This document shows positions 1 to 64,000 of a DNA stretch of 64,000 bases, piece after piece (position 1 is the first letter of the stretch; each line of letters opens with the position of its first letter). The notes below the pieces were generated by a model. That model did not search any database. It saw only the letters and a list, made by a program, of their open reading frames with translations, and was not told where the DNA came from. The translations under genes and the position numbers were made by a program. Source of the DNA: a virus; the IMG/VR virus record IMGVR_UViG_3300017605_000956, positions 14,479-78,478 of that record. One strand, written 5' to 3'.

Positions 1-150
1 ACGATGTCGGCGGCGACGTTCGTGCTGACCAAGAACCCGATCCTGAAGACACTCTCGATCCTGGGCGGGATCTGGGGCGTGACGGCCATCGCTCTTGAGA
101 CGTCGAAGCTCACCGGCGAGGCCAGCGACCCGATCTCGCGAGAGTACTGA
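1..150 (+). CDS. 3' end of small hydrophobic (membrane) protein, 5'-truncated
   Basis: Open frame 1 (..TLSILGGIWGVTAIALE..) ending TGA at 148-150, overlapping the next ATG (TGATG). Confidence 0.6.
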   Translation, partial: TMSAATFVLTKNPILKTLSILGGIWGVTAIALETSKLTGEASDPISREY

Positions 151-344
151 TGGACACCCCTCCTGCCGAGAAGATCGACTGCGAGGGGTGTTCCGGACGG
201 GGCTTCACGATGTCCGTCGACGAGGACACCGGAACCAGGCAGCCAAAAGAACACAGCCGGTGCAACGGCGCCGGCATTCTGATCTACAGGGGCACAGGGA
301 ATGGAGGGGAGCCGGTATACACGGCTCCGAAACTGTGGGCATGA
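150..344 (+). CDS. small Zn-ribbon protein (CxxCxGxG / HxxCxGxG)
   Basis: CEGCSGRG ... HSRCNGAG; coupled by stop/start overlaps on both sides. Confidence 0.7.
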   Translation: MDTPPAEKIDCEGCSGRGFTMSVDEDTGTRQPKEHSRCNGAGILIYRGTGNGGEPVYTAPKLWA

Positions 345-886
345 ACTGGTGGGGCCTTCACGTCAAGCACACCGTCACGTACACTAAGGCGGCCAAGTCC
401 AAGAACCGGATCGACATCCTTCGCGCGCTGATCTCGCTGCTCGACGGCGTCGGGTGGTGGGGAGGCATGGTCGCGGCGAAGGGCGGCGAGGCCAACGGGA
501 TCCTCGCCCACGGCCTGATGGCCGAGCACATCGTCGCTGCGAAGATGCTGGCCGACCAGCTCCCGGCGAACGATGAGGGCAGCGTGAAGGTGGCGCTCGA
601 GCTGCTCTCCCGGAACGCGGACTTCCAGGCGATGTTCTTCGGGGCGGCGTTCAACGAGTTCCCTCACGCCGAGTTTCGCAAGCTGATGACCGGGCACCTC
701 GAGGCGCTCAACGGCTACGTCCACGACTGGAACGCCGGGGACGAGGCCTCGTTCAACGCCCACGTCGCGGCCGCCATGAAGAACGCCGCGGACCTCGACG
801 AGTTCACGTCCAAGAACCTCGTCGTCCACCGTCGTCCGACTCCCCAGCCGGCGCCGGAGACGGAGGACGAGCCCGTCGCGCCTTGA
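341..886 (+). CDS. helical-bundle protein with spaced His residues (possible metal binding)
   Basis: ATG at 341 overlaps the upstream stop (ATGA); WxxHV, EHI and MxxHL motifs; the track's start at 95 is an extension. Confidence 0.6.
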   Translation: MNWWGLHVKHTVTYTKAAKSKNRIDILRALISLLDGVGWWGGMVAAKGGEANGILAHGLMAEHIVAAKMLADQLPANDEGSVKVALELLSRNADFQAMFFGAAFNEFPHAEFRKLMTGHLEALNGYVHDWNAGDEASFNAHVAAAMKNAADLDEFTSKNLVVHRRPTPQPAPETEDEPVAP

Positions 887-910
887 CCTGCCTACGGGCA
901 GAGCTATACT
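883..910 (+). promoter_or_regulatory. sigma70-type promoter
   Basis: TTGACC-16nt-TATACT upstream of ATG 931. Confidence 0.65.
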
Positions 911-930
911 CCATCTCGAGGGATCTGCTT

Positions 931-1383
931 ATGCCGGTGTCGCACAACCTCCACCTCCGGAAGAAAGACCTGCGTGCCGCCCTCCAGAAGGCAGAGGACG
1001 ACATCCGCATCACCTGCGAGACGAGGGAGATCGGATCCGGCTGCGTCCAGCAGTGCAAGGTCGGTGGGATGATCGTCATCGGCCGGATGTACGAAGAGAT
1101 CAACCGCGTTCGTGCGAACGAGGGCATGGGCATGAAGAAGATCAGGCTCGCCGGCGGGAAGCTCGGCATCATCGTCTCCCCGATGGAAGACTGCCCCAAG
1201 GGCTTCGAGGAGATCGTCGTCCGCGGCGGCAAGAACCCTCGCGTCAAAATCTGCCGCCTGGACGAGAACCACCGGAAGAAGTGGGCGCCCAAGGGCAAGC
1301 CCGCCCACAAGGGCGCGCTGCGCCGGAAGACGAAGCCCCGCTACCTGCCGGGCGTCACCACCCGGGACATCCGCGAGGGATAG
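931..1383 (+). CDS. basic Cys-containing protein (CPxG..C motif), putative virion core protein
   Basis: RBS GAGGGA; K/R-rich C-terminus; CPKGF...C. Confidence 0.65.
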   Translation: MPVSHNLHLRKKDLRAALQKAEDDIRITCETREIGSGCVQQCKVGGMIVIGRMYEEINRVRANEGMGMKKIRLAGGKLGIIVSPMEDCPKGFEEIVVRGGKNPRVKICRLDENHRKKWAPKGKPAHKGALRRKTKPRYLPGVTTRDIREG

Positions 1384-1560
1384 ATGGCGAAGCCCCGACT
1401 GTCCTGCCGTGAGGTCCAGGTCTTCGTCGAGATGGGCGTCTTCAAGTCGGGCGACGTCGCCAAGCTGGCCCGACAGGGCGTGATCTCGATGAGCTGCGCC
1501 GAAGAGACTCGGCTCAAGATCGCCCGCAAGATCCAGATGAACGGTCGACGGAGGAAGTGA
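1384..1560 (+). CDS. 58-aa basic protein sharing a domain with 6263..6760
   Basis: Not in ORF track; MAKPRLSCREVQVFVEMGVFKSGDVAKLARQGVIS...MNGRRRK; abuts both neighbours. Confidence 0.7.
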   Translation: MAKPRLSCREVQVFVEMGVFKSGDVAKLARQGVISMSCAEETRLKIARKIQMNGRRRK

Positions 1561-1760
1561 TGGCTCGCAAGAAGGGCAAGCGCCGCCTCGCCGGCGAGAT
1601 CACCGGCACCGACCTCCAGACGGCAATCCGCCTCGGCAAGAAGAACTGCGAGCGAACCTACGCCGACGACAACAAGGTCAAGATCAACGCCTGCTTCGAC
1701 GGGGTGATCCAGGGAGCTCAGGCTCTCGACTGGGTCCATCGTGGAAAGGGAAGGTCGTAA
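1560..1760 (+). CDS. small basic protein
   Basis: MARKKGKRRLAG...; translationally coupled. Confidence 0.65.
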   Translation: MARKKGKRRLAGEITGTDLQTAIRLGKKNCERTYADDNKVKINACFDGVIQGAQALDWVHRGKGRS

Positions 1761-2551
1761 TGGACAGCGTCTTCAAGCTGACCGCGCTCGACAAACCCCT
1801 GCGGCCGATCATCGGGTACCCGGGCGGCAAGAACCGCCTGGCGAAGAAGATCCTCGAGCACGCGCCCAAGCACACGATCTACGTCGAGCCCTTCATGGGC
1901 TCGGCCTCCGTCTTCTTCGCGAAGCCTCCCGCGGCGAAGAACGTGCTGAACGACATCGACCCCCAGCTCGTGAAGTTCCACCGGGACTTCTCGTGCCCCC
2001 GGCTCACGTCCTGCGTCGCGCGGAATCCCGCCACGATCGCCAACCGGAAGAAGTTCACCCAGCGGTTCCGGAAGGGCTCGACCGACACGTGCGATTACTT
2101 CATGGCCCGCCGGCTGTCCTTCAACTCCAACGGCAAGGACGTCAACCTGTCCAAGCCGTCGACGGCCCACGTCGGGAAGCACACCGTGAAGCACTGCTGG
2201 GAGCTCCGCGCGAAGCTGAACAAGGCGACGATCCTGAATCAGGACTTCCGGAAGGTCGCCAAGGACAACGACAAGGCGGGCGCGTTCCAGTTCTGGGATC
2301 CGCCCTACGAGGGTCGCGCCAAGGGCCTCTACAAGTTCGAGGAGGGCACATCGCCCCAGGCGGTCTGCGACGCCGCTCGAGGCCTGAAGAAAGCGAAGGT
2401 CCTGATCACGCACTACAACACGACCGAGGTGCGCGAGGCCTGCGCCGGCCTCTACATGAAGACGATCCCGTACCAGTACGTCTCCCGGAACCGCAACCAC
2501 GGCAAGGTCCACCAGGTGAAGGAGCTGCTGGTCGCGAACTACCCCCTCTAG
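1760..2551 (+). CDS. D12-class N6-adenine DNA methyltransferase (Dam-like)
   Basis: YPGGK, EPFMGSASV (motif I), NDID, DPPY (motif IV). Confidence 0.92.
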   Translation: MDSVFKLTALDKPLRPIIGYPGGKNRLAKKILEHAPKHTIYVEPFMGSASVFFAKPPAAKNVLNDIDPQLVKFHRDFSCPRLTSCVARNPATIANRKKFTQRFRKGSTDTCDYFMARRLSFNSNGKDVNLSKPSTAHVGKHTVKHCWELRAKLNKATILNQDFRKVAKDNDKAGAFQFWDPPYEGRAKGLYKFEEGTSPQAVCDAARGLKKAKVLITHYNTTEVREACAGLYMKTIPYQYVSRNRNHGKVHQVKELLVANYPL

Positions 2552-2561
2552 CTCCATTCCA

Positions 2562-2610
2562 GCCGGGGAGCGGCTCCTCCGAGGTCCCAAGCCGCTCTCC
2601 GGTTTTTTTT
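2562..2610 (+). terminator. Rho-independent terminator
   Basis: GCCGGGGAGCGGCT/AGCCGCTCTCCGGT stem followed by a T-run. Confidence 0.8.
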
Positions 2611-2692
2611 ATCGACCCGATCCCGCGGGGAGTCGACACTTTCGTCGGCTCCCCGTTTTTTCTCCCGGCCGACCGATTCCCCCATGCGTCCT

Positions 2693-2735
2693 ATCGCGAC
2701 TGGGGCTTGCCCCAGTCGCGATGTGGGGCTATAGT
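2693..2735 (+). promoter_or_regulatory. sigma70-type promoter whose -35 lies in a 14-bp inverted repeat
   Basis: ATCGCGACTGGGGC-TT-GCCCCAGTCGCGAT (2693-2722); TTGCCC(2707)-17nt-TATAGT(2730). Confidence 0.55.
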
Positions 2736-2743
2736 CCCCTTTG

Positions 2744-4117
2744 ATGCCAACGAAGATGCCAAGGCAACCTAACATCCTCGTCGGAGACAAGATCAGGCTT
2801 CCCGACGGCCGAAGAGTGCCCACCTTCGAGTTCATCTCGTGGTGGCGAGGACTGAGGCGTCGCTCATCTCGCACCAACCGCAAAGGCGGCCAGGCAGCTC
2901 CCACCAACATCTTCGTCGACCTCCTCACCGCGATCACCTTCGTGCCCGTCACCTACACCAACACGGTCAACGTTTCCGGTGGAGGCGCAGCACTTCAGAC
3001 CGCGATCGACGCCGCTGGCCCGAACACGCGCCTTCTGGTCGCGACCGGAAATTACGACGCGATCACCATCGTCAACTGTCTCGACCTCACGATCGAGGCC
3101 GACGACGGCGCGAGCGTCACGATCCTCGCCAGCGGTGGCGCCGGAGGCCACTGCGTCACGATTCAGGGCGGGAACGTTGGGCTCGCCATCATCGGCATCG
3201 ACTTCGTCGGTGGCGGCAACGTCTCCGGCACGCAGCAGAATAACGGCCTGATCTGCGGGTCGAACACGACGACAGGCATGGCGAGCCTCTCGCGTCTTCA
3301 GATCATCAACTGCACTTTCTACGAGCCCGGCAATCCCGCCAACGGCACGGTCGGCATCGTGCTGGTCGGAGTCAGCGGTGTCTCCCACACTGGCGTCGAG
3401 ATCAGCGGCTGCACATTCACGAACGTCGGATGCAGCACGAGCGCCGGCCTCAGCAACCTGGGCGTCATCACGGTCGCTGGCTTCGACAACTCCGTCTTCA
3501 TCCGGAACTGCGCGATCTACCGTAGAGAAGTCGACATCCCTCGCATCTCGAGCTCCATGAAGGGCATCCTCGTCAACAATCTCGGGACGACGATCGAGGA
3601 CGTCCTCTGCTACGACCTGGGTTCGGCAGGCAACAACGAAAACTTCATGCACGCCGCAAGCCTCAGCGCGGTGAGCGGCGGCGTGACGACTATCCGCAAT
3701 TGCGTCGCCTTCCGTGCGAAGCGCGGCTTCCGCTCGAATAACAACACTGCGACGGTGACGATCTCGAACTCGGTCTGGTACCAGGACACCACGGGAGTCT
3801 CCAGCGGGCAGACGATCTTCCTCCGCAGCGCCGGCAGCATGACCGTCCACGACTGCGTGCTGTCGGGCCTGCTCGAGGGCACGGCCTTCAGCCTGACCGG
3901 AATCACCGAGGACCACAACTGCGTCTACAAGATCACGGCGGGACCTGCGCTCGACCCCACGGACACGATCCTCGATCCCACGATCTCCGACGTCGGCCTG
4001 AACGACTACCGCGTGACCGCGGAGCCGGCTCTCTCCGGAGGAACGGCCGGTCTTCCAATGGGCGTGATTTATCAGGGACCGACGGATATCATCTGGGCCG
4101 GAATACTGACGCCGTAA
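2744..4117 (+). CDS. pectin-lyase-like right-handed beta-helix protein (putative spike/depolymerase)
   Basis: LQTAIDAAGPNTRLLVATGNY beta-helix cap; repeated I/V-x-N-C-x-F turns; start could be 2741, 2744 or 2756. Confidence 0.8.
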   Translation: MPTKMPRQPNILVGDKIRLPDGRRVPTFEFISWWRGLRRRSSRTNRKGGQAAPTNIFVDLLTAITFVPVTYTNTVNVSGGGAALQTAIDAAGPNTRLLVATGNYDAITIVNCLDLTIEADDGASVTILASGGAGGHCVTIQGGNVGLAIIGIDFVGGGNVSGTQQNNGLICGSNTTTGMASLSRLQIINCTFYEPGNPANGTVGIVLVGVSGVSHTGVEISGCTFTNVGCSTSAGLSNLGVITVAGFDNSVFIRNCAIYRREVDIPRISSSMKGILVNNLGTTIEDVLCYDLGSAGNNENFMHAASLSAVSGGVTTIRNCVAFRAKRGFRSNNNTATVTISNSVWYQDTTGVSSGQTIFLRSAGSMTVHDCVLSGLLEGTAFSLTGITEDHNCVYKITAGPALDPTDTILDPTISDVGLNDYRVTAEPALSGGTAGLPMGVIYQGPTDIIWAGILTP

Positions 4118-4141
4118 CCTGTTCACCTACGGAGGAATGGA

Positions 4142-4351
4142 ATGGCCGCGAAAGTGAAGCTCGGGTACTGTGACGCCTGCAAGCCCGTCGTCGCCCTCGC
4201 CGTGGGCGCTCTGCCCTCGGCTCCCTCGCACGTCGTCGACGGCGAGAAGCACGTCGGCAAGACCGTCGTGATCCAGGCGGAGGACGCCACGCGGAAGCCC
4301 GACGAGAAGATCCAGACCTACCTCAATCGCCTCGTCAAGAAGTACGTGTAG
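4142..4351 (+). CDS. small CxxC protein
   Basis: RBS GGAGG; YCDAC. Confidence 0.65.
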   Translation: MAAKVKLGYCDACKPVVALAVGALPSAPSHVVDGEKHVGKTVVIQAEDATRKPDEKIQTYLNRLVKKYV

Positions 4352-4354
4352 GCG

Positions 4355-4507
4355 ATGTTCGTCAACACCTGGCACTCGGACCCCTGGGGCTCGTACTGGT
4401 TCCATCGGTGGGAGAACACGCCGGCGCCGATCGTCCCGCAGTTCGTGGACAAGTTCAAGGCCTGGCGACCCCAGCAGCAGCGAGCTCGGGATGGGCTTCA
4501 CTCCTGA
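4355..4507 (+). CDS. 50-aa Trp-rich hypothetical protein
   Basis: Not in track; MFVNTWHSDPWGSYWFHRWEN...; typical codon usage. Confidence 0.5.
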   Translation: MFVNTWHSDPWGSYWFHRWENTPAPIVPQFVDKFKAWRPQQQRARDGLHS

Positions 4508-4711
4508 ACCATCAGCACGGCTCGAGGCCTCCCACCTCGAGCATCCTAATACCCACCCCGTCGCCCGAGCTCGGTCGCACTGGCCCAGCGCGGGCGATCT
4601 TGTTTCCCGACCTGGAGTTTTCTGTTTTGTGGAATCGTTTCATGAATTCTGGAATCTCGCCCAGACTGGGAGCGTTTGGAGCGTGACGACCACACCAGCA
4701 CACGTACTCAC

Positions 4712-4789
4712 TACTCTCTAGAGAGTACGGTACTCTACTAGCACTCAGAGGAATACGGCTCTCTTACCAGCGTAGCTGGTAAGAGAGCC
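4712..4789. repeat. 16-bp palindrome plus 15-bp hairpin in a TA-rich island
   Basis: TACTCTCTAGAGAGTA (4712-4727); GGCTCTCTTACCAGC-GTA-GCTGGTAAGAGAGCC (4757-4789). Confidence 0.85.
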
Positions 4790-4847
4790 AGAGGGATACG
4801 TGTAGTGTCTCTCGTCTCTCGTAGAAAGGAATGGAGGAGGAACACGT

Positions 4848-5393
4848 ATGGGATCACAGGCCGCCAGCACCGCCGAGCTCCTGCGCGAGCGCGGATACTT
4901 CGTCGAGAAGGTCGAGCAGGTCGTCCACGGGACCTTCATCAAGCGGGACTGCTTCGGGGCGTTCGACTTCATCGCGGTGAAGGCGGACGAGTCGGGAGTC
5001 ACGGGCGTCCAGGTCTGCGCCAGCGATCGCAAGGCCGACCACATCGCGAAGCTCAAGGAGATCGAGGCGGTCTGGGCCTGGCTGCGCGCCGGCAACCGCA
5101 TCCTCGTCCACTCGTGGAGGAAGAGGAAAGAGCGGCACCCGGTGACGAAGAACTGGAGCACGCCGCGGTGGGCCGTCATCGAGTTCCCGCTCACCGAGGA
5201 GGAGCTGCTCCCGGAGCCGGACTGGCAGATCGTTCGGGCCAAGCTCGCCAAGATCGCGGAGGAGCGGAAGGCCGCCTCCCTCGCGAAGCGCCAGAAGACC
5301 ATCGCGGAGAGGAAGGCGGTCTCGGCCGCTGCGAAGGCGGCGGCGATCCCGCCCGCGGCGCCGGTGCTGCCCGAGGCGGTGCCCGGCCTCTAA
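4848..5393 (+). CDS. PD-(D/E)XK nuclease, Holliday-junction-resolvase-like
   Basis: LRERGYFVEK, DCFGAFDFIAV, GVQV; RBS GGAGG. Confidence 0.7.
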   Translation: MGSQAASTAELLRERGYFVEKVEQVVHGTFIKRDCFGAFDFIAVKADESGVTGVQVCASDRKADHIAKLKEIEAVWAWLRAGNRILVHSWRKRKERHPVTKNWSTPRWAVIEFPLTEEELLPEPDWQIVRAKLAKIAEERKAASLAKRQKTIAERKAVSAAAKAAAIPPAAPVLPEAVPGL

Positions 5394-5692
5394 TCCCGGG
5401 GTCCTGGGCTCGTTGGGGGCTGACGCCCCCAACTCGCCCACCCCCTCTTTTGGGAGCCATCCCCGGCTGGCTGGCTGGCTGCCAGTCTAACGCATTGGGG
5501 CTGGGGGCGACCCAAGACCCACCCCCACCCCTTCGACGCGCCAAATCGAAGAATAAAGCGTCACGCTGGGAGGCGTGGGGGATCTCTCTTCTCTTGGGGG
5601 TCGAGACGATGGGGGAGCCAAGGAGAGCGAGCGCAGCGGAGTCCGCGGAGCGGAGCGAGCTCGACGCGGCGAGCCCAGCGGCTCGGCCACCC

Positions 5693-5899
5693 AGCACGTG
5701 CAGAGGGGGAGGAGGAGAGAGGACGACGGACGCACGGGACCGTACCATCGTATTCCTTCTCCCCAAAGACCTTGCACGTGCATGGGTTGAGCCGCGCGAG
5801 ACGCGCGGACGCCGCGCGCTCCGCGCGCGTCGTGCGGTCTTGGGCATCCGCGCCCTCTGCACCTGCATGGGGGCTTGCAGATGCAGCCCTGCACCTGCA
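5693..5899. repeat. cluster of TGCA-NN-TGCA boxes
   Basis: Copies at 5693 (AGCACGTGCA), 5773, 5858, 5876, 5890. Confidence 0.8.
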
Positions 5900-6262
5900 G
5901 GAGGAGCGGAGCCAGGCGTCCGCATCGAAGGAAAGGACCAGGACGTCCGCCGGCGAAGAAGGACAAAAGAACCGCGTAAAAGAGCGCGGAGAGAAGAGAG
6001 AGGACAGAGAAAAGCGGACTGTTTCAGATCCGCTGGGGGAATCCGCTTTTCCAGTCCGCTTCTTTGTTCTTCCGCTTTGTGACGTTTTCCGTCGTTTGTG
6101 GACACTTTGCGTCAAACGTCAAAACGTCATCGCGATTTCTGGCGCGCAAATCGCGTTGCGCCCCATGGCGGGTCATTTGCAACAATGGCTCGCGTCGTTC
6201 GACAGTCTGCCCAGTATCACTGGGCGGTCGAACGAAGTCCGCGTATGGAATGGAGGTTCCAG

Positions 6263-6760
6263 ATGGCTCAGAAGAACATGGCGACCCCGGCGAAGCCCGC
6301 GTCTCCCGCTCCGGCCGCTCCCACCACCGAGAAGGCGGCGGACCCCAAGAAGCCGACGAAGATGTCCCGCGCCAACGTCATCGCGATGATCGCGGCGGGC
6401 GTCTTCCCGGCGGACACGCTGGAGAAGATGGAGAAGCAGGGCCTCGTGACCAGCGGCGATGGTGGCGGTGAGGACATCTTCGTCCAGCTCAAGGAAGGCG
6501 GCATCGACGAGAAGCTGATCGAGAAGTTCAAGGGCGTCCTGGCGGAGGTCAACGCCGCGCTCTGGAAGGACGCGAAGACGTACATCGGGAAGAACCCGAA
6601 GCACAAGTTCACCTTCCGCGACGACGCGAAGAAGGAGTACTCCTACGAAGCGCCCGCCGAGATCGAGCTGGCCGCGTGGGTGAAGCACTTCGACCCGAAG
6701 CAGAAGGAGAACCGCGAGGCCGCCGTGAAGGCCGCCAGCGCGACTCCCGCGAAGAGCTAA
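6263..6760 (+). CDS. isolated hypothetical protein between two long non-coding regions
   Basis: RBS GGAGG 6252-6256, ATG 6263, strongly biased codon usage, own terminator. Confidence 0.85.
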   Translation: MAQKNMATPAKPASPAPAAPTTEKAADPKKPTKMSRANVIAMIAAGVFPADTLEKMEKQGLVTSGDGGGEDIFVQLKEGGIDEKLIEKFKGVLAEVNAALWKDAKTYIGKNPKHKFTFRDDAKKEYSYEAPAEIELAAWVKHFDPKQKENREAAVKAASATPAKS

Positions 6761-6767
6761 CACCGCG

Positions 6768-6804
6768 AGCGGGGTGGCGGGCAACCGCCACCCCGCTTTT
6801 TTTT
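6768..6804 (+). terminator. Rho-independent terminator
   Basis: AGCGGGGTGGCGG-GCAA-CCGCCACCCCGCT plus a T-run. Confidence 0.9.
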
Positions 6805-6816
6805 ATCCGCACTTCC

Positions 6817-6989
6817 TGCACCTGCATGATCCAGAGCCATCCCCATGCACCTGCAGGACCCCATGCACCTGCTACGCTGCGGAAGAAAAGAACACCGCGC
6901 ACAACACGCGGAGAAAAGACCCTTTCCCACTTCGGACAAACGAACACCGCATCCCATCGCGCGCTGCACCTGCAAGGGATGCACCTGCA
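6817..6989. repeat. second cluster of TGCACCTGCA boxes
   Basis: Copies at 6817, 6846, 6864 (TGCACCTGCT), 6965, 6980. Confidence 0.85.
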
Positions 6990-7413
6990 AGAGATCCGGG
7001 GGGCCTGGCTGCGGATGTTTCGTCCGCTCGATCGACGGAGAAGAAAAGCCGCGCCTGGCAGCGCCGCGGCCGGCTCGCGGTTCTTCTTCCTCGTGGACTG
7101 GGGCGCGCAGCGGATCTCCGCGCGCGCTCGCCCAGGGGAGCTGGTTCTGCCTCGAGAATCGGCATCCGTGGCCTGGCACGGGGGGCGTTTCGCGAGGAAG
7201 AACAGCCCGACAAAGCGACTTTTCGCGCCATTTTGTGACACTTTTTGTATTTTGTATGACAGAACTTGTCATTTCTGGTCATTCTGGGTGGGGGTGGGAT
7301 CTACCCCCACTATAACCCCATGATTTCGCATGGGTTACGATTGGACGTTTTTGGACACGTTCGGCGGGTCATTTGCTGCAACCCCCATGGGTTCTATTTG
7401 GGGGGTGACGAAA

Positions 7414-8052
7414 ATGCGGTCGAGTGATGTCGAAGTGATGCGCGCCGCTGGCCTGAGCGAGGAGATCATCGCGAAGGCCTTGGCGCTGAGTCCGATCAAG
7501 ACGCGGGAGCCGAGAGTGCGGATTGACGTCTGCCCGGCGTGTGGGCAGAAGTCGATGCGCGGCGACTTCGTCTGTGGCGCGTGTAGCGCCCTCAAGGCGA
7601 AGTCCGACCGGCGCTTCTGGCAGCTCGTAGACAACCGCACCCGTGGCTTCGATGGTCGCCCCATCTACGAGAAGCCCGGCCCGCAGCAGCTCCCCGCGCA
7701 GACGCCGAAACCGGTGGCCCACAAGATCGTCGCGCTGCGGGAGACGACGCCCACGGTTGAGCGCGAGCCCGAGCGCCGGGAGTTCCTCGTCACCGTCGGC
7801 AAGCTGGGGCGCGTGGTCGTGGCGACCAGCGCGCCGCGCGCGGCAGCGGTGGCCCACGCGATCAACGAAGACCCCGAGACCGCCGGGCACGCGATCCTCG
7901 ACCTGGGCGTCACCGTGGAGCCCGAGACGGAGATCCCGGCGAAGGTGGGCAAGATGGGGGCGCCGGTCGCGGTCGAGCGCCGCTTCCGCGTCGCCGGCCC
8001 GGGAATGGAGATCGAGGTGGCGACGAATGCCGTGACCCAGAAGCGCGGATAG
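7414..8052 (+). CDS. Zn-finger (CPACG..CGAC) hypothetical protein
   Basis: ATG 7414 chosen because coding-like composition starts there. Confidence 0.65.
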   Translation: MRSSDVEVMRAAGLSEEIIAKALALSPIKTREPRVRIDVCPACGQKSMRGDFVCGACSALKAKSDRRFWQLVDNRTRGFDGRPIYEKPGPQQLPAQTPKPVAHKIVALRETTPTVEREPERREFLVTVGKLGRVVVATSAPRAAAVAHAINEDPETAGHAILDLGVTVEPETEIPAKVGKMGAPVAVERRFRVAGPGMEIEVATNAVTQKRG

Positions 8053-8167
8053 CGCGTCCACTCGCTCCCCACGTTCGACCCCCACAATAGATGGGGGCGA
8101 ATGGGTGGGGGGCGCGATGGGTGCGCGGGGGTTGTCCCCGCGACGTGAATGTGAGGAGGTCCCAGAT

Positions 8168-9229
8168 ATGTTGAGCGTGACAAGTCCACAGTATCAGCGG
8201 ATTCTGCGTACCGCTTTGGCGGCGCGGTACAAGTCGGGCAACGGAGCCTTCAACGGCTCGATCATGTTGCTGGGCGACACGGGCATCGGGAAGACCGATT
8301 CGACGGAGCACGCCTTCGACGGCGTTCTCTGCCCCCGCTGCCAGAAGCACGACGTGATCGTCCTGCCGTTCTATCTCTCGCAGATGGCGACGGAGGACAT
8401 CAAGGGCCTGTACATCTACTCCCCGCAGCACGACAAGGTGAAGCTCCACCCGAACCCCGACTTCCAGCTCGACGAAGAGTGCCCGCGCGTCTACTTCCTC
8501 GACGAGTTCACGACGGTCGAGCGTCCGATGCAGAAGTCCTCGCTCGAGTTCACCCTGAAGCATTCGATCGGCGGCACGAAGCTCCCGAAGGGGTCGATCG
8601 TGGTTCTGGGCGGCAACCGGGTCGAAGACGGCGCGGACGTCGAAGACATGGTGCGCCCCCAGCGGACGCGCATGACCTTCCTCCAGTTCGAGTTCTCGTC
8701 GGAGGCGTGGTTCGACTGGGCGCTGAAGAAGGGCATCCACCCCTACGTGATCTCCTTCCTCCACAACAAGGAGTCGATGATCTACAAGCCCGACGTCAAC
8801 GCGCAGCACGGCGAGCCGCTCCCCCGCACCTGGGAGAGGACGTCGGAGGTCCTGCACACGTTCGATCAGGCCGACTGGGAACCGCTCGTGAACGGCACGA
8901 TCGGGGACGGCGCGGCGACCGAGTTCATGGCGTGGACCGCGACGGCCGGAACGCTGATGCCGCTCGTCGACCGGATCATCGCTGGCGAGAACATCGCGGC
9001 GCCGGAGCTGTCCGCGCAGTTCTTCATCTCGGGCGTCCTGGTGGACCGCTTCGTGAAGAACGCGAAGCTGGCGGAGCGCCTGTGCCAGTACGCGATCTGG
9101 TCGGCTGACAAGAACCCGGAGGCCGCGGCGGTGATGGTGAAGGACTCCACTCGCGTCGCGAAAGACAAGATCACCGTGGCGCCCTCGTGGAAGAAGACCG
9201 TGGCCCGCCTGGCGGACTACGTGGTCTAG
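8168..9229 (+). CDS. MoxR-family AAA+ ATPase
   Basis: Walker A GDTGIGKT, Walker B YFLDE, GGNR sensor I, PRTW sensor II; RBS GAGGAGG; adjacent VWA gene. Confidence 0.9.
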   Translation: MLSVTSPQYQRILRTALAARYKSGNGAFNGSIMLLGDTGIGKTDSTEHAFDGVLCPRCQKHDVIVLPFYLSQMATEDIKGLYIYSPQHDKVKLHPNPDFQLDEECPRVYFLDEFTTVERPMQKSSLEFTLKHSIGGTKLPKGSIVVLGGNRVEDGADVEDMVRPQRTRMTFLQFEFSSEAWFDWALKKGIHPYVISFLHNKESMIYKPDVNAQHGEPLPRTWERTSEVLHTFDQADWEPLVNGTIGDGAATEFMAWTATAGTLMPLVDRIIAGENIAAPELSAQFFISGVLVDRFVKNAKLAERLCQYAIWSADKNPEAAAVMVKDSTRVAKDKITVAPSWKKTVARLADYVV

Positions 9230-9328
9230 GGACGGCGAGCGACCGGGCAGCCCCGCATCCGGGGCTGGTCGCTGGCGCGACCAGCCCCCCGTGTGTGAGC
9301 CATCCGAGTCTTGAGAAAGGAGAATGGC

Positions 9329-10540
9329 GTGGACGAGATGCAGAGAATGAAGCGAGCCCGAACGATGCTCCTTCTACACTACCCCTTCTTCGGCTACTTG
9401 GCGGCGAAGCTGAAGATCGTCGAATCGACGGCGTATCCGACGATGGCGACGGACGGGCGGCACATCTTCTTCAACCCGGACTTCACGAAGAAGCTGTCCG
9501 CGAACCAGACGCTCACGGGCATCGCCCACGAGGTCATGCACAACGCCTGCGAGCACTTCAGCCGCGCCGGCTCGCGGGACCCCGAGAAGTGGAAGAAGGC
9601 GGCGGACTACGCGATCAACCTGATCCTGAAGGACTCGGGCTTCGCGCCGATCGACATCCCCGGCGTCTTCTCGTGGCTGCTCGACGAACAGTGGCGCGGC
9701 ATGACGGCGGAGCGGATCTGCGACACGATGCCCAGCTCCCCGCCGTGCCCGAGCTGCGTGATCGTGAAGGTGAGCGGAGGCGGGCTGCCCGGGGCCGAGT
9801 CGAACGAGGATCCTGGGGAAGACCCCCAGAAGCAGGACCCGACGGCCCCCGACCACAGCCAGTCGAAAGATCCCATCCCCCCGCCGGTCAACTGGAAGCG
9901 GGCGCTCGTCGAGGCGGCCCAGTTCGCCAAGATGCGCGGCAAGCTCCCCGCCGGGATGGAGGAGATGGTCGACGGCATCATCCACCCGAAGGTCAACTGG
10001 AAGCAGATCATCCGGAACTCGTTCGCCGCGGCGAAGAAGACGGACTGGACGTACCGCCGACCCAACAGGCGCTACGCCCACACGGGGATCGCGATGCCGG
10101 TGCCGTTCGGGTACCGCTCGTCGGTCGAGTGGTGGGGCGACTCCTCCGGGTCGGTCGGAGCCCAGGAATGGAAGATGGGGCTCGGGATCTGCGTGGACAT
10201 CGCCAAGTCGATGCGGATTCCGATCAACGTCGGGGTCTGCGACGCGCAGGTCCACCTGTTCGAGGAGAACGTGAAGGACAACGACATCGCGAAGAGAGTG
10301 AAGTTCCTCGGTCGCGGCGGCACCGACTTCCGTCCGATCTTCGAGCACATCACGAAGGGCAAGCGCAAGCCCGACTGCGTGGTCGTCTGGACGGACGGCT
10401 ATGGGACGTTCCCGCAGAACTGGAAGCCGAAGTACCAGGTCATCTGGGCGATGCCGGAGAGCTCGGCCACGGTCAAAGTGCCGTTCGGCCGGAAGCTCCT
10501 CATCGACATGAAGAACCTGGTTGGGGCGGTGAGCGCATGA
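9329..10540 (+). CDS. VWA-domain protein with N-terminal HEXXH metallopeptidase-like domain (DUF2201-like)
   Basis: TMATDG, HEVMH, MIDAS DSSGS, GRGGTDF, WTDG. Confidence 0.9.
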   Translation: MDEMQRMKRARTMLLLHYPFFGYLAAKLKIVESTAYPTMATDGRHIFFNPDFTKKLSANQTLTGIAHEVMHNACEHFSRAGSRDPEKWKKAADYAINLILKDSGFAPIDIPGVFSWLLDEQWRGMTAERICDTMPSSPPCPSCVIVKVSGGGLPGAESNEDPGEDPQKQDPTAPDHSQSKDPIPPPVNWKRALVEAAQFAKMRGKLPAGMEEMVDGIIHPKVNWKQIIRNSFAAAKKTDWTYRRPNRRYAHTGIAMPVPFGYRSSVEWWGDSSGSVGAQEWKMGLGICVDIAKSMRIPINVGVCDAQVHLFEENVKDNDIAKRVKFLGRGGTDFRPIFEHITKGKRKPDCVVVWTDGYGTFPQNWKPKYQVIWAMPESSATVKVPFGRKLLIDMKNLVGAVSA

Positions 10541-11250
10541 TCCCGATGCGATGCTGTATCTGTGGGGAAGCCGAACGGCTCCCCGGCACCGTCGTCTGCA
10601 AGAACTGCAAGGCGGAGATCGTGCTGACCGAGGGCCAGGCGGGCCTCAAAGCCATCGAGGCGCTCCACGAGCTGCCGTCGCATACGACGGTCGCGATCGG
10701 GTCACAGCCAGGTGGCCCGATGCTCGCGAAGGCGATCAAGTGCGAGAGCTGCGGGAAGTCGGAGGTGTACAACCCTCAGAAGCGCAAGGCCTCGTACTTC
10801 TGCGATCTCTGCGGCAAGCAGCTCTGCACCGCGTGCGCCGCCTACTGCAACCACAAGGACTGGAACTATCAGGCGAAGATCGTCTGCAAGCTCTGCCGCG
10901 CCGAGACGTCGCTGACCGGGCAGCCCGTCGAAGAAGTCGAGGGCTCGCTCCCCGGCCAGGGCGACGAGGTGAAGCGTGTGCCGAAGCCCCACTGCGGTCG
11001 GGCGACGTGCGTGGAGGACCCGGAAATGACCGCGCACCCGTGCCCGACTCCAGGCTGCGACCACAAGCCCTTTTGCGAGTGCAAGTGTCCGAAGTGCCGC
11101 GAGGCTGTTGCGTCGGGATTCGTGGAGCCCATGTTCGGCAAGATGCCGCCCGACCCGGATCCGGAGCCCCCGAAGCCGCCGCCGGCACCGGACGATGAAG
11201 ACCTCGAAGACGAGATGGAAGCCCATCGTCGGGAGGCGGAGCAGGCATGA
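10537..11250 (+). CDS. multi-Zn-finger Cys-rich protein with two AExxLT motifs
   Basis: ATG overlaps the VWA gene stop; many CxxC; CKNCKAEIVLT, CKLCRAETSLT. Confidence 0.75.
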   Translation: MIPMRCCICGEAERLPGTVVCKNCKAEIVLTEGQAGLKAIEALHELPSHTTVAIGSQPGGPMLAKAIKCESCGKSEVYNPQKRKASYFCDLCGKQLCTACAAYCNHKDWNYQAKIVCKLCRAETSLTGQPVEEVEGSLPGQGDEVKRVPKPHCGRATCVEDPEMTAHPCPTPGCDHKPFCECKCPKCREAVASGFVEPMFGKMPPDPDPEPPKPPPAPDDEDLEDEMEAHRREAEQA

Positions 11251-11567
11251 TCCTCAGAACGAAGTGGGCCGCCGCTTACGAGGCGGTGAAAGAGCGGATC
11301 GAGAAGACCAGACCGAAGAACGTGGTCATCTTCGAGCTTGTCTGCAAGGGGCTCTATCCGCCCGACGTGCGGATGAAGGACGACGCCGACAAATGCTCGG
11401 CATGCCGCGTGTCGTGGTACAGCTTCGAGCCCGCTTTCGGACACGCGAACGGGCTCCCGCACTTCGTCGCCTGGTGCCTTGAGCACCCGACCGAAGTGCG
11501 GGAGCGGTTCCCGGAGGCGGTCATGGTGTTGACCGAGACGACGCTCATCAAGAAGGAGGCCGTATGA
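11247..11567 (+). CDS. hypothetical protein, partial paralog of 29958..30407
   Basis: HFVAWC..FPE motif; coupled starts. Confidence 0.7.
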   Translation: MILRTKWAAAYEAVKERIEKTRPKNVVIFELVCKGLYPPDVRMKDDADKCSACRVSWYSFEPAFGHANGLPHFVAWCLEHPTEVRERFPEAVMVLTETTLIKKEAV

Positions 11568-12307
11568 AGACGATCGCGATGATCATGCTTCCTCTGGCTC
11601 TTCAGGGATACGAAGAGTCGTCCCAGAAGCTCGCGGACGATCTGGCGAAAGCCGATACCGCCCCGGCCAAGGTCGCTGTGGCGGACGAGTTCGTGAAGCT
11701 CGCGAAGAAGTTCCCGAAGCAGCGCCAGGAGGCGATCGACGGGGCCTCAAGCGCGTACCGCGCAGCGTGGCCGGATCTGGACCCGGTGTGGAAGATGAAG
11801 ACGCGGGAGCGCCTGGCTCGGCTCTACGTCCCTCTCGCTCCGGTACCGGAGAAGAAGCTGCCTGTCGCTGGCTGGGGTGCGATCAGTGGCGCGAAGGCGG
11901 ACTCGTTGCGCGTCCACTCAGGATCCGCATCGCTCCACCTGAAGATCGCGAGGAAGGATGGTGGGCTGGCCGACATGGGCGGCACCGACTTCTTCGAGGT
12001 GAAGCCGGGCAAGGAGCTCGAGCTCTCCGCCTGGGTGCTCACCGATGGGACGGATGGGCTCGACGACAAGTTCGGGTTCGTCCTCTACGATGCTGCGGGC
12101 AAGTCGCTCGTGACGAAGGAACTCGTCGCGCCGAAGGACATTCCGGCCTGGACGCGGCTGTCTGATCGGTTCGAGGTTCCTGCCGGCGCCGTGAAGGCGA
12201 AGATCGGCATCCTCGTGTCGTCGAAGGGCGGCGATCTCTGGTGGGACGACTTCTCCGTCAAGATCGACGGCAAAGAGCAGCTCCGGAATGGGGGCTTCGA
12301 GAAATGA
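11564..12307 (+). CDS. exported protein with a carbohydrate-binding (CBM4/9, galactose-binding-like) domain
   Basis: Hydrophobic N-terminus; VHSGSASL, LSAWV, WTRL, WWDDF, LRNGGFE. Confidence 0.75.
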   Translation: MKTIAMIMLPLALQGYEESSQKLADDLAKADTAPAKVAVADEFVKLAKKFPKQRQEAIDGASSAYRAAWPDLDPVWKMKTRERLARLYVPLAPVPEKKLPVAGWGAISGAKADSLRVHSGSASLHLKIARKDGGLADMGGTDFFEVKPGKELELSAWVLTDGTDGLDDKFGFVLYDAAGKSLVTKELVAPKDIPAWTRLSDRFEVPAGAVKAKIGILVSSKGGDLWWDDFSVKIDGKEQLRNGGFEK

Positions 12308-12513
12308 GCAGGAAAGAAGACCCTAACCAGTACTGGTTCTGGCTCCAGCCCCTTCCCCCGTTCGAGGTACGGTACGCCCCGAACTGGGAGGGCCGGGGTC
12401 GCGGCTTCGTCGGCCCCTTCACGTTCCGCGCTTGCGCGGAACGTGAGAGGACCGATCGGCTTCTCGCTGGGGCGCCCCTGCGACTGATCGGGCCAAAGAG
12501 AAAGGAGCAATAG
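12304..12513 (+). CDS. hypothetical protein
   Basis: ATG overlaps the upstream stop. Confidence 0.5.
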   Translation: MSRKEDPNQYWFWLQPLPPFEVRYAPNWEGRGRGFVGPFTFRACAERERTDRLLAGAPLRLIGPKRKEQ

Positions 12514-12514
12514 C

Positions 12515-13183
12515 ATGGCCGCGAAACCGCTGGTCAAGCCGAAGCACAAGGTGCTGTCGGTGCCGATCGGGATGGTGAACTACAACATCCCGAGCCCCGA
12601 GGCGGCGAAGAAGCGCAACGCCCCCGAGGAGACCGTCAAGTTTCTCTCCCGCGCGACGTGGAGCATCCCCGGAGCGATGCGCCGCGTGTCGATCCCTTGG
12701 GATGGCAGCTTCTACATCTACGCGATGGTGAACGACGCGGAGATCAAGAAGATCCGGGACGAGTGGAACGAGGAGAAGGGCATCCGGTTCCACGTCGTCG
12801 AGGACTGGACCTCGAAGAACCCGGAGGAGACCGCCGAGATCGTTCGGGGCTGTATCGCCCGCAGCCTGGGCGACATCATCGGCTCGAAGGGCGAGGAGCC
12901 CGGGGACGAGCCCAGCGGCCTCCGTGGGTCGCTCGCGAAGCTCTCGAAGCGGTACGAGGAGCTGGACTCGACGGACGCCGATGGCCTCATCGTCGACCGC
13001 ATCCAGGACGCGAAGAAGAAGCTGGAGGACGCCATGGTCGTCGCCGCTTCCTTCGCTCTCACCGAGGACTACGAGGAGCTGCGGAAGACGGTTGTCACGA
13101 CGATCGAGGCGGAGCTGGAACTGGCCCGCATCGAAGTCGGCAAGGTGGCCCTCTCGCGCATGAAGGCAGCCGGGGTGATCTAG
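12515..13183 (+). CDS. helical hypothetical protein
   Basis: RBS AAGGAG; strong coding bias. Confidence 0.75.
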   Translation: MAAKPLVKPKHKVLSVPIGMVNYNIPSPEAAKKRNAPEETVKFLSRATWSIPGAMRRVSIPWDGSFYIYAMVNDAEIKKIRDEWNEEKGIRFHVVEDWTSKNPEETAEIVRGCIARSLGDIIGSKGEEPGDEPSGLRGSLAKLSKRYEELDSTDADGLIVDRIQDAKKKLEDAMVVAASFALTEDYEELRKTVVTTIEAELELARIEVGKVALSRMKAAGVI

Positions 13184-13213
13184 GAGAGCCGGGACCTCCT
13201 CTCCTGGGTACGG

Positions 13214-13242
13214 GTGGGGTGGGGGCGCAGCCCCCACCCCAC
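13214..13242. repeat. perfect hairpin with GCA triloop
   Basis: GTGGGGTGGGGGC-GCA-GCCCCCACCCCAC. Confidence 0.9.
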
Positions 13243-13287
13243 TTCGGGAGAGCGACGAAGGGGAAACGACCGAAAGATTTTTGGAGG

Positions 13288-13653
13288 ATGACCATGACCA
13301 CGATGCTCGGCACGTTTGGGGTAGCCGAAGAGGAGATCGGGAGATTCAACCGGACGCTCCCGCCTCAGACCAAGGTGAAGTACGACGCCCGGTGGGAGCT
13401 GGGGCTCGAAGTCGTGCGGTGGTTCCACTACCGCTACAACGTCGACCACACGTTCATCGGCCGGATCAACTCGGTGGAGGAGCTGCGGAAGAACATGGTC
13501 CCGCGGTACCAGGCCTACTTCATGTCGAGAGGCGTCCCGAAGAAGATGTTCCCGGCCCTCGACACGATCCTCATTGAGCCGCGGATCCAGGAGTTCTGCG
13601 AGATGTTCAAGGACGTCCTGGCGGAGATCGAACTTCTCCGGGAGGCACAATGA
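13288..13653 (+). CDS. hypothetical protein with C-terminal AExxL motif
   Basis: RBS GGAGG; ..FKDVLAEIELL. Confidence 0.7.
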   Translation: MTMTTMLGTFGVAEEEIGRFNRTLPPQTKVKYDARWELGLEVVRWFHYRYNVDHTFIGRINSVEELRKNMVPRYQAYFMSRGVPKKMFPALDTILIEPRIQEFCEMFKDVLAEIELLREAQ

Positions 13654-13955
13654 AGACGAAGCCGACGAAGTGGACCCTCGTGCAGCACTCGGGCTACGGC
13701 TACGCCGCGAAGCCCGCGTTCAAGCTCGGGGTCGAGACGCGACAGGTCGAAGGCGCCAAGGAGATCGAGCGCGTCCGCCGCGCCGGCGGGATGCTCTTCG
13801 ACTCCTACGGCGAGGCCGAGGACCAGGCGGACATCGAGAACTACCCGAAGGGGTACGAGGGGCTCGAGCCGCGAGTTCTCGGTACGTTCGCGGACGCGGA
13901 GGTGGATCAGCTTCGGGTGTACATCCCGAAGCTGGTATCCGCAGCATCGAGATGA
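13650..13955 (+). CDS. hypothetical protein
   Basis: Coupled start, RBS GGAGG. Confidence 0.7.
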   Translation: MKTKPTKWTLVQHSGYGYAAKPAFKLGVETRQVEGAKEIERVRRAGGMLFDSYGEAEDQADIENYPKGYEGLEPRVLGTFADAEVDQLRVYIPKLVSAASR

Positions 13956-14010
13956 AAAGAGCGTGCGGGGGCGCGGTCGTTTTGACCGCGCTTCCCGGCT
14001 CTCGAGGGTT

Positions 14011-14046
14011 TGCACGTGCTGGCCTTCCTGCGGCTTTGCACGTGCT
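14011..14046. promoter_or_regulatory. two TGCACGTGCT operator-like boxes upstream of the XRE regulator
   Basis: Copies at 14011 and 14037. Confidence 0.55.
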
Positions 14047-14205
14047 GACGAAAGATTGGCGGACGAAAAATGCTCCGCGTTTGGACGACGCGGCTGTATG
14101 GCTGGCCGGGGCCTTTTCCGGCAGGGAAAAGAGTGAGGCGAGAGGTGGACGATGGTTCTTCGAGGTTCAGCGTAATCGCCCCTCACGGGGCGGAAGGAGT
14201 GATGA

Positions 14206-14469
14206 ATGTCGCAGGTGAAGATCAACGGGTCGAAGCTGAGAGAGGTTCGGATGGGGAAACGCATGACGACCAAGGAGCTCGCGGAGCGGTCGGGTGTGTC
14301 CCCCCGGACGATCGACCGCATCGAATCCGGGGCGCTGAAGGAGGGCGTGAGGGAAGGAACCCTCTTCGCCATCACGAAGGCGCTCGAGGTCGAGCTGGAC
14401 GTTCTGATCGAGTCCGCGCCGATTCCCGCGGAAGTCGGAGAGAAGAGTGAAGACAAGAAAACCGCGTAA
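14206..14469 (+). CDS. XRE-family HTH transcriptional regulator
   Basis: LREVR..MTTKELAERSGVSPRTIDRIESG..ITKALEV. Confidence 0.9.
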   Translation: MSQVKINGSKLREVRMGKRMTTKELAERSGVSPRTIDRIESGALKEGVREGTLFAITKALEVELDVLIESAPIPAEVGEKSEDKKTA

Positions 14470-14971
14470 CGCCGCTCTTGAATTCGCCAAGGGCTTCACG
14501 GTCCTCGTGGCGCGGGAGGCGCTGCGGCAGGGCCGCAAGAGAGTCCTGAACCCGGCGAAGTTCGAGAAGTGGGCGCGCAGCGCGATCCGGTCGGGCGGTG
14601 GGGACCCCGACCGGATCGGGGAGGCCGTCGGAAGGCGGCTTCACTGGATGGTATTCCCTCAGAAGGCGAAGTGGCAGCAGGACGTGGAGTACTGCATCCG
14701 TCGCGGGCGTTCGTTCGCCCGCCGGCATAAGGTGCTGATTGCCGAGCAGGTGCTGACGGGAGACGCGGAGAGGACCCAACTTGAGATGGCAGCGGAAGAG
14801 ATGGTCCGCATCCTTGGGCCGAAGAAGGTCTTGGACCTTCTCGGCAAAGGGAAAGAGAGTAGGGCGTGCGTAAGTCGAAGTCGGAAGCGTTCGAGGATCT
14901 CGCGGCGCCGCTTGGCGAGTTCGTGTTCGAGCTGCGGGCGTCGTGGGGGACGAAAGCGATCGGCACGGTGA
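14447..14971 (+). CDS. hypothetical protein with AExxLT motif
   Basis: ..FARRHKVLIAEQVLT; 3' end overlaps the next gene. Confidence 0.55.
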   Translation: MKTRKPRNAALEFAKGFTVLVAREALRQGRKRVLNPAKFEKWARSAIRSGGGDPDRIGEAVGRRLHWMVFPQKAKWQQDVEYCIRRGRSFARRHKVLIAEQVLTGDAERTQLEMAAEEMVRILGPKKVLDLLGKGKESRACVSRSRKRSRISRRRLASSCSSCGRRGGRKRSAR

Positions 14972-15186
14972 GGGACCTGTCGTGGGGGCTGAGGAATGGT
15001 CTTCGCCTCGTCGTGGTGTCACCGGAGCCGGAGCTGGCCCTGGCGTTCATGATGACGGCGGTGGTCTTGAACGTGTCGGCTGACAAGCTCGACCGGCCGG
15101 ATCCGATCGTTGAGCGGTACGCGCAGGACTTTATCGAGAAGCATCGGAGAGAATTTGCGGAGGCGATCCTGACGTGGCAGGCATAA
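14866..15186 (+). CDS. hypothetical protein with C-terminal AExxLT motif
   Basis: ..FIEKHRREFAEAILTWQA*. Confidence 0.65.
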   Translation: MRKSKSEAFEDLAAPLGEFVFELRASWGTKAIGTVRDLSWGLRNGLRLVVVSPEPELALAFMMTAVVLNVSADKLDRPDPIVERYAQDFIEKHRREFAEAILTWQA

Positions 15187-15191
15187 GCAAA

Positions 15192-15656
15192 ATGAATGGG
15201 AAGCCGCTGATCATCGAGGGCTTTTGCGATTTCGACCAGCCGCTTCGGCGAGTCGAGATCGGGAAGCACACGACGATCGAGGCGTTCGAGCGGTCGAAGA
15301 AGCGCGCCCAGTCCGGGGGCGAGTCGACCTATGGCTGGGTCTGGGCGGAGTTCCCTGATCCGCAGAGCGTCAACCCCATTCCGATGCGGCCGTGGAAGAT
15401 GCACGAGGTCATCGTGGGAAGCCACCAGGCGGGCTGGCTCGCGGCGAGGGATCGCGCCCATGCGGAGCGTCCCGGCGTGTGCTGGTGGACGGCCACGCCA
15501 TCCTGCTGCTCGAAGCTCGTCGCCGTTCCGCTCGGGGAGCATCAGAAGTCGGTGCGGCATTTCTTCTACACCGCCATGGAGTTCCAAGAGCTGACGGTGA
15601 GGCTGTGGCCCTGGATGAAGCCTTTGATCGCGGAGGAGGTCTTGTGCGAAAAGTAG
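15192..15656 (+). CDS. hypothetical protein with C-terminal AExxL motif
   Basis: ..WMKPLIAEEVLCEK*. Confidence 0.65.
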   Translation: MNGKPLIIEGFCDFDQPLRRVEIGKHTTIEAFERSKKRAQSGGESTYGWVWAEFPDPQSVNPIPMRPWKMHEVIVGSHQAGWLAARDRAHAERPGVCWWTATPSCCSKLVAVPLGEHQKSVRHFFYTAMEFQELTVRLWPWMKPLIAEEVLCEK

Positions 15657-16027
15657 AGCCTCAGATCCAGCTCGCCAATTACTACCTCGCGCTGTGCTAC
15701 TCGCTGTGGGCGAGGTACGAGTGGCTCGGGATCAACCTGAACTACGCGGGCATCCAGAGGGTCATGGAGCGTTTGGCGCTGGGGATACCGCTCCGGTGGC
15801 AACGTGATGGGGAAGCGCCGAAGGACATGGAAGAGCGGCTCGCGCAACATCTCACCTGGCTTGTGGTGTCGCGCGGCCGAAAGGTCGAGGACAGCGTCGT
15901 GAAGGACCTGCGCGTCGAAGCTGCGGCGTTCGTCGCGAAGCATCGAGAGCTGTTCGCGGAGATCAAGCTCGCCGGCGCGAGCAAAGACCTGAACAAAGAA
16001 TTGGCGGAGACGGGGAGCAGGGTATGA
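15644..16027 (+). CDS. hypothetical protein with AExxL motif
   Basis: GTG start after GGAGGAGG; ..FVAKHRELFAEIKL. Confidence 0.65.
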   Translation: MRKVEPQIQLANYYLALCYSLWARYEWLGINLNYAGIQRVMERLALGIPLRWQRDGEAPKDMEERLAQHLTWLVVSRGRKVEDSVVKDLRVEAAAFVAKHRELFAEIKLAGASKDLNKELAETGSRV

Positions 16028-16353
16028 GCAGGATGACGCGGATCCAGGTGATCGCGATCCTCGAGAAGAGGATCAAGGACTTCGTCGAGTCCGCTACCAA
16101 CGAGAAGATGTGGCCTCCGTTGTCGCTGACTTCGGGCCAGCTCTCGAATCAGGAAGCGATGATCGGGCTGATCATGATGAGGCTGTCGAAGCCCCGGTTC
16201 CTGAGAGAGCATTTCACGGATCAGCACGTCCCGCAACACTGCAACCTGTGTCAGACGTTCATCTCGAACTACCGGTATGAGTTCGAGGGCAAGGCCAGAG
16301 AGTTTCTGAGCACGAACCGTGAGCTCTTCGCGGAGCTCAACCTGTTGGGCTAA
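16024..16353 (+). CDS. hypothetical protein with C-terminal AExxL motif
   Basis: ..FLSTNRELFAELNLLG*. Confidence 0.7.
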   Translation: MSRMTRIQVIAILEKRIKDFVESATNEKMWPPLSLTSGQLSNQEAMIGLIMMRLSKPRFLREHFTDQHVPQHCNLCQTFISNYRYEFEGKAREFLSTNRELFAELNLLG

Positions 16354-16375
16354 TTTTACGAGGGTGGGGTAGCAG

Positions 16376-16879
16376 ATGAGAGAGATGGCAGAGCCGAAGT
16401 GTCCGAAGGGGTGCCGGGCGCCCGTTGCGCGCCTGGCGGGGACGGATGGCTACAAGCGATACCAATGCGGAAACATGGACTGCCTCGAGACGTGGGATGT
16501 TCCCATCGAGAAGAGACGGTCAGATACGCCGGAGCCCGAAGCTCCGGAGACTCAGGAGGACGACGTGGCGAAGCCCAAGCTGACGTGCCAGTACAACTGC
16601 GGGCACAAACCCTTCTCGTCGGAGAAGTGGAAGCTGAAGCACGAGGAGGCTTGCGCGAAGGAGAAGGACGGCTCCGTCGAAGAGAGCCCGGATCTCCCCC
16701 ACACGCCGGCGACGGAGACGGCGAGGAGCGCCATGGGCTCGGTGATCGACTCCCTCAGGAACAAGCGCGAGTCGATGATCCGGGACAACGAGGAGATCCA
16801 GAAGATCATCGCGGAGCACCCCGACATCAGGAAGATCGACGCCGCGATCAAGCTGCTGGAGTCGGTTCAGGATGTGTAG
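16376..16879 (+). CDS. Zn-ribbon + C2H/C finger + coiled-coil protein
   Basis: CPKGC..CGNMDC; CQYNC..HEEAC. Confidence 0.65.
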   Translation: MREMAEPKCPKGCRAPVARLAGTDGYKRYQCGNMDCLETWDVPIEKRRSDTPEPEAPETQEDDVAKPKLTCQYNCGHKPFSSEKWKLKHEEACAKEKDGSVEESPDLPHTPATETARSAMGSVIDSLRNKRESMIRDNEEIQKIIAEHPDIRKIDAAIKLLESVQDV

Positions 16880-17162
16880 GCTCTGCGACGCCGAGTGCGC
16901 GCTGACCGGCGAGATGGAGCGGGTGATCCTCGAGAACACGAACCCGGGTCACAACAAGCAGTACACCGTCTTCATCGAGCTGGTCGAGGACAACGGCACC
17001 GGCAACGTCCGGGTCATGGGCCGCTGGGGACCTATTGGCGAGAAGTGGACGAGGTCCCAGGAAAAGGGTCGCTTCGTGGCGATCTCGAGTGCGCGGCAGG
17101 CGGTCTATGACCTGGTGCGAGAAAAAGAGGGCCGTGGCTACAAGAGGAGGATCTGTCCGTGA
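16872..17162 (+). CDS. WGR-domain protein
   Basis: HNKQY, GRWGPIG, EKEGRGY. Confidence 0.8.
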   Translation: MCRLCDAECALTGEMERVILENTNPGHNKQYTVFIELVEDNGTGNVRVMGRWGPIGEKWTRSQEKGRFVAISSARQAVYDLVREKEGRGYKRRICP

Positions 17163-17449
17163 AGCCGACGACCACGCGCACCCTCGCCTCCCGCTTCGTT
17201 CGGTTCTGCCTGGATGAGGCGGAGGCGAGGGGCGTTTGGCCCCGTGATCTGCGGTTGGCTTTTGTCGAGCGGGAGTTCTCGGACTTCGGCTCGAAGAATT
17301 TGGTGAACCGGTTGACGAACGTCTACCGACGCATTCTTTACGGGAGGCCGGGAAGCCACCTCGAGGACGAGCTGAAGGTCCGGGTGGAGTTTTGGATGGG
17401 CCTCCCAGAGAACAGGGAGTTCTTGGCGGAGATCGTGCTGACGAGATAG
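17159..17449 (+). CDS. hypothetical protein with C-terminal AExxLT motif
   Basis: ..ENREFLAEIVLTR*. Confidence 0.7.
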   Translation: MKPTTTRTLASRFVRFCLDEAEARGVWPRDLRLAFVEREFSDFGSKNLVNRLTNVYRRILYGRPGSHLEDELKVRVEFWMGLPENREFLAEIVLTR

Positions 17450-17451
17450 CG

Positions 17452-17772
17452 ATGCCGAAAGAGAAGGCGACGCACACGAGGTTTCGGACCTACTGGTCGC
17501 TCTCGTCGACGGGCCAGCGGTCGACGTGCAGCGATTGCGGCCGGCGCGAGCTGCGGGTCGGGTACCAGTGCCGCGGCATGGACTACGGGCACGGCTTCTG
17601 CCAGCGGGTGCGCTGCTGGCTGTGTGCCGGGATCAAGAGAGTCGAGAAGAAGACGATGACCGATATGTGGACGCTCTGCCTCTACTTCGCGGTGATCGAG
17701 AACCAGCTCTGCAAGCCCTGTCGCGCGGAGAACGAGCTGCTTGGCGAGATAAAGGTCATGGTGTCCTCGTGA
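17452..17772 (+). CDS. Zn-finger protein with CxxC-AExxL end
   Basis: CSDC, CWLC, CKPCRAENELL. Confidence 0.6.
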   Translation: MPKEKATHTRFRTYWSLSSTGQRSTCSDCGRRELRVGYQCRGMDYGHGFCQRVRCWLCAGIKRVEKKTMTDMWTLCLYFAVIENQLCKPCRAENELLGEIKVMVSS

Positions 17773-18143
17773 GCTGCGCTCTCTGTCACCGAGGGGTCGA
17801 GACGCTCGCGCTGAACATGAACGACCTCTCGCGCGGACGCCAGCTTGCCGAGAAGCTCGGGGTGAAGTGGGGCGAGAGTGCAGCGGTCTGTATCTGCAAG
17901 CTATGTGTTGCGGAGTTTGAGTTTACGGGAGAATGGACCGTGATCTGCTCGGCTTGCAAGAAGGGGTTCGCCAAGGTGCCGCCGCTCTGCGATAGCTGCG
18001 GGCAGCCCACGTGCGAGGATTGCGCTGCGAAGGAGATACCGCCTGGTCGGTGGGAGATCAGGCACAGCGCGGTGCTGCGGGCCGGAGATCGAATCCGGAT
18101 CTGCAAGAACTGTCGAGCGGAACGAGTGCTTACGGAGGACTGA
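17769..18143 (+). CDS. multi-Zn-finger protein with two AExx(L/F)T motifs
   Basis: CKLCVAEFEFT; CKNCRAERVLTED*. Confidence 0.65.
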   Translation: MSCALCHRGVETLALNMNDLSRGRQLAEKLGVKWGESAAVCICKLCVAEFEFTGEWTVICSACKKGFAKVPPLCDSCGQPTCEDCAAKEIPPGRWEIRHSAVLRAGDRIRICKNCRAERVLTED

Positions 18144-18679
18144 TGGAGACCGCCGAGATTCAGATGTCGCCCAGGGCTGCACGTACCGAAGCCGAGAGGT
18201 ATTCACGGTGCCGGGACCTGACGAAGACCGACCGCCTGATCATGAAGGCGTACAAGTCGATCGCGCACGGGAGCCGGATCATCGACCTCAAGAAGACGAT
18301 GGAGATTGCGGGCTTCGACGACAACGGGCGGCCGCGGCTGGCGATCTGCTGCGCCAATGCGACGCGGGTCGACGTGCGCTGCTGGCCGGGGTCGACGGAG
18401 TTCAAGTGGAACCATCGGTACTACGACCGGAGCTCGATGAGGATCGTGGGCTTTGGGAACAACAGGACCTCCACCGTCGATGGGTGGGCGACGACGCCGT
18501 ACATCCCGCCGTACATCCGGCGCGCTCGGATGAGCCGGTACTTCGTGCTGTGGGAGGCGACGTGGCACAACGTTCCGGCGGGAGATCCCTACCTGCTGGA
18601 GCAGATCGACCAGAACCTCTTCCGCGTGGTCGCGGCGTGGGACATCACGCCGCTCGAGGCGGCGGTGCTGAGGCGATGA
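18143..18679 (+). CDS. phage hypothetical protein
   Basis: TGATG coupling; PRLA, PYIPP, DPYLL, AAWD. Confidence 0.7.
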   Translation: METAEIQMSPRAARTEAERYSRCRDLTKTDRLIMKAYKSIAHGSRIIDLKKTMEIAGFDDNGRPRLAICCANATRVDVRCWPGSTEFKWNHRYYDRSSMRIVGFGNNRTSTVDGWATTPYIPPYIRRARMSRYFVLWEATWHNVPAGDPYLLEQIDQNLFRVVAAWDITPLEAAVLRR

Positions 18680-19017
18680 GAAGAAGAACGATCAATCGGC
18701 CTCCGGTCCACACGTTCTCCCGCCGTCTCGTCCACGAGGCGAACGAGTACGCGAAGAGGGTGGGCCTGAAGCAGATCGACAAGGACCTGCATCTCCCGGC
18801 GTGGGAACAGCTCGAGGATATTATGGCATTGGGCGACGCCTGGAAGGTGGCTGACGTGCTGGCTCTGCACTTCACGAAGGTCTACGATCCGACCGGGAAG
18901 GTGGAGCGGCACGTGGAGGTCATGAGGAAGTTCGTGAGCGACAACAAGGAGCTGGTGGCCGAGGTCGTGTTGACCTATGTGCCTCGACCCAAGATCAAAG
19001 GGAGGAGATTTCCGTGA
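18676..19017 (+). CDS. hypothetical protein with AExxLT motif
   Basis: ..FVSDNKELVAEVVLT. Confidence 0.7.
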   Translation: MRRRTINRPPVHTFSRRLVHEANEYAKRVGLKQIDKDLHLPAWEQLEDIMALGDAWKVADVLALHFTKVYDPTGKVERHVEVMRKFVSDNKELVAEVVLTYVPRPKIKGRRFP

Positions 19018-19220
19018 AGGGGCAACTGATCCGGGCGATCCACGTCGAGGCCTCGAGGCTGTCGACGGCCGGCAGGATGATCCGGGAGGACCAGCTCGAG
19101 AAGATGGACGAGCTTTCCCTCCGGGCGCTCCTGTCGACGCTGCGGGACGCGCAGGGCGAGATAGATCGGGCGAAGAGGACGTTCCGGCCGTTTCCCGGTG
19201 GCCCCAGGATGCGAATGTAG
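19014..19220 (+). CDS. small hypothetical protein
   Basis: RBS GGAGG; coupled. Confidence 0.6.
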   Translation: MKGQLIRAIHVEASRLSTAGRMIREDQLEKMDELSLRALLSTLRDAQGEIDRAKRTFRPFPGGPRMRM

Positions 19221-19230
19221 GAGGTGGTCG

Positions 19231-19782
19231 ATGAAGCTGTGGGTCAAGATTAGAGTCCACGTCCTGTTGGCGCTTTGCGGAGTCGCGTCAACGATGCACG
19301 CCTGGAACGACGGTCGGAAGGCCGGCGTCCAGCAGAAGATCGGCGGGCCGGGAGAGTTCCGAACGGCGATCGTGGAGTGGCAGGACTTCAACACGAAGAA
19401 GGTGGTGCTGTACCTGAACGACGGGGCCAACGGGTACGCCTTCTGGATGAAGCTGGACCCGGGCTTCCTCCACTACACCGCGGCCGCGAAGGTCTTCGTA
19501 TGCGACAACGAGGACCCGGTCGACATGAAGGAGAAGCTTGACTGGGCTCGCGAGTGGTGCCGCGAGGACAAGGAAGGTCACGACTCGAGAATCATCGGTG
19601 GCGAGCTGAAGCCGCGCGCCGATGACGACGAAGCCCCGGCGGGCCTGGATGAGCGGGACTGGCACGCGATCCAGTACGACCGCGAATGCCTGGAGCAGGC
19701 GCGGAAGGACATCAGCCAGTTGGCCCTCGAACGGGATCTTCTCCGGTCGAGGCTTGAGAAGTACGAGAGCTTGAGCCGATAG
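19231..19782 (+). CDS. hypothetical protein with hydrophobic N-terminus and coiled-coil end
   Basis: RBS AGGAGG. Confidence 0.65.
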   Translation: MKLWVKIRVHVLLALCGVASTMHAWNDGRKAGVQQKIGGPGEFRTAIVEWQDFNTKKVVLYLNDGANGYAFWMKLDPGFLHYTAAAKVFVCDNEDPVDMKEKLDWAREWCREDKEGHDSRIIGGELKPRADDDEAPAGLDERDWHAIQYDRECLEQARKDISQLALERDLLRSRLEKYESLSR

Positions 19783-19792
19783 GAGGTATGGG

Positions 19793-20242
19793 ATGGGGAA
19801 GTTCAAGGCGTCGTTCGAGGGGTACTCGAACGATCTGGTCATGATGGTCGGGATGTCGATGAACGCCTGCGTGCGGAAAATCTGCGAGGAGCAGAGCTGC
19901 AAGCCCGCGAAGTCGTCGTTCCTCGTGCCCGAGACGGCGAACCCCGAGTGGCTACGGAACAACATCGCCTGGCAGGTCGCCACGGCGATCTTCGCGAAGC
20001 CCACGGAGAAGCGCAACGTCAACGAGCTGCACCGCAAGGTGCTCGAGGTCTACGCCGACGTGATCGAGGAGTGGATTCAGGAGAACAAGGCGAACCTGGC
20101 GGAGATCGGCTTCCTCTTCACGCCAGAGGACACCGTGATCCAGACCCAGTCGCCTCCGGTGCAGCACTTCGCCCCCGCGGCAGCGCCTGCGGCGCTGCCG
20201 CCGGGGATCAACGCCATCGTTTGCAGAAGGGGACGGAGATAG
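19793..20242 (+). CDS. hypothetical protein with AExxF motif
   Basis: RBS AGGAGG; ..WIQENKANLAEIGF. Confidence 0.7.
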   Translation: MGKFKASFEGYSNDLVMMVGMSMNACVRKICEEQSCKPAKSSFLVPETANPEWLRNNIAWQVATAIFAKPTEKRNVNELHRKVLEVYADVIEEWIQENKANLAEIGFLFTPEDTVIQTQSPPVQHFAPAAAPAALPPGINAIVCRRGRR

Positions 20243-20245
20243 CCG

Positions 20246-20536
20246 GTGAAGAAAGCGCAGCAACGCGGCGGGGACAGACCCGCAGCGACAACGACTAGCG
20301 CCGAGTCAAAGAAGAGGTCGACCGGATCCGGCGAAGGCAAGCCCGGAAAGGATGACTCTCGGCAGCCGGTAGGAGAACGACCGGCCGTTGCTGCGCCCTG
20401 TGATTGTCGGACGACGCACCCCGCGGCGGCGTGGAGGTGCGAGGGGTGTGGTCGATGCCTGTGGCGGCATGGGTACCATACCACGGGGATCTACTACATC
20501 TGCACGGCGTGCGGTGTTCCGAACGCCAGAGCTTAG
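20246..20536 (+). CDS. possible Zn-finger protein
   Basis: CEGC, CTAC; fills the gap between genes. Confidence 0.4.
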   Translation: MKKAQQRGGDRPAATTTSAESKKRSTGSGEGKPGKDDSRQPVGERPAVAAPCDCRTTHPAAAWRCEGCGRCLWRHGYHTTGIYYICTACGVPNARA

Positions 20537-20545
20537 GAATGGAGG

Positions 20546-21496
20546 ATGGGTGTGGGAAAGAAGCTGAAGGGAAAGTATCGGTCCTATTCGCAGTTCTCTA
20601 CTTTCGGGATGTGTCCCCGGAAGTGGCAGCTCTCGAAGAAGTTCGAGCCGAAGATCATCGCGGCGCCGCTCGCGGAGGGTGACATCTTCCACCTCGCGGT
20701 GGGCAAGATGTACGCCCAGAACGACCCCAACGCCGGGAAGGCGGTCTTCGACTTCGCGAGGAACGACTATCTCCAGCGGCTCAGTACCGCGAAGGCCAGC
20801 CAGGAGCAGATCGACCGGCTGACGGTGAAGTTCGCCGCCCTCGAGGCCATGATCACCTGCTACGCGAAGTCGATCTTCTCGATGGACATGACGCGGTTCG
20901 AGGTGCTCGAGACGGAGAAGGAATTCCGGGTGAAGGCCGGCCCCGGCCTGGTGCTCGGAGGGTTCATCGACGGGATCTGGCGCGACAAGCAGAGCGGGGT
21001 GCGCTTCATCGTGGAGCATAAATACAAATCTGCACACGAGCCAGAGCTTATGCCCCTTGACTTGCAAGTCTCGCTCTATACACTGGCACTTCTCGAGGAA
21101 TATGGACCCCTTCCCACGCTCTACAACGTCGCGCTGAAGCCAGCGAACCGGCAGGGGAAAAACGAGACGACTGCCGAGTTCGTAACGAGGCTGACTGCCT
21201 CGATCGACGAGGAGATGCAGGCCTTCCGGTGGACGCCGGGAGACTTCAAGGAGAAGAGGTTCGTCAGGCAGACGTATTCGAGAGGACGAGCAGAGCTCAC
21301 CGCGGCGCTGTCGCAGATCAGGACGCAGCACAAGGCGATGACGGCCGTGGCGAGGACGGGAGAGGCATGGCGCAACGTCGGGGACCACTGCCTGTGGATG
21401 TGCCCGTTCAAGAACATCTGCATCGAGGAAGACGCTCTCGTGATTGATCGGTTCTTCGACCGGAAGGACTTGGGGAAGCCCGCGCCGGCGAAGTAG
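20546..21496 (+). CDS. PD-(D/E)XK exonuclease, Cas4/RecB-like with four Fe-S Cys
   Basis: SYSQ..CPRKW, GxxFH, GFIDG, IVEHK, CLWMCPFKNIC. Confidence 0.88.
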   Translation: MGVGKKLKGKYRSYSQFSTFGMCPRKWQLSKKFEPKIIAAPLAEGDIFHLAVGKMYAQNDPNAGKAVFDFARNDYLQRLSTAKASQEQIDRLTVKFAALEAMITCYAKSIFSMDMTRFEVLETEKEFRVKAGPGLVLGGFIDGIWRDKQSGVRFIVEHKYKSAHEPELMPLDLQVSLYTLALLEEYGPLPTLYNVALKPANRQGKNETTAEFVTRLTASIDEEMQAFRWTPGDFKEKRFVRQTYSRGRAELTAALSQIRTQHKAMTAVARTGEAWRNVGDHCLWMCPFKNICIEEDALVIDRFFDRKDLGKPAPAK

Positions 21497-21529
21497 GGGT
21501 AGAGGTTCGGTTTTCGAGGGAAGGACGAC

Positions 21530-21799
21530 ATGGACGCAATCACAGCATCTCAGTCTCCCGCTATCGACGGAGTGCTGCTCTTCGACCTGTTTTCGATCAG
21601 GACGAGCGAGCCGTTCCTGGTGATGTACGGGATCTCCGCCGCCTTCGGGTACAAGCCCACCGCGGATCAGGTGAAGCTGATCCGGAAGAACATGGGCAAC
21701 CGCGCCATCTTCGAGAAGTGGGAGAAGCTCGGCCAGGAGATGAAGGCCGGGACGCGCCCCTTCCCCGAGTGGCTGACGAAGGTGGAGGCGGTGCGATGA
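21530..21799 (+). CDS. hypothetical protein
   Basis: RBS AAGGA. Confidence 0.6.
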   Translation: MDAITASQSPAIDGVLLFDLFSIRTSEPFLVMYGISAAFGYKPTADQVKLIRKNMGNRAIFEKWEKLGQEMKAGTRPFPEWLTKVEAVR

Positions 21800-22065
21800 A
21801 CGGAAAACTGTTCCAGAACTTCTCGGGCGTCATCCCGCAGCACGCCCAGGTGAAGGGGTCGGGCAATACGATGTCGAACGCGACGTCGGACACGCCCTTC
21901 TTGACGCTCGGGCTCTACTCGGATTCTGACGGCTCGGGGACCGTCCCGTGGCTGCTGTGCCTGCTCCAGGGCGGCCAGGTGGTCTCGGTTCGGGCGACTG
22001 ACGTGTGCATCGAGATGACGGATGAGATGAAAAAGTCGCTGGCCGAAGTGGTGCTGAAGTCATGA
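21796..22065 (+). CDS. small beta protein with C-terminal AExxL motif (paralog of the next gene)
   Basis: ..MKKSLAEVVLKS*. Confidence 0.65.
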   Translation: MNGKLFQNFSGVIPQHAQVKGSGNTMSNATSDTPFLTLGLYSDSDGSGTVPWLLCLLQGGQVVSVRATDVCIEMTDEMKKSLAEVVLKS

Positions 22066-22280
22066 CGTTCTCGAGGCCGCTTCCGGGGATCGTGAACATC
22101 AACAGGGAGCCTGAAGCCGTGGCCGTACTCGGGGTCGAGTCCGGGTCGAGCGGAGGCATCGCGATCGTGTGCCTCAACGGCAAGGGCCAGATATTCACGA
22201 TGCCGCCCGGCTCGGTGAAGGTGCTGGTGGATAAAGAGCTCCGCGAGTGTATCGCGGAAGCAGAGTTGCAGAAACCCTAG
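22062..22280 (+). CDS. small beta protein with C-terminal AExxL motif
   Basis: ..LRECIAEAELQKP*. Confidence 0.65.
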   Translation: MTFSRPLPGIVNINREPEAVAVLGVESGSSGGIAIVCLNGKGQIFTMPPGSVKVLVDKELRECIAEAELQKP

Positions 22281-22297
22281 TTGGAGGAGGTGGAAGC

Positions 22298-23050
22298 GTG
22301 GATTTCGACACGTACCTGTCCCAGTGGACCTTCTTGAAGACGTTCGTGAAGGGTCCTCCGGGCAGCGGCAAGACGTTCTTTGCCGCTCAGATGACGCACC
22401 TGTGGAGGACGCTCTACATCGACGTGGAAGGCGGCCTGTTCAGCGCCTTCCCCACGGTGAAGCGGGACAACATCGAAGTCCGGCTGATCCGTGAGCCCGA
22501 GCCGAAAGAGTTCTTCGAGAAGCTCGGGGACGCGGTGGGCGAGGCCGAGAGCGGGAAGTACGAAGCCGTGGTGGTCGACTCCCTGACCGAGATTTCGGGC
22601 AGGATGGAAGACGACTACGCGCAGAAGTCCGCGAGCGGCAAGCTCGAGTTCGGGGCCTGGTACGAGCTCCAGGAGCGGCTCCGTCGTATGTGCCGCCGGC
22701 TCAAGGACCTGAACTGCCACGTCTGCGTCACGAGCCTGACGAAGCCCCAGGGCGGGGACAAGGCGGAAGCGGCGTTCGAGCCGGTGTTCCCCGGCCAGAG
22801 CGCGACCGTCATCCCCAGCTTCTTCGACACCGTCGGGCTCATGCGGAAGTCGTCGACCAAGACCGGGTCCGAGTTCGTCTTCACGACGGACGGCCCCGCG
22901 ATCTACCAGGTGCGCGATCGGTACCGGGCTCTCCGGCCGGAGGAGCGCGTGTCCGAGAAGGACCCGCTCGCGGTCTGGAAGAAGCTCAAGGACGGCATCG
23001 TCTCGATGGCGAGCAGCGGAAAGGAGGCCCAGACGGCAAGCGCGAAATAG
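22298..23050 (+). CDS. AAA_24 / Sak4-like P-loop ATPase (single-strand annealing)
   Basis: Walker A GPPGSGKT, IDVEGG, Walker B VVVDS; lies between exonuclease and SSB. Confidence 0.85.
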   Translation: MDFDTYLSQWTFLKTFVKGPPGSGKTFFAAQMTHLWRTLYIDVEGGLFSAFPTVKRDNIEVRLIREPEPKEFFEKLGDAVGEAESGKYEAVVVDSLTEISGRMEDDYAQKSASGKLEFGAWYELQERLRRMCRRLKDLNCHVCVTSLTKPQGGDKAEAAFEPVFPGQSATVIPSFFDTVGLMRKSSTKTGSEFVFTTDGPAIYQVRDRYRALRPEERVSEKDPLAVWKKLKDGIVSMASSGKEAQTASAK

Positions 23051-23123
23051 AGAGCGTTTCGCGGCCTCGCCTGTCGCGAGGCCGCTGGGGTTTGAGAGAA
23101 ACGAAATTCGGAGACACGCGACC

Positions 23124-23669
23124 ATGGCAAAGTTCACGACCGATCCGAGCGAGAAGTGGAAGTCCGTTCCCAAGGGCGAGTACAACGTGATGATCACCAA
23201 GGCCGAGATCAAGGAGTCCCGGCCCGACAAGAACGACCCGTCGAAGGAGAAGTTCCCCTACATCGAGGTCTCGATGCAGATCCTCGACGGCGAGTACACC
23301 GGAGAAGTCGTCTCGGACCGGCTCTCGCTGTCGCCCAAGGCGAAGCCCCGGCTCAACGGGTTCCTCTACGCCGCGAACCTGGCGGCCGCGGACGCGAAGG
23401 GCGAGATGGAGTTCGACACCGACGACTTCGTCAACAAGTGCCTGACCGTCAAGGGCGACGTCGAGGTCTTCAACGGCCAGGAGCGGTTCCGGCCGTCGAG
23501 CTTCAAGCAGCACCCGGACGTGGCGCGCACGAACGAGGCCCAGGCGGCGGGAACGCCCCCGGCCCCGGCGCCCACGCCGACCGGCGCTGCTCCCGCTCCG
23601 GCCCCGGCGGCGCGTCCGGCTCCCGCTCCGGCGCGTCCCGCCCCGGCTCCGGCCCGGAGGCCCATCTAG
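23124..23669 (+). CDS. DUF669-like single-stranded DNA-binding protein
   Basis: VPKGEYNVMI, ILDGEYTG; Pro/Ala tail; follows the Sak4-like gene. Confidence 0.8.
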   Translation: MAKFTTDPSEKWKSVPKGEYNVMITKAEIKESRPDKNDPSKEKFPYIEVSMQILDGEYTGEVVSDRLSLSPKAKPRLNGFLYAANLAAADAKGEMEFDTDDFVNKCLTVKGDVEVFNGQERFRPSSFKQHPDVARTNEAQAAGTPPAPAPTPTGAAPAPAPAARPAPAPARPAPAPARRPI

Positions 23670-23689
23670 TTCTCCCAGGCGGTTCCTCA

Positions 23690-23720
23690 TGCTGCCAGCG
23701 GGCTCTGCCCGCTGGCAGCA
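23690..23720. repeat. perfect 14-bp hairpin with triloop
   Basis: TGCTGCCAGCGGGC-TCT-GCCCGCTGGCAGCA. Confidence 0.85.
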
Positions 23721-23781
23721 CCGGAGGCGCCTTGGGGAAACGGGGCGCGGTTTTCGAGTCGCGAGTTGAGAGGGTAGAGAG

Positions 23782-23958
23782 ATGGGGCTTGAGGTGACGT
23801 CGGAGGACCCGGACGAATTGATCCGGATCGCGGTGCGCCTGTGGGGGCGCATCAAGGAATCGAAGGACAAGACGAGGACGCTGGAAATGGAGCTGGCGAA
23901 GATCGAGGACAAGATCGCGCTCAAGATGCCAGGGAATCGGGAGGCGGCAAGTGCTTAG
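23782..23958 (+). CDS. 58-aa coiled-coil protein
   Basis: Not in track; MGLEVTSEDPDELIRIAVRLWGRIKE.. Confidence 0.55.
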   Translation: MGLEVTSEDPDELIRIAVRLWGRIKESKDKTRTLEMELAKIEDKIALKMPGNREAASA

Positions 23959-24943
23959 GTTCGCGGACTTTCTATCGAAGGCGCATTCGGTCTTCGACAA
24001 GGCCGACTGGGTCGATCCCGACCTGAAGATCCCGCCGCTGTCGGAGAGCCACGTCTTCCTGCTCGGGGAGGACGCGGACTTCAACGAGGCGCTGAAGGAG
24101 ATCGACCGGGACCTGCTGGACGAGATGAAGGATGGCGTGCCGCTCCCCTTCAACGACGTCGCGGTCTGCTCGCTCGTTCGCAAGCCGATGGACCCGCAGC
24201 GCGAGATGGAGCTGCACAACACAGTGAAGGAGATGTGGCCCACGAAGGTCGAGGTGTCGGGCGATCTGATCGTCGCCTCCGGCGGAAAGCCGGTATGGGT
24301 GATGGACCGGCTGATCCAGGTCGACGTGAGCCACCCCGCGGTGCAGGAGATCGTCCGCGCGCCCGGCTCTGGCCCGATCGACAGGGTCAAGCAGTGGTTC
24401 GTCATGATCCGGTACCACGGGGTCGAGGGCATGAAGAATATGCCGATGGCGTGGGCCTTCGGCTACGCCGGTGTCGGCCAGCGAGGGGACCTGAGCGTCG
24501 TCGCGCTCTCCATCGCCTCGCCCCTCTGCAACGAAATGTGCGAGAGCATGAGGTACATCGCGGCGATCTCGCACCCGGCGAACTACGTCGTCCGCGTGAC
24601 GCCGGAGCTGACGCCAAGGGAGAGACGCCGCGTGACCGAAGGCAAGCAGGTTCCCCGAGAGAAGACCCCGCACTTCATCGTGTGCGACCACGAGGTGATC
24701 GTCGGACTGCGGCGGGACCCCGTCACGAAGCACGCGAGCCCGGTACCCCACGAGAGGCGCGGCCACTGGGCTCGCCTGGCGGAGCGGTGCCGGCACGCCC
24801 GCCTGCTCGGGAAGGACAAGGTGTGGAAGCGGCCCACGTTCGTTGGTGAGCGAACTTTCCGTGACGAAAAGAACCTTTACGAGGTACTCTTGGATTTCGG
24901 GAAACGAGATAATGTGAATTCCGGTATGGGGACGCCCCAATGA
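23951..24943 (+). CDS. phage protein with HxRRGHW motif
   Basis: SPVPHERRGHW..VWKRPTFVG. Confidence 0.7.
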   Translation: MLRFADFLSKAHSVFDKADWVDPDLKIPPLSESHVFLLGEDADFNEALKEIDRDLLDEMKDGVPLPFNDVAVCSLVRKPMDPQREMELHNTVKEMWPTKVEVSGDLIVASGGKPVWVMDRLIQVDVSHPAVQEIVRAPGSGPIDRVKQWFVMIRYHGVEGMKNMPMAWAFGYAGVGQRGDLSVVALSIASPLCNEMCESMRYIAAISHPANYVVRVTPELTPRERRRVTEGKQVPREKTPHFIVCDHEVIVGLRRDPVTKHASPVPHERRGHWARLAERCRHARLLGKDKVWKRPTFVGERTFRDEKNLYEVLLDFGKRDNVNSGMGTPQ

Positions 24944-25539
24944 CGCTACCGGTATCGGTTGTGATCCCCCACCTGAAGACTCGCGAGGAGTTCTTCCACA
25001 CGGTCTGCCTGCCCTCGGTTGAGGCGGCCAGGCCCGCGCAGATCATCGTGGTGGATCGCGAGGGTGGGGCTGCGGAGAAGCGCAACGAAGGGGCCGCCAA
25101 GGCTCGCTTCCCGTACCTGATCTTCCTCGACGACGACGCGGAGCTCGAGCTGGGCGCTCTCGATGTCGCGCTCCACTGGCTCGGCGTGGACCCGGGCGCA
25201 GCGTTCGCCTACGGCGACACGCGCTTCGTATCGCACGTGCATCCCGTGGGGGAGTTCACCAAGGTCGCCGTCGGGTGGAACGCGGAGACGCTCCGCCGAT
25301 CGAACTTCATCGACGTGACGGCGCTGATCCGGACTGAGAAGTTCCCTGGCTTCGATGTGAGAGTGAGGCGGTTCCAGGACTGGGATCTCTGGCTCACCAT
25401 GGCGGCGCGCGGCGATCGCGGGGTGTACTGCCGGCGCGCGCTCCACCGCACCCACCGGCTGTCGAACGAGAGGATTTCGGAGAGGGAAGACTACGACATG
25501 AATTCGGAGTTCGTGAAACGTAAGCACGGTATTTCGTAG
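24940..25539 (+). CDS. GT2 glycosyltransferase
   Basis: VSVVIP, RNEGA, FLDDD (DXD), QDWDLWL. Confidence 0.9.
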   Translation: MTLPVSVVIPHLKTREEFFHTVCLPSVEAARPAQIIVVDREGGAAEKRNEGAAKARFPYLIFLDDDAELELGALDVALHWLGVDPGAAFAYGDTRFVSHVHPVGEFTKVAVGWNAETLRRSNFIDVTALIRTEKFPGFDVRVRRFQDWDLWLTMAARGDRGVYCRRALHRTHRLSNERISEREDYDMNSEFVKRKHGIS

Positions 25540-25561
25540 GCCACTTTTTCTGGAGGACGGC

Positions 25562-27205
25562 ATGACCGAGGTCAAGGACGCAACCCCGCGAGAAGTGCTC
25601 GCGGAGGTCAACTTCGAGGAGATCGAGCTCTCGAAGCTGATCGAGTCGCGGAGGAATCCGCGAAAGGCATTCGACGCGACGGCCATGAGGGGGCTGGTCG
25701 AGTCGATCAAGAGGTACGGGGTGCTCACGCCGCTGATCGTGAGGGCGGTGGGAAACGACGGGAAATTCGAGATCCTGGCTGGCGCCAGGCGCAGCAGGGC
25801 ATCGAGAGAGGCGGGCCTCGAAAAGGTTCCGTGTCGCGTCATCGAGGCTGAGAACGATCTCGCCTTGGACGTGATCGTCGTCGAGAACCTCCAGCGGCAG
25901 AACGTCCACCCCCTCGAGGAGGCGGACAGCTTCGCTGAGATCCTCGAGCTCTCCGGTGGCGATCTCCATGGCCTGTGCAACAAGGTCGGCAAGGACAGGC
26001 CCTACGTCATGAAGCGACTGGCCCTCAACAAGCTGGTCGATTCGGGCAAGAAGATGTTCCTCCAGGGCAAGATGTCGGAGGGACACGCGATGCTGATCTC
26101 GCGGCTCACGCCCGAGGACCAGAAGGACGCGATGGAGTACCTCGAGAACGACGAGCCTTCGGTCACGATCATGCGGGAGTGGATTGAGTCGACGCTGATG
26201 CTCGACCTCGCGAAGGCGGGCTTCTCGAAGACGGATCCGGCGCTGGACAAGAAGGCCGGTCCCTGCACGACGTGCCCCAAGCGGACTGGCTGCTCGAAGG
26301 ACCTCTTCGACGACATCAAGAGCGGGGACCGCTGCACCGATGTCGAGTGCTTCCAGGGCAAGATGCGGGCGCACATCACCCAGCTCGAGAACGCCCTCCG
26401 CGGGAAGGGCTACAAGGTGTACGGCGTCTACGAGAGCTATCAGTCGAAGCCCGGGAAGGGCACGCTGGCATCGGGCCAGTGGGTCGAGATCAAGAAGAAG
26501 GACTTCTGCGACAACGCGGCGAAGATGATCATCCTCGACCAACCCCGTGCCGGCCACTACGTCGACGGATGCGCCAACCTGGAGAACTGCAAGATCCACG
26601 GGCGGACCGGGATGCACGGCTCGAACTCCACCATGCAGGAGCAGACGCGAAAGCAGGTCCTCGCCAACAAGATCGAGGCCGAGGTTCGCCTTCGGACCTT
26701 CAAGCTGATCTACGAGAAGCAGGAGAAGCTGACCGTCTCCGACAAGAGGCTGCTGGCCGAACACTGCTTCAGTCGCCTCTGGTTCGGAGCCAAGGTGCGG
26801 CTCTGCCGGGCGCTGGGCATCGAGCCCAAGGTGTCGAAGATCGGCGGCAAGGACTACGAGACGCCCTTCTCGAGAGTGGTGACCGAGGCGGTGAAGGAAG
26901 AGACGCTCGACAAGCTGCTCATCTCTCTGGCGTGTGGCGGCGATCTCGACCCGAACTACCGGCACGCCGAGAACATCGACTTCTACGCCAACAAGCTCAA
27001 GCTGGACGTGAAGGCCATCGAGACGGAGGTCAAAGCGTCCTTCGAGAAGAAGTCGAAGAAGATGCCCAAGGAGAAGCCCATCGAGGCTGAGGGCAAGAAG
27101 CCGAAGAAGGCCAAGGCGAAATCTGTGGCGAAGGCCCAGACGAAGCCCATGGAGGTCGATCCCCTGGAGCACAGCGAGGGCATGGGGGATGACCTTCCGG
27201 AGTAG
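25562..27205 (+). CDS. parB: ParB/RepB/Spo0J-family protein
   Basis: NPRK.F, SIK.YGVLTPLIVR, AGARR, ENLQR, HTH. Confidence 0.9.
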   Translation: MTEVKDATPREVLAEVNFEEIELSKLIESRRNPRKAFDATAMRGLVESIKRYGVLTPLIVRAVGNDGKFEILAGARRSRASREAGLEKVPCRVIEAENDLALDVIVVENLQRQNVHPLEEADSFAEILELSGGDLHGLCNKVGKDRPYVMKRLALNKLVDSGKKMFLQGKMSEGHAMLISRLTPEDQKDAMEYLENDEPSVTIMREWIESTLMLDLAKAGFSKTDPALDKKAGPCTTCPKRTGCSKDLFDDIKSGDRCTDVECFQGKMRAHITQLENALRGKGYKVYGVYESYQSKPGKGTLASGQWVEIKKKDFCDNAAKMIILDQPRAGHYVDGCANLENCKIHGRTGMHGSNSTMQEQTRKQVLANKIEAEVRLRTFKLIYEKQEKLTVSDKRLLAEHCFSRLWFGAKVRLCRALGIEPKVSKIGGKDYETPFSRVVTEAVKEETLDKLLISLACGGDLDPNYRHAENIDFYANKLKLDVKAIETEVKASFEKKSKKMPKEKPIEAEGKKPKKAKAKSVAKAQTKPMEVDPLEHSEGMGDDLPE

Positions 27206-27265
27206 CGTACGGCGCCTGGCTTTGGACTGAGGGGAACGTAGCCCGGCCGGTGTGCCACGGAAGAC

Positions 27266-27829
27266 GTGTCGCGCCGGCCGGCCAAAATTCGAGTCGAGGA
27301 CGAGATGAACGAGGACGAAAGGCACGAGGTGTTCAAGTGGCTCCTGAAGAAGAGCTTTTTCTACCAGGGGCTAGTTTGGTGTTACCTACGCGGAAATGAT
27401 GTCCCAGCGATTCTCGGAAAGATGCAGGTCTGGGAAAAGAACCCCGGCCGGAAGTTCTTCGACGAAGACGGCGGCGACATCATGGTGGGGGACCTGATCA
27501 TCGAGGTGAAGAGCATCGGGCTTGAGTTCACCTGCGTAGACGACTACCCCTACGGAGACGTGGTCGTCGACAACATCGGGCAGCACGACGAGAAGGTTCG
27601 CAAGGGCTACTGCCCGAACATCTACGTCTTCGTGTCTCAGGTTACCGGCGCGATGATCTGGACCTCGGTGAAGGAGTGGAAGCACGAGTGGCAGAAGAAG
27701 GTAATTCCGCACAGGTGGACAAAGGAGATGAGGCACGTTTACACCTGTTGGAAAAGCCACTGCAATCCGATCAGGGCGCTGGTGAGTGACCTGAAAGACA
27801 TCTTGGGAGATCAGGCGGTAGCAGGATGA
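27266..27829 (+). CDS. restriction-endonuclease-fold (PD-(D/E)XK) protein
   Basis: DGGDI....IEVK; lower GC than flanks. Confidence 0.65.
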   Translation: MSRRPAKIRVEDEMNEDERHEVFKWLLKKSFFYQGLVWCYLRGNDVPAILGKMQVWEKNPGRKFFDEDGGDIMVGDLIIEVKSIGLEFTCVDDYPYGDVVVDNIGQHDEKVRKGYCPNIYVFVSQVTGAMIWTSVKEWKHEWQKKVIPHRWTKEMRHVYTCWKSHCNPIRALVSDLKDILGDQAVAG

Positions 27830-28134
27830 ATGCGGCGTGGCTGGATGGCGAGTTCTCTCGCGGAGGGCCGGAATGGAAGCTGGTGATCCGGTGGACCCAT
27901 TTCGTCGCGAGGAAGAAGCAGGGAATCACTTCCAGCGAGAGGCACACGTGGAACAAGGGCGTGGTCAACGTCTCGGTCAAGTTCATGGCGCAGGCAATCA
28001 AGAAGGGTGAGATCGTGCTCCTGCCCGAAGCGTTCGGGCGGGGCATGAGCACTTGGGAGCTGCTGAGGGCGTGGTGGCCGGAGTTCATGCAAACAGAAAA
28101 GGAGCTGATCGCAGAGCTGGTGTTGACGCGGTAG
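27826..28134 (+). CDS. hypothetical protein with C-terminal AExxLT motif
   Basis: ..FMQTEKELIAELVLTR*. Confidence 0.7.
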   Translation: MNAAWLDGEFSRGGPEWKLVIRWTHFVARKKQGITSSERHTWNKGVVNVSVKFMAQAIKKGEIVLLPEAFGRGMSTWELLRAWWPEFMQTEKELIAELVLTR

Positions 28135-28163
28135 AGGCAGGGTTAGAGAGAGGATTCGGCATC

Positions 28164-29330
28164 ATGTGGATTGACGACTGGAAGGCGGAGCTCGAGCAAC
28201 ATCTCGACACGCCGGACGAATTCATTGAGGCAGTCGGGTATTTCGCCGTGGGTGCGGCGCTTGCGAATAAGGTCTACGTCAGAAGTCCGAAGTACGTCGG
28301 GACCAATATGTACGTGATCCTGACGTCGCCGCCTGGGTGGATGCACAAGTCGTCCACGGTGGGCGTCGGGGTCGAGCTGCTGCGGCAGGTCATCCCGTCG
28401 GACGAGGTGTTGCCGTCGAATCCGTCGATCGAGGCGCTGGGCCGGAAGATCCCGGGCCTGTGCCATGGCGACGTGGGTCACGGCGTCCTGCTGTACGACG
28501 AGTTCCGGTCGTTTCTGACGCACGTCCGGAAGGAGTACGCCTCGAGCTTGGCGTCGCTGGTGACGGAGAAGCTCGAGCGGGGGCTTCCGGTGACGTTCTC
28601 GAAGACGAAGGATTCGGGGACGGAGGAGTTCACGATCCCCGGGAAGTTCGTGTTCTCGTTCGTGGCGTCTACGACGACGCCGTGGCTGCTGGAGAACATG
28701 AAGGGCAGCGACATCGCGGGAGGCATGATGGCGCGCTTCCTGCTGGTCGAGGCGAGGAAGCAGACGCGGCTCTACGAGCTCCCGCCGCCGATCGACGACC
28801 AGGCGATCCAGAGGCTCGCGCAGGATCTGCTGAGGATCCGGGCGCACTACACGGGAGTCGAGTTCACGTTCCGGAGCGACTCGTCGAGGATGTACGCGGC
28901 GCTGTATCGGGACCTGAAGAAGGACGCCGAAGGACATGGGCACCCGGAGTACTCGTCGCTCGTGTCCCGTGGCCCCCTCTACCTGAAGAAGCTCTCGCTG
29001 CTGCGCGCGGCGCTGGCGGAGCGCGGATCCACGGTGATCCACCCGGAGGACGTGGACGCGGCCGCGGAGATGGTCTGGAAGAGCGTGAAGTCCTGCCAGG
29101 CCCTCGTCGACGAGGCATCGGCTCACGATGGGGTGTGGGGGAAGACGGTGATGCGGGTCAAGAAGATCGTCTCGGGAGCCAACCGCATCTCCAAGAGCGA
29201 TTTACTGAAGTTCGTCCACGTGCGGCCTCGGGAGCTCGATGAGGTCCTCGAGAGCCTCGTCGCCCAGGAGTCGGTCTGCATGGAGAAAGACGGGAATCGC
29301 CCCGTGGTCGTCTGGGTGGGCGAAGACTAG
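28164..29330 (+). CDS. DUF3987/YfjI-like AAA+ replicative helicase domain protein
   Basis: NMYVILTSPPGWMHKSS, SIEAL, LLYDEF, GMMARF, C-terminal winged helix. Confidence 0.8.
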   Translation: MWIDDWKAELEQHLDTPDEFIEAVGYFAVGAALANKVYVRSPKYVGTNMYVILTSPPGWMHKSSTVGVGVELLRQVIPSDEVLPSNPSIEALGRKIPGLCHGDVGHGVLLYDEFRSFLTHVRKEYASSLASLVTEKLERGLPVTFSKTKDSGTEEFTIPGKFVFSFVASTTTPWLLENMKGSDIAGGMMARFLLVEARKQTRLYELPPPIDDQAIQRLAQDLLRIRAHYTGVEFTFRSDSSRMYAALYRDLKKDAEGHGHPEYSSLVSRGPLYLKKLSLLRAALAERGSTVIHPEDVDAAAEMVWKSVKSCQALVDEASAHDGVWGKTVMRVKKIVSGANRISKSDLLKFVHVRPRELDEVLESLVAQESVCMEKDGNRPVVVWVGED

Positions 29331-29337
29331 CGTTTAT

Positions 29338-29405
29338 ACGTCGATTTGGCGCGTCGTTGGGGGTGGGATGGGTCTGTGACCCATCCCACCCCCAGCACGT
29401 CGATT
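29338..29405. repeat. 17-bp hairpin flanked by 9-bp direct repeats
   Basis: ACGTCGATT at 29338 and 29397; TGGGGGTGGGATGGGTC-TGT-GACCCATCCCACCCCCA. Confidence 0.8.
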
Positions 29406-29445
29406 GGGGGCCATGTGTGGCCCAACTGGAATGGAGGGTACTGGT

Positions 29446-29961
29446 ATGGGACTCGGTGCTATTTTCGTGGATGGCGGCAACGTCTCGTTCGCGCTGAAGA
29501 AGCGATCTCGGGACCAGGGCACGCCGCGGCAGAAGCTCGAGTACGGCGAGCTGGTCAAGGCGCTCGAGGGGAAGCTGGGCGTCAGCCTGGCGTTCAAGGC
29601 ATACTACACGGCGCATCACGATCCGGCCCTCTTGGTGCATCGGGCCGGGTTCTACACGCATCTCCGGCTGAACGGCTGGTCGATCTTCGACACGCCCTCG
29701 AAGCTCTGTCCCGACGGCATCTGGAGGGACAAGGGCGTCGACATGGCGATCGGCCTGGACGCCTACGCGCTGGCCCTCAAGACGCAGATCGACACGCTGG
29801 TCCTCCTGTCCCATGACGAGGACTTCGTCGAGCTGTTCAAGCGGCTGCCAGACGGCATGAGGGGCGTCTCCGTGGGCTTCAAGGATCGCACCGCGATGGC
29901 GATCCAGAAGGTCGCGACGGAGGTGATCTGGCTCGAGGAGCTGGCCGGGGTGATCCGGTGA
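29446..29961 (+). CDS. NYN (LabA/DUF88, PIN-fold) nuclease
   Basis: IFVDGGNV, KGVD, SHDEDF. Confidence 0.9.
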   Translation: MGLGAIFVDGGNVSFALKKRSRDQGTPRQKLEYGELVKALEGKLGVSLAFKAYYTAHHDPALLVHRAGFYTHLRLNGWSIFDTPSKLCPDGIWRDKGVDMAIGLDAYALALKTQIDTLVLLSHDEDFVELFKRLPDGMRGVSVGFKDRTAMAIQKVATEVIWLEELAGVIR

Positions 29962-30407
29962 ACAAAGGCGGTACCTGGCCTGAGACAAAGTACTGGCGCG
30001 AGGCGATGGAGGCTGCTCAGAAGAGGCTCGGCAAGGTCAACCTCTTCAACGGGACCAATGGGACCGGGAGCGGCTACTACGTGGCTCACGACTCACGGGC
30101 GATGTGCTGCTCGCAGTTCGTCCCGTCGGCCAGGAACTCTCAGGGGCCACGCAAGGTGAAGGAACACCTGAGGACCGCGGTCCATTTCAGGACGTGGTGC
30201 GTCGGGAATCGGGAGAAGGCCCTGGAGCTGTTCCCGGAAGTGAAGCCGCTGTTCGCGGAGTACGAGCTGACGAAGGACGCGATCCGTCCTGGCGTCTCGT
30301 CGACTACGTCGATCGAGATGGTCGGATCGAAGCTCACAATCGTCAGGACGACGGTCGATGCGTCGAAGGCGAAGTTCACGATCAGGGATGGAGGGAGGAA
30401 ACCTTGA
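29958..30407 (+). CDS. hypothetical protein with AExxLT motif
   Basis: HFRTWC..FPEVKPLFAEYELT. Confidence 0.65.
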   Translation: MNKGGTWPETKYWREAMEAAQKRLGKVNLFNGTNGTGSGYYVAHDSRAMCCSQFVPSARNSQGPRKVKEHLRTAVHFRTWCVGNREKALELFPEVKPLFAEYELTKDAIRPGVSSTTSIEMVGSKLTIVRTTVDASKAKFTIRDGGRKP

Positions 30408-30799
30408 GTCGCAAGCGGAAGGAGGTGGTTGATCCGGATCTGGTGGAGGTGGCCCCAGGCCTTCAGCTCTGGGAGCTGGATCTCTACCGGAAGCTGATCA
30501 TGTTCGGAGAATGGCACAACCTGGACTTTCTTTTTCCCCGCGCAGGTCCACTTGTGCCGACGCCGTTGTTCAACGTGCTCGTGAAAGCGGGGAGGAAGAA
30601 GGAGCCGATGTCGATCGACGACGTGGAACTCTCGGAGGAGACGAAGGCGCTCCTCGAGCAGCGGGCAAAGGCCGGCTGCGTCTGCTGCCAGTACATCCTC
30701 GATGACTGGAAGGCGAACAACAAGCTGACCGACTACGGGAACTTCCCCGGAGAGGCGAAGCTGAACCACATCCAGGCTGAGAAGGATTGCCAGGTATGA
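30404..30799 (+). CDS. hypothetical protein
   Basis: TTG start after GGAGG, overlapping the upstream stop. Confidence 0.6.
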   Translation: MSRKRKEVVDPDLVEVAPGLQLWELDLYRKLIMFGEWHNLDFLFPRAGPLVPTPLFNVLVKAGRKKEPMSIDDVELSEETKALLEQRAKAGCVCCQYILDDWKANNKLTDYGNFPGEAKLNHIQAEKDCQV

Positions 30800-31068
30800 C
30801 GGACGTAGATGCGGTGATCGTCCCGGAGAGTCGTGCCAACGAGACGTTCAAGGCCCTCGGGTTCTCGGTCTTCATGGTGAAGGGCACCGTGGGGATCGCG
30901 ATGGTCGAGGTGGTCCAGCGGGCCGAGCGTCTCAACAAGGTCTACACGGCGTGGATGAAGCGAGGAGTCAACACCAACATCTCGAAGGTACTTCGGGAGC
31001 TGGCGTCCGTTTCTGACGCGGTGGAGAAGTATCAGGACGCGCAGAAGAAGGCGAGAGGAGGGGTCTGA
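30796..31068 (+). CDS. hypothetical protein
   Basis: ATGA coupling. Confidence 0.6.
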   Translation: MTDVDAVIVPESRANETFKALGFSVFMVKGTVGIAMVEVVQRAERLNKVYTAWMKRGVNTNISKVLRELASVSDAVEKYQDAQKKARGGV

Positions 31069-31556
31069 TGTCGAGGTACCTGATGTTTTTCGATGGCGCC
31101 TGTCCAGGCGGGATTCCGCACTTTGGGTGGATCTTGGAGACGGACGACGGCAAGCCCGTCACCGAGGGGAATGGTCCAGTGTTCCTCCTCGGGACTGAGC
31201 AGACGACGAACATCGCGGAGTATGGCGGCCTGATCCACGGGCTCGCCGGCGCCATCGCGCATCTGAAGGACGGGGACGCGCTCGCGGTCTTCGGGGACAG
31301 CCAGCTCATCGTGCGGCAGGTGAACGGCTGGTACCGGATCAAGAAGGAGCACCTGCTCCCCTACGTGAGGAAGGCCCACGAGCTGATCAAGGCGCTGCAG
31401 GAGAAGAAGGTCACCGTGTCGATCGACTGGGTCCCGCGCGAGAGGAATGAGAAGGCGGACAGGCTCTCGAAAAGGTCGACCTTGACCTATCCGACAGATG
31501 CGGAGCGTGCGCCGAAGGACCAGACGCTGAACGACGAATGCAAGAGCGATGAATAG
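31068..31556 (+). CDS. rnhA: ribonuclease HI
   Basis: FDGAC, TNIAEY, GDSQL, WVPRERNEKAD. Confidence 0.92.
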   Translation: MSRYLMFFDGACPGGIPHFGWILETDDGKPVTEGNGPVFLLGTEQTTNIAEYGGLIHGLAGAIAHLKDGDALAVFGDSQLIVRQVNGWYRIKKEHLLPYVRKAHELIKALQEKKVTVSIDWVPRERNEKADRLSKRSTLTYPTDAERAPKDQTLNDECKSDE

Positions 31557-31767
31557 CATCGAGGAGAAGCTCGCGGAATTCCGTGAGCAGTACCGTCGTG
31601 AGCGAGAGCTGGAGAGGCTCTGGAACGCGGCCTCGCGGCCGGTCCAGGCCCTGTTCTACTACTTCGAGATGGAGTACTACTTCATCCGCTGGAACTGGCG
31701 GTCCATGACCAAGGAAGAGGCCACGATTGTGTGGCCCAAAGAGGTCGATAAGCCCCGAAAGAAATGA
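31549..31767 (+). CDS. hypothetical protein
   Basis: Coupled ORF. Confidence 0.55.
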   Translation: MNSIEEKLAEFREQYRRERELERLWNAASRPVQALFYYFEMEYYFIRWNWRSMTKEEATIVWPKEVDKPRKK

Positions 31768-32156
31768 TCCCGCAGAAGGAACCGCTCGGAAGTGAGAGCG
31801 GTCTCTTTCTGCCCGAAGATCAGAAGCGATCGTCGGGGCTGCCGCCGATGAAGCGTGTCAGGGTAAAGGTCTACTTCAAGAAGATGGAGAAGGTGATGGA
31901 AGGCGAAGAGATCGTGCTGTCTCCCGAGACGCAGGCGTACCTCGAGACGCAGCGGAACAAGTGTATGCTCTGCAAAATGATCCTCGAGGATCACGCCCAG
32001 CACGGGAAACTGACCGGGTACCCGAAGGAGATCGACGGGCGAGGGCAGTTCCCGGTCGAAGCGAAGATCCGGCACGTCCAGATCGAGAAGCTCCACGCGC
32101 CGGAGGTTCCGGCTGGGGCGCAGCCCCAGCCGGAAGGGGGAGCCGATGGGGAATAA
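31764..32156 (+). CDS. hypothetical protein
   Basis: Coupled ORF. Confidence 0.6.
   Translation: MIPQKEPLGSESGLFLPEDQKRSSGLPPMKRVRVKVYFKKMEKVMEGEEIVLSPETQAYLETQRNKCMLCKMILEDHAQHGKLTGYPKEIDGRGQFPVEAKIRHVQIEKLHAPEVPAGAQPQPEGGADGE
32107..32135. repeat. perfect hairpin with GCA triloop inside a CDS
   Basis: TTCCGGCTGGGGC-GCA-GCCCCAGCCGGAA. Confidence 0.85.
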
Positions 32157-32406
32157 CGGCGTCTACCAGGCCAGCCTGATCATCGAGGGAATCCGTCGCG
32201 ACGCGATCGACTGGGCCGCGAAGGAAGGGCTTGGCATGGCGCGAAAGGGCCGGCCCAAAAGCGAGCTTCAGGTCATGGGAGTCGCCGTGACCGACTTCGG
32301 GTTCAAGGTGACGGTGGTCGAGAAGACCGGGGACCGGATGGCGACCTGCACGTTCCTGTCGACGGGCGCGCGGTCGATGTACGAGCTCGACAAGAAAGGA
32401 GGGTGA
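32146..32406 (+). CDS. hypothetical protein
   Basis: Coupled ORF. Confidence 0.6.
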   Translation: MGNNGVYQASLIIEGIRRDAIDWAAKEGLGMARKGRPKSELQVMGVAVTDFGFKVTVVEKTGDRMATCTFLSTGARSMYELDKKGG

Positions 32407-32407
32407 T

Positions 32408-32551
32408 GTGCCCGAGAAAACGTGCTGCGGCCGGAAGTTGAAGTCGCTGGGCGGGATCGGCTGGTGGAAGTTCTTCTCGTGCCCAAAGTGCGCGACGATC
32501 TGGCGACAGCATCGTGGATCGAAGGCGTGGAAGAAGGAAGGCGGCTGCTGA
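32408..32551 (+). CDS. 47-aa Zn-ribbon protein
   Basis: Not in track; RBS AAGGAGG; CCG..CPKC. Confidence 0.55.
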   Translation: MPEKTCCGRKLKSLGGIGWWKFFSCPKCATIWRQHRGSKAWKKEGGC

Positions 32552-32586
32552 GGGCCGAAGAGGAAGGCCCGTGTGGCCGGATCAAG

Positions 32587-32778
32587 ATGACGACCTGTAT
32601 GGCCTGTGGGAAATCGCTGAAGAAAGGCGTAGACTATCCGCGGGAGACGACGGAGATCCACGGGATCGTCGTCACGCCGGAGACGCCAATCCTCTGCTGG
32701 GACCCGGACGCCTGTATCAAGCGCGCTCGTGAGAGGCGCGACTTGCCAGGGTCCGTGAGAAAGGAGCTGTTCAAATGA
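32587..32778 (+). CDS. small Zn-finger protein
   Basis: CMAC..CWDPDAC. Confidence 0.55.
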   Translation: MTTCMACGKSLKKGVDYPRETTEIHGIVVTPETPILCWDPDACIKRARERRDLPGSVRKELFK

Positions 32779-32996
32779 CCAAGTACTTCTTTTTCGGAAA
32801 CGTGCGTTCCGAAGGAAGCCTCGACGATCAGGATCGTGTGACGCGGGGCAAGGGTTTCGTGGTCGCCGGCGGCAACGCGAAGGACCACAAAGAGACGGTC
32901 GAGATCACTCGCCTGGTGCAGGAGGGCGTCCAGATGGACGGCATCCACCACGTCGAGGAGATCATCAAGGACGTGGTCAAGAAGGTGAAGGGATGA
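32775..32996 (+). CDS. hypothetical protein
   Basis: RBS AAGGAG. Confidence 0.6.
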   Translation: MTKYFFFGNVRSEGSLDDQDRVTRGKGFVVAGGNAKDHKETVEITRLVQEGVQMDGIHHVEEIIKDVVKKVKG

Positions 32997-33121
32997 GCTG
33001 CAAGAAGAGGAAGATCCAGCACCGCCCCTGCCGATGGAAGGGCGGCTGGATGTGCTTCAACTGCGGCCGTCGGTGGAAGAACTATCCGAGCAACGTGGAC
33101 CCGAGAAAGGTGAAGGCCTAG
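32993..33121 (+). CDS. 42-aa basic Cys/His protein
   Basis: Not in track; MSCKKRKIQH..CFNCG. Confidence 0.5.
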   Translation: MSCKKRKIQHRPCRWKGGWMCFNCGRRWKNYPSNVDPRKVKA

Positions 33122-33310
33122 ATGGCGACCAACGACGAAGTCGAGCAGTCGTTCCTGCGCCAGCTTCCGCCGCGTGTCTTGCGGTGGCTCGAGGACTACC
33201 ACCGCTGCGCGCCCGAGCTGAAGGATCTCAACTTGGCCCGCCTACTGGTCAACACCTACGGACATGGGTTGGAAGACGGCGCGAAAGCTAAACCCAAGGA
33301 AAGGAGCTAG
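33122..33310 (+). CDS. hypothetical protein
   Basis: Abuts the upstream stop. Confidence 0.55.
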   Translation: MATNDEVEQSFLRQLPPRVLRWLEDYHRCAPELKDLNLARLLVNTYGHGLEDGAKAKPKERS

Positions 33311-33314
33311 GCCG

Positions 33315-33611
33315 ATGTCGATGCCGATCGTGAAGTACGACAAGAAGGGCAGACTGATCTGCCCGACCTGCGAGATGACGATTCCGATCCCGGAGACGCA
33401 CTGGCTCGGCAAGGGGCCGGGGACGTGTCCAAACACCCAGTGGCGCGGAGGTCTGCACCGCTTCTGGATCACGGAGGACGTGTCCTACGCGGTGAACGAC
33501 ATCCGCTCGAAGAGCAATCCCGACGGCGAGCAGAAGCGCCTCCTCAAGACGTTCGAGGAGATCCCGCGCGAGATCCGGCCGGAGCAGGAGGGCGGAATCG
33601 TCCATGGATGA
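33315..33611 (+). CDS. Zn-ribbon protein
   Basis: CPTC..CPN..H. Confidence 0.6.
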   Translation: MSMPIVKYDKKGRLICPTCEMTIPIPETHWLGKGPGTCPNTQWRGGLHRFWITEDVSYAVNDIRSKSNPDGEQKRLLKTFEEIPREIRPEQEGGIVHG

Positions 33612-33948
33612 GCGGTGGACCGTCATCCTGGAGTTGGCGCCTCCTACGAAGAACAAGCTCGAGGCCGCGGAGCGCGCCCTGAAGGGTGAGGACTACGGGG
33701 CGGAGTACGTCGCCACGAAGAAGAGCGTCCTTCTGTCCGTCGACGTGAGCGGTCAGTTCAAGGCCATCGTGAAGATGTTCCTCGTCGGCCGCCTGATGAC
33801 GCAGTTCTACGTCGATCAGAGCGGGTCGTACCACTGGGAAGCGCCTCCCGGCGTGGAGATGAACCAGGGAGAGCGGCTCTTCTTCGTACTCGACGAGTTG
33901 GAGGAAGGCGGGGGCAGAGCTAAGGTTACGTTGGTAGGGATGCGATGA
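33604..33948 (+). CDS. hypothetical protein
   Basis: Coupled ORF. Confidence 0.6.
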   Translation: MDERWTVILELAPPTKNKLEAAERALKGEDYGAEYVATKKSVLLSVDVSGQFKAIVKMFLVGRLMTQFYVDQSGSYHWEAPPGVEMNQGERLFFVLDELEEGGGRAKVTLVGMR

Positions 33949-34184
33949 GCCTGATGAAAGGGTCGATCGGAGTGGCGCGTCGGATCCACTATCTCGACCA
34001 GGTGGATCGGCCTCAGTTCGGCGTGTGGGCGAGCTCGGCCTGCGGGTCCTGGGCCGGCTCGGTGAAGGTCGTGCCGGAGAAGGTCCCGGTGTCGTGCGGC
34101 GCGTGTCGAAAGCTCGACCCGTCGAAGATCGAGACGAAGGACATCTCGAACCGGCCTTACGAGCCGGGCAAAGGCGTTTTCTAG
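33945..34184 (+). CDS. small His/Cys Zn-finger protein
   Basis: H..ACG..CGAC. Confidence 0.55.
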   Translation: MSLMKGSIGVARRIHYLDQVDRPQFGVWASSACGSWAGSVKVVPEKVPVSCGACRKLDPSKIETKDISNRPYEPGKGVF

Positions 34185-34200
34185 GATCGAGGGGGACATC

Positions 34201-34452
34201 ATGGATATTGGCGATCTTGCGGTCTTTCCAGCGGGGCTGCCGATCAAGGATCGGAGCAGGGCCTTCCAGTACGAGATCGTGCGGCGATGCGAGTGCGGGA
34301 AGGTCGACTGCTGGATTGGACGATTGACGTCGGGCTTGGAGATGCACTTCCAGGCCAGCAAAGCCCGCATCGTGAAGACGAAGGAGCAGCGCGCCGAGGA
34401 GCTGCTGGTCTACGGACCTGAAGACGAGCTTGAGGAGAACCCGGGTCTATGA
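34201..34452 (+). CDS. small SH3-like protein
   Basis: IGDLA start; ends EQRAEELL. Confidence 0.55.
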   Translation: MDIGDLAVFPAGLPIKDRSRAFQYEIVRRCECGKVDCWIGRLTSGLEMHFQASKARIVKTKEQRAEELLVYGPEDELEENPGL

Positions 34453-34922
34453 TCTGCGACGAGTGCAACGAGCGGGTGAAGACGCTTCACCAGAACTTCT
34501 ACGGAGCCTACTGCGACAAGTGCGTGGGAGGTGCCGATGACCGGGCGAAGAAGCTCTATGCGGAGCTCCGGAAGGAGGAGCTGCTGTCGGGACCTGAGTT
34601 CTTCACCCTGAAGGACTTCGAGCGGTTCATGATGAAGTTCTCGCTCTACTTCCTCGACAACATGAGCCGGGAGAGCACGAAGCGGATCCGGGGGACGATC
34701 CCCCAGCTCCTCCAGCCGGTGTTCATGTGCTTGCACCTGAAGGACCTCGTGGTCGAGAAGATGCCGTTGAACTACGTGTCGTCGATGAAGTCGGAAGGAC
34801 GGGACCGGTTCCACTACGGGGCGACCTACCAGTTCAAGAGGGATGTCCCGAAGGCAGTGGTCATCAAGGCGATGGAAGACGCAGGTTTGATACGAGCAGG
34901 GGAACGAGAGGAGGGTTCATGA
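34449..34922 (+). CDS. Zn-finger hypothetical protein
   Basis: CDEC..CDKC. Confidence 0.6.
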   Translation: MICDECNERVKTLHQNFYGAYCDKCVGGADDRAKKLYAELRKEELLSGPEFFTLKDFERFMMKFSLYFLDNMSRESTKRIRGTIPQLLQPVFMCLHLKDLVVEKMPLNYVSSMKSEGRDRFHYGATYQFKRDVPKAVVIKAMEDAGLIRAGEREEGS

Positions 34923-35104
34923 CGGGTTACAGGATCGCGGTGTACTGGGAGAAGTTCGGAGGGACGGAAGAGGGCTCGATGAACGACGAGCGGCAGATCG
35001 TCGTCGACCGGAAGCCCTCGGGTCAGGAGATGCGAGATGTCGAGGACGCGCTCCACCTGAAGCTGATGGAGATGGGACTCAAGAAGCAGGGGGACACGCG
35101 ATGA
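34919..35104 (+). CDS. hypothetical protein
   Basis: RBS GGAGG; coupled. Confidence 0.55.
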   Translation: MTGYRIAVYWEKFGGTEEGSMNDERQIVVDRKPSGQEMRDVEDALHLKLMEMGLKKQGDTR

Positions 35105-36924
35105 GGCGCAGCATTGTAGCGGTAGACCTGTTTTGTGGCGCAGGCGGAACGAGCACGGGCCTCGCCCAGGCGTGCGAGCAGCTCGGCCTGAAGGTCGAGC
35201 TCACGGCGATCAACCACTGGAAGGTCGCCATCGCGTCCCACAAGAAAAACCATCCGTGGGCGAGGCACATCGACTCCACCATCGAGAAGGTCGACCCGTT
35301 GGACGTGGCGCCAGGGCGGCGCATCGACCTCCTGGTGGCGAGCCCGGAGTGCAGGCACCACTCGACGGCCCGCGGCGGCCGGCCGATCAACGACCAGAAG
35401 CGGTCGAGCGCGTGGCACATCCTCCGCTGGGCGGAGCTGCTCTACGTGAAGAACATCCTGATCGAGAACGTCCCCGAGTTCAGGAAGTGGGGGCCGGTGA
35501 ATTCCAAGGGCAAGCGGATCAAGTCGCTCGAGGGGAAGACCTACGAGGCCTTCGTCAACGCGCTGCGCGCCCTCGGCTACCACGTCGAGGAGCGGATCCT
35601 CAATGCGGCGGACTACGGCGACGCCACGACCCGCAAGAGGCTCTTCATCATCGCCAGGCGGCACAAACGGACGATCCCTTGGCCGAAGCCGTCCCACTCC
35701 CAGGCTCAGTGGACGCCGGCGAAGAAGATCATCAACTGGGCGCTCCCGGGAACCTCGATCTTCCGGCGCAAGGAGGCCGGGCTTCAGCCGCTCGCGGCGA
35801 AGACGATCGACCGGATCGCGGAGGGCATCAAGAAGTTCGCCGGGCCGTGGGCCGAGCCGTTCCTGGTGCTGCTCCGTGGTACCGGGAAGTCCAGGTCGAT
35901 CAAGCTCCCCCTCCCGGCGCTGACCGCGCAGGGGAACCACGTCGCACTGTGCGAACCCTTCCTGCTGTCGCACCGCGTGTTCAAGCAGAGCAACGTCGAC
36001 TCGATCAAGAAGCCGATGCGGACGATCACGTCGACGGCGAGGGACATCGCTCTCGCCCAGCCGTTCCTGATCAACCTCGAGCACTACGGCGGAAACGGGA
36101 AGAACGTCCGGTCGATGAAGGACCCGATCTACACGATTTCCACGAAGACCGGGATGGGGATAGCGGTGCCCTTCATGGTACCGCAGTTCGGGGAGAACAA
36201 GGGGCAGAAGCCCAGGACTCACTCTGTCGGGAAGCCTCTGCCCGCACCCACCAGTCATGGCGCCGGCGCGCTGGTCGCTCCGATCATCATCACCCCCGGA
36301 GGTCCAAATCTCAGGAAGGGACGAAGCGTGAACGAGCCGCTGCCCACGGTGACGTGCAAGGACCGCTTCGCCGTGGCGACGCCGTTCATCCTGCCCAGGA
36401 AGGGCTTCTACCAGAGCACGGGCAACATCCCGCGATCGGTGGAGAAGCCCATCCCGACGGCCACGACCCGCGGCGCCGGGTTCCTGGTCGAGCCGTACAT
36501 GGTGAAGGTCAACCACGGCCAGAACGACACGAAGAAGGGCTCTGTGGGACGTCGAGCCCACTCGCTCAAGAAGCCCCTGCCCACGCTGACGACGCACAAC
36601 GGGATGGCGCTCGTCGCGCCCATGCTGGTGAAGTACTACGGCACCGGGCAAGCCAAGAGCGTGACGGATCCGGTTCCGACGATGACCACGAAGGCGAGGG
36701 CCGGGCTCTGCACGCCCATCGCGGCCGGGGAGTACGCGATCGACATCCTGTTCCGGATGCTGACCCCGCAGGAGCTGGCGGCCGCGATGAGCTTCCCAAA
36801 GGGATACGAGTTCGCAGGGCGCAAAGAGGACCAGGTGAAGCAGATCGGGAATGCCGTGGCGGTGAAGAAGGCGCGCGCCCTCTGCACGGCGATCCTCAAG
36901 GAAGAGTTTCGAGTCAGGGCGTAG
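35101..36924 (+). CDS. C5-cytosine DNA methyltransferase with repeat-expanded variable region
   Basis: DLFCGAGG (I), SPEC (IV), ENV (VI), RKRLF (VIII), IGNAV (X). Confidence 0.95.
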   Translation: MRRSIVAVDLFCGAGGTSTGLAQACEQLGLKVELTAINHWKVAIASHKKNHPWARHIDSTIEKVDPLDVAPGRRIDLLVASPECRHHSTARGGRPINDQKRSSAWHILRWAELLYVKNILIENVPEFRKWGPVNSKGKRIKSLEGKTYEAFVNALRALGYHVEERILNAADYGDATTRKRLFIIARRHKRTIPWPKPSHSQAQWTPAKKIINWALPGTSIFRRKEAGLQPLAAKTIDRIAEGIKKFAGPWAEPFLVLLRGTGKSRSIKLPLPALTAQGNHVALCEPFLLSHRVFKQSNVDSIKKPMRTITSTARDIALAQPFLINLEHYGGNGKNVRSMKDPIYTISTKTGMGIAVPFMVPQFGENKGQKPRTHSVGKPLPAPTSHGAGALVAPIIITPGGPNLRKGRSVNEPLPTVTCKDRFAVATPFILPRKGFYQSTGNIPRSVEKPIPTATTRGAGFLVEPYMVKVNHGQNDTKKGSVGRRAHSLKKPLPTLTTHNGMALVAPMLVKYYGTGQAKSVTDPVPTMTTKARAGLCTPIAAGEYAIDILFRMLTPQELAAAMSFPKGYEFAGRKEDQVKQIGNAVAVKKARALCTAILKEEFRVRA

Positions 36925-36926
36925 CT

Positions 36927-37136
36927 ATGTGCCTGAGCTGCAAGCGGTGCGCGTGTCCCCACGGCGCCGGTCCCTGTGACCTGTACACGCCGAATGGGGT
37001 TTGCGTCGCCTGTCGTAACTTTTGCGAGAAGGGGTTGAACCGTGGCCTGTCGTGGGCACATTTGGGACGTGCCTCGTCTGGAGCACCTGGACTTCGGGAC
37101 GGGGCCGCGGCACAGGAAGTACAGGAAGTGCCTTAG
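36927..37136 (+). CDS. possible small Cys-rich protein
   Basis: MCLSCKRCAC..CVAC; overlaps an alternative Cys-rich frame starting at 37042. Confidence 0.35.
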   Translation: MCLSCKRCACPHGAGPCDLYTPNGVCVACRNFCEKGLNRGLSWAHLGRASSGAPGLRDGAAAQEVQEVP

Positions 37137-37198
37137 GTGCGAGAAGCGTCAAACGGAGTTTTCGGTTCCCTGTAATTGCGAAGGAATGGAGAAGAGAG

Positions 37199-37651
37199 AT
37201 GGGCAAGTACGCGGAGGGGACGAGCGTCCCCGTGGAGAGAAGTCAGACCGAGATCAACCGGGTCCTGGCGAAGTTCGGCGCGGACCAGTTCGCGCAGGCC
37301 TCGAGCACGACGCCTCCGGCGGTCCTGATCGGGTTCAGGGCCAAGGGCAAGCTGATCAAGTTCCACCTGCCCATGCCGACGGGAAAGGACTTCCGGGGCA
37401 CGGAGCTCCAGATCGAGAAGCAGTTCCAGGCGGAGTGCCGGCGCCGGTGGCGCGCGCTGCTCCTCGTGCTGAAGGCGAAGCTCGAAGCGGTCGACTCGGG
37501 CATCACCACGTTTGAGCAGGAGTTCTACGCCCACATGGTCCTGCCTGGCGGGATGACGGTCTTCGAGTCGACGAACAAGGAGGTCTCGCGGGCGATCGAG
37601 ACGGGAACGCCTCCTTCGTTCATGATCGGCTTCGACGGGGGAAAGAAGTGA
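37199..37651 (+). CDS. phage hypothetical protein
   Basis: YAEGTSVPVERS.., RRRWRALLLVLKAKLEAV, EQEF. Confidence 0.75.
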   Translation: MGKYAEGTSVPVERSQTEINRVLAKFGADQFAQASSTTPPAVLIGFRAKGKLIKFHLPMPTGKDFRGTELQIEKQFQAECRRRWRALLLVLKAKLEAVDSGITTFEQEFYAHMVLPGGMTVFESTNKEVSRAIETGTPPSFMIGFDGGKK

Positions 37652-38433
37652 GCGACAACATCGAGCTGGTCTTGGGGGACGGCATCCGCTGGCTCGAGCG
37701 CCAGTCGGCCAGCTCGCTCGACGGGATCTTCACGGATCCGCCATGGGGCGCAGGCCCGGAGATCAAGGGCCAGGCCCAGTGGAAGGAGCTGATCTCGAAG
37801 ATGTCGCGTGCCGCGTTTCGGGCGTTGAAGCCGAGCGGTCGGCTCCTGCTGTGGGTGGGGATCAACCGGATGGACGGGGCGATCCGTTCAGTGACGAAAC
37901 GCCTGACCTTCTCTGGAGCGATCGTTATTCGCACCATCCCGCCCACGTGCCGCGGCCGCTGGGTGCTCGGTGGCGACCACGTTCTGATCTACGGCCGCTA
38001 CGGGTACGCGAGGCCTGTCGCGAAGATGGCTGCCGGGGAGATCACGCTGCCGTCGCTCTACGGGAACTTCACGAGCTCCGGCGTCCGGACGGGACCGGAC
38101 ACCGATCACCCATGCGCGCGGGACCTGCGGCCGGCGACGATCATCGCGCGGCAGTGGTTCCGAGCTGGGGAGCGAGTCGCTGACCCGTTCGGCGGATCCG
38201 CCGTGCTGGCGTGCGCCCTCGCGGACGTCGGAGCGAAAGCCACGTCGATCGAGATCGACCCGAAGATGCACAAGACCGCGGTGAACCGTGTGGCTCACCG
38301 CACGCCGAATCTGTTTAGGGAGAGGGACCATGGCCCACAAGATCAGGACCATCTGTTCGATCTGCGACAAGGAGCTCGCACCCAGGAACGGCGCCCCCGG
38401 CGATCCCGCGCACATCCGGTACGTGGACGATGA
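37648..38433 (+). CDS. beta-class N4-C/N6-A DNA methyltransferase
   Basis: TDPPW (IV) preceding DPFGGS (I); HP motif; IEID. Confidence 0.85.
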   Translation: MSDNIELVLGDGIRWLERQSASSLDGIFTDPPWGAGPEIKGQAQWKELISKMSRAAFRALKPSGRLLLWVGINRMDGAIRSVTKRLTFSGAIVIRTIPPTCRGRWVLGGDHVLIYGRYGYARPVAKMAAGEITLPSLYGNFTSSGVRTGPDTDHPCARDLRPATIIARQWFRAGERVADPFGGSAVLACALADVGAKATSIEIDPKMHKTAVNRVAHRTPNLFRERDHGPQDQDHLFDLRQGARTQERRPRRSRAHPVRGR

Positions 38434-38587
38434 GCGCCACAGCGGGTGCAGCCGGCCGTCCTCGATCGGGAAGAAGCCGATCCGGGTCGGCGGCTACGAC
38501 CCGGAGAAGAAGCGCGACACGACCGGCGAGTCGGTGCGCGCCCTGGATGGGACCGGTCTGACGGAGCGCCCGGCTCCGGTCGTCTAA
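38330..38587 (+). CDS. small CxxC protein
   Basis: CSIC..HSGC. Confidence 0.5.
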   Translation: MAHKIRTICSICDKELAPRNGAPGDPAHIRYVDDERHSGCSRPSSIGKKPIRVGGYDPEKKRDTTGESVRALDGTGLTERPAPVV

Positions 38588-38603
38588 CTTTTCTGGCCTG
38601 GTA

Positions 38604-38634
38604 TCGGGGGGTGGGGCGGAGCCCCACCCCCCGA
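38604..38634. repeat. perfect hairpin with GGA triloop
   Basis: TCGGGGGGTGGGGC-GGA-GCCCCACCCCCCGA. Confidence 0.9.
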
Positions 38635-38653
38635 CCGAAGACGCGAGGAGAAT

Positions 38654-39061
38654 ATGGATCTGCCCTGCCCGTACTGCCGGGGGTCCGGCAAGTTTCGTCA
38701 CGAGCGTCCGAAGAACGTCTCGGACAAGTGGTGGTTCGACATGGTCGGTCAGAGGATGGCTTGCCCCCTGTGCAAGGGCGCGGGCAAGATCGTCCGAGGC
38801 GCGGACTCGCTGGTCGTGGACACCGGCCTGATCTTCATCAAGAACCTCGACCGCAGGGTTCTGGTGGGATGCCCGGACCAGACCTGCACCCTCTGGGTCG
38901 ATGCGACGGACGCCTTCGGCCGGCGCGAGATGAGCGCACCCACCGGGCGCGCGAAGACCGTGGCCGACACGCCCCAGGCCGACTTCGCGGTGAAGTGCAA
39001 GAACGGCCACGACGTCGTTCTCTCGATGACTCCGGGAGCTGCTCGGTGGAAGCCCCATTGA
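38654..39061 (+). CDS. DnaJ-type CxxCxGxG Zn-finger protein
   Basis: CPYCRGSG, CPLCKGAG; RBS AGGAG. Confidence 0.7.
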   Translation: MDLPCPYCRGSGKFRHERPKNVSDKWWFDMVGQRMACPLCKGAGKIVRGADSLVVDTGLIFIKNLDRRVLVGCPDQTCTLWVDATDAFGRREMSAPTGRAKTVADTPQADFAVKCKNGHDVVLSMTPGAARWKPH

Positions 39062-39312
39062 TCGGCATCGCGAAGTCGCTGGTGAAGCACCTCGAGGAGG
39101 CTGGGGTCGAGGTCACTCCCGATCTCGACTTCGCGGTCGAGGCCTGCAGGGGCTCCCTCAAGAAGGGGGTCCGGGAGTTCATGGACCTGGCCGAGAAGAC
39201 GTTCACGAATCGGATCAGGCCGAGGCGGAAGGCGCTGGGCGTCTTCAGGAAGTTCCGGGAGGACGTGAAGGTGTGGCTGGCGGAATTGGTGCTCACGGAG
39301 AGAGAGGTCTGA
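39046..39312 (+). CDS. hypothetical protein with C-terminal AExxLT motif
   Basis: ..FREDVKVWLAELVLTEREV*. Confidence 0.6.
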   Translation: MEAPLIGIAKSLVKHLEEAGVEVTPDLDFAVEACRGSLKKGVREFMDLAEKTFTNRIRPRRKALGVFRKFREDVKVWLAELVLTEREV

Positions 39313-39749
39313 TGAACACGCACGATGCGGTGATGCCGTTCGGGAAGTACCAGGGAGAGCGGGTGACGAGGGTCCCCGTGAGCTACCTGAAGTGGGCCGT
39401 CTCGGTGAGGGCCGAGGCGCCAGTCGAGACGAAGGAGGGCAGCTTCCCGTTCCACGAGGTCGCGAAGTCGGAGATGCAGCGCCGCGGGGAGCGGCTCGAG
39501 AACATCGACGTCTCGCTCCATGCGATCGACCGGGCGAGCCTGTACTTCGTCCCGAAGTTCCGCCTGGAGCACGGGCACATGGAGGGGATCGCGAGCTGGC
39601 TGGGCCGGCTGGCGTGGGAGGCGTGGCAGCGCCGGACGGAGCTCGGCGCGCGCAAGGAAGACGGGACCTGGAAGCTGATCCACAACGGGATCAAGTTCGT
39701 GATCGAGGAACAGGCGATCCCGGTCGTGAAGACCGTGGAGACGCTGTAG
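39312..39749 (+). CDS. DUF3820-like domain protein
   Basis: MPFGKYQGE..VPVSYLKW. Confidence 0.75.
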   Translation: MNTHDAVMPFGKYQGERVTRVPVSYLKWAVSVRAEAPVETKEGSFPFHEVAKSEMQRRGERLENIDVSLHAIDRASLYFVPKFRLEHGHMEGIASWLGRLAWEAWQRRTELGARKEDGTWKLIHNGIKFVIEEQAIPVVKTVETL

Positions 39750-39759
39750 GGAGGACGCG

Positions 39760-40164
39760 ATGACAAAGTTCAAGACCGACCTGTTCGGCGGGGCGAAGAG
39801 GGGGGCGCAGCCCCCCTCTGAGCCCAGCGACCCCAATGCCCCTCCGCCGGGGCCGTTCGCCCAGGAGCCGCCCAAGCCCGAGAAGGCCAAGGGCCGGAAG
39901 GCGATCCACCCCGGGCTGGAGCTGACCACCCGGCGATGCTTGAAATGCTCGGCGTTTCTACACTTCAGGGTCTACGCCGTTGACGAGCAGGACCTAGTAT
40001 TGCTGGCCCCCTTCATCCACGTCAAAATCGCCTACTGCGAGTGCGGGATCTGGACGATGGATAGTCGTGACCGGATCCGCTGGATCAGGTATTCTTCCGG
40101 GGAGGCCGTGCCGGGCGGTGGCCCGCTCTACGCGCCGGAGAAGCAGCATGAGCCCAAGGAATGA
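39760..40164 (+). CDS. Zn-ribbon hypothetical protein
   Basis: RBS GGAGG; CLKC..CECG. Confidence 0.55.
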   Translation: MTKFKTDLFGGAKRGAQPPSEPSDPNAPPPGPFAQEPPKPEKAKGRKAIHPGLELTTRRCLKCSAFLHFRVYAVDEQDLVLLAPFIHVKIAYCECGIWTMDSRDRIRWIRYSSGEAVPGGGPLYAPEKQHEPKE

Positions 40165-40370
40165 AGACGATCAACACGGGCTTCCTGGGACTCCTCAGGA
40201 GCAGGGTGACGACCCTGGAACTGGAGCGCCGGTACCAGGAGGCGGCAGCCTGCCGTTCCCTGCTCAGGCAGGCGGAGCGGGCGGTGCTCAAGCCCGAGCA
40301 AATGCTACCGGACGCACTCAAATTGCTGGACCTGGAAATCCGCAAGATTCTGGGCATCCGCCCGGAGTGA
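40161..40370 (+). CDS. small coiled-coil protein
   Basis: Coupled ORF. Confidence 0.55.
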   Translation: MKTINTGFLGLLRSRVTTLELERRYQEAAACRSLLRQAERAVLKPEQMLPDALKLLDLEIRKILGIRPE

Positions 40371-40867
40371 GAAAGGGCCGTCGGTCGGCCGTCCGGGGTG
40401 AGCAGGACTTCTTCGCCGGCCAGGTGATCAAGGCCCAGATCGTCAACCGGATGCCCCAGGCCTACTTCAAGAAGCTCATGAAGAAGGGCTGGGACCCGGG
40501 GTACTTCGTGGAGCTGGAGCCCGACGACTACCCGACGCTGGCGACCCGCATCAGGTTCGAGAGGTTCGGGATGGTCGACCACGGCAACGGCAAGAAGGTC
40601 CCGATCCTCAACGAGTACAGGACGCGGGCCGTGGTCCTCTCGAAGGGTATCGACGACACCAACCGCCGGATTGTTGGGCAGGGAGACGGGTGGGTGATCG
40701 GTCTGTGGATCTCGATCCTCCGGCGCCAGATCAAGCAGGGGTCCCTGGACGTGAAGGCGTGGGCGTTCGAGGTCCTGACCGGGCTGGAGCGCGACGACGC
40801 CTACTGGCACACCCAGGCCGACAACTGGACGACGGACCTTCTGCAAAAAAACGCGCCGGAGGCGTGA
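40367..40867 (+). CDS. hypothetical protein
   Basis: GTGA coupling; strong coding bias. Confidence 0.65.
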   Translation: MRKGRRSAVRGEQDFFAGQVIKAQIVNRMPQAYFKKLMKKGWDPGYFVELEPDDYPTLATRIRFERFGMVDHGNGKKVPILNEYRTRAVVLSKGIDDTNRRIVGQGDGWVIGLWISILRRQIKQGSLDVKAWAFEVLTGLERDDAYWHTQADNWTTDLLQKNAPEA

Positions 40868-40879
40868 CCGCCGCGCGCA

Positions 40880-41010
40880 TAGTACTCGAGTACTAGAGGA
40901 GAGTAGAGTAGTACGTATCGGGCTCGGCCACCCCTTCGGGGTGGCCTCGCCCGAACTGGGTGAATGGTGTCTCGCGCCCCCCCTACCCCCCGGAGGGGGG
41001 TTATGGGGGG
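40880..41010. repeat. 16-bp palindrome, AGTAG repeats and two triloop hairpins
   Basis: TAGTACTCGAGTACTA (40880-40895); GGCCACCCC-TTC-GGGGTGGCC (40926-40946); CCCCCC-GGA-GGGGGG (40986-41000). Confidence 0.8.
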
Positions 41011-41064
41011 AAACGGGATTTTTGTCAAGATGGAAAACGCTTTTCGATTTCGGATAAGCTACAA

Positions 41065-41781
41065 ATGCTGATGACGCGAAATCTGCTGTTCCACCTGTAC
41101 CCGAAGCGGAAGACTTTCTGGCGGTGGCACGTCGAGCAGCTCATCCGCTTCCGCGACGTGTGGAACGGCAAGAAGATCATCGTCGTCGTCGAGGACGATC
41201 ACACCGAGCCGTGGCAGGACGTGTTCGAGGCACTCAGCCCGGTCGACGCCCTGGTGTACTTCAAGCGCAACACCCCCGAGCTGGGCGAGGTGAAGTACTT
41301 CATCCCGATGCTGCGCCTCCTCGAGTCGCTCGACCCCAACGAGGCCACGTTCTACGCGCACGCCAAGGGCGTGTCGCACGACTCGATGCTGGCCCAGATC
41401 CAGATGTGGTCGAAGGCGATGTACGAGCTCAACCTGTCCTTCCCGGAGATCGTCGATCGACGGCTCGAGAAGGCGGCCACGGTCGGAGCCTTCCGCGTCC
41501 AGATCAAGCACTCGGGCGCCCCCTGGTGTTACGCGGGGACCTACTTCTGGCTCAAGCACTCCGAGCTGTTTTCTCGGAATTGGACCGAGATCGAGCAGAC
41601 GCGGTATGGGGTCGAGGGGTACCCCGGGCGCCACTTCAAGTTCAGCGAGTCCTCGGCGCTCACGGTGAACTCGATGCCCGACCACGAGCTCCCCAACTGG
41701 CTCTACGCCCGCAACAGTATGGCTGGCGTGACCCAGGCCCATCTCGGTAGGATGCTCGAGCATTTGCAGAAGGAGGGGTGA
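41065..41781 (+). CDS. putative glycosyltransferase-like protein (YxHxKG motif)
   Basis: TFYAHAKGVS, YAGTYFW, RYGVEGYPG; adjacent to a SAM methyltransferase. Confidence 0.55.
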   Translation: MLMTRNLLFHLYPKRKTFWRWHVEQLIRFRDVWNGKKIIVVVEDDHTEPWQDVFEALSPVDALVYFKRNTPELGEVKYFIPMLRLLESLDPNEATFYAHAKGVSHDSMLAQIQMWSKAMYELNLSFPEIVDRRLEKAATVGAFRVQIKHSGAPWCYAGTYFWLKHSELFSRNWTEIEQTRYGVEGYPGRHFKFSESSALTVNSMPDHELPNWLYARNSMAGVTQAHLGRMLEHLQKEG

Positions 41782-42317
41782 TGCACCCGAGCGTGATGGA
41801 CTTCCTGGCCGCCGACATCCAGAGGTCGGAGATCGCTGGGAAGGATGTGCTGGAGGTCGGCTCCCAGGACGTGAACGGCTCGCCGCGGCAGGTGCTGGGC
41901 AAGTTCTCCCCGCAGAAGTACGTCGGGGTGGACTTCGCGGCTGGCAAGGGCGTGGACCTCGTGCTCGACGTCGCGAGGCTGTCCTCGCACTTCGGCTGCG
42001 AGAGCTTCGACGTGGTGATCTCGACGGAGATGCTGGAGCACGCCCAGGACTGGCGGACGGCCGTGAACCAGATGAAGGACGTCCTCCGGCCTGGCGGCCT
42101 TCTCGTGGTGACGACCCGCGGGCCGGGGTTCCCCTACCACGGCTACCCCCACGACTACTGGAGATACGAGATCCAGCATTTTCTCAGGATCTTCGCGGAT
42201 ATGCGGATCGACCGGCTGATCAGCGACCCGCAGTTCCCGGGGGTGTTCCTGAAGGCTCAGAAGGTCGACGGGACGGCCTCGATCGACCTGTCGAAGATCG
42301 AAGTGAAGAGGGTCTGA
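41781..42317 (+). CDS. class I SAM-dependent methyltransferase (glycan-associated type)
   Basis: VLEVGS, YVGVD, STEMLEH, LRPGG, YHGYPHDYWR. Confidence 0.9.
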   Translation: MHPSVMDFLAADIQRSEIAGKDVLEVGSQDVNGSPRQVLGKFSPQKYVGVDFAAGKGVDLVLDVARLSSHFGCESFDVVISTEMLEHAQDWRTAVNQMKDVLRPGGLLVVTTRGPGFPYHGYPHDYWRYEIQHFLRIFADMRIDRLISDPQFPGVFLKAQKVDGTASIDLSKIEVKRV

Positions 42318-42487
42318 TGAACAACGGCGTGGACCACAACAACCGGGTGCAGAGGATGTACCTCCCGCCGGCCAAGAACTCGCCGGTGGTGAACTGCTTC
42401 GCGATCCTGATCCTGGCGACGGCGATAATCTGCGGGCTGGCGACGCTCGGCTGCTTCGCAGCCATGATCTACTACTCGAGGCGATGA
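42317..42487 (+). CDS. 56-aa single-TM membrane protein
   Basis: Not in track; FAILILATAIICGLATLGCFAAMIYY. Confidence 0.6.
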   Translation: MNNGVDHNNRVQRMYLPPAKNSPVVNCFAILILATAIICGLATLGCFAAMIYYSRR

Positions 42488-42753
42488 TGGCGAAGAAGAC
42501 GAAGCTCAAGAAGCTCACGATCGAGGACCTCATGCACGAGGTCTCGAAGGTCCAGGCGGCTCTCGGGCCGGTGCTGAAGCTCAACGAGACGCTCCAGCAG
42601 CTCCAGCCCACCATGAACCAGTTGCTCGGGGAGCTCCGCGCGGTGCGGATCCTGCTCGACGAGAAAAAGCAGTACGCCTTCATGGACAAGCCCAGGGTCA
42701 AGCCCGAGGACCAGCGTCCGATTCCAGAGAGCCTCGGCCTTCCCAGGCTCTGA
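42487..42753 (+). CDS. coiled-coil hypothetical protein
   Basis: Coupled ORF. Confidence 0.6.
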   Translation: MAKKTKLKKLTIEDLMHEVSKVQAALGPVLKLNETLQQLQPTMNQLLGELRAVRILLDEKKQYAFMDKPRVKPEDQRPIPESLGLPRL

Positions 42754-42824
42754 ATCCAGCTAAGGCGGGGGCATACCGGAGAAATTACTCGGAGCAAATA
42801 CTCAGCCGCATTCTGGCTATCTGC

Positions 42825-42853
42825 TTGACAAACTTCTGAGGTCGCCATACACT
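42825..42853 (+). promoter_or_regulatory. sigma70-type promoter
   Basis: TTGACA-17nt-TACACT. Confidence 0.75.
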
Positions 42854-42880
42854 TCCGACCAAGAAACCTCGGAGGATGGA

Positions 42881-44623
42881 ATGGCAGGCGCAAAGCCGAA
42901 CGACATCGAGAAGGCCCAGATCCTCGACATGGTGAAGGGGAACTACCGCATCGAGGAGATCCAGCAAAAGTTCCCGCACGTCGATGGCCGGTCGATCTCC
43001 GGAATCCACATGAGGCACAACCGGAGAGCCCCCAGCCCGGAAACCCTGCACTCCGCGACCCTGGCGCCGCCCGGCTCGCCCGCGGCCGCCATGGCACCCC
43101 CGATGGCCCCCGCGCCCGTCGGCAACCGCACTCCCCAGGACGAGGCCACCGAGTCGACCGGTTTCACCCCCGCGGCCCAGACCGTCCACACCCCCCAGGG
43201 CTTCAAGCCCGGCTACCGCGAGTACTTCGTCGTCAAGAAGCTCGACCCGCCCGGCGACGGCGTCATGAAGACCGAGTACCCGCCCTTCGGCATCCACGAG
43301 CTGATGGACCGCTACTCGAGCGGCGACTACGAGATCCAGCACTACCGCGAGGGCCGGCTGTTCAACACCTACCGTGAGAAGATCGCGACGAAGGCCACGT
43401 CGCTGATCTCGTCCGCTCCTGGCGTGCAGCGCGAGGCGACGCGCCCGGAGAGCCCGACCGATGCGCTGGTGAAGACGATCGACATCTACCACAAGATCCA
43501 CACCGAGGGTCGCAGCGAGGCCGCGGCGTCCCGCCGTGACGAGGTCATCGCGAAATCCGAGGAGACGAAGGCCAAGGCCCAGGTCGAGACCGCGGCCACC
43601 GTCGGACTGATCGAGCTCGTCAAGACGATGGGCACCCCGAAGCCCACCGGCAACGAGGGCTCCATCGACCGGCTCTTCGCGCTGATGCAGGAGGACCGGA
43701 AGAACGCCGAGTCGCGCATGAAGACCGAGATCGAGATGATGCGCGAGCGGTCGAAGCTCGACCTCGAGGCCGCGCGCGAGCAGGCGAAGCTCGAGCGCCA
43801 GAAGGCGCAGGACGAAGCCGCCGAGCGCCTCCAGCGCGAGCGCGACTTCATGGGCAAGCTCCAGGAGCTCGACAAGGACCGCCAGGCTCTCTGGAAGGAG
43901 AGCTACGACAAGATGACCGAGGAACTCCGCGGGATGCAGGAGGCCCTCAGTCGCGAGCTCGACGAAAAGAAGAAGTGGTTCGACTCCTACTTCGAGATCC
44001 AGAAGGCACACACCGACGAGCTGATCGCCATCAAGAAGTCCGCCGGGACCGGCGCCGACTCCCTCAAGATGGCCGAGATCGTGCGCGACGGCTTCGTCCA
44101 GGGGCTCGATCGCGTGGGCGCCCGCATCGACATGATGGTCGACAAGGGCGTGATCCCCGGCAGCGTGAAGAATCCGGGCAACGGCAAGAAACTGGGACAC
44201 ACGGACGGTGGGACCACGCCGGCGGCCGCGGGTGGAGCCGCAGCTCCGGCAGCGAAGGAGGAGAAAGCCGTGCTCACGAAGGAAGGAATCCAGAAGGCGC
44301 TCAAGGAGCCGTGGTTCCTGGACCTGCAGGATGAGATCGTCAGGACCGTGAAGAAGCGCAAGGCGGCGACCAATCCGCGCCTCAAGCCTCACGGGACGCT
44401 GCTGGGCCAGGCGTTCATCGACAACATGAACGAGGACGTGTCCCTGCGGAAGTATATGCACTTCCTGATCTCGCGGAACTGGCAGGAGATCCTGGCCGAG
44501 GTCGGCGAAGGCTTCAAGCCGGAGTACGCAGAGGTCTTCCGCGATCCCGAGGCCGAGGTGTGGTTCGGTGAGTTCCAGGAGTTCCTCAGCGCCGCCTGGA
44601 ACGCCTCGATTGGGGTGAAATAA
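42881..44623 (+). CDS. large coiled-coil protein (putative morphogenesis/scaffold)
   Basis: RBS GGAGG; long E/K/R heptad region; first gene of the C-rich block. Confidence 0.8.
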   Translation: MAGAKPNDIEKAQILDMVKGNYRIEEIQQKFPHVDGRSISGIHMRHNRRAPSPETLHSATLAPPGSPAAAMAPPMAPAPVGNRTPQDEATESTGFTPAAQTVHTPQGFKPGYREYFVVKKLDPPGDGVMKTEYPPFGIHELMDRYSSGDYEIQHYREGRLFNTYREKIATKATSLISSAPGVQREATRPESPTDALVKTIDIYHKIHTEGRSEAAASRRDEVIAKSEETKAKAQVETAATVGLIELVKTMGTPKPTGNEGSIDRLFALMQEDRKNAESRMKTEIEMMRERSKLDLEAAREQAKLERQKAQDEAAERLQRERDFMGKLQELDKDRQALWKESYDKMTEELRGMQEALSRELDEKKKWFDSYFEIQKAHTDELIAIKKSAGTGADSLKMAEIVRDGFVQGLDRVGARIDMMVDKGVIPGSVKNPGNGKKLGHTDGGTTPAAAGGAAAPAAKEEKAVLTKEGIQKALKEPWFLDLQDEIVRTVKKRKAATNPRLKPHGTLLGQAFIDNMNEDVSLRKYMHFLISRNWQEILAEVGEGFKPEYAEVFRDPEAEVWFGEFQEFLSAAWNASIGVK

Positions 44624-44656
44624 AGCGTCCGAAAAAACGCTTCCCGCAATCGAAAG

Positions 44657-44685
44657 TTGACCTCGCCCGTTCTCTGGAATATAGT
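44657..44685 (+). promoter_or_regulatory. sigma70-type promoter
   Basis: TTGACC-17nt-TATAGT. Confidence 0.7.
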
Positions 44686-44843
44686 CCGTACAGCCCGGGG
44701 TGCCCTCGACGCCCTGGGTTACGTTTCCCCCTCTCCCCGGGGCCAGGTCGCGCAGGGCGCGTCCTCCCTTGTGACCTGGCTCCCACGAGAGAGGGCGGCG
44801 AAGCAGCTCCGCGAGGTAGAATGGTGGAATGGAGGGGAACAAG

Positions 44844-45146
44844 ATGCCTCAGAGCTTGACGAAACTGAAATGGGCGGAGCTCAAGGAAGTCCTGCTTCAC
44901 GTCCCGATCCGCGCGAGGACGGCCGTGTGGCGCGAGTCCATGGACTTCGTCGACAAGGTCCTCGCCGGCCGCAACAACCTCTCTCCCACGATCGACCTCA
45001 AGACGATGCAGTACTCGGTCGCGTGCGACATCTGCAAGGAAACGCTCCGCGTCGAGGACGACTACGTCTTCCACGCGATCACCGCGAAGTTCGTCCACTA
45101 CGACTGTCACCACAGGTCCACTGGGAATATCGGGGAAACCACCTGA
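44844..45146 (+). CDS. protein with C-terminal CxxC..HxxC Zn finger
   Basis: CDIC..HYDC; start 44829 or 44844. Confidence 0.65.
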   Translation: MPQSLTKLKWAELKEVLLHVPIRARTAVWRESMDFVDKVLAGRNNLSPTIDLKTMQYSVACDICKETLRVEDDYVFHAITAKFVHYDCHHRSTGNIGETT

Positions 45147-45159
45147 CCGGAGATCCGCT

Positions 45160-45921
45160 ATGTCGAATCCCATCTCTCGCCGCCGCCAGTCCCAGCTCGA
45201 CGCGCTGAACGATGCGCCGCCCGGCCGCGGCGAGTCGATCCAGCGCCCCATGTCCGCCGGCGCCGACGGGATTCGCAAGCTCGAGGTCCCGAAGATGGTG
45301 CAGTACGTCCAGACCTTCAACTCGGATCCGAAGGTTGTCACCCTCGCGCAGCGCGTCATCCAGCTCTGCGAGGCGAAGGACAAGATGTGCGAGATGAACA
45401 CCCTGTTCCAGTGGACGAAGAACCACTTCCGCTACGTCAACGATCCGATCGACAAGGAAGCGATCAAGACCGCGCCGCGCATGATTGGCGAGATCATGAC
45501 GCCGCCCGAGGTGATCGAGCACATCCTGGGACCCGAGCTCATCACGCAGATGAATGGCTTCGGCCTGGGTCACGGCTCGCTGCTCGAGGGCGACCCGCGC
45601 AAGCGTCTCGTCCTCTGCATGGGCTGCTTCGATCAGCGCCTCTCCGGCCCGGTCCACTCGAAGGGCTCCGGTGACTGCGACGACGGCGCGACGTTCCTGG
45701 CGACGCTGCTCGCGGCTGTCGGCATCACGCCGCGCTTCCGCTTTGGCGGCCAGGAAGACGATTCCATGTCCGACGGCTGCAATTACCACCACGTCTGGGT
45801 GCAGGGCCAGGACGACAAGGGCGACTGGCACGACATGGACGTCACCGAGAAACGCTCGAAGCTCGGCTGGTTCTACGAAGGCTTCTCCTGCACCGGTGTT
45901 GCGGCCATCTTCGCGGAGTAG
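45160..45921 (+). CDS. transglutaminase-like cysteine protease
   Basis: FRYVNDP, GDCDD (Cys), HHVW (His), MDVT (Asp) triad. Confidence 0.88.
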   Translation: MSNPISRRRQSQLDALNDAPPGRGESIQRPMSAGADGIRKLEVPKMVQYVQTFNSDPKVVTLAQRVIQLCEAKDKMCEMNTLFQWTKNHFRYVNDPIDKEAIKTAPRMIGEIMTPPEVIEHILGPELITQMNGFGLGHGSLLEGDPRKRLVLCMGCFDQRLSGPVHSKGSGDCDDGATFLATLLAAVGITPRFRFGGQEDDSMSDGCNYHHVWVQGQDDKGDWHDMDVTEKRSKLGWFYEGFSCTGVAAIFAE

Positions 45922-46107
45922 AGTGCCCGGCAGCGGGTCGGGGTTCGGTGGATCGGGACGGATACGCTGAAGAAGTCCCGCGCGGTTGAGTCATCCGCGC
46001 AGAGTCCATCGCCCGACTCGCGGGGTTTTCCCCTCACCGTGCTCCCCCTGCGACGGCCCGCAACGCGGGCCGGCGCATGAGCGGAATTCTTTCTGTACGA
46101 TTTAGGC

Positions 46108-46136
46108 TTGACACACCGAGCCACTGCGGTAATACT
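46108..46136 (+). promoter_or_regulatory. sigma70-type promoter
   Basis: TTGACA followed 16-17 nt later by (T)AATACT. Confidence 0.55.
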
Positions 46137-46186
46137 CCGTCTCGATGAGGTCGTCACACCCGAGCCGCCGAAATAAGGAGATGCCC

Positions 46187-46780
46187 ATGAGCTCGAAGTG
46201 CCCGCCGGTCACCGTCAACCTCGACGAAGTCGTCGACACCGTCAAGGCGAAGATCCTGAGCGAGCACCCCGAGCTGACCTCCAAGAAGGTCGACGGGAAC
46301 GTCCACAGCGTCGGCATCCGCGGCCTCGGCGAGATCCGTCTCGTCGAGCCCACCGTCGATCCGAGCCAGTTCGTGATCGGCTTCGTGTCGATCCCGAGCG
46401 TCGTCAACATGGCGACGAAGCTGATGCAGGTCGGCGTCATCTTCCCGAAGGTCGACCTCGCGCTCTCGCGCGGCATCTTCGCGGGCGTCACGCTCGCGGG
46501 CACCCTCATCTCCGGCGGCAAGTCCTTTCTCCTCGGCGCCTTCCTCGGCCAGGTCCCCTCGACGATCGACGCGCTCGCGGACATCGCGGTCGCGGCCATC
46601 ACGAAGGCCAAGGCAGGCTCGGCGGCGGTCCAGGGCATCGACCTGGGCGGCCTGGGCGCGACGCAGGAGGAGGAGCTGCTGAAGCTCCGCGCCGACCTGA
46701 TGCAGCTCCAGGGCATCGGGCGCGACGGCGGCGAGCAGATGTCGGGCCACCGCGGCGGCTCGGTCGTGTTCCACCGGTAA
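46187..46780 (+). CDS. putative virion membrane/core protein with hydrophobic-Gly motifs
   Basis: RBS AAGGAG; hydrophobic core; IRGLG, VQGIDLGGLG, LQGIG, MSG. Confidence 0.7.
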   Translation: MSSKCPPVTVNLDEVVDTVKAKILSEHPELTSKKVDGNVHSVGIRGLGEIRLVEPTVDPSQFVIGFVSIPSVVNMATKLMQVGVIFPKVDLALSRGIFAGVTLAGTLISGGKSFLLGAFLGQVPSTIDALADIAVAAITKAKAGSAAVQGIDLGGLGATQEEELLKLRADLMQLQGIGRDGGEQMSGHRGGSVVFHR

Positions 46781-46882
46781 CCTAAAAAAAAGAGCCGTAC
46801 CAAGGCTCTCGGGAAGTCGTGGCCTGTAGCCGCGGCGTCAAGTAGCCCGGGTTCGCTTGGGCGGAGTTGAAGGAGAAGTCTC

Positions 46883-47476
46883 ATGAACGTCGGATTGCTG
46901 CCCCTGTTCCCGCGCGGCGTCGACTTCCGCGCCCGTCGGTTCCGGCTCCTGAAGGACCGGCACCTGTTCGACACCGAGGACATCGCCACGACGGACACGA
47001 CGAAGCAGTTCTTCGTCTCGATCTCGTCGAAGCGCAAGAGCCAGGCGATCTTCACCGGCGACTTCTCGCTGGTGAAGGAGGCGAACCTGTTCCTGGTGGT
47101 CGGCCTGCAGGCGCTGGTCCGGGACCAGACCCTGACGGTCTCCATCTGGCGCACCTTCTTCAACAAGGGTGCGTTCCAGTGGAACGTCATCGTCCCCGAG
47201 ACGGTGACGGTCGACGAGGACCGCCTCTCGGCCATCGCGCCGGGACCGGACTGGTACTCGTCCAACTCCGCCGACGCGGTGACCGCGGCGGGGACGAAGT
47301 ACGAGGACCGTCGCTCGTACCTCACCGGCGCGAACAAGATCGTCCCCGGCGGCCGGGCGATCGAGTTCACGGTGAACTGGCAGGAGTCGGCCGGCAACGG
47401 CCTCTCCACCACGACCAGCCTGAGCATCGTGTTCGCCGGGGGCGAGTACGAGCCCGGCCAGGTCGTCGGCAAGTAG
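46883..47476 (+). CDS. beta-rich protein, candidate single-jelly-roll capsid protein
   Basis: RBS AAGGAG; alternating beta pattern; strongly biased codons; CDS is clear, the fold is inference. Confidence 0.5.
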   Translation: MNVGLLPLFPRGVDFRARRFRLLKDRHLFDTEDIATTDTTKQFFVSISSKRKSQAIFTGDFSLVKEANLFLVVGLQALVRDQTLTVSIWRTFFNKGAFQWNVIVPETVTVDEDRLSAIAPGPDWYSSNSADAVTAAGTKYEDRRSYLTGANKIVPGGRAIEFTVNWQESAGNGLSTTTSLSIVFAGGEYEPGQVVGK

Positions 47477-47493
47477 TCCGCTTCGGCGGGCGC

Positions 47494-47563
47494 TTGACCA
47501 GCGTCACCTTTCACGGTAGCGTGTAACCGGGTGGTGGCTGGGGGTCGCTGACCCCCAGCCACC
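47494..47563 (+). promoter_or_regulatory. sigma70-type promoter followed by a 14-bp triloop hairpin
   Basis: TTGACC-17nt-TAGCGT; GGTGGCTGGGGGTC-GCT-GACCCCCAGCCACC (47533-47563). Confidence 0.55.
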
Positions 47564-47600
47564 CATCCTCACAAGAACGACGAGCTCGAGAGGGACCAAG

Positions 47601-48116
47601 ATGGCCGAAATCGACATCGGCAACCTGAAGATCGTCAACGTCACCAAGGACCTTTCCGCGGCGACCGAAGACGACTTCTCCTTCCGCGTCCCCCCGGGCG
47701 GCGTCGGGCTCATGAAGGAGTCCACGTACCACCTGCTGCGTTCCGCTCCCCTCTCGGGGACCGTGGACGCCGCGACGGTGCTGACCCCCGGCGAAGGGGG
47801 CAACGCCTACACCTCCGAGGCCGTGATCGTCAAGTCCCTCGAGGTGACGAAGCAGGGCGCCAGCGAGCGCACCAACCTGCTCTCGGGCAGCCCGAACATC
47901 AAGGAGTTCGCGGGCGACGGAAAGCTCTCCAAACTCTTCACCGTGATCGAGACCCTGGAGAACAACGAGGACGTCGTCATCAAGGTCCGCAACGACGACT
48001 CCGTCGAGGTCAAGGTCTCCATCACGCTCTGGTTCGCGATCAAGCCGCGCGAGCGGCGTATCGCCGGCCAGCCCGGAAGGGAGAAGGCCCCGATCGTCCC
48101 CGGCATCGACGAGTAG
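47601..48116 (+). CDS. beta-rich protein, candidate single-jelly-roll capsid protein
   Basis: FSFRVPPG, VVIKVRND..VKVSITLWF strands. Confidence 0.5.
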   Translation: MAEIDIGNLKIVNVTKDLSAATEDDFSFRVPPGGVGLMKESTYHLLRSAPLSGTVDAATVLTPGEGGNAYTSEAVIVKSLEVTKQGASERTNLLSGSPNIKEFAGDGKLSKLFTVIETLENNEDVVIKVRNDDSVEVKVSITLWFAIKPRERRIAGQPGREKAPIVPGIDE

Positions 48117-48155
48117 CGTCGCGCCCCTTGGGGCGGCGCATAACAAGGGGACGAC

Positions 48156-48716
48156 ATGGCTCGCCAGAAACTCGGTGAGGTCCGGGCAAGGATCAAGAAG
48201 CGGTACCAGGATGCCGCTGAAGAGGTCCGGCACTACTCCGTCCCCGACCTGATCCAGAACAAGCTGGAGCGGACCATCTGGGGGTTCCTCAACGAGTTCG
48301 GGATCAACTACCCCATCGACCTCGACCGTCCGCCGCCGGACGTCTACGTGCCGGCCCGGCAGGGTACCGGCTGCCTCGAGCCCCAGGGTTCGACCGACGA
48401 GAGAACGCCCCCGAGCCACACCGACGAGAAGTGCCTGACGTGGCGGGCTCGCGACGGTGGCATCCTCGTCATCGACTCCCTGGACTTCATCATGGAGGAC
48501 CCGATCGCGGAGGAGTTCTTCACGATCACGTACCAGTTCGACCAGCAGTACAACAGCGCGACCTTCCAGCGCAACAACGGCGACGTCGAGTTCGGCCACT
48601 GGAAGTTCAACCGCGTGGTGCTGGTCGATGGCGAGGTGCTCACGGTCTGCATCGCCAACTCGAACCCTTACGCGGGCGGTTGTTTCTCTCTCGAGTCCCG
48701 GAGCTGGAGCCTGTAG
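48156..48716 (+). CDS. beta-rich putative capsid/penton protein
   Basis: LVDGEVLTVCIANSN strand pattern parallels 47601. Confidence 0.45.
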   Translation: MARQKLGEVRARIKKRYQDAAEEVRHYSVPDLIQNKLERTIWGFLNEFGINYPIDLDRPPPDVYVPARQGTGCLEPQGSTDERTPPSHTDEKCLTWRARDGGILVIDSLDFIMEDPIAEEFFTITYQFDQQYNSATFQRNNGDVEFGHWKFNRVVLVDGEVLTVCIANSNPYAGGCFSLESRSWSL

Positions 48717-49463
48717 ATGGCATCGAAAGCCAAGTCCGGAATGTCCGCCGTCCGGATGTTCACCGAGAAGATCGTTGAACCTCCGAACACCTTCGTCGAG
48801 GGCGACACGTCGTTCTCGACGTCCGTCCGCGACGGCAAGGGTCATGCCGCGCTTCACGCCGGCGCGCTGAACGACACGACCGGAACGCTGGAGATCCTGC
48901 AGGCTTGGCGTGCGGCTGGACCGTTCGCCGTGCTCTTCTCGAAAGCGACCACGCTCGATTCCGAGAGCGGCCTCTATACCGTGGACATGACGGTTCCAGT
49001 GGTTCGCCGGTTCGTGAAGGTTCGCTTCACGCCCGCCGCGGATCCGCCCGGCCTGGGCGTGAACTTCGAGCTGGGCGCCTACTTCCTGCCGCGAGCCGAC
49101 TCGACGCCCTTCGAGAGCGAGTCGGGCGGTGCGGTGGTGGTCGAGGTCGCCGGCAGCCCCGGCAGCGTGATCGACGCAGGGGCCGATACCACCGTCAACG
49201 TGGGCACGACCGTTCCCCTCCCGGCCATCCCCGCCGGCACGCGCCGGATGACGGTCCAGAACACCGGCCCAGCCGGGACCTGGATCCGCGTCCGGAAGGT
49301 GGGCGGCGCAGCCGGTTCCGGAAGACTCCTCCCCCGCCTGGGCGAGTACACCTACGGCGGCGCCGATGGCGCCATCGCGGCGCTCGAGGTGGAAGACGTT
49401 TCCCTCGCCGTGGGAGGTTCGGCCGTTGCGACGACGGTCCTCCTCGAATTCGAGGAGGACTAA
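48717..49463 (+). CDS. two-domain beta-rich virion protein
   Basis: RFVKVRFT; RRMTVQNTG patterns. Confidence 0.55.
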   Translation: MASKAKSGMSAVRMFTEKIVEPPNTFVEGDTSFSTSVRDGKGHAALHAGALNDTTGTLEILQAWRAAGPFAVLFSKATTLDSESGLYTVDMTVPVVRRFVKVRFTPAADPPGLGVNFELGAYFLPRADSTPFESESGGAVVVEVAGSPGSVIDAGADTTVNVGTTVPLPAIPAGTRRMTVQNTGPAGTWIRVRKVGGAAGSGRLLPRLGEYTYGGADGAIAALEVEDVSLAVGGSAVATTVLLEFEED

Positions 49464-49466
49464 ACG

Positions 49467-50171
49467 ATGGGCGCTCCGACCTTCCTCGATCTCGCAGCCG
49501 CGATCGACCGAGTCCTCCACCGGAACATCAACTTCCCGTTCCGCTCGATCTCGTCGTCGCCCGACTCGATCATCGACACGGACCTGTACCTCAAGATCGA
49601 CGCGAGCGGCGGGAACCGCGTGCTCACGCTGCCCTCGGCGGCCACGGTCGGCGCCGGCATGGGCTTCAAGCTGATGCGGGTCGACAGCACGCTCGCCAAC
49701 ACCGTCACGATCGGGACGACGGGTGGCGAGACGATCAACGGCGCGTCTTCCGTCGGGATCACGAAGCAGTACGGCGCGCTCGAGATCGTCTCCGACGGCG
49801 CGAACTGGCTGCTCTACGCGAGCCCCGAGGCCTTCGCGCTCAAGAGCGACGTCCTCTGGACGTTCCCCAACACCGTCGCGAACGACCAGAACGCGGGCCT
49901 GTACACGTACTATGCCGCGCGGGCGACCTCGTTCGTCGCGCTCGACATCTACATGAACTCGGCCCCCACCGGCCAGGACATCATCGTGGACTGGGCGGTG
50001 AACGGCGTCATCAATCCGGCCTACCGGCTCACGCTGCCGGTCTCGACGCAGTACCTCGAGCTCGTGGTGGCTGTCTCTCTGGCCGTCGGAGACACGCTCA
50101 AGCCGTCGATCGTGCAGGTCGGTACGATCCAGCCCGGTCAGACGATGGCACTTCGTGCGAGGGGGGTCTAG
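49467..50171 (+). CDS. fibre/spike-like virion protein
   Basis: IDASGGNRVLTLPSA, TINGA, SDGANW fibre motif; APTG..LAVGD C-terminal domain. Confidence 0.7.
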   Translation: MGAPTFLDLAAAIDRVLHRNINFPFRSISSSPDSIIDTDLYLKIDASGGNRVLTLPSAATVGAGMGFKLMRVDSTLANTVTIGTTGGETINGASSVGITKQYGALEIVSDGANWLLYASPEAFALKSDVLWTFPNTVANDQNAGLYTYYAARATSFVALDIYMNSAPTGQDIIVDWAVNGVINPAYRLTLPVSTQYLELVVAVSLAVGDTLKPSIVQVGTIQPGQTMALRARGV

Positions 50172-50956
50172 TGACGGTTCCCGTCTATCTCCAGCCGTCC
50201 TTCAACTTCCTCGAGACGACGCTCGTCACGGACGTCGCCAACACGATCATCCGTATGAAGGCGCGCGCGGCGCTGCTCGGCTGGACGAATCCCGTGGGCG
50301 ACACCATCGTCAGCCCGGCGAATGCGGTCGGCCAGCAGATCACCATCGCGCTCTCGAGGATCGGTGCGACGAACATCCAGATGGTCGTGACCGATTCCCA
50401 GGGCCGGAGCTGCACCAGGCGGTGTCAGACGCCGGCCAGCTTCACCGAGCGGCTCTACTTCAACACCTATGGCTTCTTCTTCGATCCGGGGAACGGCGAG
50501 GGGCTGTGGTTCAGCCTGCTCGACCTCTCGCCCGACCTCCAGAGCTCGCACGACCAGTTCGCCGCGGGCCACGGAACGAGGAACAACGCGGACGCCGTCG
50601 ACGTCACGATGAGCGTGATGGCGGCGATGCAGCTCAGTTCCGCCACTCCACGGGTCTACACTGCCGTTGCCGCGGCGACCTGGGTGCCGAGAGGCAGCCT
50701 CGATTGCGGCGGAACCCAGAAGTTCAGCCAGGCGGGCTCCCGGATGTGGTACCCGCTCGTCCAGGCTGGCCCGTCGGTCGGTACCACGCTTCGCATTCGT
50801 GGCCGCGTCTATCAGGCCATTCTGGTTTCCAACGGAGAGGCCCCTCAGTCGGAATTCACGGTTCCTCTGGACCAGGCGACGACCGGACTCTTCAAGGTCC
50901 TCTCCTGGACGAATCAGGCGGGCGCCCTCTACTTCCTTGCCGTGAGAAAGGGATAG
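50171..50956 (+). CDS. virion protein (paralog of 50960..51766)
   Basis: GTG overlapping the upstream stop; TDV, WTN, SPA, YQ, VP.D..G.F shared with the next gene. Confidence 0.7.
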   Translation: MTVPVYLQPSFNFLETTLVTDVANTIIRMKARAALLGWTNPVGDTIVSPANAVGQQITIALSRIGATNIQMVVTDSQGRSCTRRCQTPASFTERLYFNTYGFFFDPGNGEGLWFSLLDLSPDLQSSHDQFAAGHGTRNNADAVDVTMSVMAAMQLSSATPRVYTAVAAATWVPRGSLDCGGTQKFSQAGSRMWYPLVQAGPSVGTTLRIRGRVYQAILVSNGEAPQSEFTVPLDQATTGLFKVLSWTNQAGALYFLAVRKG

Positions 50957-50959
50957 GCG

Positions 50960-51766
50960 ATGGCGATCCCGAATATCTTCCAGAGCAACTTCAAGTTCAC
51001 CGCTCTCGCCGCCGGAATCACCGACGTCCAGACGCTCATGGACGCGATCGTCACCATGCTCACCTCGACGCTCGACGTCGCGGATCGGTGGACGAACTCC
51101 CCGGCCTACACGTTGACGAGTCCGGCGGATCCGGTCACGGGCTACAAGATGACGCTCGTGCTCACCAGGGTCACGATCCTGCGAATGGGCTTCGTCCTCA
51201 AGGATCAGAACGGCAATACACTCCTCTCCACCGCCGAAGTGATCCTCTCGAGTGGCGAGGCGTTCAAGATCAGCGCCGGCCCGAAGCACCTCTACATCTG
51301 GGGATCGAGCGGAACGAACTTCGGCGGCTGCACGCTGGTCGACCCTGCCCCCGAGGCCCCCAACGCGCCGACGGTGGTCGTCTTCCAGAAGGCAAGTCAT
51401 GCCAGCGGCAGCGGCATCGCTTTCGGCAACCTGCCGGAGCGGTGGTTTGCCTTCGGCCCGGCCAATAGCGGGCAGGCTCTCGGACCCTACTACGTCGTGA
51501 ACACCGGGGTGCAGCAGTGCATGACCGCGGCCGGAAGCATGGTCTACGTTCCGGTCGCGCTGTGCGGGCTGGTGGGTGCGGTCGGTACCTTCGAGGGGTA
51601 CGCATACCAGTTGATCTGGGCGGACATCTCCATCGCGGCTCCTGCCCGCGTCGAAGTTCCCATCGACGACGGCGTCGTCGGCATCTTCGAGCGCATCGGC
51701 TTCCTGACCACGATGGGAGCCGGCTTCGCGACCCAGTGCGTGTCCCTTCTCGCTCGGGTGGGGTAA
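50960..51766 (+). CDS. virion protein (paralog of 50171..50956)
   Basis: Shares the motifs listed for the previous gene. Confidence 0.7.
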   Translation: MAIPNIFQSNFKFTALAAGITDVQTLMDAIVTMLTSTLDVADRWTNSPAYTLTSPADPVTGYKMTLVLTRVTILRMGFVLKDQNGNTLLSTAEVILSSGEAFKISAGPKHLYIWGSSGTNFGGCTLVDPAPEAPNAPTVVVFQKASHASGSGIAFGNLPERWFAFGPANSGQALGPYYVVNTGVQQCMTAAGSMVYVPVALCGLVGAVGTFEGYAYQLIWADISIAAPARVEVPIDDGVVGIFERIGFLTTMGAGFATQCVSLLARVG

Positions 51767-51772
51767 TGTCCG

Positions 51773-53758
51773 ATGTCGAGACTCAGTCGCTGGTGGCACC
51801 GTCGCCGTAAGAAGCGGCGTCGTCTCTTCATCTTCGGAGTCTGGATCGGCGGCGGCGACGAACCAACGGACGTCCCCGATCCCATCGTCCCGCCGGACCC
51901 CTACAACGGCGAGCTCGCCCTCGTGTCGGACACGTTCAACGTCACTGACACCGACGCGAACTACGTCGACATCTTCGTCACCAGAACGAACGGCTTCGAC
52001 GGCGCCGTCAGTGTGCAGTACCGCCTCATCCCAGGTACCGCCACGGCTGGAGTCGACTATACCGACGTGAGCGGCACGCTCAACTGGTCGAACCTCGACC
52101 AGTCGCAGAAGAGCTTCCGCATCCCGATCCTGGCCCGTTCGGTGAGCGGCGACTTCGACTTCCAGGTGGAGCTGCACACTCCCGCCGGAGGCGCCACGCT
52201 CGCGCTCGACACCGCCGACGTCACGATCGCGCGCCGCGGGAATGGTGAGGCTGCCTTCGCCGGCGCGATCTACTACAAGCAGAATCCGACCCCGGCGCCG
52301 TCGGCCAACCTGACGCTCCAGGTCCAGCGAAACAAGGCGTTCAAGGACGGCGTCACGGTGAACTGGCACACCGTGAATGGCACGGCGATCGCCGGAACCG
52401 ACTACACCGCCGGATCCGGCACGCTCACCTGGGTGAACGGCGACGGCGCCGCGAAGTCCATCATCATCGCGATCCTTGGAAGAGCGGGAGGTCCGTTCGG
52501 CGACCGTCTCTTCACCGTCGTCCTCGACACCCCTACGGGCGGCATCGTCATCGCGTCACCCAGCGTCGCAACCGTGACACTCACCGATGGCGTTCCTCCG
52601 GCGAACCCATCGGTCTCTGCATCCTACCCCAATCAGATCGCGGACGCCTTCTACACGGCCTCGGATGAGATCCTGGCCGGTGACGACTTCGCGGTCACGA
52701 ACTTCAACCTCCTGATCAATTCCTATGCCGGGTCGATCGACGCGGCAGACCCTGTCGGCAATCCGATCAACAACGTCATCGACAACCGCCTGACCGACCT
52801 GCTCGCCGTCTCGGTCTTCTTCGCATCGAACGTGGGCGTCGGCGTCGGGAATGGCGGGATGATCATGAGGACGGCCGACAACGGGCTCACCTGGTTCAAG
52901 CCTTACGGAGGAACGTCGAAACACCTCCGCGCGGTCTACATGGCGAGCGCCTCGGTCGGCTGGGCCGTGGGCGACGACGGCACGATCATCAAGACGACGG
53001 ACGGCGGAAACTCGTGGACCGCTCAGACCAGCGGAACGACGGAGCACCTCTACGGGATCTGGGCCGAGAGCACGAGCATCGTCTACGTGGTCGGAGCCAA
53101 CGGCACGATCCTGAGAACCTCGAACGGCGGGACGAACTGGGGCGCCCAGACCAGCGGCGTCTCGGAGCACCTTCGCTCCGTCAGCACCAACGGCGCCGGC
53201 ACCGGCTGGGTCGTGGGAGACAGCGGCCGGGTCCTCAAGACCGTCAACAACGGCACCAACTGGAACACGCAGACCAGCGGCACCTCCGAAAACCTTCGCA
53301 GCGTGTGGGTGCGCGACGCGACGAACGTCTGGGCCTGCGGCACCAACGGGAAGATCATCAAGGGCGACGGCACCAACTGGGCGTCCCAGAATAGCGGTGG
53401 CGGCCACCTGAACAGCATCGCGATGATCAGCACGACCGTCGGCTGGGCGGTGGGCGACAGCGGCCGCATCTTGAAGACCACCAACGGATCGACATGGTCC
53501 GCTCAAACCAGCAACACGACGAAGAACCTCTACGGCGTGGTCTACACCGAGGTTGGAGCGAACCAGGTCATCGCCGTGGGCGAAGACATGACCTCGGATC
53601 GGACCGCCAACGGCGGGACGGCCTGGGCCACCGTCGGTACTCCTGCCATCACCATCGGCCCGCCCTTCGCGGCCAGGAATGGAGGCATGGACTACTCGAA
53701 CGAAGACGACACGTTCGCCCCGACGTCGAGATTTGCCCTTGGCGGCATGATCTCGTAG
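51773..53758 (+). CDS. adhesin/spike: two Calx-beta domains + YCF48/BNR beta-propeller
   Basis: GTATAGVDY/GTAIAGTDY..GTL.W Calx-beta; repeated GWAVGD.G.I.KT..GG..W..QTSG. Confidence 0.88.
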   Translation: MSRLSRWWHRRRKKRRRLFIFGVWIGGGDEPTDVPDPIVPPDPYNGELALVSDTFNVTDTDANYVDIFVTRTNGFDGAVSVQYRLIPGTATAGVDYTDVSGTLNWSNLDQSQKSFRIPILARSVSGDFDFQVELHTPAGGATLALDTADVTIARRGNGEAAFAGAIYYKQNPTPAPSANLTLQVQRNKAFKDGVTVNWHTVNGTAIAGTDYTAGSGTLTWVNGDGAAKSIIIAILGRAGGPFGDRLFTVVLDTPTGGIVIASPSVATVTLTDGVPPANPSVSASYPNQIADAFYTASDEILAGDDFAVTNFNLLINSYAGSIDAADPVGNPINNVIDNRLTDLLAVSVFFASNVGVGVGNGGMIMRTADNGLTWFKPYGGTSKHLRAVYMASASVGWAVGDDGTIIKTTDGGNSWTAQTSGTTEHLYGIWAESTSIVYVVGANGTILRTSNGGTNWGAQTSGVSEHLRSVSTNGAGTGWVVGDSGRVLKTVNNGTNWNTQTSGTSENLRSVWVRDATNVWACGTNGKIIKGDGTNWASQNSGGGHLNSIAMISTTVGWAVGDSGRILKTTNGSTWSAQTSNTTKNLYGVVYTEVGANQVIAVGEDMTSDRTANGGTAWATVGTPAITIGPPFAARNGGMDYSNEDDTFAPTSRFALGGMIS

Positions 53759-53761
53759 AAT
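53733..53761 (+). promoter_or_regulatory. sigma70-type promoter
   Basis: TTGCCC-17nt-TAGAAT. Confidence 0.5.
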
Positions 53762-53792
53762 GAAGGTGCGACCGGGGATCAGGAAAGGTTGA

Positions 53793-54077
53793 ATGATGCA
53801 GCTCGCGACGATACTGCTCCTGACCCTCCAGGATATTGCCCGCTCGATCGACCCCACGACCGCGTGGACGATCATCGCGGCTGAAGGCGGCTTTATCGCG
53901 ACCCTGGTCGGCATCATCGCGGCGCAGCAGAAGCGCCACGAGAAAAAGGTGACCGAGATGGGAGAGAAGATCAACGGCCTCTACGACAAGCGTCTGGAGG
54001 AGATGAAATCCGCTCTGGACCTTGTCGCGACACTGGAAGGTGTCGTATATAAGCAGCGCAAAGGAGGTAAGCCGTGA
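53793..54077 (+). CDS. small membrane protein with coiled-coil
   Basis: TM AWTIIAAEGGFIATLVGIIAA. Confidence 0.65.
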   Translation: MMQLATILLLTLQDIARSIDPTTAWTIIAAEGGFIATLVGIIAAQQKRHEKKVTEMGEKINGLYDKRLEEMKSALDLVATLEGVVYKQRKGGKP

Positions 54078-54337
54078 ACGCTCCCAGCCCGAGCACCTGG
54101 CACGGGAAATCCGCGATCCGGGAGCAGGAGGTCGAGCGCCTGAGTGACGAGTTCAAGCGCAGGATCTCCGAGCTCCAGCTCGCGATCCTGTCGGGCAAGC
54201 TCTCCGACGAAGAGCTGAGGAAGGCCGGAGACGAGCTCAAGGCCATGCGGATCCAGCTCTCGGAGCAGCTCGCCACCGCCACCCGCGAAGAGACGAGCCG
54301 GCGCGTTCGTCCTCCGGAGAAAAAGCAGATCGGATAA
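54074..54337 (+). CDS. coiled-coil protein
   Basis: RBS AAGGAGG. Confidence 0.65.
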   Translation: MNAPSPSTWHGKSAIREQEVERLSDEFKRRISELQLAILSGKLSDEELRKAGDELKAMRIQLSEQLATATREETSRRVRPPEKKQIG

Positions 54338-54338
54338 A

Positions 54339-54506
54339 ATGGCGTCCGAGCTCTGCGCGATCGTGGCGGCATTGGCCGCCGTGTGGTTCTTTGTGTTGTG
54401 GGTATCCGCCCGAGTGGATCTCGTGCGGGAGAAGGAAGAAAAGGTGTCCATCCTGACCGAGCTCCGGAGGCACGCGGAGCAGAAGCGTCACTCGAGGTCC
54501 TCTTGA
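54339..54506 (+). CDS. 55-aa single-TM protein
   Basis: Not in track; LCAIVAALAAVWFFVLWV. Confidence 0.55.
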   Translation: MASELCAIVAALAAVWFFVLWVSARVDLVREKEEKVSILTELRRHAEQKRHSRSS

Positions 54507-54730
54507 TCCTCTCACGACGGATCAAGAACGCCGATAAGAAGGCCCGCGCCATCATCGCTGATCTCCTCCCCATGCTGGACGATCCCGAGGTTGCGACCGA
54601 CCCCTGCTTCCTCGCCCTCCTCGACCAGGCCCTTCTCGTAGCCGAGCGCCGGCTCGATCGCCACAAGCGTCCGACCGAGCGCAAGATGCGCGAGACGATC
54701 ACTCACCACGGGAAAACCGTGGAATCTTGA
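54503..54730 (+). CDS. hypothetical protein
   Basis: TTGA coupling. Confidence 0.45.
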   Translation: MILSRRIKNADKKARAIIADLLPMLDDPEVATDPCFLALLDQALLVAERRLDRHKRPTERKMRETITHHGKTVES

Positions 54731-54755
54731 CTCCGTCACTTCCGCTTTGTATTCT
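54727..54755 (+). promoter_or_regulatory. sigma70-type promoter, probably giving a leaderless mRNA
   Basis: TTGACT-17nt-TATTCT, ATG 6 nt later, no SD. Confidence 0.6.
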
Positions 54756-54761
54756 TCCGGC

Positions 54762-55439
54762 ATGACGAATCGACGCATCCTCATTGGCATCCCCCAGTTC
54801 GGCCAGAACGACCCGCGCACCACCGTCACGCTCTTCATGCTGGCGAAGTACCCCGGCACCGAGCTGATGCAGGTCCGCCGCTCGATGCCCGACATCGCCC
54901 GCAACGCGCTGGCCGAGCACGCCCTGAAGATGAAGCACGAGTTCGTCTTCCTCCTCGACGACGACATGACGATCGAGGAAGGCCACCCGGCTGCCATGCT
55001 CGACGCCCTGGTGCAGGCGATGGACAAAGATCCGCTGCTGGGCATCGTGGCGCCACGAGCGTACAAGCGGACCACCCCGTTCTACCCCTGCGTGTTCCGC
55101 AAGCAGGGAGACAAGCTCTACAAGCCGGTCGATACCGTGGGCAAAGGACTCGTCGAGGTCGACGCGATCCACTGCGCCGCGACGCTCATTCGCCCGAGCG
55201 TCTTCGAGAAGGTCGCGAAGCCCTGGTTCGAGTTCACGCAGCTCGGGGAGACGCGCCTGGGCGAGGACATCTCCTTTACCCGGAAGGTGAAGGAGGCCGG
55301 GATTCGGATGATGTGCCACACGGACCTGCAGGTCCAGCACATCTCCGACCCGGTCCTGGTGGACTACAACGCCTACCAGGCGTACAACTTCGCCAAGGCG
55401 GAGGCCGACAAACAGGCCTCCCCCATTGTGCGTCCTTGA
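54762..55439 (+). CDS. GT2-like glycosyltransferase
   Basis: ILIGIP, ARN, LLDDD, VEVDA, GEDISF. Confidence 0.85.
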   Translation: MTNRRILIGIPQFGQNDPRTTVTLFMLAKYPGTELMQVRRSMPDIARNALAEHALKMKHEFVFLLDDDMTIEEGHPAAMLDALVQAMDKDPLLGIVAPRAYKRTTPFYPCVFRKQGDKLYKPVDTVGKGLVEVDAIHCAATLIRPSVFEKVAKPWFEFTQLGETRLGEDISFTRKVKEAGIRMMCHTDLQVQHISDPVLVDYNAYQAYNFAKAEADKQASPIVRP

Positions 55440-55464
55440 CGCCCGCCCTGGTCGGGGTTATAGT
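55436..55464 (+). promoter_or_regulatory. sigma70-type promoter
   Basis: TTGACG-17nt-TATAGT. Confidence 0.7.
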
Positions 55465-55481
55465 CCGACCGGAGGTGCATC

Positions 55482-55853
55482 GTGGAAAACCTGCCCATCA
55501 AGACCTTCGACGTCCTCTCGTTCACCGGCCTGATCGCGCTCCTGCCCTTCCTCCTCGAGGGGGTCAAGAAGCTCGCCCCCGGCTTCATCAGCGGGAAGGA
55601 GAACTGGCTCTGCGTGATCCTGGCCTATGCCATCGGCATCCCGGTCAAGATCGCCACCCCCACCGCCTACAACGGGCTGATCGGCCCGATGGGCTGGATC
55701 GTCACGATCATCGGCCTTTTCCTCACCGCGATCGCCGCGATGATGGTCCACGACAAGGTCCTGGCCGGAATGTTCGGCTGGGAGGACAAGGACGGCGCCC
55801 CGCCTAGTACCGGCGGCGGTCAGGGGGGTGCGAATCAGGGAGGTGGCGCGTGA
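55482..55853 (+). CDS. holin-like 3-TM protein
   Basis: LEGVKK after TM1; three hydrophobic segments. Confidence 0.65.
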   Translation: MENLPIKTFDVLSFTGLIALLPFLLEGVKKLAPGFISGKENWLCVILAYAIGIPVKIATPTAYNGLIGPMGWIVTIIGLFLTAIAAMMVHDKVLAGMFGWEDKDGAPPSTGGGQGGANQGGGA

Positions 55854-56119
55854 AGTCGATTTTCGGCCGGCTCCGTTCCCTCGTACTGCTCTTCATCGTG
55901 GCGGCGCTGTGCGCCGCCACGACCGGGTGCGCCCTGTTCAAGAGCCCTGACAAGGCATTCGTCACCGGGGTCAACGCCTACGCGGTGGACTCCGGGCTCC
56001 TCGACGAGTACGACAAGTACGTGGACGCCGACCCCAGCCTCAAGCCCGAGTCCAAGAAGATCCGCCACGACAGCGCCACGGGCCTTCGCAAGATCATCAA
56101 GGACGCTCAGGCTCGGTAG
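55850..56119 (+). CDS. small lipoprotein
   Basis: Signal peptide with lipobox-like TTGC. Confidence 0.65.
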   Translation: MKSIFGRLRSLVLLFIVAALCAATTGCALFKSPDKAFVTGVNAYAVDSGLLDEYDKYVDADPSLKPESKKIRHDSATGLRKIIKDAQAR

Positions 56120-56170
56120 CCTGCGATGTGCCAGGTTTGCGACGCTGAAGACCTTGAGGAGGCTCTGATC

Positions 56171-56509
56171 ATGCCGAATCCGTGGGACAAGCTCTCGGGC
56201 GAGCTGCTCGAAACCCTGAAGATCAGCGTCCACGACTTCATCGACACTGAGAAGCAGGAGGTCGTCGATTTCCTCCGCGAGAAGTCGGTGGAGATCGCCA
56301 AGCAGACCTGGGTGTCCCTCAACGGGACCGACGAAGAGCGGGCCGAGGCCATCGGCAACCTCCGCCACCTGAAGGCTCAGGTGGTGGGCCAGGCCGCGAG
56401 CATGGAGCTCGTGGCGACGACGGCCGCGGTGAAGCTGCTCGGGAAGGTCTTCGAGGTCGTGGTGAACGTCGCGCTCCAGTATGGCGTGAAACTGCTGGTC
56501 GCACTCTAG
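56171..56509 (+). CDS. helical hypothetical protein
   Basis: RBS GAGGAGG before ATG 56171. Confidence 0.65.
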   Translation: MPNPWDKLSGELLETLKISVHDFIDTEKQEVVDFLREKSVEIAKQTWVSLNGTDEERAEAIGNLRHLKAQVVGQAASMELVATTAAVKLLGKVFEVVVNVALQYGVKLLVAL

Positions 56510-56611
56510 CGAAAACGCGCTAGAATGCCCCCAGATCGACGCATTGGCGAGGGGTGGTAGCGCGAGTCGTTGTGGCTCGAATTGGCGCGACTGGTGGCGA
56601 CTGGACGAGTG

Positions 56612-56642
56612 TTCGCATGGGGGGCGCAGCCCCCCATGCGAA
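56612..56642. repeat. perfect hairpin with GCA triloop
   Basis: TTCGCATGGGGGGC-GCA-GCCCCCCATGCGAA. Confidence 0.9.
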
Positions 56643-56660
56643 GAAGGCAGGAAGGAACGA

Positions 56661-58010
56661 ATGCCGAGCCAGCTTCTTGAACTGGGCGCAACGCAGCTCC
56701 TCGAGCTGGGCAACACCCGGCGCATCTACATGGGCGACACGCCCATGCCCCAGACCGTCAAGGCGGTCTACGACTTCGTCAATATCTTCGAGGACCCGCT
56801 CGCCGCGACCGGGATCAGCGACGACGACCTGACCCCCGAGGCGCTCTCGATCGTCAACCGGATCCGGACCGTCAACAAGCGCGTCCGGAACAGTCTCGAT
56901 TCCACCCTTTCGCTCGGAGACATCTCGGGGTACGACGACGTCCAGAACCTCGCGTACCAGCTCAACGGCCTCTACCTGGGCAAGAGCTTCTTCAAGCGCG
57001 CGGTCAAGGCGGTGAAGCGGATCCACAAGACCGTCGCGAAGAAGATCGTGAACGTGGTGAAGTCGCCGGCGTTCCTCTCGGTGGCGGCGCTGGTCGTGAA
57101 CGTGATCCCCGGCGTGGGCCAGGCGGCCTCCGTGGCGCTGGCGGCGGCCGCCGCGGCGCGCAAGGTGTACGCCCAGAAGGTCGACGAGAAGAAGGCCAAG
57201 CGGGCGCAGAACGCCTTCAACGCCCAGCAGCAGGCCGAGTTCCTGAAGGAAGTGAAGGACTACAATCGGAAGACGCAGGAGTACTACGAGGCGGCGAACT
57301 ACCCGATCCCCAACGGCCAGCTCATCGACGCGAACGGCAACCCGACGAGCGACCCGAAGCAGGCCCCCGGAATCAAGTACCCGATCAACATCAACGGGAC
57401 GATCTACCAGGACCCGAACCCGGTCGCTACCCCCGGCCCCGGAGTCGTGACCCAGCCCAACCCGGCGACCCCCGGCGCCGTCTCGGTGTCTCCGATTCCG
57501 GTGCAGGCTCCTCCGACCCAGCAGCAGATCACGCAGGCGGCCGCGCTGCCGGCGGCCATGGCCCTCACCAACGGCCAGGGCGCGTGGCAGGCGAACGCGA
57601 TCCTGCACTCCTTTGACATGGGGACGCAGCAGCAGATCGCGGGCGAGGTCTCCGAGATCCAGAAGTTCGTGAACGACCCGAGCTTCCGCCCGACGTCCGT
57701 GAAGGCCATCGGGCAGTTCGTGGCGATGTCCGAGTTCGACCGTGGCGCCGGCACGAACATCATGACCGAGGAGCAGCACGCTCTGGCCGATGCGGTGAAG
57801 GCTCACGCGACCCCCGAAGTGTGGAAGGCGATCGAAGCGGGCCGTCAGGCTCTGGTCACGTCCGCCGCGATCGACGGCAAGGATGCCGCCGCAGCCATCC
57901 AGGCTGCCATCGACAAGGGGGCGAGCTCTGGCGTCCCCTGGACCTACATCCTGGTGGGCCTCGGGGTTGCGGCCGCGGGCGGAGTGGGTTATGCTCTTGC
58001 GCGGAGATAA
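56661..58010 (+). CDS. C-terminally membrane-anchored virion protein with internal basic amphipathic helix
   Basis: LYLG-KSFFKRAVKAVKRIHK..IPGVG; C-terminal TM followed by RR. Confidence 0.75.
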   Translation: MPSQLLELGATQLLELGNTRRIYMGDTPMPQTVKAVYDFVNIFEDPLAATGISDDDLTPEALSIVNRIRTVNKRVRNSLDSTLSLGDISGYDDVQNLAYQLNGLYLGKSFFKRAVKAVKRIHKTVAKKIVNVVKSPAFLSVAALVVNVIPGVGQAASVALAAAAAARKVYAQKVDEKKAKRAQNAFNAQQQAEFLKEVKDYNRKTQEYYEAANYPIPNGQLIDANGNPTSDPKQAPGIKYPININGTIYQDPNPVATPGPGVVTQPNPATPGAVSVSPIPVQAPPTQQQITQAAALPAAMALTNGQGAWQANAILHSFDMGTQQQIAGEVSEIQKFVNDPSFRPTSVKAIGQFVAMSEFDRGAGTNIMTEEQHALADAVKAHATPEVWKAIEAGRQALVTSAAIDGKDAAAAIQAAIDKGASSGVPWTYILVGLGVAAAGGVGYALARR

Positions 58011-58013
58011 ACG

Positions 58014-59072
58014 ATGAGCATCATGGTCGTTCCCAACCGGATCCGCGACCTGGGTCGCTTCACCATGGGCGCGGAACCCGCGTCGATGATGAATCCCGCC
58101 GACCTCAAGATCCTGATGCTCCTGTCGACGAAGGACCTCCTGCGCCTCGGGCAGATGATCTCGGCAGGCCGGAAGATCGTGTCGCAGAAGATGGGCGGCC
58201 TGATCGGGCAGCTCAAGCCCGCTCTCGACTTCCTGGGCTCGGTTCGTTCCACCCTCTCGATCCTCGGGATGAAAGCGGATGAGTCGACGCTCGAGGCGAC
58301 GGCCGAACAGGCCAGCGTCTTCAAGGCCTCGAGCGATGCCGTGACGCTGATCACCGACCAGGCCGACATCGTCCTCGACGGCATCGCTCGGCTGGTCAGC
58401 AGCCGCGAGCAGAGCTGGCAGGTCGGCTACACGAGGTACACGAGCTTCGAGGGCGTCCAGGTCGTCGGCAGCGGCGTCCAGGGCGGCATGAAGCTGGTGT
58501 CGCTCGACTTCCCCGGCCAGAGCCTCTGGGACTGCGTGGAGTACCTCTACGACAATCGTGGTCTGGTCGACACCGTGAAGAAGGCCTCGGCCGAAGCCGG
58601 TCTGAGCGGCCTGCCGCTGGTGATCGGCATCGTCGTGGTCATCCTGGCGCTGATCCTCGCGATCTACAATCTCGCGAAGTACCTCATGGACTCCAAGAGC
58701 CGCGAGGCCGAGAAGCTGCGCGACGCGAAGCGCAAGAACGTCGAGACGCGGGTCCTGAACCAGGTGGTCATCGACCAGCGCCAGTCGGAGCTCAACCGGA
58801 TCCTGAACACGCCCCCCGAAGAGCGGACGCAGTCCGACGCCGGCCGGATCGCGGCCCTCAAGGTGGAGCTCAACTCGCTCACCGCGGCGAACGCCGGCCT
58901 CGAGGCTCAGGACAACGAGATCGACAAGAGCCTCGAGCAGGCCAAGAACGCCGATGACATTGTCGAGAGGCTGAACAAGGCGGTGGGCTCCGGGATGACC
59001 GTCCTGACCTACGGCCTGGCGGGGCTCGGCCTCCTGCTCGCGGGTTACGTGACGTGGAAGGTGATCGCGTGA
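58014..59072 (+). CDS. two-TM coiled-coil virion membrane protein
   Basis: TM LPLVIGIVVVILALILAIY after GLSG; C-terminal TM. Confidence 0.75.
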   Translation: MSIMVVPNRIRDLGRFTMGAEPASMMNPADLKILMLLSTKDLLRLGQMISAGRKIVSQKMGGLIGQLKPALDFLGSVRSTLSILGMKADESTLEATAEQASVFKASSDAVTLITDQADIVLDGIARLVSSREQSWQVGYTRYTSFEGVQVVGSGVQGGMKLVSLDFPGQSLWDCVEYLYDNRGLVDTVKKASAEAGLSGLPLVIGIVVVILALILAIYNLAKYLMDSKSREAEKLRDAKRKNVETRVLNQVVIDQRQSELNRILNTPPEERTQSDAGRIAALKVELNSLTAANAGLEAQDNEIDKSLEQAKNADDIVERLNKAVGSGMTVLTYGLAGLGLLLAGYVTWKVIA

Positions 59073-59593
59073 AGAAGACCTGGCTCAAGGGTGGCATCTC
59101 CAACCCGACGCCCTCGGGCGGCTCGGGCGGGAAGGGTCGCCTCAAGGGCGTCCCCTTCTTCTCGAAGTACTTCGCCAAGCGCGAGGTCTCGAAGCGTGAG
59201 AAATCGGTGAAGGCCGTCTCGGACAAGATCAAGAATCTCGTGAACGCCGAGAGCACGAAGGTCGAGAACGCGATCCGCAAGGCTGAGGACACCAACGACC
59301 ACAAGCTGATCGTCCGGGCGCGGTCGCTGCGCGACCAGCTCGAGCGCGCGTCGTGCAAGGAGCCCGACTTCGAGGAGGGACCGGACGAGGGCTCCGAGCC
59401 GAAGGCTCCCAAGATGACGAAGGCCGAGCGGGAGGCGCTGCTCAGGGACTGCGCGGCCGCCGCGAACACGGCCACTGGCATGAACTGGGAGTCGACCCGC
59501 GGCCACTTCTCGACGAAGGATCCGGCCAAGCTCGAGGTCGCGAAGCTCTGGCAGTCCACCTACGAAAGTTGCCAGGCCCAGAAGGGCCTTTGA
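59069..59593 (+). CDS. basic helical protein
   Basis: GTGA coupling; LKG motifs. Confidence 0.65.
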   Translation: MKKTWLKGGISNPTPSGGSGGKGRLKGVPFFSKYFAKREVSKREKSVKAVSDKIKNLVNAESTKVENAIRKAEDTNDHKLIVRARSLRDQLERASCKEPDFEEGPDEGSEPKAPKMTKAEREALLRDCAAAANTATGMNWESTRGHFSTKDPAKLEVAKLWQSTYESCQAQKGL

Positions 59594-59616
59594 TTTCATA
59601 TCTCTGGAGGAATGGA

Positions 59617-60174
59617 ATGGAGAGCATCCACAAGGACACCACGGTCAAAATGCAGCCCCGCAACGAGCTCGCCTCGGAGCAGGCGAAGTGGGATCGCGAC
59701 GTCTCGGCCATCCTGAAGAAGGTCCAGTTCCGGGGCACCGTCTACATGATGCTCGGCTACATCGTGTACGGCCTGGGCTCGGTGGCGATCATGTGGTTCA
59801 TGAGGAGCCAGGCCGCCCTTGCGACGGCGATGGTGATGTTCTTCTTCCAGCTCTGCGTGATCTACTTCGGGTGCAAGGTCATTTTCCCCAACATCGCCGG
59901 GGCCTTCCAGGTCGGACTCCTCGCCAACCGAAACTCGATGCCCGCCTTCATCAAGCTGGCCGAGGTCGCCGGCGACCAGGACAACTCCCCCCTGATCAAG
60001 TCGATCAAACAGGCGGGACTTGACATCAAGGCGACCGGGGATACAATCCGACAAGAGATCGCGGGGTTGAGGGAGGCGATGGTGAAGCCCATCGCCCCGC
60101 CGTTCAAGAAGATCGTGCCGCCCCCGATCGCGGAGACGAAGAGTGCCGAACCCGCCCAGACCTCCGGCGCCTAA
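59617..60174 (+). CDS. two-TM membrane protein
   Basis: RBS GGAGG; two hydrophobic helices. Confidence 0.7.
   Translation: MESIHKDTTVKMQPRNELASEQAKWDRDVSAILKKVQFRGTVYMMLGYIVYGLGSVAIMWFMRSQAALATAMVMFFFQLCVIYFGCKVIFPNIAGAFQVGLLANRNSMPAFIKLAEVAGDQDNSPLIKSIKQAGLDIKATGDTIRQEIAGLREAMVKPIAPPFKKIVPPPIAETKSAEPAQTSGA
60020..60047 (+). promoter_or_regulatory. intragenic sigma70-type promoter upstream of the repeat protein
   Basis: TTGACA-16nt-TACAAT. Confidence 0.55.
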
Positions 60175-60288
60175 AACGACGGCTCCCGTCCAGCCGTCGG
60201 TGAATATCAACATCGTCCAGCGCGGCAAGCCCGCCAAGACCGTTTCGGTCAAGCCGGGGTGCTGCCTGAGTAAGAAGGGAGCCACCAA

Positions 60289-61830
60289 ATGAGCCGGAAC
60301 GCCCACTTCTCGCTGCTCGGCAACATGGGCACGTCCTATGCGCCCGACGCGGAAGGCTCCGCCGAAGGAGACATCCTCGGCGTCTCGGCTTACGACCTCG
60401 CCGGTCTGCGCGAGGACGATGCTTCGGTGCGTCTCGGCGTCAGCGCCTACGACCTGGCCGGTCTCCGCGAGGACGACGCGGCCGTTCGCATGGGCGTCTC
60501 GGCGTATGACCTCGCCGGGCTCCGGGAGGACGACGCCGAGGTTCGGATGGGCGTCTCCGCCTACGATCTCGCGGGCCTCCGCGAGGACGATGCGGCGGTG
60601 CGCCTGGGGCTCACCGACTTCGACGGCGCCAGCGGCAGCGCCGAGGGCTCGGCGGCCGGTCACCGGGTCGCCCAGATGGGCCTGCTCGTCTCCGACGGCC
60701 GCATGGGCGGGATGGTCGAGGACCACTACGACATCCGCATGGGCGTGTCGGCCTACGACCTCGCGGGGCTGCGCGAAGACGACGCGGCGGTCCGCATGGG
60801 CGTGAGCGCCTACGATCTCGCCGGCCTGCGGGAAGATGACGCGGCCGTCCGAATGGGCGACTCGCGCTACGGCGCCCGCTACGGCACCCAGTACCGCCTC
60901 CTGCGGTACAAGGGCGACTACGGCACCGAGTACACCCGGCTGCCGGGCCGCCGCCTGGCGAAGGGCAAGAAGCGTCGCATGGCCGACGTCGACTCCATGA
61001 GCGCCGAGGCCATGGCGATCGAGCAGTACGGCCAGATCGCGGGCGTGACCAACACGTTCCGGATGGGCTACATCCTGCGCGGCCTGCGCGAGGATGACGC
61101 CTCCGTCCGGATGGGCGTGTCCGCCTATGACCTGGCGGGCCTCCGGGAAGACGACGCCGCCGTGCGTATGGGCACGGCCTACGCCGACGATGCCACGGGC
61201 AGCGCCGAAGACCCCTCGGGCCGCGCGGGCCTGGGGGTTTCGGCCTACGACCTGGGCCGCCGGCGCGCGTACCCCTACAGCGTCGACGGCGCGGAAGTGA
61301 ACCCGCCCGCGATGCTGGCGGCCGATGGCTTCCACGAGCGGTTCCCCGTCCGCCTCCGCGGGCTGGGCCGGATCAACCTGGGCAACATCGCCTGGACCGA
61401 GGCCATGCCCCGGCTCCAGACCGCGATCGCGCAGGAAGCGAAGCTCTACGCCCGCGTCCTGCGGCTCAACGACACCTCGAAGGCCGCGATCATGACCCAG
61501 GTCGCGAACCTGAACGCGCTCGACAAGGGCCAGCTCTTCAACGGGCAGCTCACCGTCTACCTCAACGGCGGCGAAGCCCACTGGCTCGCTCACGAGGGGA
61601 CGCAGCGCCGGCTGTTCGCCACGGAGAAGATCATCCCCACGGTCGACGCGATGCTCACGGCCTACGAGCGGGGCGCCACCCCGGACGAGGCCCTGAAGGC
61701 GGCTCTCGCCAACGTCGACAAGCGGATCGACGACCTGAAGAGCGGTTTCATGCAGTACGCCCTGCCCATCGGCGGCGGAGTCGTCGCGGCGGGCATTATC
61801 ACCGCTCTGGTCCTGAGCGCCTCCAAGTAG
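60289..61830 (+). CDS. 19-aa repeat, polyprotein-like membrane-anchored protein
   Basis: 7 full VSAYDLAGLREDDAxVR(M/L)G units plus partials; C-terminal TM. Confidence 0.85.
   Translation: MSRNAHFSLLGNMGTSYAPDAEGSAEGDILGVSAYDLAGLREDDASVRLGVSAYDLAGLREDDAAVRMGVSAYDLAGLREDDAEVRMGVSAYDLAGLREDDAAVRLGLTDFDGASGSAEGSAAGHRVAQMGLLVSDGRMGGMVEDHYDIRMGVSAYDLAGLREDDAAVRMGVSAYDLAGLREDDAAVRMGDSRYGARYGTQYRLLRYKGDYGTEYTRLPGRRLAKGKKRRMADVDSMSAEAMAIEQYGQIAGVTNTFRMGYILRGLREDDASVRMGVSAYDLAGLREDDAAVRMGTAYADDATGSAEDPSGRAGLGVSAYDLGRRRAYPYSVDGAEVNPPAMLAADGFHERFPVRLRGLGRINLGNIAWTEAMPRLQTAIAQEAKLYARVLRLNDTSKAAIMTQVANLNALDKGQLFNGQLTVYLNGGEAHWLAHEGTQRRLFATEKIIPTVDAMLTAYERGATPDEALKAALANVDKRIDDLKSGFMQYALPIGGGVVAAGIITALVLSASK
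60382..61257 (+). repeat. 57-bp coding tandem repeats
   Basis: 4 copies 60382-60609, 2 copies 60745-60858, 1 copy 61117-61173, partials at 61081 and 61237. Confidence 0.9.
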
Positions 61831-62166
61831 GTGAAAATCGCCGTCTTTGCGCTGGCGGTGTACGGCGCCGCCATCTCGGTCGCGCTCCTCAAGGTAGGGG
61901 CGCCGGTCCGGTGGGTTCTCTCCCGCCTGGACTACATGATCTTTCGCAACGAGCAGGGCTCCTGGCTGAAGACGCTCTCCGAGTGTCCCGCCTGCCTGTC
62001 CTTCTGGATCTCGTTCCTGCTGTCGTACTGGCTGATGCCGATCGGGACGGCCGGACCAACGCTGCTGGAGGCGCTCCTCACGCGGGGGATCTGGTCGGTC
62101 GCGATGGTGGGCTTCACCTGGATCGTCCACGTCACGATGTCCAAGCTCGGGCAGTACGAACTCTAA
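61831..62166 (+). CDS. DUF1360-like membrane protein
   Basis: LSECPACLSFW motif with TM segments. Confidence 0.7.
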   Translation: MKIAVFALAVYGAAISVALLKVGAPVRWVLSRLDYMIFRNEQGSWLKTLSECPACLSFWISFLLSYWLMPIGTAGPTLLEALLTRGIWSVAMVGFTWIVHVTMSKLGQYEL

Positions 62167-62179
62167 GGAGGCACCTCCC

Positions 62180-62464
62180 ATGTGGTTTCTCGTGTACCCC
62201 CTGGTCGCCGCCGCCGGCGGCGCGCTCTGGGAGCTGGTCCTCCGCCCCGCGCCCAAGGACGAGGTCGTGCAGTACGACGCCGACGCCAGCCTGGTCGACG
62301 CCAACGAGGTCGCTCTCAAGAACAAGGGCATCGACTGCGACATCTTCACCAACGGGGCCTACCACTGGATCATGGTGAAGAAGGCCGATCGCGCGAACGC
62401 GGTCGCGGTCATCAGCGACTCCACGCGGCAGTGGGTCGCCACCAAGAACCGCATCCCCACATAG
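62180..62464 (+). CDS. N-terminally anchored small protein
   Basis: RBS AAGGAGG; hydrophobic N-terminus. Confidence 0.65.
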   Translation: MWFLVYPLVAAAGGALWELVLRPAPKDEVVQYDADASLVDANEVALKNKGIDCDIFTNGAYHWIMVKKADRANAVAVISDSTRQWVATKNRIPT

Positions 62465-62473
62465 GAGGCTGCC

Positions 62474-62599
62474 GTGGCGAGAATGAAACCCAAGGCGAAG
62501 TTCGTGAAGAAGGGCGGGGCGTGCCCCGTCGGCTGGAACAAGAAGGTCATCAAGGTGAACGGTGGGACGCGGGAGCTGTGTCTCGCGCCGAAGAAATAG
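62474..62599 (+). CDS. 41-aa basic peptide (CPxG..C)
   Basis: Not in track; RBS AGGAGG; MARMKPKAKFVKKGGACPVGWNKK..ELCLAPKK. Confidence 0.7.
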   Translation: MARMKPKAKFVKKGGACPVGWNKKVIKVNGGTRELCLAPKK

Positions 62600-62630
62600 T
62601 CGTCGGCTTTTTGTGTAGGAGGATCCTCAG

Positions 62631-62726
62631 ATGGCACGTCGCGTGAAGGCCCGGAAGAACGGGACCTGTCCCCGCGGCTCGCGGCACCACAAGGGCCGCA
62701 AGGGCTGCTTCAAGGTCCGTCGGTAG
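62631..62726 (+). CDS. 31-aa basic peptide (CPxG..C)
   Basis: Not in track; RBS AGGAGG; MARRVKARKNGTCPRGSRHHKGRKGCFKVRR. Confidence 0.7.
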   Translation: MARRVKARKNGTCPRGSRHHKGRKGCFKVRR

Positions 62727-62862
62727 TCGGCTCGTGCCGGTCCTCTCCTTCACGGGGGAGGACCGGCGCCCGGCTTTCCCTTCGAGCAGACTCGGGCGAA
62801 CACTTCTCGTCTGCTGCCACTTCCGCTGAAAGCGGAATAACTCGTCTCTCCCCTACGAAACC

Positions 62863-62890
62863 TTGAATTTGGCCTCAACCGCGGTATACT
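62863..62890 (+). promoter_or_regulatory. sigma70-type promoter
   Basis: TTGAAT-16nt-TATACT. Confidence 0.6.
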
Positions 62891-62956
62891 GCCCCCCAGG
62901 GCGGCTTACTACAACGGGTAGGCCGGGGCCACCTGAGGATGGAGGAAGCTGGCAGG

Positions 62957-63604
62957 ATGGCGGACATCTTCAACGTCCACCGCGGCGGCTACCGCGCAGC
63001 GAAGGGAGAGTCGAAGTCCTCGCAGGACAAGGTCCTCCAGCGCACCGAGCTGCAGGCCCTTCTCGACGCTCCCAAGAGCGATCACCGTCGGTACGGCTAC
63101 GACGCCTACGACCTCTTCGCGATCGCCGGCAACTTCGGGCTGCGGTGCAGCGAAGTTCTCAGCCTCGAGTTCGACGACTTCTCTTCGATCCGCTCGGGGT
63201 ACTTCCGCGTCTCGACGCTCAAGCGCCGGAAGAACCTCCAGGACCGCGTCTACACCGGAGACGCTGGCCGCAAGCTGCTCGAGAGCACGGTGCTCCCCTC
63301 GCGCCGGCGCGTCGTCGGACCGAAGGGCTCGATCCTCTTCCCGTTCGGCGCGCGCACCGCGCGCTACCTCTTCGCCTACTACGCCGAGAAGGCCGGGATC
63401 TCGCCCAACGTTTCGTTCCACGCGCTCCGCCACACCGCGGCTCGAATGCTGCTGATGTCGATGCGGAAGAGCGAGCTCGCCAACGAGGCGATGAACATCG
63501 TGACCTGCTTCCTCCGCCACAAGCCGTCCTCCACGCAGATTTACACGGAGCCCTCCGCCGAGGAGATGATCCAGGCGATGAATCTGCGTGGAGTCGTGCA
63601 GTGA
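62957..63604 (+). CDS. short tyrosine recombinase (catalytic domain only)
   Basis: GLRCSE (R), TLKRR (K), HALRH (HxxR), LRH, TQIY (Y); RBS GGAGG. Confidence 0.9.
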   Translation: MADIFNVHRGGYRAAKGESKSSQDKVLQRTELQALLDAPKSDHRRYGYDAYDLFAIAGNFGLRCSEVLSLEFDDFSSIRSGYFRVSTLKRRKNLQDRVYTGDAGRKLLESTVLPSRRRVVGPKGSILFPFGARTARYLFAYYAEKAGISPNVSFHALRHTAARMLLMSMRKSELANEAMNIVTCFLRHKPSSTQIYTEPSAEEMIQAMNLRGVVQ

Positions 63605-64000
63605 TCAAGGTTCTCTACGGCGCCCTGAAGTACCCCCAGCTCTCCGAGACCTACGTCACCGCCGATGTCGCCTTCATGCTCCGCACCGGGGTCGACGTGA
63701 GGGTCTGGAGCCCGATGGTCCGGACGAGCGAGGGGGAGAACCAGGTCCCGATCTACCGGGAAGGCCTTCTGGACGCCGTTCGCGCCTTCAACCCCGACAT
63801 CATCCACGTCCACCACATGACCTCGGCCCTCACGGTGTCGCGCTCGCTCGAGGGGATGAAGATCCCGATGACCGTGCGCGCCCACTCGTTCGAGTTCACC
63901 GACTCGATCGTAGCTCAGACCCTCGCGATCCCGCAGCTCGAGCGGCTCTACCTGTTCCCCCACCTGGCGCGTCTCGTGAACCACCCCAAGGTCGTCGCGC
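63601..64000 (+). CDS. GT4-like glycosyltransferase, 3'-truncated
   Basis: YPQLSETYV N-terminal motif, PDIIHVHH; open to the window end. Confidence 0.7.
   Translation, partial: MIKVLYGALKYPQLSETYVTADVAFMLRTGVDVRVWSPMVRTSEGENQVPIYREGLLDAVRAFNPDIIHVHHMTSALTVSRSLEGMKIPMTVRAHSFEFTDSIVAQTLAIPQLERLYLFPHLARLVNHPKVVA

Follow-up and report, generated by a model that had tools for sequence, protein, structure and literature searches.

The window analysed here is a stretch of 64,000 nucleotides from the 78-kb genome of an uncultured virus, in which about 18 small non-structural proteins carry the same short peptide motif. On balance we lean to the view that this motif marks small non-structural proteins which evolve fast, are specific to one clade and are mostly paralogues of one five-helix domain, and that it offers them a common binding surface.

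The 19 coordinates listed for the motif in a preliminary description of this DNA all translate as given there. Together with an additional site of the Zn type at 16890 (MCRLCDAECALTGE) the motif occurs at 20 sites in 18 genes, among 63 genes called between 10.5 and 40.4 kb. Because the residue at position -4 from the Ala is K or R at 20 out of 20 sites, the motif is better given as [KR]-x3-A-E-x2-L-T. Eleven of the 20 sites end no more than 10 residues before the stop, the remainder being internal or N-terminal. As a control for enrichment the proteome was shuffled 2000 times within each protein. For AE..LT 0.50 matches were expected and 11 observed, for [KR]...AE..L the numbers are 1.3 and 23, and none of the 2000 shuffles matched the observed count for either of these patterns or for [KR]...AE..LT. 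The last pattern answers the comparison with shuffled sequences which had been proposed beforehand: with 11 occurrences against 0.07 expected it is clearly commoner than chance. The motif is thus real and strongly non-random.

The strict motif is found solely in genes at 10.5-39.3 kb, and there only in the coding frame. It is absent from all minus-strand frames, from the first 14.5 kb of the genome and from the region past 40.4 kb, where only the loose form has matches (48507 and 54912). The earlier impression that the structural block lacks the motif was therefore right as far as the strict scan is concerned, which places it in the non-structural block only. Two families, H and A, have enough orthologues to compare the conservation of 12-residue windows, and in both the motif is the best-conserved 12-mer (0.97 versus 0.74 overall in H, 0.80 versus 0.53 overall in A), which makes a shared function plausible.

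The codons differ among the motif sites, and of 111 residues in the motif and its surroundings that are identical between orthologues, 40 are encoded by different synonymous codons. Since synonymous codons vary freely between orthologues, selection acts on the peptide, as had been proposed in the preliminary description. It is hardly credible that GCGGAGnnnGTGCTGACG instead serves in ribosome binding or coupling, as a promoter -35 element or as a recombination boundary with the peptide as a by-product, although at sites 15157 and 15630 a GGAGG is spaced like a Shine-Dalgarno sequence from a GTG which may start the next gene, and a mild codon bias exists (GTG for eight of nine Val at +3, YTG for 14 of 18 Leu at +4). 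A Shine-Dalgarno or coupling element was looked for 5-13 nt upstream of the next start and with conserved nucleotides. However, the Ala codon and the next start are 17-56 nt apart, several sites are internal or N-terminal, synonymous positions are variable, and K and R at -4 replace each other through unrelated codons. In addition, the pattern is confined to the coding frame with none on the opposite strand, and a reading as nucleotide signal is largely refuted.

The carriers outside the Zn type, together with one neighbouring regulator gene, are the following:

13294..13653, plus strand: carrier I (119 aa), KDVLAEIELL at 13609-13638, weaker tier
14206..14469, plus strand: XRE-type HTH regulator, not a carrier (phrog_5823, E 1.5e-10)
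14447..14914, plus strand: carrier A (P0001; 155 aa), KVLIAEQVLT at 14729-14758, then a 56-residue basic tail
14866..15186, plus strand: carrier F (106 aa), RREFAEAILT at 15145-15174
15174..15656, plus strand: carrier J (at most 160 aa, start maybe ATG 15192), KPLIAEEVLC at 15618-15647
15644..16027, plus strand: carrier B (127 aa), RELFAEIKLA at 15944-15973
16024..16353, plus strand: carrier K (109 aa), RELFAELNLL at 16318-16347
17159..17449, plus strand: carrier D (orthologue P0004; 96 aa), REFLAEIVLT at 17414-17443
18676..19017, plus strand: carrier C (113 aa), KELVAEVVLT at 18946-18975
19793..20242, plus strand: carrier H (149 aa), variant motif KANLAEIGFL at 20087-20116
21796..22065, plus strand: carrier M (89 aa), loose motif KKSLAEVVLK at 22030-22059
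22062..22280, plus strand: carrier N (72 aa), loose motif RECIAEAELQ at 22242-22271
27826..28134, plus strand: carrier G (orthologue P0011; 102 aa), KELIAELVLT at 28099-28128
29958..30407, plus strand: carrier L (149 aa), KPLFAEYELT at 30243-30272, then a 49-residue tail
39046..39312, plus strand: carrier E (orthologue P0006; 88 aa), KVWLAELVLT at 39268-39297

Eight carriers have in common a 16-residue signature, F-h-x-x-[NH]-[KR]-E-L-h-A-E-h-h-L-T, which lies above the shuffled maximum. A PSSM trained on A, B, C and K gives scores of 19-28 for G (27.8), F (21.7), D (20.4) and E (19.0), the shuffled 95% level being 15.0. Carrier I reaches 11.3 with the 16-mer, above the shuffled median and below the 95% level. 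With the core PSSM L scores 17.2, while M (10.8, close to the shuffled median) and N (10.7) are lower; N is a weak paralogue of M (BLAST E 0.043), and this pair is probably beta-rich. In ten carriers the Ala is found at residue 90-110 despite tails of 6 to 56 residues. Profile comparisons with hhalign connect A with C (85%, full length, 104 columns), A and C jointly with B (93%, 63 columns), B with K (84%) and J with L (83%, 55 columns). Seven of the helical carriers form one tandem array at 14.4-20.2 kb with the XRE-type HTH gene immediately 5' of it. In the relative L002 this gene has the same position, and the array there includes an extra Zn-type carrier and has a different gene order. The most widely spread carrier family is H, with 16 orthologue clusters.

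Taken together, the shared signature, the position of the Ala, the profile links and the bundle model described below point to a tandemly expanded paralogous family. Leave-one-out HMMs of the carrier bodies with the motif removed detected no similarity, the hhalign matches for D, E, F, G, H and I have only the length of the motif, and H reaches 0.7% against A and C despite a profile of 17 sequences. Because a significant alignment does not exist for all of the helical carriers, their common descent rests on length, signature and layout. The preliminary description had considered the protein bodies to be mostly unrelated. This is true of the WGR and Zn-type bodies when compared to the helical ones, but not of the main group, given its eight-carrier signature, its Ala at 90-110 and the hhalign links within A/B/C/K and J/L. 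To described families in Pfam, PHROGs, PDB and BFVD the carriers show no relation in sequence or fold.

The AlphaFold model of A and C (pLDDT 81.7) predicts five helices at residues 9-27, 36-50, 54-69, 77-93 and 95-105. In the family A model the motif is the last short helix (95-105) of the five-helix bundle, with a pLDDT of about 95 there. The helix layout of the model for carrier I, which is all-helical and of low confidence, corresponds to that of A. The motif had been thought of as a free docking tag, but in the family A model it belongs to the folded bundle as one of its helices. For family A a SLiM-like tag in a flexible or disordered segment was therefore rejected. The same holds for a SLiM-like tag on non-homologous carriers in view of the hhalign links and the 16-residue signature, non-homologous bodies being found only between the WGR/Zn-type and the helical carriers.

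The second group of carriers comprises four genes:

10537..11250, plus strand: Cys-rich carrier (237 aa), CKNCKAEIVLT at 10600-10629 and CKLCRAETSLT at 10888-10917
16872..17162, plus strand: WGR-domain protein (96 aa), Zn-type motif at 16878-16907, at the extreme N-terminus
17452..17772, plus strand: Cys-rich carrier (106 aa), CKPCRAENELL at 17713-17742
17769..18143, plus strand: Cys-rich carrier (124 aa), CKLCVAEFEFT at 17898-17927 and CKNCRAERVLT at 18105-18134

The Zn-type sites read C-K-x-C-x-A-E-x-x-L-T, and the first CxxC lies at least 10 residues upstream. In the WGR protein the domain spans residues 18-93 (PF05406, E 1.1e-7, 32.3 bits with a cut-off of 22); the motif, at residues 2-13, lies outside it and is retained in the L002 orthologue. 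The product of 10537..11250 is similar to those of 17769-18143 (BLAST E 0.003) and 17452-17772 (E 0.008). No Pfam zinc-finger family was found above threshold for the Zn-type carriers; the 17769..18143 product has a weak FYVE match (E 0.0012, under the cut-off).

According to the explanation we favour, the motif would form a discrete amphipathic helix some 11 residues long. Carriers A, B, C, D, E, F, G and K would be tandem paralogues that have diverged from each other but have one five-helix domain (about 100 residues) in common, a group to which H, I and L probably belong as well. In these helical carriers the motif would be the last helix, with Asn or His as its N-cap. In the second group the core K-x3-A-E-x2-L-T would come right after a putative CxxC zinc knuckle, on the WGR protein and the Cys-rich fingers. 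Outside the main family the core PSSM finds six matches scoring at least 10 versus 1.05 expected. A helical wheel suggests that the invariant K(-4), A(0), E(+1), L(+4) and T(+5) share one face, apart from positions -5 and -2, whose residues depend on the scaffold: both are Cys in the Zn type, whereas the helical type has N/H at -5 and Leu at -2. As the invariant residues would occupy a face distinct from the scaffold positions, we infer that the helix is a common binding surface. Such a helix could allow a diversified repertoire of early proteins to engage one shared partner, host or viral.

Alternatively, the helix may be a transferable module which came to sit on unrelated bodies by shuffling or convergence and by which some 18 early proteins reach one hub, not MoxR/VWA but perhaps a host complex. 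We regard this as rather unlikely, and we are equally doubtful that a portable docking helix on at least three unrelated scaffolds, namely the helical bundle, a zinc knuckle on the WGR domain and the Cys-rich fingers, brings about a quarter of the early proteins to a single hub of the host or the virus. A transferable module would agree with the occurrence of the K-x3-A-E-x2-L-T core at N-terminal, internal and C-terminal positions and on a WGR domain, Cys-rich fingers, the probably beta-rich M/N pair and the helical bundle, with the lack of detectable similarity between the bodies once the motif is removed, with hhalign values of at most 20% throughout between Zn-type and helical families, and with the motif being the best-conserved block inside families. 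However, most carriers have a common domain length, the 16-residue signature and homology at profile level, and the family A helix is predicted to be part of a confident fold. After collapsing paralogues the sharing of the motif past the main family is only modestly above chance (p ~0.02). The likeness of the Zn type to the helical motif could be coincidence.

The preliminary description had named a MoxR/VWA machine as a candidate hub. Two genes are concerned:

8105..9229, plus strand: P-loop ATPase, taken for a MoxR protein in the preliminary description (Walker A GDTGIGKT, Walker B VYFLDEF; phrog_1297 'ATPase', E 1.2e-55)
9329..10540, plus strand: protein with a DUF2201_N metallopeptidase-like and a DUF2201 VWA-like domain (PF13203, E 7.9e-43; PF09967, E 2.6e-17)

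In this scheme the invariant Glu would dock in the MIDAS of the DUF2201 VWA domain, and the ATPase/VWA-peptidase machine would remodel or cleave the tagged clients. The DUF2201 gene starts 99 nt downstream of the ATPase gene, and its product has an HExxH at 67-71 and the MIDAS residues of the DxSxS..T..D pattern (D271, S273, S275, T332, D356); these residues as well as H67, E68 and H71 are invariant in 63 homologues. The first carrier, described beforehand as translationally coupled to this pair, does overlap the DUF2201 stop with its start (10537-11250, via ATGA), and in a relative one contig of 35,286 bp seems to encode both an orthologue of DUF2201 (82% identity) and carriers of families B and H. 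Nevertheless we consider the scheme very improbable, the case for it being one of gene adjacency and of synteny among close relatives only. DUF2201 is widespread, with 892 homologues and matches in 669 phage records, whereas all that an exhaustive profile search finds of the carrier families is orthologues from a small number of close relatives. The co-occurrence of motif and DUF2201 which had been suggested as a check was not observed in distant viruses, where three loci with DUF2201 (together 44 kb) have no strict motif. Moreover, the ATPase is not verifiably a MoxR protein, because it reaches no Pfam AAA threshold (AAA_5 E 0.15, 12.5 bits versus a cut-off of 22) and has no relative among PDB sequences, and the Glu of family A is predicted to sit in a folded helix, not in a flexible peptide.

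Should the helix prove to be a common binding surface, the function of some 18 early genes, opaque until now, in a poorly understood group of soil viruses would come down to one interaction, and its partner would be the target of their whole host-takeover or anti-defence repertoire. If it is a mere folding core of a paralogous family, we would be dealing with an ordinary lineage-specific gene expansion, and the motif would still serve as a family signature for the annotation of these viruses.

In treble-clef and zinc-ribbon knuckles the second CxxC opens a helix. The Zn-type motif with its earlier CxxC resembles this arrangement, but no Pfam zinc-finger family reaches the threshold here, and metal binding and helix are putative. 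MoxR proteins are known to form pairs with VWA proteins, such as RavA-ViaA. Kaur et al. (eLife, 2020) reportedly described vWA-MoxR conflict systems with adaptor domains. Here, too, an ATPase gene adjoins that of a VWA protein with an intact MIDAS, and the proposed scheme shares the concept of one NTPase core to which adaptor elements tie many effectors; the differences are the ATPase below the AAA_5 threshold and the DUF2201 pair being common in phages without the motif family. In large phages and viruses small proteins with early or accessory roles are known to have expanded into paralogous families, for example in the hyperplastic early regions of T4-type phages and the multigene families of ASFV. 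As in those cases we find a tandem array of small, fast-diverging non-structural genes whose content varies between close relatives and in which just one short block is conserved, but this block is a single helix of 10-16 residues. Poxvirus ankyrin-repeat proteins carry a C-terminal PRANC/F-box-like motif by which many diversified paralogues are docked to a single hub. By analogy of function, diversified bodies seem to keep one short helical element in both cases, although there is no sequence similarity, the bodies here would be helical bundles of about 100 residues instead of repeats, and docking is putative. A helix that did work as a portable module for docking would give phages a counterpart to the PRANC/F-box strategy of poxviruses or to effector-adaptor codes.

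The short signature that the preliminary description had read as a docking tag on mostly unrelated early proteins, with a MoxR/VWA pair as candidate hub, is real and clade-specific. Every site it had listed (named here by the coordinate of the Ala codon) translates as written, and a regular-expression scan adds one at 16890, which is of the Zn-type with a CxxC before the core. Counting from Ala as 0, Lys or Arg occupies position -4 at 20 out of 20 aligned sites, which gives the motif [KR]-x3-A-E-x2-L-T. The Zn-type sites have Cys at both -5 and -2; the helical type, found in proteins of mostly ~100 residues, has Asn/His and Leu there. The comparison with shuffled controls suggested earlier places the motif far above chance: [KR]...AE..LT was observed 11 times against 0.07 expected from 2000 within-protein shuffles, and the shorter AE..LT also 11 times, against 0.5 expected. 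The other five reading frames, the genome's first 14.5 kb and the structural block contain no strict match; in the last of these the preliminary description had not noticed the signature either.

The virus record, 78,478 bp long with a G+C content of 64%, has direct terminal repeats of 141 bp; the window covers its bases 14479-78478. Every confident gene is on the plus strand. The 10-40 kb block encodes a PD-(D/E)XK nuclease, an AAA_24 ATPase, a ParB-like protein, a DUF3987 protein, C5 and N6A methyltransferases and many small ORFs. The genes that need a position here, in window coordinates, are:

1760-2551, plus strand, D12-class N6-adenine DNA methyltransferase
8105-9229, plus strand, P-loop ATPase of the putative MoxR/VWA pair
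9329-10540, plus strand, DUF2201 metallopeptidase-VWA protein of the same pair
11564-12307, plus strand, 247-residue protein of the early block, matching segments of phage minor tail proteins (phrog_346, E 1.8e-8), with an orthologue in contig L003
14447-14914, plus strand, carrier A
14866-15186, plus strand, carrier F, overlapping carrier A by 49 nt
16872-17162, plus strand, small WGR protein with the motif
19793-20242, plus strand, carrier H
30404-30799 and 31764-32156, plus strand, paralogous pair without the motif (BLAST E 2.7e-12)
35101-36924, plus strand, C5-cytosine DNA methyltransferase with a long fused C-terminal region
42881-44623, plus strand, 580-residue protein that opens the late block, with no match in Pfam or, by tblastn, among 50,697 phage records
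45160-45921, plus strand, transglutaminase-like Cys protease
50171-50956 and 50960-51766, plus strand, a further paralogous pair without the motif (BLAST E 4.2e-8)

Among the large proteins scanned from 42881 to about 62.7 kb no terminase, portal or HK97 hallmarks were seen. Megablast and tblastn found nothing close among GenBank phages, and the IMG/VR scans gave no close relative, one of them yielding three loci with only 27-28% DUF2201 identity. The sole match in genome contig scans was a 2.2-kb fragment (DATAYL010000609.1) that codes for the N-terminal part of a DUF2201 relative (52% identity); its binning in a Bryobacteraceae (Acidobacteriota) MAG gives a weak hint at the host. A single-protein word search with carrier C found no match. 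Syntenic orthologues of the carriers are present on two metagenomic contigs from soil, L002 and L003.

These orthologues show at which level the signal is kept. Of 111 identical residues within or close to the motif, 40 are encoded by different synonymous codons in the window and in L002/L003, which bears out the earlier claim of selection on the peptide. The Lys/Arg codons at -4 are AAG, CGN or AGG, and between Ala and the next start there are 17 to 56 nt; six sites are internal or N-terminal. Because codons, spacing and placement vary in this way, the signal lies in the protein. Codon usage for Ala and Glu at the motif is about that of the genome; GTG at +3 and YTG at +4 are slightly in excess. 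A Shine-Dalgarno or coupling element was rejected in general, since it fits just one or two sites: only 15630, and possibly 15157, has a GGAGG within the motif at the proper distance from a downstream start. A promoter -35 box in GTG-YTGAC was rejected as well, because the next start codon would come before any transcript start; the octamer, counted against this reading, has only 9 plus-strand and 4 minus-strand occurrences. At the peptide level a T4-type prohead-protease site (L/I-x-E) was considered, and it mismatches the Zn-type sites, whose -1 residue is Lys, Arg or Asp.

Whether the protein bodies are unrelated is a different matter. Pairwise BLAST of the carriers gave nothing significant and a leave-one-out HMM of the bodies minus the motif gave no signal, in line with the mostly unrelated bodies that the preliminary description saw. 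However, hhalign comparisons with profiles that include the orthologues found link A with C (85%, 104 columns), the joint A and C alignment with B (93%, 63 columns), B with K (84%) and J with L (83%, 55 columns). A 16-residue PSSM trained on A, B, C and K gives G, F, D and E scores of 19-28, the 95% maximum of shuffled proteomes being 15; the scores of H, I and L exceed the shuffled median but not the 95% level. In ten carriers Ala lies at residue 90-110, followed by 6 to 56 residues, a constancy predicted by a common domain of ~105 residues and unexpected for a tag added to arbitrary bodies. Seven of these ten form one tandem array, and the array in L002 differs in content and order. For the most part, the motif is thus probably a terminal helix conserved in an expanded family of paralogues.

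Only 14 proteins were retrieved when 1.84 billion representatives were searched exhaustively with profiles, each an orthologue of a single carrier and all with the motif kept; a second search added 16 orthologues, all of carrier H. Carrier H (P0013, P0019-P0034) is the most widespread carrier, with 16 orthologue clusters at 90%. Its sequence combines a WIEENKxNLAEIGFLFxP block and a C-terminal C-R-R-G-[RK] tail, both invariant, with a Pro/Ala-rich linker. The tail of carrier A is Arg/Ser-rich and weakly conserved across orthologues.

The motif may plausibly extend beyond this family to zinc-knuckle and WGR scaffolds. At 16872-17162 a WGR domain (PF05406, 32.3 bits) carries the Zn-type motif as a 13-residue N-terminal extension; the CxxC lies in this extension, and another Cys, two residues before the C-terminus, is conserved. 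The motif also follows a CxxC in the Cys-rich proteins that start at 10537, 17452 and 17769 and in an additional Cys-rich protein of L002; two of them have it in two copies. With hhalign no relation was found between the Zn-type/WGR proteins and the helical families. A CxxC in family K, about 28 residues before the motif, was dropped as an intermediate between the two types because paralogue B does not conserve it. With a core PSSM of 10 residues, trained on the eight main families, the remaining proteome gives six matches at a score of at least 10 (1.05 expected). With paralogues collapsed this leaves about four independent families (p about 0.02), so a motif common to different scaffolds is suggested by the sequences but not compelling.

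For the joint A and C alignment AlphaFold2 predicts helices at 9-27, 36-50, 54-69, 77-93 and 95-105 (pLDDT 81.7). The last of them contains the motif from K95 to T104 with a pLDDT of about 95. The low-confidence model of family I has four helices in a corresponding layout. Against Pfam and PHROGs only the WGR domain of the 16872 protein exceeded the threshold, and PDB sequence profiles gave no match to the carriers. Foldseek against PDB and BFVD found nothing at E <= 0.001, and no ESM Atlas score was above 0.82. The best hit of a wide structure search (VIA), 1u84_A (Z 6.4), an uncharacterised 81-residue protein, is within the expectation for helical bundles. The carrier fold, as modelled, is therefore without known match.

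The MoxR/VWA pair as hub is not borne out. The DUF2201 protein is well supported, its HExxH and MIDAS residues being invariant, and the ATPase is a P-loop protein of phrog_1297 (AAA_5 only E 0.15). Together they are very widespread (892 homologues, 669 phage records), whereas the carrier families are limited to a few close relatives and three distant DUF2201 loci lack the strict motif. A complex prediction for DUF2201 (63-row alignment) with residues 1-112 of family A, Mg and Zn returned 'no answer' (score 0.00), which speaks neither for nor against binding. The coupling described earlier corresponds to an ATGA overlap of the first carrier with the DUF2201 gene, and this is the sole tie between motif and pair.

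Across orthologues of families H and A, no other 12-residue window is as conserved as the motif. On a helical wheel the scaffold-specific positions -5, -2, -1, +2 and +3 would share a face, and the invariant K(-4), A(0) and L(+4) would fall on another along with E(+1) and T(+5). Because of this conservation and the separate faces we read the helix, with moderate confidence, as a shared interaction surface of the carriers. Directly upstream of the carrier array lies an XRE-type regulator. This layout recalls anti-defence operons in which a regulator is combined with small proteins.

Follow-up and report, generated by a model that had tools for sequence, protein, structure and literature searches.

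What does a virus do with a transglutaminase-fold cysteine enzyme encoded at the start of its particle genes? The window, a 64,000-nucleotide stretch of a 78.5-kb viral genome (IMGVR_UViG_3300017605_000956, 14479-78478), carries such a gene at 45160-45921. The initial annotation proposed that its product matures the virion by cutting structural precursors at hydrophobic-Gly sites, analogous to adenovirus and several large eukaryotic DNA viruses. Here we examined the enzyme, its gene neighborhood, and the proposed sites, and we tentatively favor a different role, in which the enzyme acts on the host cell wall.

A conserved cysteine enzyme with a transglutaminase fold

The enzyme gene has the following features.

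45160-45921, + strand: transglutaminase-fold Cys-His-Asp enzyme, 253 aa (Pfam, alignments, model, Foldseek, VIA, hhalign)
45496-45657, + strand: subfamily-specific insert, residues 113-166 (~55 aa), with a conserved M-x-G-F-G and C-x-x-C
45676-45678, + strand: codon of the catalytic Cys173, in an invariant D-C-D (homolog alignments)
45790-45792, + strand: codon of His211, invariant in homologs
45832-45834, + strand: codon of Asp225, nearly invariant in homologs

Residues 167-227 match Pfam Transglut_core (PF01841) at 30.2 bits (cutoff 23, E 5.8e-7), the only Pfam family found by hmmscan at E 0.01 or better; there was no profile match to C71 (PF12386), C93/BTLCP (PF06035), or C5/clan CE. The enzyme has 94 homologs, and the triad is conserved in about 50 metagenomic homologs. 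Cys173 and His211 are invariant and Asp225 is at least 90% conserved in alignment A1, while all three are invariant in A2. The L028 ortholog has an intein inserted exactly at the catalytic Cys. The Cys-His-Asp triad reported in the initial annotation is intact, and the gene product is a genuine, probably active cysteine enzyme.

The predicted structure has a pLDDT of 74.6 and matched 3isr in Foldseek (E 3e-5). In VIA, the best match was 3kd4 (Z 12.2), followed by TG3 (11.6) and factor XIII (11.3), all three over ~150 residues, and TG2 (~11), with PeiP (8z4f; Z 9.2, rmsd 3.1, 123 residues aligned) and LapG (4fgq; Z 8.9) further down. A BFVD fold search returned I1ZBG7 at the top (304 aa, E 9e-11), which, judging by its length, is probably gp34 of Salisaeta phage SSIP-1; the psiM2 enzyme was also matched. 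The insert contains MNGFGLG at 45550-45570, as first annotated, with G133, F134, and G135 conserved. It is mostly modeled at low confidence (pLDDT <50 at residues 135-166) and is missing from the ~170-aa relatives and from gp34. No hydrophobic segment or membrane anchor, signal peptide, or wall-binding domain is present in the 253 residues.

Neither megablast of the gene block nor tblastn of the enzyme found a match among 50,697 phage records. The enzyme and most of its neighbors had no match in PHROGs, and a PDB sequence-profile search gave nothing meaningful. A scan of IMG/VR with the enzyme sequence alone found nothing, and one with the A1 profile retrieved no more than distant relatives of ~170 aa. 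Related viral transglutaminase-like clusters of ~170-190 aa have 196, 353, and 70 members and are 89-96% viral; their labels are mostly of tailed phages, which suggests a role independent of the maturation of jelly-roll capsids. One neighboring viral cluster has Peptidase_C93 in 35% of its members. The gene context of the distant relatives is uninformative, since the neighbors in L017, L003, L002, L004, and L006 are only replication genes (a DNA polymerase in L017, a replication-initiation protein in L002) or have no matches.

The enzyme heads a block of particle genes

Nine related contigs share a syntenic block (42881 to 49467) that has the enzyme as a core gene; two of these contigs come from Acidobacteriota MAGs. 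The neighbors of the enzyme in the block are listed here.

42881-44623, + strand: 580-aa conserved protein, first gene of the block, whose middle part is long, charged, and probably a coiled coil
44829-45146, + strand: 105-aa Cys/His-rich small protein, directly upstream of the enzyme (orthologs in L018, L019, L020, L023, L028, L029)
46187-46780, + strand: 197-aa hydrophobic protein whose C-terminal helix is charged; invariably the next gene after the enzyme
46883-47476, + strand: 197-aa β-sandwich protein, the most conserved block gene, candidate capsid protein (model)
47601-48116, 48156-48716, 48717-49463, and 49467-50171, + strand: four further conserved block genes (synteny in L020, L024, L027, L028, L029)

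Synteny with the capsid-like genes is strict over 35-87% identity, and the order of the enzyme-46187 pair is invariant. Orthologs of 42881 are 33-62% identical and always lie upstream of the enzyme (L018, L020, L024, L028, L029); the product has no match in Pfam or PHROGs. The product of 49467 has a weak PHROG baseplate-protein match (E 2.9e-6). Homologs of 46883 form 65 clusters, on contigs of up to 72-84 kb, and its model (pLDDT 79.7) is a β sandwich. The VIA matches to this model were SPV1 (Z 6.8), HHIV-2 (6.6), HCIV-1 (5.9), and P23-77 (5.7 for VP17, and 5.2), all below the tool's caution line of Z 8. Foldseek gave nothing at E 0.001 or better, and a profile search of IMG/VR found nothing. 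As modeled, the 46883 product, a candidate capsid protein, weakly resembles the single-jelly-roll capsid proteins of membrane-containing viruses.

The enzyme thus sits among core particle-building genes and is inherited with them, in keeping with its original placement at the head of the structural genes, and the ortholog alignments agree with the gene starts first given for 46187 and 56661. The contigs, of roughly 72-84 kb, represent a new virus family that is probably tailless and membrane-containing, and its hosts are probably Acidobacteriota. Our literature search found nothing on transglutaminase-like enzymes together with jelly-roll proteins, nor on membrane-containing viruses of Acidobacteria. 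Whether the enzyme is a wall peptidase or a maturation protease, its gene marks this coherent, undescribed family.

Homology to a virion protein of SSIP-1

The closest named relative of the enzyme is SSIP-1 gp34 (hhalign 97.8%, E 9.9e-13, 129 columns, 28% identity; tblastn E 4.5e-5). The D-C-D, H-V, and W-x-x-D motifs of the two proteins align in the transglutaminase-like core, and gp34 itself matches Transglut_core. GenBank annotates gp34 as a ‘structural protein’. SSIP-1 is an icosahedral phage that contains a membrane and has two types of capsid protein (PMC6356626). In both viruses, which have no recognizable tail genes, the enzyme gene heads a structural gene block. Unlike the enzyme, gp34 is without the ~55-aa insert and adds a C-terminal extension of ~140 aa that ends in a hydrophobic membrane anchor. 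The SSIP-1 genome is also smaller, at 43.8 kb versus 78.5 kb. No other protein pair between the two genomes is detectably similar, and the 46883 and 46187 families show no similarity to SSIP-1 gp45, gp46, or ORF35. Given this homology to a virion protein of a membrane-containing phage, the enzyme is probably carried in the particle or acts at it.

Hydrophobic-Gly motifs in the late proteins

Two of the late proteins in which hydrophobic-Gly motifs had been seen are encoded toward the end of the region.

56661-58010, + strand: 449-aa membrane protein with two N-terminal LLELGxxx units (56673-56717) and a conserved L-G-D-I (56907-56927 region)
60289-61830, + strand: 513-aa protein with a C-terminal membrane anchor, seven copies of a 19-aa unit with RMG, and LRGLGRI at 61354-61374

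Every hydrophobic-Gly string quoted in the initial annotation is present in the gene named, but the claim that these motifs are dense is not borne out. Across the late set, defined as all 25 proteins of 45160-62900 with expectations from within-protein shuffles, [LMI]G was observed 82 times versus 82.5 expected and [LMI]xG 88 times versus 81.8, and their union shows no enrichment (164 versus 156.5, z 0.7). The suggested comparison of structural with early proteins gives a higher raw rate for the late set (3.07 versus 2.16 motifs per 100 aa), which is explained by the higher Gly and Leu content of late proteins. The motif as first written therefore occurs at chance in the late block, an outcome that the annotation itself had set against its proposal. 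The seven proteins picked by hand do have 91 motifs versus 61.9 expected, with half of the excess coming from the seven repeat copies in 60289, which also produce the impression of RMG/RLG throughout that protein. The hand-picked set without this repeat has a z of ~2.6, roughly as expected from choosing the richest proteins.

A narrower pattern, [LIM]xG[LIMFV]G, which was defined partly post hoc, is enriched in late proteins (8 versus 2.27 expected, p 0.0005) and in left-arm membrane proteins (12 versus 1.64), giving 20 sites versus ~3.9 in the two sets together and 1 versus 2.85 in early proteins. Only this narrower motif is enriched. Most of its sites lie outside 45160-61830, often in tandem, and nothing ties the enzyme to them. 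The core instances read [IL][KRHE]GLGxI and are found either N-terminally or 10-25 residues ahead of a membrane segment; 5 of the 21 narrow-motif sites fall inside membrane segments. GLG.I ranked second in an unbiased pattern search (7 proteins versus 0.65 expected, p 5e-6). Equally good best patterns came, however, from 5 of 12 shuffled proteomes, and the narrow motif fails correction for a genome-wide pattern search. Of the adenain-type patterns, [LMI]xGxG was found 9 times versus 8.0 in the late block and [LMI]xGG 6 times versus 8.3; the left-arm values are 20 versus 5.8 (z 6.1) and 14 versus 5.6, respectively. In SSIP-1 the narrow-motif signal is weak (5 versus 1.83, p 0.03).

Some individual sites are well conserved. 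The 46187 protein has IRGLGEI at 46316-46336 and LGGLGA at 46643-46660. Across its family (alignments A3/A7, 27-81% identity) two Gly residues are invariant, one in [LM]-G-x-[IV] and one in [LI]-G-[AS], and the linker preceding the second site is hypervariable; the L019/L020 orthologs have lost the GLG of the first site. The 56661 family (17 homologs) has zero to four tandem LLELGxxx units at the N-terminus, L85/G86 nearly invariant in alignment A8, and LG sites that are again conserved beside hypervariable linkers. A docking or repeat motif would explain this tandem LG pattern no less well than a cleavage code. Compared by eye, the LG motifs do not match class III (prepilin) signal peptides, lipoboxes, Tat signals, or sortase or exosortase sorting signals, either in residue pattern or in distance from the hydrophobic segment.

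Possible functions of the enzyme

Our leading, still tentative, interpretation is a virion-associated cell-wall peptidase. The initial annotation had named a peptidoglycan hydrolase as one of two alternatives that would count against its proposal, and we slightly favor it over a maturation protease. The thiol of this papain-like hydrolase would attack a peptide or isopeptide bond in the host cell-wall peptide, serving genome entry and/or lysis, and the 46187 protein may be its membrane partner or a holin-like companion. The LG-type motifs would then belong to the virion membrane proteins as a separate feature, in all likelihood a docking motif that is short and often tandem. Such an enzyme would parallel P7/P15 of PRD1 in role and PeiP/PeiW in chemistry. 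P7 and P15 are particle-borne, membrane-associated wall-degrading enzymes encoded among structural genes, and P7 is an enzyme domain with a C-terminal anchor, the same architecture as gp34; they are nonetheless glycosidases (a transglycosylase and a muramidase) rather than cysteine peptidases, with no homology to the enzyme. PeiP and PeiW of methanogen phages (MEROPS C71) are, like the enzyme, phage-encoded with a transglutaminase fold and a Cys-His-Asp triad, and they hydrolyze a cell-wall isopeptide bond (PMC10318531). They differ in having wall-binding repeats and in targeting archaeal pseudomurein, and the likeness is of fold only.

The PeiP match, the homology to an anchored structural protein with the same core, and the invariant pairing with 46187, with its hydrophobic segments and charged C-terminal tail, all argue for this wall-directed role, as do the mostly tailed-phage labels of the related viral clusters. 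Pfam also identified no lysozyme, amidase, transglycosylase, or other recognizable wall hydrolase in the ~80 proteins of the 78-kb genome, although this is weak evidence because most of these proteins have no matches. Conversely, the enzyme has no wall-binding domain, signal peptide, or membrane anchor, and its gene matches the capsid-like genes in conservation and synteny, whereas lysins are usually mosaic. It also occupies the place where tailed phages keep the prohead protease. To our knowledge, the documented wall hydrolases with this fold all act on pseudomurein and none on bacterial murein. The conserved M-x-G-F-G of the enzyme loop and the enrichment of [LIM]xG[LIMFV]G among late proteins also stay unexplained if the enzyme is a wall peptidase. 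Should this role be correct, the enzyme would be the first lysin of its fold to act on bacterial murein, and gp34 and hundreds of small viral transglutaminase-like proteins would gain a function as well.

A maturation protease is possible but rather doubtful. Its substrates would be membrane and core proteins of the virion, cut at [IL]-x-G-[LF]-G or at [LI]-G before Ala/Ser, and perhaps its own insert loop. Cleavage would remove short N-terminal leaders or separate domains while the particle assembles, like that by adenain in adenovirus. The narrow-motif and left-arm adenain-type enrichments, the positions of the core instances, the conserved sites beside variable linkers, and the retained M-x-G-F-G are consistent with this, and the capsid-like neighbors, the virion location of gp34, and the L028 intein would fit an essential morphogenetic enzyme. 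LapG/BTLCP (C93) and the lasso-peptide B proteases offer precedents, being bacterial transglutaminase-fold proteases specific for small-residue sites: LapG cuts at a di-alanine site, and the B proteases cut the leader before Gly. However, LapG is periplasmic and calcium-dependent, and the substrates of both are unrelated to virions. The chance-level late block, for the original and adenain-type patterns alike, speaks against such a protease, as do the post hoc motif and its failed correction, the sites within membrane segments, the weak signal in SSIP-1 despite its homologous enzyme, and the L019/L020 loss. Tandem arrays (LLELGxxx units, doubled LGxI) are better suited to binding repeats. Adenain and the ASFV and poxvirus core proteases (clan CE) serve large DNA viruses with jelly-roll capsids and share only the proposed logic, in which virion precursors are cut at (M/I/L)xGx-G-type sites by a packaged cysteine protease; their fold and family are different. 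We know of no prokaryotic jelly-roll virus, membrane-containing phages included, with a maturation protease. The fuller proposal, in which a packaged transglutaminase-fold protease matures a membrane-containing virus of this kind at [IL]-x-G-[LF]-G and LG-A sites and in its own insert, convergent with the Gly-site systems of adenovirus, ASFV, and poxviruses, is slightly more doubtful. If true, Gly-site proteolytic maturation would not be limited to eukaryotic large DNA viruses.

It is improbable that the enzyme targets a host protein, in takeover or counter-defense, with its late-block position incidental and another viral peptidase processing the motif-bearing membrane proteins. Two candidates for the latter are encoded in this genome.

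Whole-genome 7952-8824, upstream of the window: membrane-anchored M48 metalloprotease (Peptidase_M48, E 5e-30)
Window 9311-10540: DUF2201 metallopeptidase (DUF2201_N, E 8e-43)

The M48 protease has a membrane segment at its C-terminus, and its gene is found in the left arm among motif-rich membrane genes. The replication-gene neighbors of distant relatives would also suit a host target, but the strict synteny with capsid-like genes and the virion location of gp34 do not. Least probable is a cross-linking or deamidating transglutaminase that stabilizes the large particle through Gln-Lys isopeptide bonds or Gln deamidation in capsid or membrane proteins. The strongest full-domain matches after 3kd4 are true transglutaminases, and the virion location of gp34 is also consistent with this, but the fold cannot separate the chemistries, as 3kd4, 3isr, PNGase, PeiP, and LapG score similarly, and small microbial PF01841 proteins are generally predicted to be hydrolases. 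Cys173 is a single conserved, easily mutated residue, which makes the question directly testable.

The enzyme and its family

The protein considered here as the enzyme is encoded by the following open reading frame:

45160-45921 (+): 253 aa, above the Pfam Transglut_core threshold

Since its AlphaFold model (pLDDT 74.6) matches transglutaminase-superfamily structures only, both in Foldseek (3isr, E 3e-5) and in the structure comparison VIA (3kd4 Z 12.2, TG3 11.6, factor XIII 11.3, PNGase 9.9, PeiP 9.2, LapG 8.9), we regard the predicted transglutaminase fold as certain. Its 94 relatives in a large protein database comprise about 50 full-length proteins (~250 aa, 40-87% identity) and a remainder of shorter proteins (about 140-300 aa, mostly ~170 aa). 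Homolog alignments show no variation at Cys173 (within an invariant D-C-D) or His211 and almost none at Asp225. Only the long subfamily contains an insert of ~55 aa (residues 113-166), which carries a conserved M-x-G-F-G and is modeled with low confidence. Neither the transglutaminase fold nor the occurrence of transglutaminase-like genes in viruses is new; the long subfamily with its insert is.

In the ortholog on contig Ga0247727_10002546 (L028:4179-6026), a ~363-aa intein splits the protein exactly before the catalytic Cys. The intein starts with CIPF, contains LAGLIDADG-like blocks, and ends with VHN, followed by the catalytic Cys. This ortholog also has an in-frame TGA at the position of its relatives' Cys207.

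Conserved gene block and capsid candidate

Relatives of the enzyme occur on 11 metagenome contigs and one MAG contig (Thermoanaerobaculia), and a Vicinamibacteria MAG protein is also among the homologs. Nine contigs share, as far as each extends, the gene order 42881, 44829, enzyme, 46187, 46883, 47601, 48156, 48717, 49467 (numbers are gene starts in the window). Likewise new is the enzyme's place among the core genes of a virus family so far undescribed.

Genes leading into and flanking the enzyme
42881: 580 aa, first gene of the block
44829: 105 aa, Cys/His-rich, directly before the enzyme
46187: hydrophobic protein, directly after the enzyme

The 46883 family comprises 65 clusters, several of them on 72-84 kb contigs that also bear the enzyme. 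The 46883 product is modeled as a beta sandwich (pLDDT 79.7), for which VIA ranks capsid proteins from membrane-containing viruses highest (SPV1 Z 6.8, HHIV-2 6.6, STIV 6.3, HCIV-1 5.9, P23-77 VP17 5.7, VP16 5.2), all below the tool's caution line of Z 8, and Foldseek returned nothing significant for this model. The initial annotation had placed the enzyme at the start of the structural genes. On this evidence, that placement is plausible, not proven. Tandem duplications of the 46883 gene in one relative and of the 47601 gene in another (L026:3954-5248 and L027:2592-3458, related metagenome contigs) would fit paralogous capsid-type proteins.

Comparison with SSIP-1 gp34

The best viral fold match of the enzyme is a 304-aa protein that, judging by its length, is probably gp34 of Salisaeta phage SSIP-1. 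Gp34 (L031:21296-22210, record JN880423) is the only 304-aa product of SSIP-1 and is annotated as "structural protein". It matches Transglut_core (E 8.9e-7) and aligns to the enzyme family with an hhalign probability of 97.8% (E 1e-12), catalytic motifs included, and it has a hydrophobic C-terminal membrane anchor. By sequence comparison, gp34 of this cultured phage is a predicted transglutaminase-like Cys-His-Asp protein so far unannotated as such, and its link to the enzyme is new. No further similar protein pair was found between SSIP-1 and this genome. SSIP-1 is icosahedral, contains a membrane, and has two types of capsid protein (PMC6356626).

Hydrophobic-Gly motifs

The initial annotation had read dense [LMI]G and [LMI]xG motifs in proteins downstream of the enzyme as sites of a maturation protease. 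Every motif string it quoted is present. These are very loose patterns, and in the 25 late proteins (45160-62900) their counts equal the composition-matched expectation from within-protein shuffles (82 vs 82.5 for [LMI]G, 88 vs 81.8 for [LMI]xG, and 164 vs 156.5 for the union); the higher raw count in late than in early proteins is compositional. The seven proteins it had named contain 91 motifs vs 61.9 expected. Half of this excess stems from a 19-aa repeat that 60289 carries seven times, and the other half is about the level expected from choosing the richest proteins. The motif as written is not enriched over background, an outcome that the annotation itself had named as refuting its reading. 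What it described as "RMG/RLG throughout" is explained by the repeat:

60289-61830: protein with a C-terminal membrane anchor, in which a 19-aa unit (core GVSAYDLAGLREDDA) occurs seven times in nearly identical form, at residues 31, 50, 69, 88, 152, 171, and 276

A narrower motif, [LIM]xG[LIMFV]G, is real: it was observed 12 times vs 1.64 expected in the left-arm proteins encoded upstream of the window, 8 vs 2.27 in late proteins, and 1 vs 2.85 in early proteins, with the pattern fixed partly after data inspection. A genome-wide pattern search did not single it out after correction. Eight instances have the form [IL][KRHE]GLGxI, often doubled, and lie at extreme N-termini or 10-25 residues ahead of a membrane segment. 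Five sites are inside membrane segments, and within 45160-61830 the non-membrane instances are in three proteins only, namely the enzyme (in its loop), 46187, and 60289. The signal in SSIP-1 proteins is weak.

Orthologs of 46187 all keep the Gly of [LM]-G-x-[IV] and that of [LI]-G-[AS], down to 27% identity, and a hypervariable linker precedes the second site. The 56661 family has 0-4 tandem 8-aa LLELGxxx units at the extreme N-terminus (window 56673-56717; homologs P0161-P0180), differing in copy number between close relatives, and a nearly invariant L-G-[DE]-[IV] site.

Upstream of the window, genes 786, 7009, 12995, 13323, and 14356 (whole-genome coordinates, L030) encode small membrane proteins sharing [IL][KRHE]GLGxI or LGxI, the units often doubled and 10-25 residues ahead of a membrane segment. 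Genes 786 and 7009 look like paralogs.

Possible roles of the enzyme

The transglutaminase fold does not separate protease, isopeptidase, amidase, and transglutaminase. We tentatively rank first that the enzyme may be a cell-wall peptidase. This role is favored by gp34, whose virion label and membrane anchor mirror P7 of PRD1, a virion-associated wall hydrolase. No other recognisable wall hydrolase was found among ~80 proteins scanned, and the enzyme is invariably paired with the hydrophobic 46187, which bears a charged C-terminal tail. A precedent is given by PeiP and PeiW, methanogen-phage pseudomurein endoisopeptidases that cut a wall isopeptide bond (PMC10318531). Many of the small viral relatives are labelled as tailed phages, which have their own prohead proteases, and this also points to the wall.

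A maturation protease, a role that we consider rather unlikely, would suit the enzyme's strict inheritance together with capsid-like genes, the presence and conservation of the narrow motif, and the M-x-G-F-G that the enzyme carries in its loop. Tandem arrays of varying copy number characterise binding repeats more often than cleavage sites. It is improbable that the enzyme is host-directed while another protease (M48 or DUF2201) handles the membrane proteins, and a cross-linking transglutaminase seems slightly less probable still.

Genome setting

The viral record is 78,478 bp long (the window being its bases 14479-78478), with a 141-bp terminal repeat, 64% GC, and essentially all genes on the + strand. 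In the early half lie genes for replication and modification of phage type, among them those for a D12 methylase, two further DNA methylases, a PD-(D/E)XK nuclease, AAA_24, DUF669, ParB, DUF3987, RNase H, and NYN.

A terminase, portal, HK97-type capsid protein, or tail protein was not found among the ~80 proteins scanned. More than 20 proteins with membrane segments are encoded in window 50960-62464 and the 14.5 kb preceding the window, which are contiguous because of the terminal repeat. Further features are as follows:

Window 62939-63604: short tyrosine recombinase, 221 aa (Phage_integrase, E 1.7e-12), at the genome end beside the terminal repeat
L030:9-734, 2726-4021, and 4386-5810, window 24940-25539 and 54747-55439: at least five glycosyltransferase-like genes (GT1/GT4, GT9, and GT2 types)
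Window 51773-53758: protein of 661 aa combining Calx-beta domains with a BNR-type propeller, perhaps a glycan-related spike or receptor-binding protein
Window about 50168-50956 (+): open frame of ~262 aa in an apparent intergenic gap, with the codon-position GC pattern of real genes and no Pfam match, overlooked because a longer spurious ORF encloses it
L030:7952-8824: membrane-anchored Peptidase_M48, upstream of the window amid motif-rich small membrane genes
Window 8105-9229: Walker-A protein without a Pfam match
Window 9311-10540: DUF2201 metallopeptidase/VWA protein, following the Walker-A protein

Follow-up and report, generated by a model that had tools for sequence, protein, structure and literature searches.

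A conserved helix-hairpin module, proposed to insert into the viral membrane, in a protein of an uncultured bacterial virus

What does a lysine-rich amphipathic helix do when it lies inside a viral protein, directly behind a Leu-Gly pair? The question is raised by positions 56982–57122 of the window, a stretch of 64,000 nucleotides from the IMG/VR record IMGVR_UViG_3300017605_000956 (positions 14,479 to 78,478 of that record). A preliminary description of the window likened the encoded peptide to the lytic helix of adenovirus protein VI (pVI) and proposed a protease-activated protein for membrane penetration or DNA delivery. The peptide is found where it was described: the codons of K108 to Q154 run from base 56982 to base 57122 and belong to a protein of 449 residues that begins with MPSQLLELG and matches the database gene call P0001 exactly. 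Its GC3 of 0.89 places the coding frame on the + strand and assigns the gene (56661–58010) to the late rather than the early block, and tandem repeats were not detected in it at the DNA level. A long antisense ORF (56520–57806) was rejected as a high-GC artefact. In the reading that we put forward, and to which we give an even chance of being right, K108–S135 is the membrane-surface helix of a conserved insertion module in a late virion membrane protein. No second copy of the module occurs in the 78-kb genome.

The source is an uncultured circular virus of bacteria, about 78 kb in size and probably tailless and lipid-containing. The candidate capsid protein (46883–47476) is modelled by AlphaFold2 as a β-sandwich (pLDDT 75.6), and its fold matches are in the middling range: SPV1 (Z 7.1, rmsd 4.8, 150 aligned), HHIV-2 (Z 7.0, rmsd 4.4, 118 aligned), P23-77 VP17 (Z 5.7) and PRD1 P3 (Z 5.5). 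The best two of these, SPV1 and HHIV-2, are capsid proteins of viruses with an internal membrane. Genes for an HK97 capsid, terminase, portal, FtsK-like or A32-like protein were not found in the genome, and six-frame searches for a packaging ATPase with PF04665 and PF01580, profiles that a very divergent ATPase could escape, returned nothing. Besides a phrog_1297 ATPase and a Sak4-like protein, the genome has no P-loop protein. That these searches found no packaging ATPase counts against the reading put forward here. A partial parallel is offered by the Salisaeta phage SSIP-1, a tailless phage with an internal membrane that is reported to encode capsid proteins of two types (PMC6356626). Its gp34, annotated as structural, combines a transglutaminase-like Cys-His-Asp domain with a C-terminal membrane helix and is similar to the protein encoded at 45160–45921 (pairwise E = 1e-7; tblastn E = 4.5e-5). 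However, the gp34-type gene is the only one detectably shared between the two viruses, and SSIP-1 further lacks the helix-hairpin module, encodes an annotated ATPase (gp40) and has a genome of 44 kb rather than 78 kb.

Table 1. Features discussed in the text, in coordinates of the window
Feature	Position	Strand	Basis
Transglutaminase-fold Cys-His-Asp enzyme, candidate protease for Gly sites	45160..45921	+	Pfam Transglut_core E = 5.8e-7
Jelly-roll protein, candidate capsid protein	46883..47476	+	GC3 0.97; 52 homologues on contigs up to 84 kb
Whole gene, P0001	56661..58010	+	449 aa; ORF call, GC3 0.89, exact database gene call
N-terminal leader, residues 1–24, LLELG[AN]T x2	56661..56732	+	Relatives with 1–4 copies of (L/I)(E/Q)(L/M)G
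Acidic N-domain, residues 25–107, ending at the L106-G107 junction (56976–56981)	56733..56981	+	Charge count, superfamily logo
Cationic amphipathic helix K108–S135	56982..57065	+	Charge, moment, helical wheel, superfamily amphipathicity
Uncharged Ala/Val/Gly-rich segment, residues 136–166	57066..57158	+	Predicted helix-turn-helix
Central turn I149-P-G-V-G-Q154 inside the uncharged segment	57105..57122	+	Invariant residues in alignment
Second basic helix, residues 167–211	57159..57293	+	11 K/R, net +4; AlphaFold2 and charge count
Small beta unit and Pro-rich linker (212–285), then conserved helical C-domain (286–424)	57294..57932	+	
C-terminal hydrophobic helix 425–447, then RR tail	57933..58007	+	

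The cationic amphipathic helix is real. Its 28 residues comprise 10 Lys/Arg and no acidic residue (net charge +10), with a hydrophobic content of 46%. The hydrophobic moment, which the preliminary description had named as a check, is high at 0.54 on the Fauchere-Pliska scale (0.65 on the Eisenberg scale), against 0.18 +/- 0.09 for shuffled versions (z = 3.8; 3 of 10,000 shuffles were as high). It peaks at 100 degrees per residue, and no other stretch of the protein is as amphipathic. A helical wheel shows two separate faces: the 10 Lys/Arg all occupy the side opposite to the moment, and of the 13 hydrophobic residues 11 fall no more than 90 degrees from it. The surroundings also agree with what had been described, with L106-G107 adjoining K108, an uncharged hydrophobic stretch following at residues 136–166, and a C-terminal transmembrane anchor formed by the hydrophobic helix 425–447 and its two arginines. 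The several LG/MG sites reported upstream are there as well: residues 1–110 contain five [LIM]G dipeptides where 1.8 are expected (p about 0.01), namely LLELG twice, YMG, SLG and YLG, and all except YMG are kept in close homologues. Across the proteome, [LIMF]G dipeptides in general are not enriched (z = -1.6). The motif class (L/I)(E/Q)(L/M)G to which the leader belongs is enriched.

The protein has no N-terminal signal peptide, and residues 25–107 carry a net charge of -6. Both hydrophobic segments (136–166 and the C-terminal one) are moderate, with Kyte-Doolittle values of only about 1.6–1.75; moderate hydrophobicity is also typical of segments that insert after a trigger. AlphaFold2 gives a poor model of the whole protein (pLDDT 59.7) in which residues 136–148 and 153–211 form a helix, a turn and a long helix. 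The C-terminal part of the second basic helix is the most confident stretch, and a fold search with the model returned generic helical hairpins only (Z < 7) and no known fold.

Comparison with relatives places the helix in a larger unit. The database gave 15 homologues beside the exact gene call. Helix, LG and hydrophobic stretch are kept in 16 close homologues as well as in 7 metagenome loci of greater distance, and a profile search yielded 118 representative proteins (clusters) with the module. Its parts follow in the order acidic Gly-hydrophobic-Gly junction, cationic helix, uncharged segment of about 32 residues, second basic helix, and C-terminal membrane helix with a basic tail, where 60% of 81 superfamily members have at least two K/R among the last 6 residues. 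The uncharged stretch has 30–32 residues across the family (interquartile range), with a central PG turn and arms of 14 and 13 residues. The turn reads [IV]PG[VI]G, or [IVLFM]PG[VILAFM]G in a looser family form. The flanks of 15 residues on either side carry charges of +5 and +4, and both are at least +3 in 77% of members; in distant members a K/R/Q/A-rich stretch follows the hairpin. In the alignment of close homologues N147, I149, P150, G153 and Q154 are invariant, and the best-conserved part of the protein, VVKSPAFL...N.IPG.GQ.AS, is contiguous with the helix. Amphipathicity and charge of the helix are kept while its sequence drifts (median moment 0.62 and median charge +9 in the 81 members). 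The N-terminal parts ahead of the module differ widely, yet its form stays the same. Each genome has one copy, which lies in conserved synteny among genes for membrane proteins.

None of the 118 representatives is found in Pfam or PHROGs. For the protein encoded at 56661–58010 itself, a Pfam-A scan gave a sub-threshold Ldh_2 match only, PHROGs gave none, no PDB sequence scored below E = 0.05 in a profile search, and the ESM Atlas held no match scoring at least 0.9, with structural TM-scores below 0.3. Neither this protein nor a minimal relative found a match by tblastn in 50,697 phage records. Within IMG/VR, relatives outside the virus's own record were found neither by protein pattern nor by the back-translated pattern NVIPGVGQ[AV]A; in two cases the alignments of module relatives were too variable to yield search patterns. 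The first back-translated pattern had 0 matches in 185,579 reference genomes. A looser pattern, PGVGQ[AV]AS[AV]A, had 53. Translation showed all of these to be off-frame or chance matches in high-GC DNA, and a Lys-rich stretch precedes none of them; they were rejected. Because the reference-genome matches are all of this kind, no host can be named. The superfamily is newly defined here and undescribed before.

From the features of the protein, the geometry and conservation of the module and its gene fusions, we infer insertion into a membrane, a location in the virion and a role in anchoring or membrane shaping. The module would act through three parts, the Lys-rich amphipathic helix, the uncharged segment of 31–32 residues and the second basic helix. 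At the N-x-I-P-G-V-G-Q turn, which is nearly invariant, the uncharged segment would double back to give two arms of 13–14 residues and wedge as a hairpin into one leaflet, and both basic helices would lie flat along the surface of the anionic lipids. A hairpin in one leaflet is the most likely topology, because two crossings of a bilayer would require longer arms and because the charge of both flanks is strongly positive; it is drawn from sequence geometry, since the AlphaFold2 model is poor across helix and hairpin (pLDDT 40–54). The alternative would be a single kinked membrane span with the helix as positive-inside determinant. A cytoplasmic location of the C-terminus is suggested by its conserved basic tail, and this would sit better with an odd number of earlier crossings than with a hairpin in one leaflet. 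Together with the C-terminal helix and its RR tail, the module would fix the protein to the viral membrane, would probably bend or perturb that membrane, and would hold the variable N-terminal part there: the LLELG leader and acidic domain in this virus, a transglutaminase-fold enzyme in distant relatives, and an acidic leader of 13–18 residues in minimal ones. Such an anchor would need no cleavage. Pure anchoring leaves the conserved acidic Gly-hydrophobic-Gly junction unexplained.

It is on this junction that the main competing explanation builds. In it, the transglutaminase-fold enzyme would cut after G107, and perhaps after the LLELG leaders too, and would so strip off the acidic N-terminal stretch by which the cationic helix is masked. 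Helix and fusion-peptide-like Ala/Gly-rich segment would then form a new N-terminus and enter the host envelope as the genome is delivered, with the C-terminal anchor still embedded in the viral membrane. We consider such an activated entry protein unlikely, though the most probable of the competing readings. The local sequence is Q-L-N-G-L-Y-L-G↓K (the arrow marks the putative cut), and the pattern holds in the superfamily at 15–30% identity: Gly occupies position -1 in 45 of 81 members, position -2 is taken by L/I/F in 51 of 81, the residues before the junction are acidic or Gly-rich, and Lys follows directly. The Gly ahead of the helix may nevertheless be a mere helix cap or hinge. Minimal relatives consist of the acidic leader and the module, with nothing more N-terminal. 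In three distant relatives (P0050, P0057 and P0063) a transglutaminase-fold domain with invariant Cys/His/Asp is fused to the module about 60–70 residues upstream of the junction, and the enzyme encoded apart from the module protein in this genome is a candidate protease for the hydrophobic-Gly junction. It may instead be a cell-wall hydrolase or cross-linking enzyme. The proteome contains 5 copies of the motif [RKED]GLG[EKQR]I, where 0.04 would be expected, and most of them stand at the N-terminus of a membrane protein. On a related viral contig a protein of 861 residues with an N-terminal transglutaminase-like domain contains 7 GLG against 0.4 expected, at sites that delimit repeated segments. 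Yet the site here is Y-L-G and not G-L-G, and the lack of general [LIMF]G enrichment also counts against activation by cleavage. A 614-residue protein encoded upstream of the transglutaminase-like gene of the related contig L010 has no detectable similarity to the product of 42881–44623. In adenovirus, pVI is cut at residue 33, directly upstream of its lytic helix 34–54, but uncleaved recombinant pVI is reported to be lytic already in vitro (10.1101/857581), so that even there cleavage does not create the activity. Somewhat less probable still is the bolder proposition that junction, cationic helix and PG-hairpin are together the effector of a maturation system with a transglutaminase-fold protease in a large undescribed lineage of tailless, membrane-containing bacterial viruses, the cut unmasking a membrane-inserting N-terminus, composed of the surface helix and a fusion-peptide-like hairpin, that drives fusion with the host envelope or its penetration. 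If true, prokaryotic viruses would have their own equivalent of class I fusion-protein priming or pVI activation, evolved with an unrelated protease.

Other roles for a basic amphipathic helix have less in their favour. The gene lies directly after a small membrane protein (55482–55853, about three hydrophobic helices) and a lipoprotein (55850–56119, 89 aa, lipobox LCAATTGC) in conserved synteny, and with these two the protein could disrupt or fuse the host envelope late in infection, in the manner of holins, spanins or disruptins. Its composition is like that of a cationic membrane-active peptide, and endolysin, holin and spanin families were not recognised elsewhere in the genome. A protein of 449 residues with a large conserved non-membrane C-domain is nonetheless unlike holins, spanins and small cationic lysis peptides; PHROGs has no match to it, and the module of distant relatives is joined to an enzyme domain of the virion type, similar to that of SSIP-1 gp34, an annotated structural protein. 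Lysis is improbable. A function in genome binding, with the Lys-rich helices facing the packaged DNA and neutralising it or tethering it to the viral membrane, would suit hairpin flanks that are strongly basic across the family, and we rate it slightly lower again: the strict hydrophobic periodicity of 100 degrees befits a helix on a lipid surface and is not required for DNA binding, and if the membrane is cell-derived and inside the capsid, flanks that faced the cytoplasm would presumably come to face the capsid and not the DNA. Finally, the cationic stretch varies across the family in sequence and in length (about 12 to 50 residues), as might a Lys-rich linker with no specific role. Such a compositional accident is disfavoured and the least probable reading, since the position of the helix relative to the hairpin is fixed across the superfamily and 89% of the 81 members have a significantly amphipathic stretch there in comparison with shuffles.

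Membrane shaping and the passage of DNA across the host envelope in tailless lipid-containing phages are known for a few model viruses only. The module is widespread, with its 118 representative clusters; its geometry is clear, its junction is conserved, and genetically it is linked to a transglutaminase-fold enzyme. It bears on the question of whether membrane-active proteins primed by a protease, as used by adenoviruses and enveloped viruses, also serve viruses of bacteria. Should it be an anchor only, it would still be a useful metagenome marker for an overlooked group of viruses.

Of the proposed resemblance to pVI, a part stands. In both proteins an amphipathic helix, membrane-active in pVI, starts right after a Gly-containing site and behind an N-terminal pro-part, and each virus encodes a cysteine enzyme, here as a candidate nearby. 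Kinship does not follow: Pfam-A, PHROGs and PDB sequences gave no sequence or profile link. Nor is the site of the adenain type. The adenain consensus is (M/I/L)XGG↓X or (M/I/L)XGX↓G, and L-Y-L-G↓K departs from it in having Leu instead of Gly two residues before the putative cut. Moreover, pVI is soluble, lies in the capsid interior and has no anchors, its helix is not polycationic, and the candidate enzyme here has a transglutaminase fold and not the adenain fold. A free lytic peptide is not to be expected either. The helix runs straight into the conserved hydrophobic hairpin, and because the hairpin is contiguous and the protein is also anchored at its C-terminus, a cut at G107 would leave the helix tethered to the membrane. 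The likeness to antimicrobial peptides is one of physico-chemical properties: in length, charge, hydrophobic content and moment K108–S135 is in or near the range of cationic alpha-helical antimicrobial peptides and disruptin-type lysis peptides. However, it is an internal segment of a much longer protein without a signal peptide and is joined to the hairpin.

Likenesses to other systems concern single elements. LapG-type transglutaminase-like cysteine proteinases share the Cys-His-Asp enzyme and the fold with the candidate protease, and LapG also cuts a membrane-associated substrate at a small-residue site, although its site chemistry differs in being di-alanine. Vaccinia A17 is a viral membrane protein with short hydrophobic hairpins; during maturation a viral cysteine protease trims both its ends at Ala-Gly sites. 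PMC10013923, citing Erlandson 2016, describes these reticulon-like hairpins as bending membranes and linking the outer jelly-roll D13 lattice to the viral membrane. A17 differs in having two hairpins and no long polycationic helix, in belonging to a eukaryotic virus and in the fold of its protease; homology is not expected. With phages of the PRD1 type, tailless viruses whose internal vesicle is described as the delivery device in PMC3782422 and whose membrane proteins remodel that internal membrane to deliver the genome, the virus has in common a block of small late membrane proteins, while the protein studied here is not similar to any PHROG family. Class I viral fusion proteins are cut ahead of a hydrophobic peptide and have a trimeric heptad-repeat core and a membrane anchor at the C-terminus. 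From these the protein differs in having no N-terminal signal peptide, and it resembles them in layout only, with an Ala/Gly-rich segment, a long helix (153–211) and a C-terminal anchor.

The flagged bases encode residues K108-Q154 of a protein identical to the database gene call P0001, and GC3 (0.89) marks the plus frame as coding; a long antisense open reading frame over the gene was rejected as the usual artefact in DNA of 65% GC. The helix, K108-S135, holds ten Lys/Arg and is free of acidic residues. With a hydrophobic moment (Fauchere-Pliska) of 0.54, against 0.18 +/- 0.09 in shuffled sequences (z = 3.8), it exceeds every other stretch of the protein, and the moment is greatest at 100 degrees per residue; on the helical wheel, one face has 11/13 hydrophobic residues and the other 10/10 Lys/Arg. 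The preliminary description of a cationic amphipathic helix directly after an LG site (L106-G107, before K108) is borne out by these values, as is its account of several LG/MG sites upstream (five [LIM]G pairs in residues 1-110 vs 1.8 expected) and of a C-terminal membrane anchor, the protein ending in a hydrophobic helix followed by RR. H122 is invariant in 16 close homologues and lies on the hydrophobic side of the helix, 48 degrees off the moment, and might therefore respond to pH; in distant relatives the residue is not conserved.

The helix is not readable in isolation from the hairpin that follows it. Searching 1.84 billion representative proteins with a profile gave 118 matches; the distant ones are limited to profile positions ~105-260, which cover the helix, the hydrophobic segment and the following basic stretch. 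This layout is constant while the N-terminal parts are very different: minimal relatives (121-170 aa) consist of an acidic leader of 13-18 residues and the module, and in relatives of 460-630 aa the module is preceded by a transglutaminase-core domain, confirmed by Pfam, in which Cys/His/Asp are invariant. In 89% of the 81 members that combine the turn motif with Lys-rich sequence upstream, the cationic stretch is significantly amphipathic (median moment 0.62, median charge +9). The uncharged segment spans 30-32 residues (interquartile range), with a central [IVLFM]PG[VILAFM]G turn, arms of 14 and 13 residues and basic flanks (+5 and +4; both at least +3 in 77%), and 60% of these members have at least two K/R within their last six residues. 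This genome and each related locus carry the module a single time, L008 additionally having a tandem paralogue without the cationic character. The module is absent from the Salisaeta phage SSIP-1 and has no significant Pfam or PHROG family in any profile-search relative. Although related loci keep a tyrosine recombinase, none of 185,579 reference genomes yielded an integrated copy of the module. The family is undescribed, although the physical elements it is built from are familiar ones.

We propose that the helix would be the opening element of a unit comprising a helix, a short-armed hairpin and a basic helix, in which the hairpin would be wedged in one leaflet and the basic amphipathic helices would lie on an anionic surface. 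The one-leaflet hairpin is the simplest fit to the sequence pattern, because arms of only 13-14 residues cannot span the bilayer twice and because the two strongly positive flanks would place both its ends on one side. The alternative is a single kinked span of 32 residues with the helix as its positive-inside determinant, which would better match the conserved basic C-terminal tail. AlphaFold2 predicts a helix at 136-148, a turn and a helix at 153-211, with low confidence in this region. Under either the hairpin or the single-span topology, the helix would be a constitutive, tethered interfacial element, and such tethering would keep the N-terminal part, which varies between members, at the viral membrane. 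By analogy, the protein would behave above all like a hairpin-type membrane anchor of a virus. The hairpin-wedge design proposed here is that of monotopic membrane-shaping proteins such as the reticulon type, and vaccinia A17 counts among them; A17 is described as bending membranes and tethering a jelly-roll lattice to the viral membrane (PMC10013923).

The likeness to adenovirus protein VI (pVI) does not extend to kinship: there is no similarity, no adenain-type site and no adenain fold, and the target, in contrast to the pVI family, is membrane-anchored. An antimicrobial peptide gene was likewise rejected as its identity. What is shared is position, the pVI cut directly preceding the lytic helix (10.1101/857581) as the LG junction directly precedes K108; yet recombinant pVI shows lytic activity in vitro even when it has not been cleaved (10.1101/857581). 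A protease could cut at the Gly junction and make the target a protease-primed entry protein. The junction is retained despite very low overall identity, with Gly directly before the first Lys in 45 of 81 members and L/I/F two before it in 51 of 81, mostly preceded by acidic or Gly residues; the acidic leader of minimal relatives immediately precedes the cationic helix, and in some relatives a candidate enzyme of transglutaminase fold is fused just upstream of the junction. That enzyme is, however, possibly a wall hydrolase or cross-linker, the Gly is explicable as a plain helix cap, and a cut at G107 would release no free peptide.

Cleavage also gains from the motif [RKED]GLG[EKQR]I, over-represented near the N-termini of this virus's other membrane proteins (5 vs 0.04 expected), and from an 861-aa protein of a related viral contig, where an N-terminal transglutaminase-like domain is followed by seven GLG motifs (0.4 expected). 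The target site is Y-L-G, however, and the generic hydrophobic-Gly pair is not enriched. Since the GLG motifs of the 861-aa protein separate repeated segments, its layout looks like that of a polyprotein. Genome-wide, the looser [GDE]LG[EKQRAN][ITF] occurs 12 times (1.4 expected). Most copies of GLG-type motifs fall within 20 residues of the N-terminus of a membrane protein; the motif has the look of a common N-terminal tag or cleavage site. The 513-aa repeat protein, kept in all related loci, combines an RGLGRI motif with a C-terminal membrane helix.

Features of the virus and related loci (window positions, unless prefixed by L002, the virus record; L008, a related locus with target homologues; or L010, the contig IMGVR_UViG_3300044714_000134)
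Feature	Coordinates	Strand	Remarks
Target gene	56661-58010	+	449 aa, start MPSQLLELG
Residues K108-Q154	56982-57122	+
H122	57024-57026	+
3-helix membrane protein, upstream	within 55482-56509		~3 hydrophobic helices, Gly-rich tail
Upstream lipoprotein	within 55482-56509		89 aa, lipobox LCAATTGC
127-aa protein	within 55482-56509		hydrophobic C-terminus
[RKED]GLG[EKQR]I or [GDE]LG[EKQRAN][ITF] examples	L002:12995-13312, L002:13323-13817, L002:14356-14598, 46145-46780, 58014-59072, 60289-61830
Repeat protein	60289-61830		513 aa; ~7 near-identical acidic ~20-residue units (GVSAYDLAGLREDDAAVRMG), each closing with R-[ML]-G
GLG-repeat protein	L010:9899-12484		861 aa; GLG motifs part repeated Ala-rich segments; membrane helix after
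Tandem target paralogues	L008:4948-5829, L008:5837-7045
phrog_1297 ATPase	8105-9229		adjoins DUF2201 protein
Sak4-like annealing protein	22247-23050
Transglutaminase-fold protein	45160-45921		Cys-His-Asp; late block
Jelly-roll protein	46883-47476		197 aa; GC3 0.97, most codon-biased gene; highly conserved
Tyrosine recombinase	62939-63604		Phage_integrase E = 1.7e-12; closes membrane-protein block
'Direct terminal repeat'	L002:1-141 = 63860-64000		exactly 141 bp

The target gene is common to 16 close homologues (42-100% identity) and to seven metagenome loci, where identity across the segment that aligns best is 27-76%. Conserved in the homologues are an N-terminal leader with 1-4 (L/I)(E/Q)(L/M)G repeats, an acidic domain, the LG-K junction with the cationic helix, a Pro-rich linker, a helical C-domain and a C-terminal helix with basic tail; the best-conserved part is VVKSPAFL...N.IPG.GQ.AS...AAA.R..Y. 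Synteny is kept from a glycosyltransferase, a 3-helix membrane protein, a lipoprotein and the 127-aa protein to the target, and onward to a Lys-rich protein, two membrane proteins and the tyrosine recombinase. The three genes in constant position directly before the target might act as a holin/spanin-like set or as its partners. Of the tandem paralogues, the first retains the leader, the hairpin turn (IPKIG) and the C-domain, and its pre-hairpin helix has net charge 0 and is not Lys-rich; the homologues P0029 and P0037 are of the same type.

The record is an IMG/VR virus contig of 78,478 bp with a 141-bp end overlap. This length equals the largest k-mer of a common assembler, and the record is therefore most likely a circular assembly of ~78.3 kb rather than one with true virion end repeats. 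Nearly all genes lie on one strand. The early part encodes ParB, a primase-helicase, C5 and other methylases, a PD-(D/E)XK exonuclease with the Sak4-like annealing protein, the phrog_1297 ATPase with a DUF2201 protein, an M48 peptidase and several glycosyltransferases. Neither protein scans nor six-frame family searches detected an HK97 capsid, terminase, portal, FtsK-like or A32-like gene. P-loop proteins are limited to the phrog_1297 ATPase and the annealing protein. The late block (~45-62 kb of the window) has the highest GC3 and contains the transglutaminase-fold protein, small beta-rich proteins, a Calx-beta/propeller protein and ~12 membrane proteins.

A tailless, membrane-containing virus is the likely, though not settled, context, because the transglutaminase-fold protein resembles gp34 of SSIP-1 (pairwise E = 1e-7) and the jelly-roll protein has capsid-type matches; the caveat is that no packaging ATPase was found in the whole genome. 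SSIP-1 gp34, annotated as a structural protein, has the same domain and a C-terminal membrane helix, and SSIP-1 is described as a tailless phage with an internal membrane (PMC6356626). The jelly-roll fold is predicted with a pLDDT of 75.6, and its best fold matches, middling by the tool's scale, are the capsid proteins of SPV1 (Z 7.1) and HHIV-2 (Z 7.0), both internal-membrane viruses. The jelly-roll protein has 52 homologues, on contigs that reach 84 kb; several of these contigs measure 72-84 kb, suggesting a group of viruses whose genome size is consistent.
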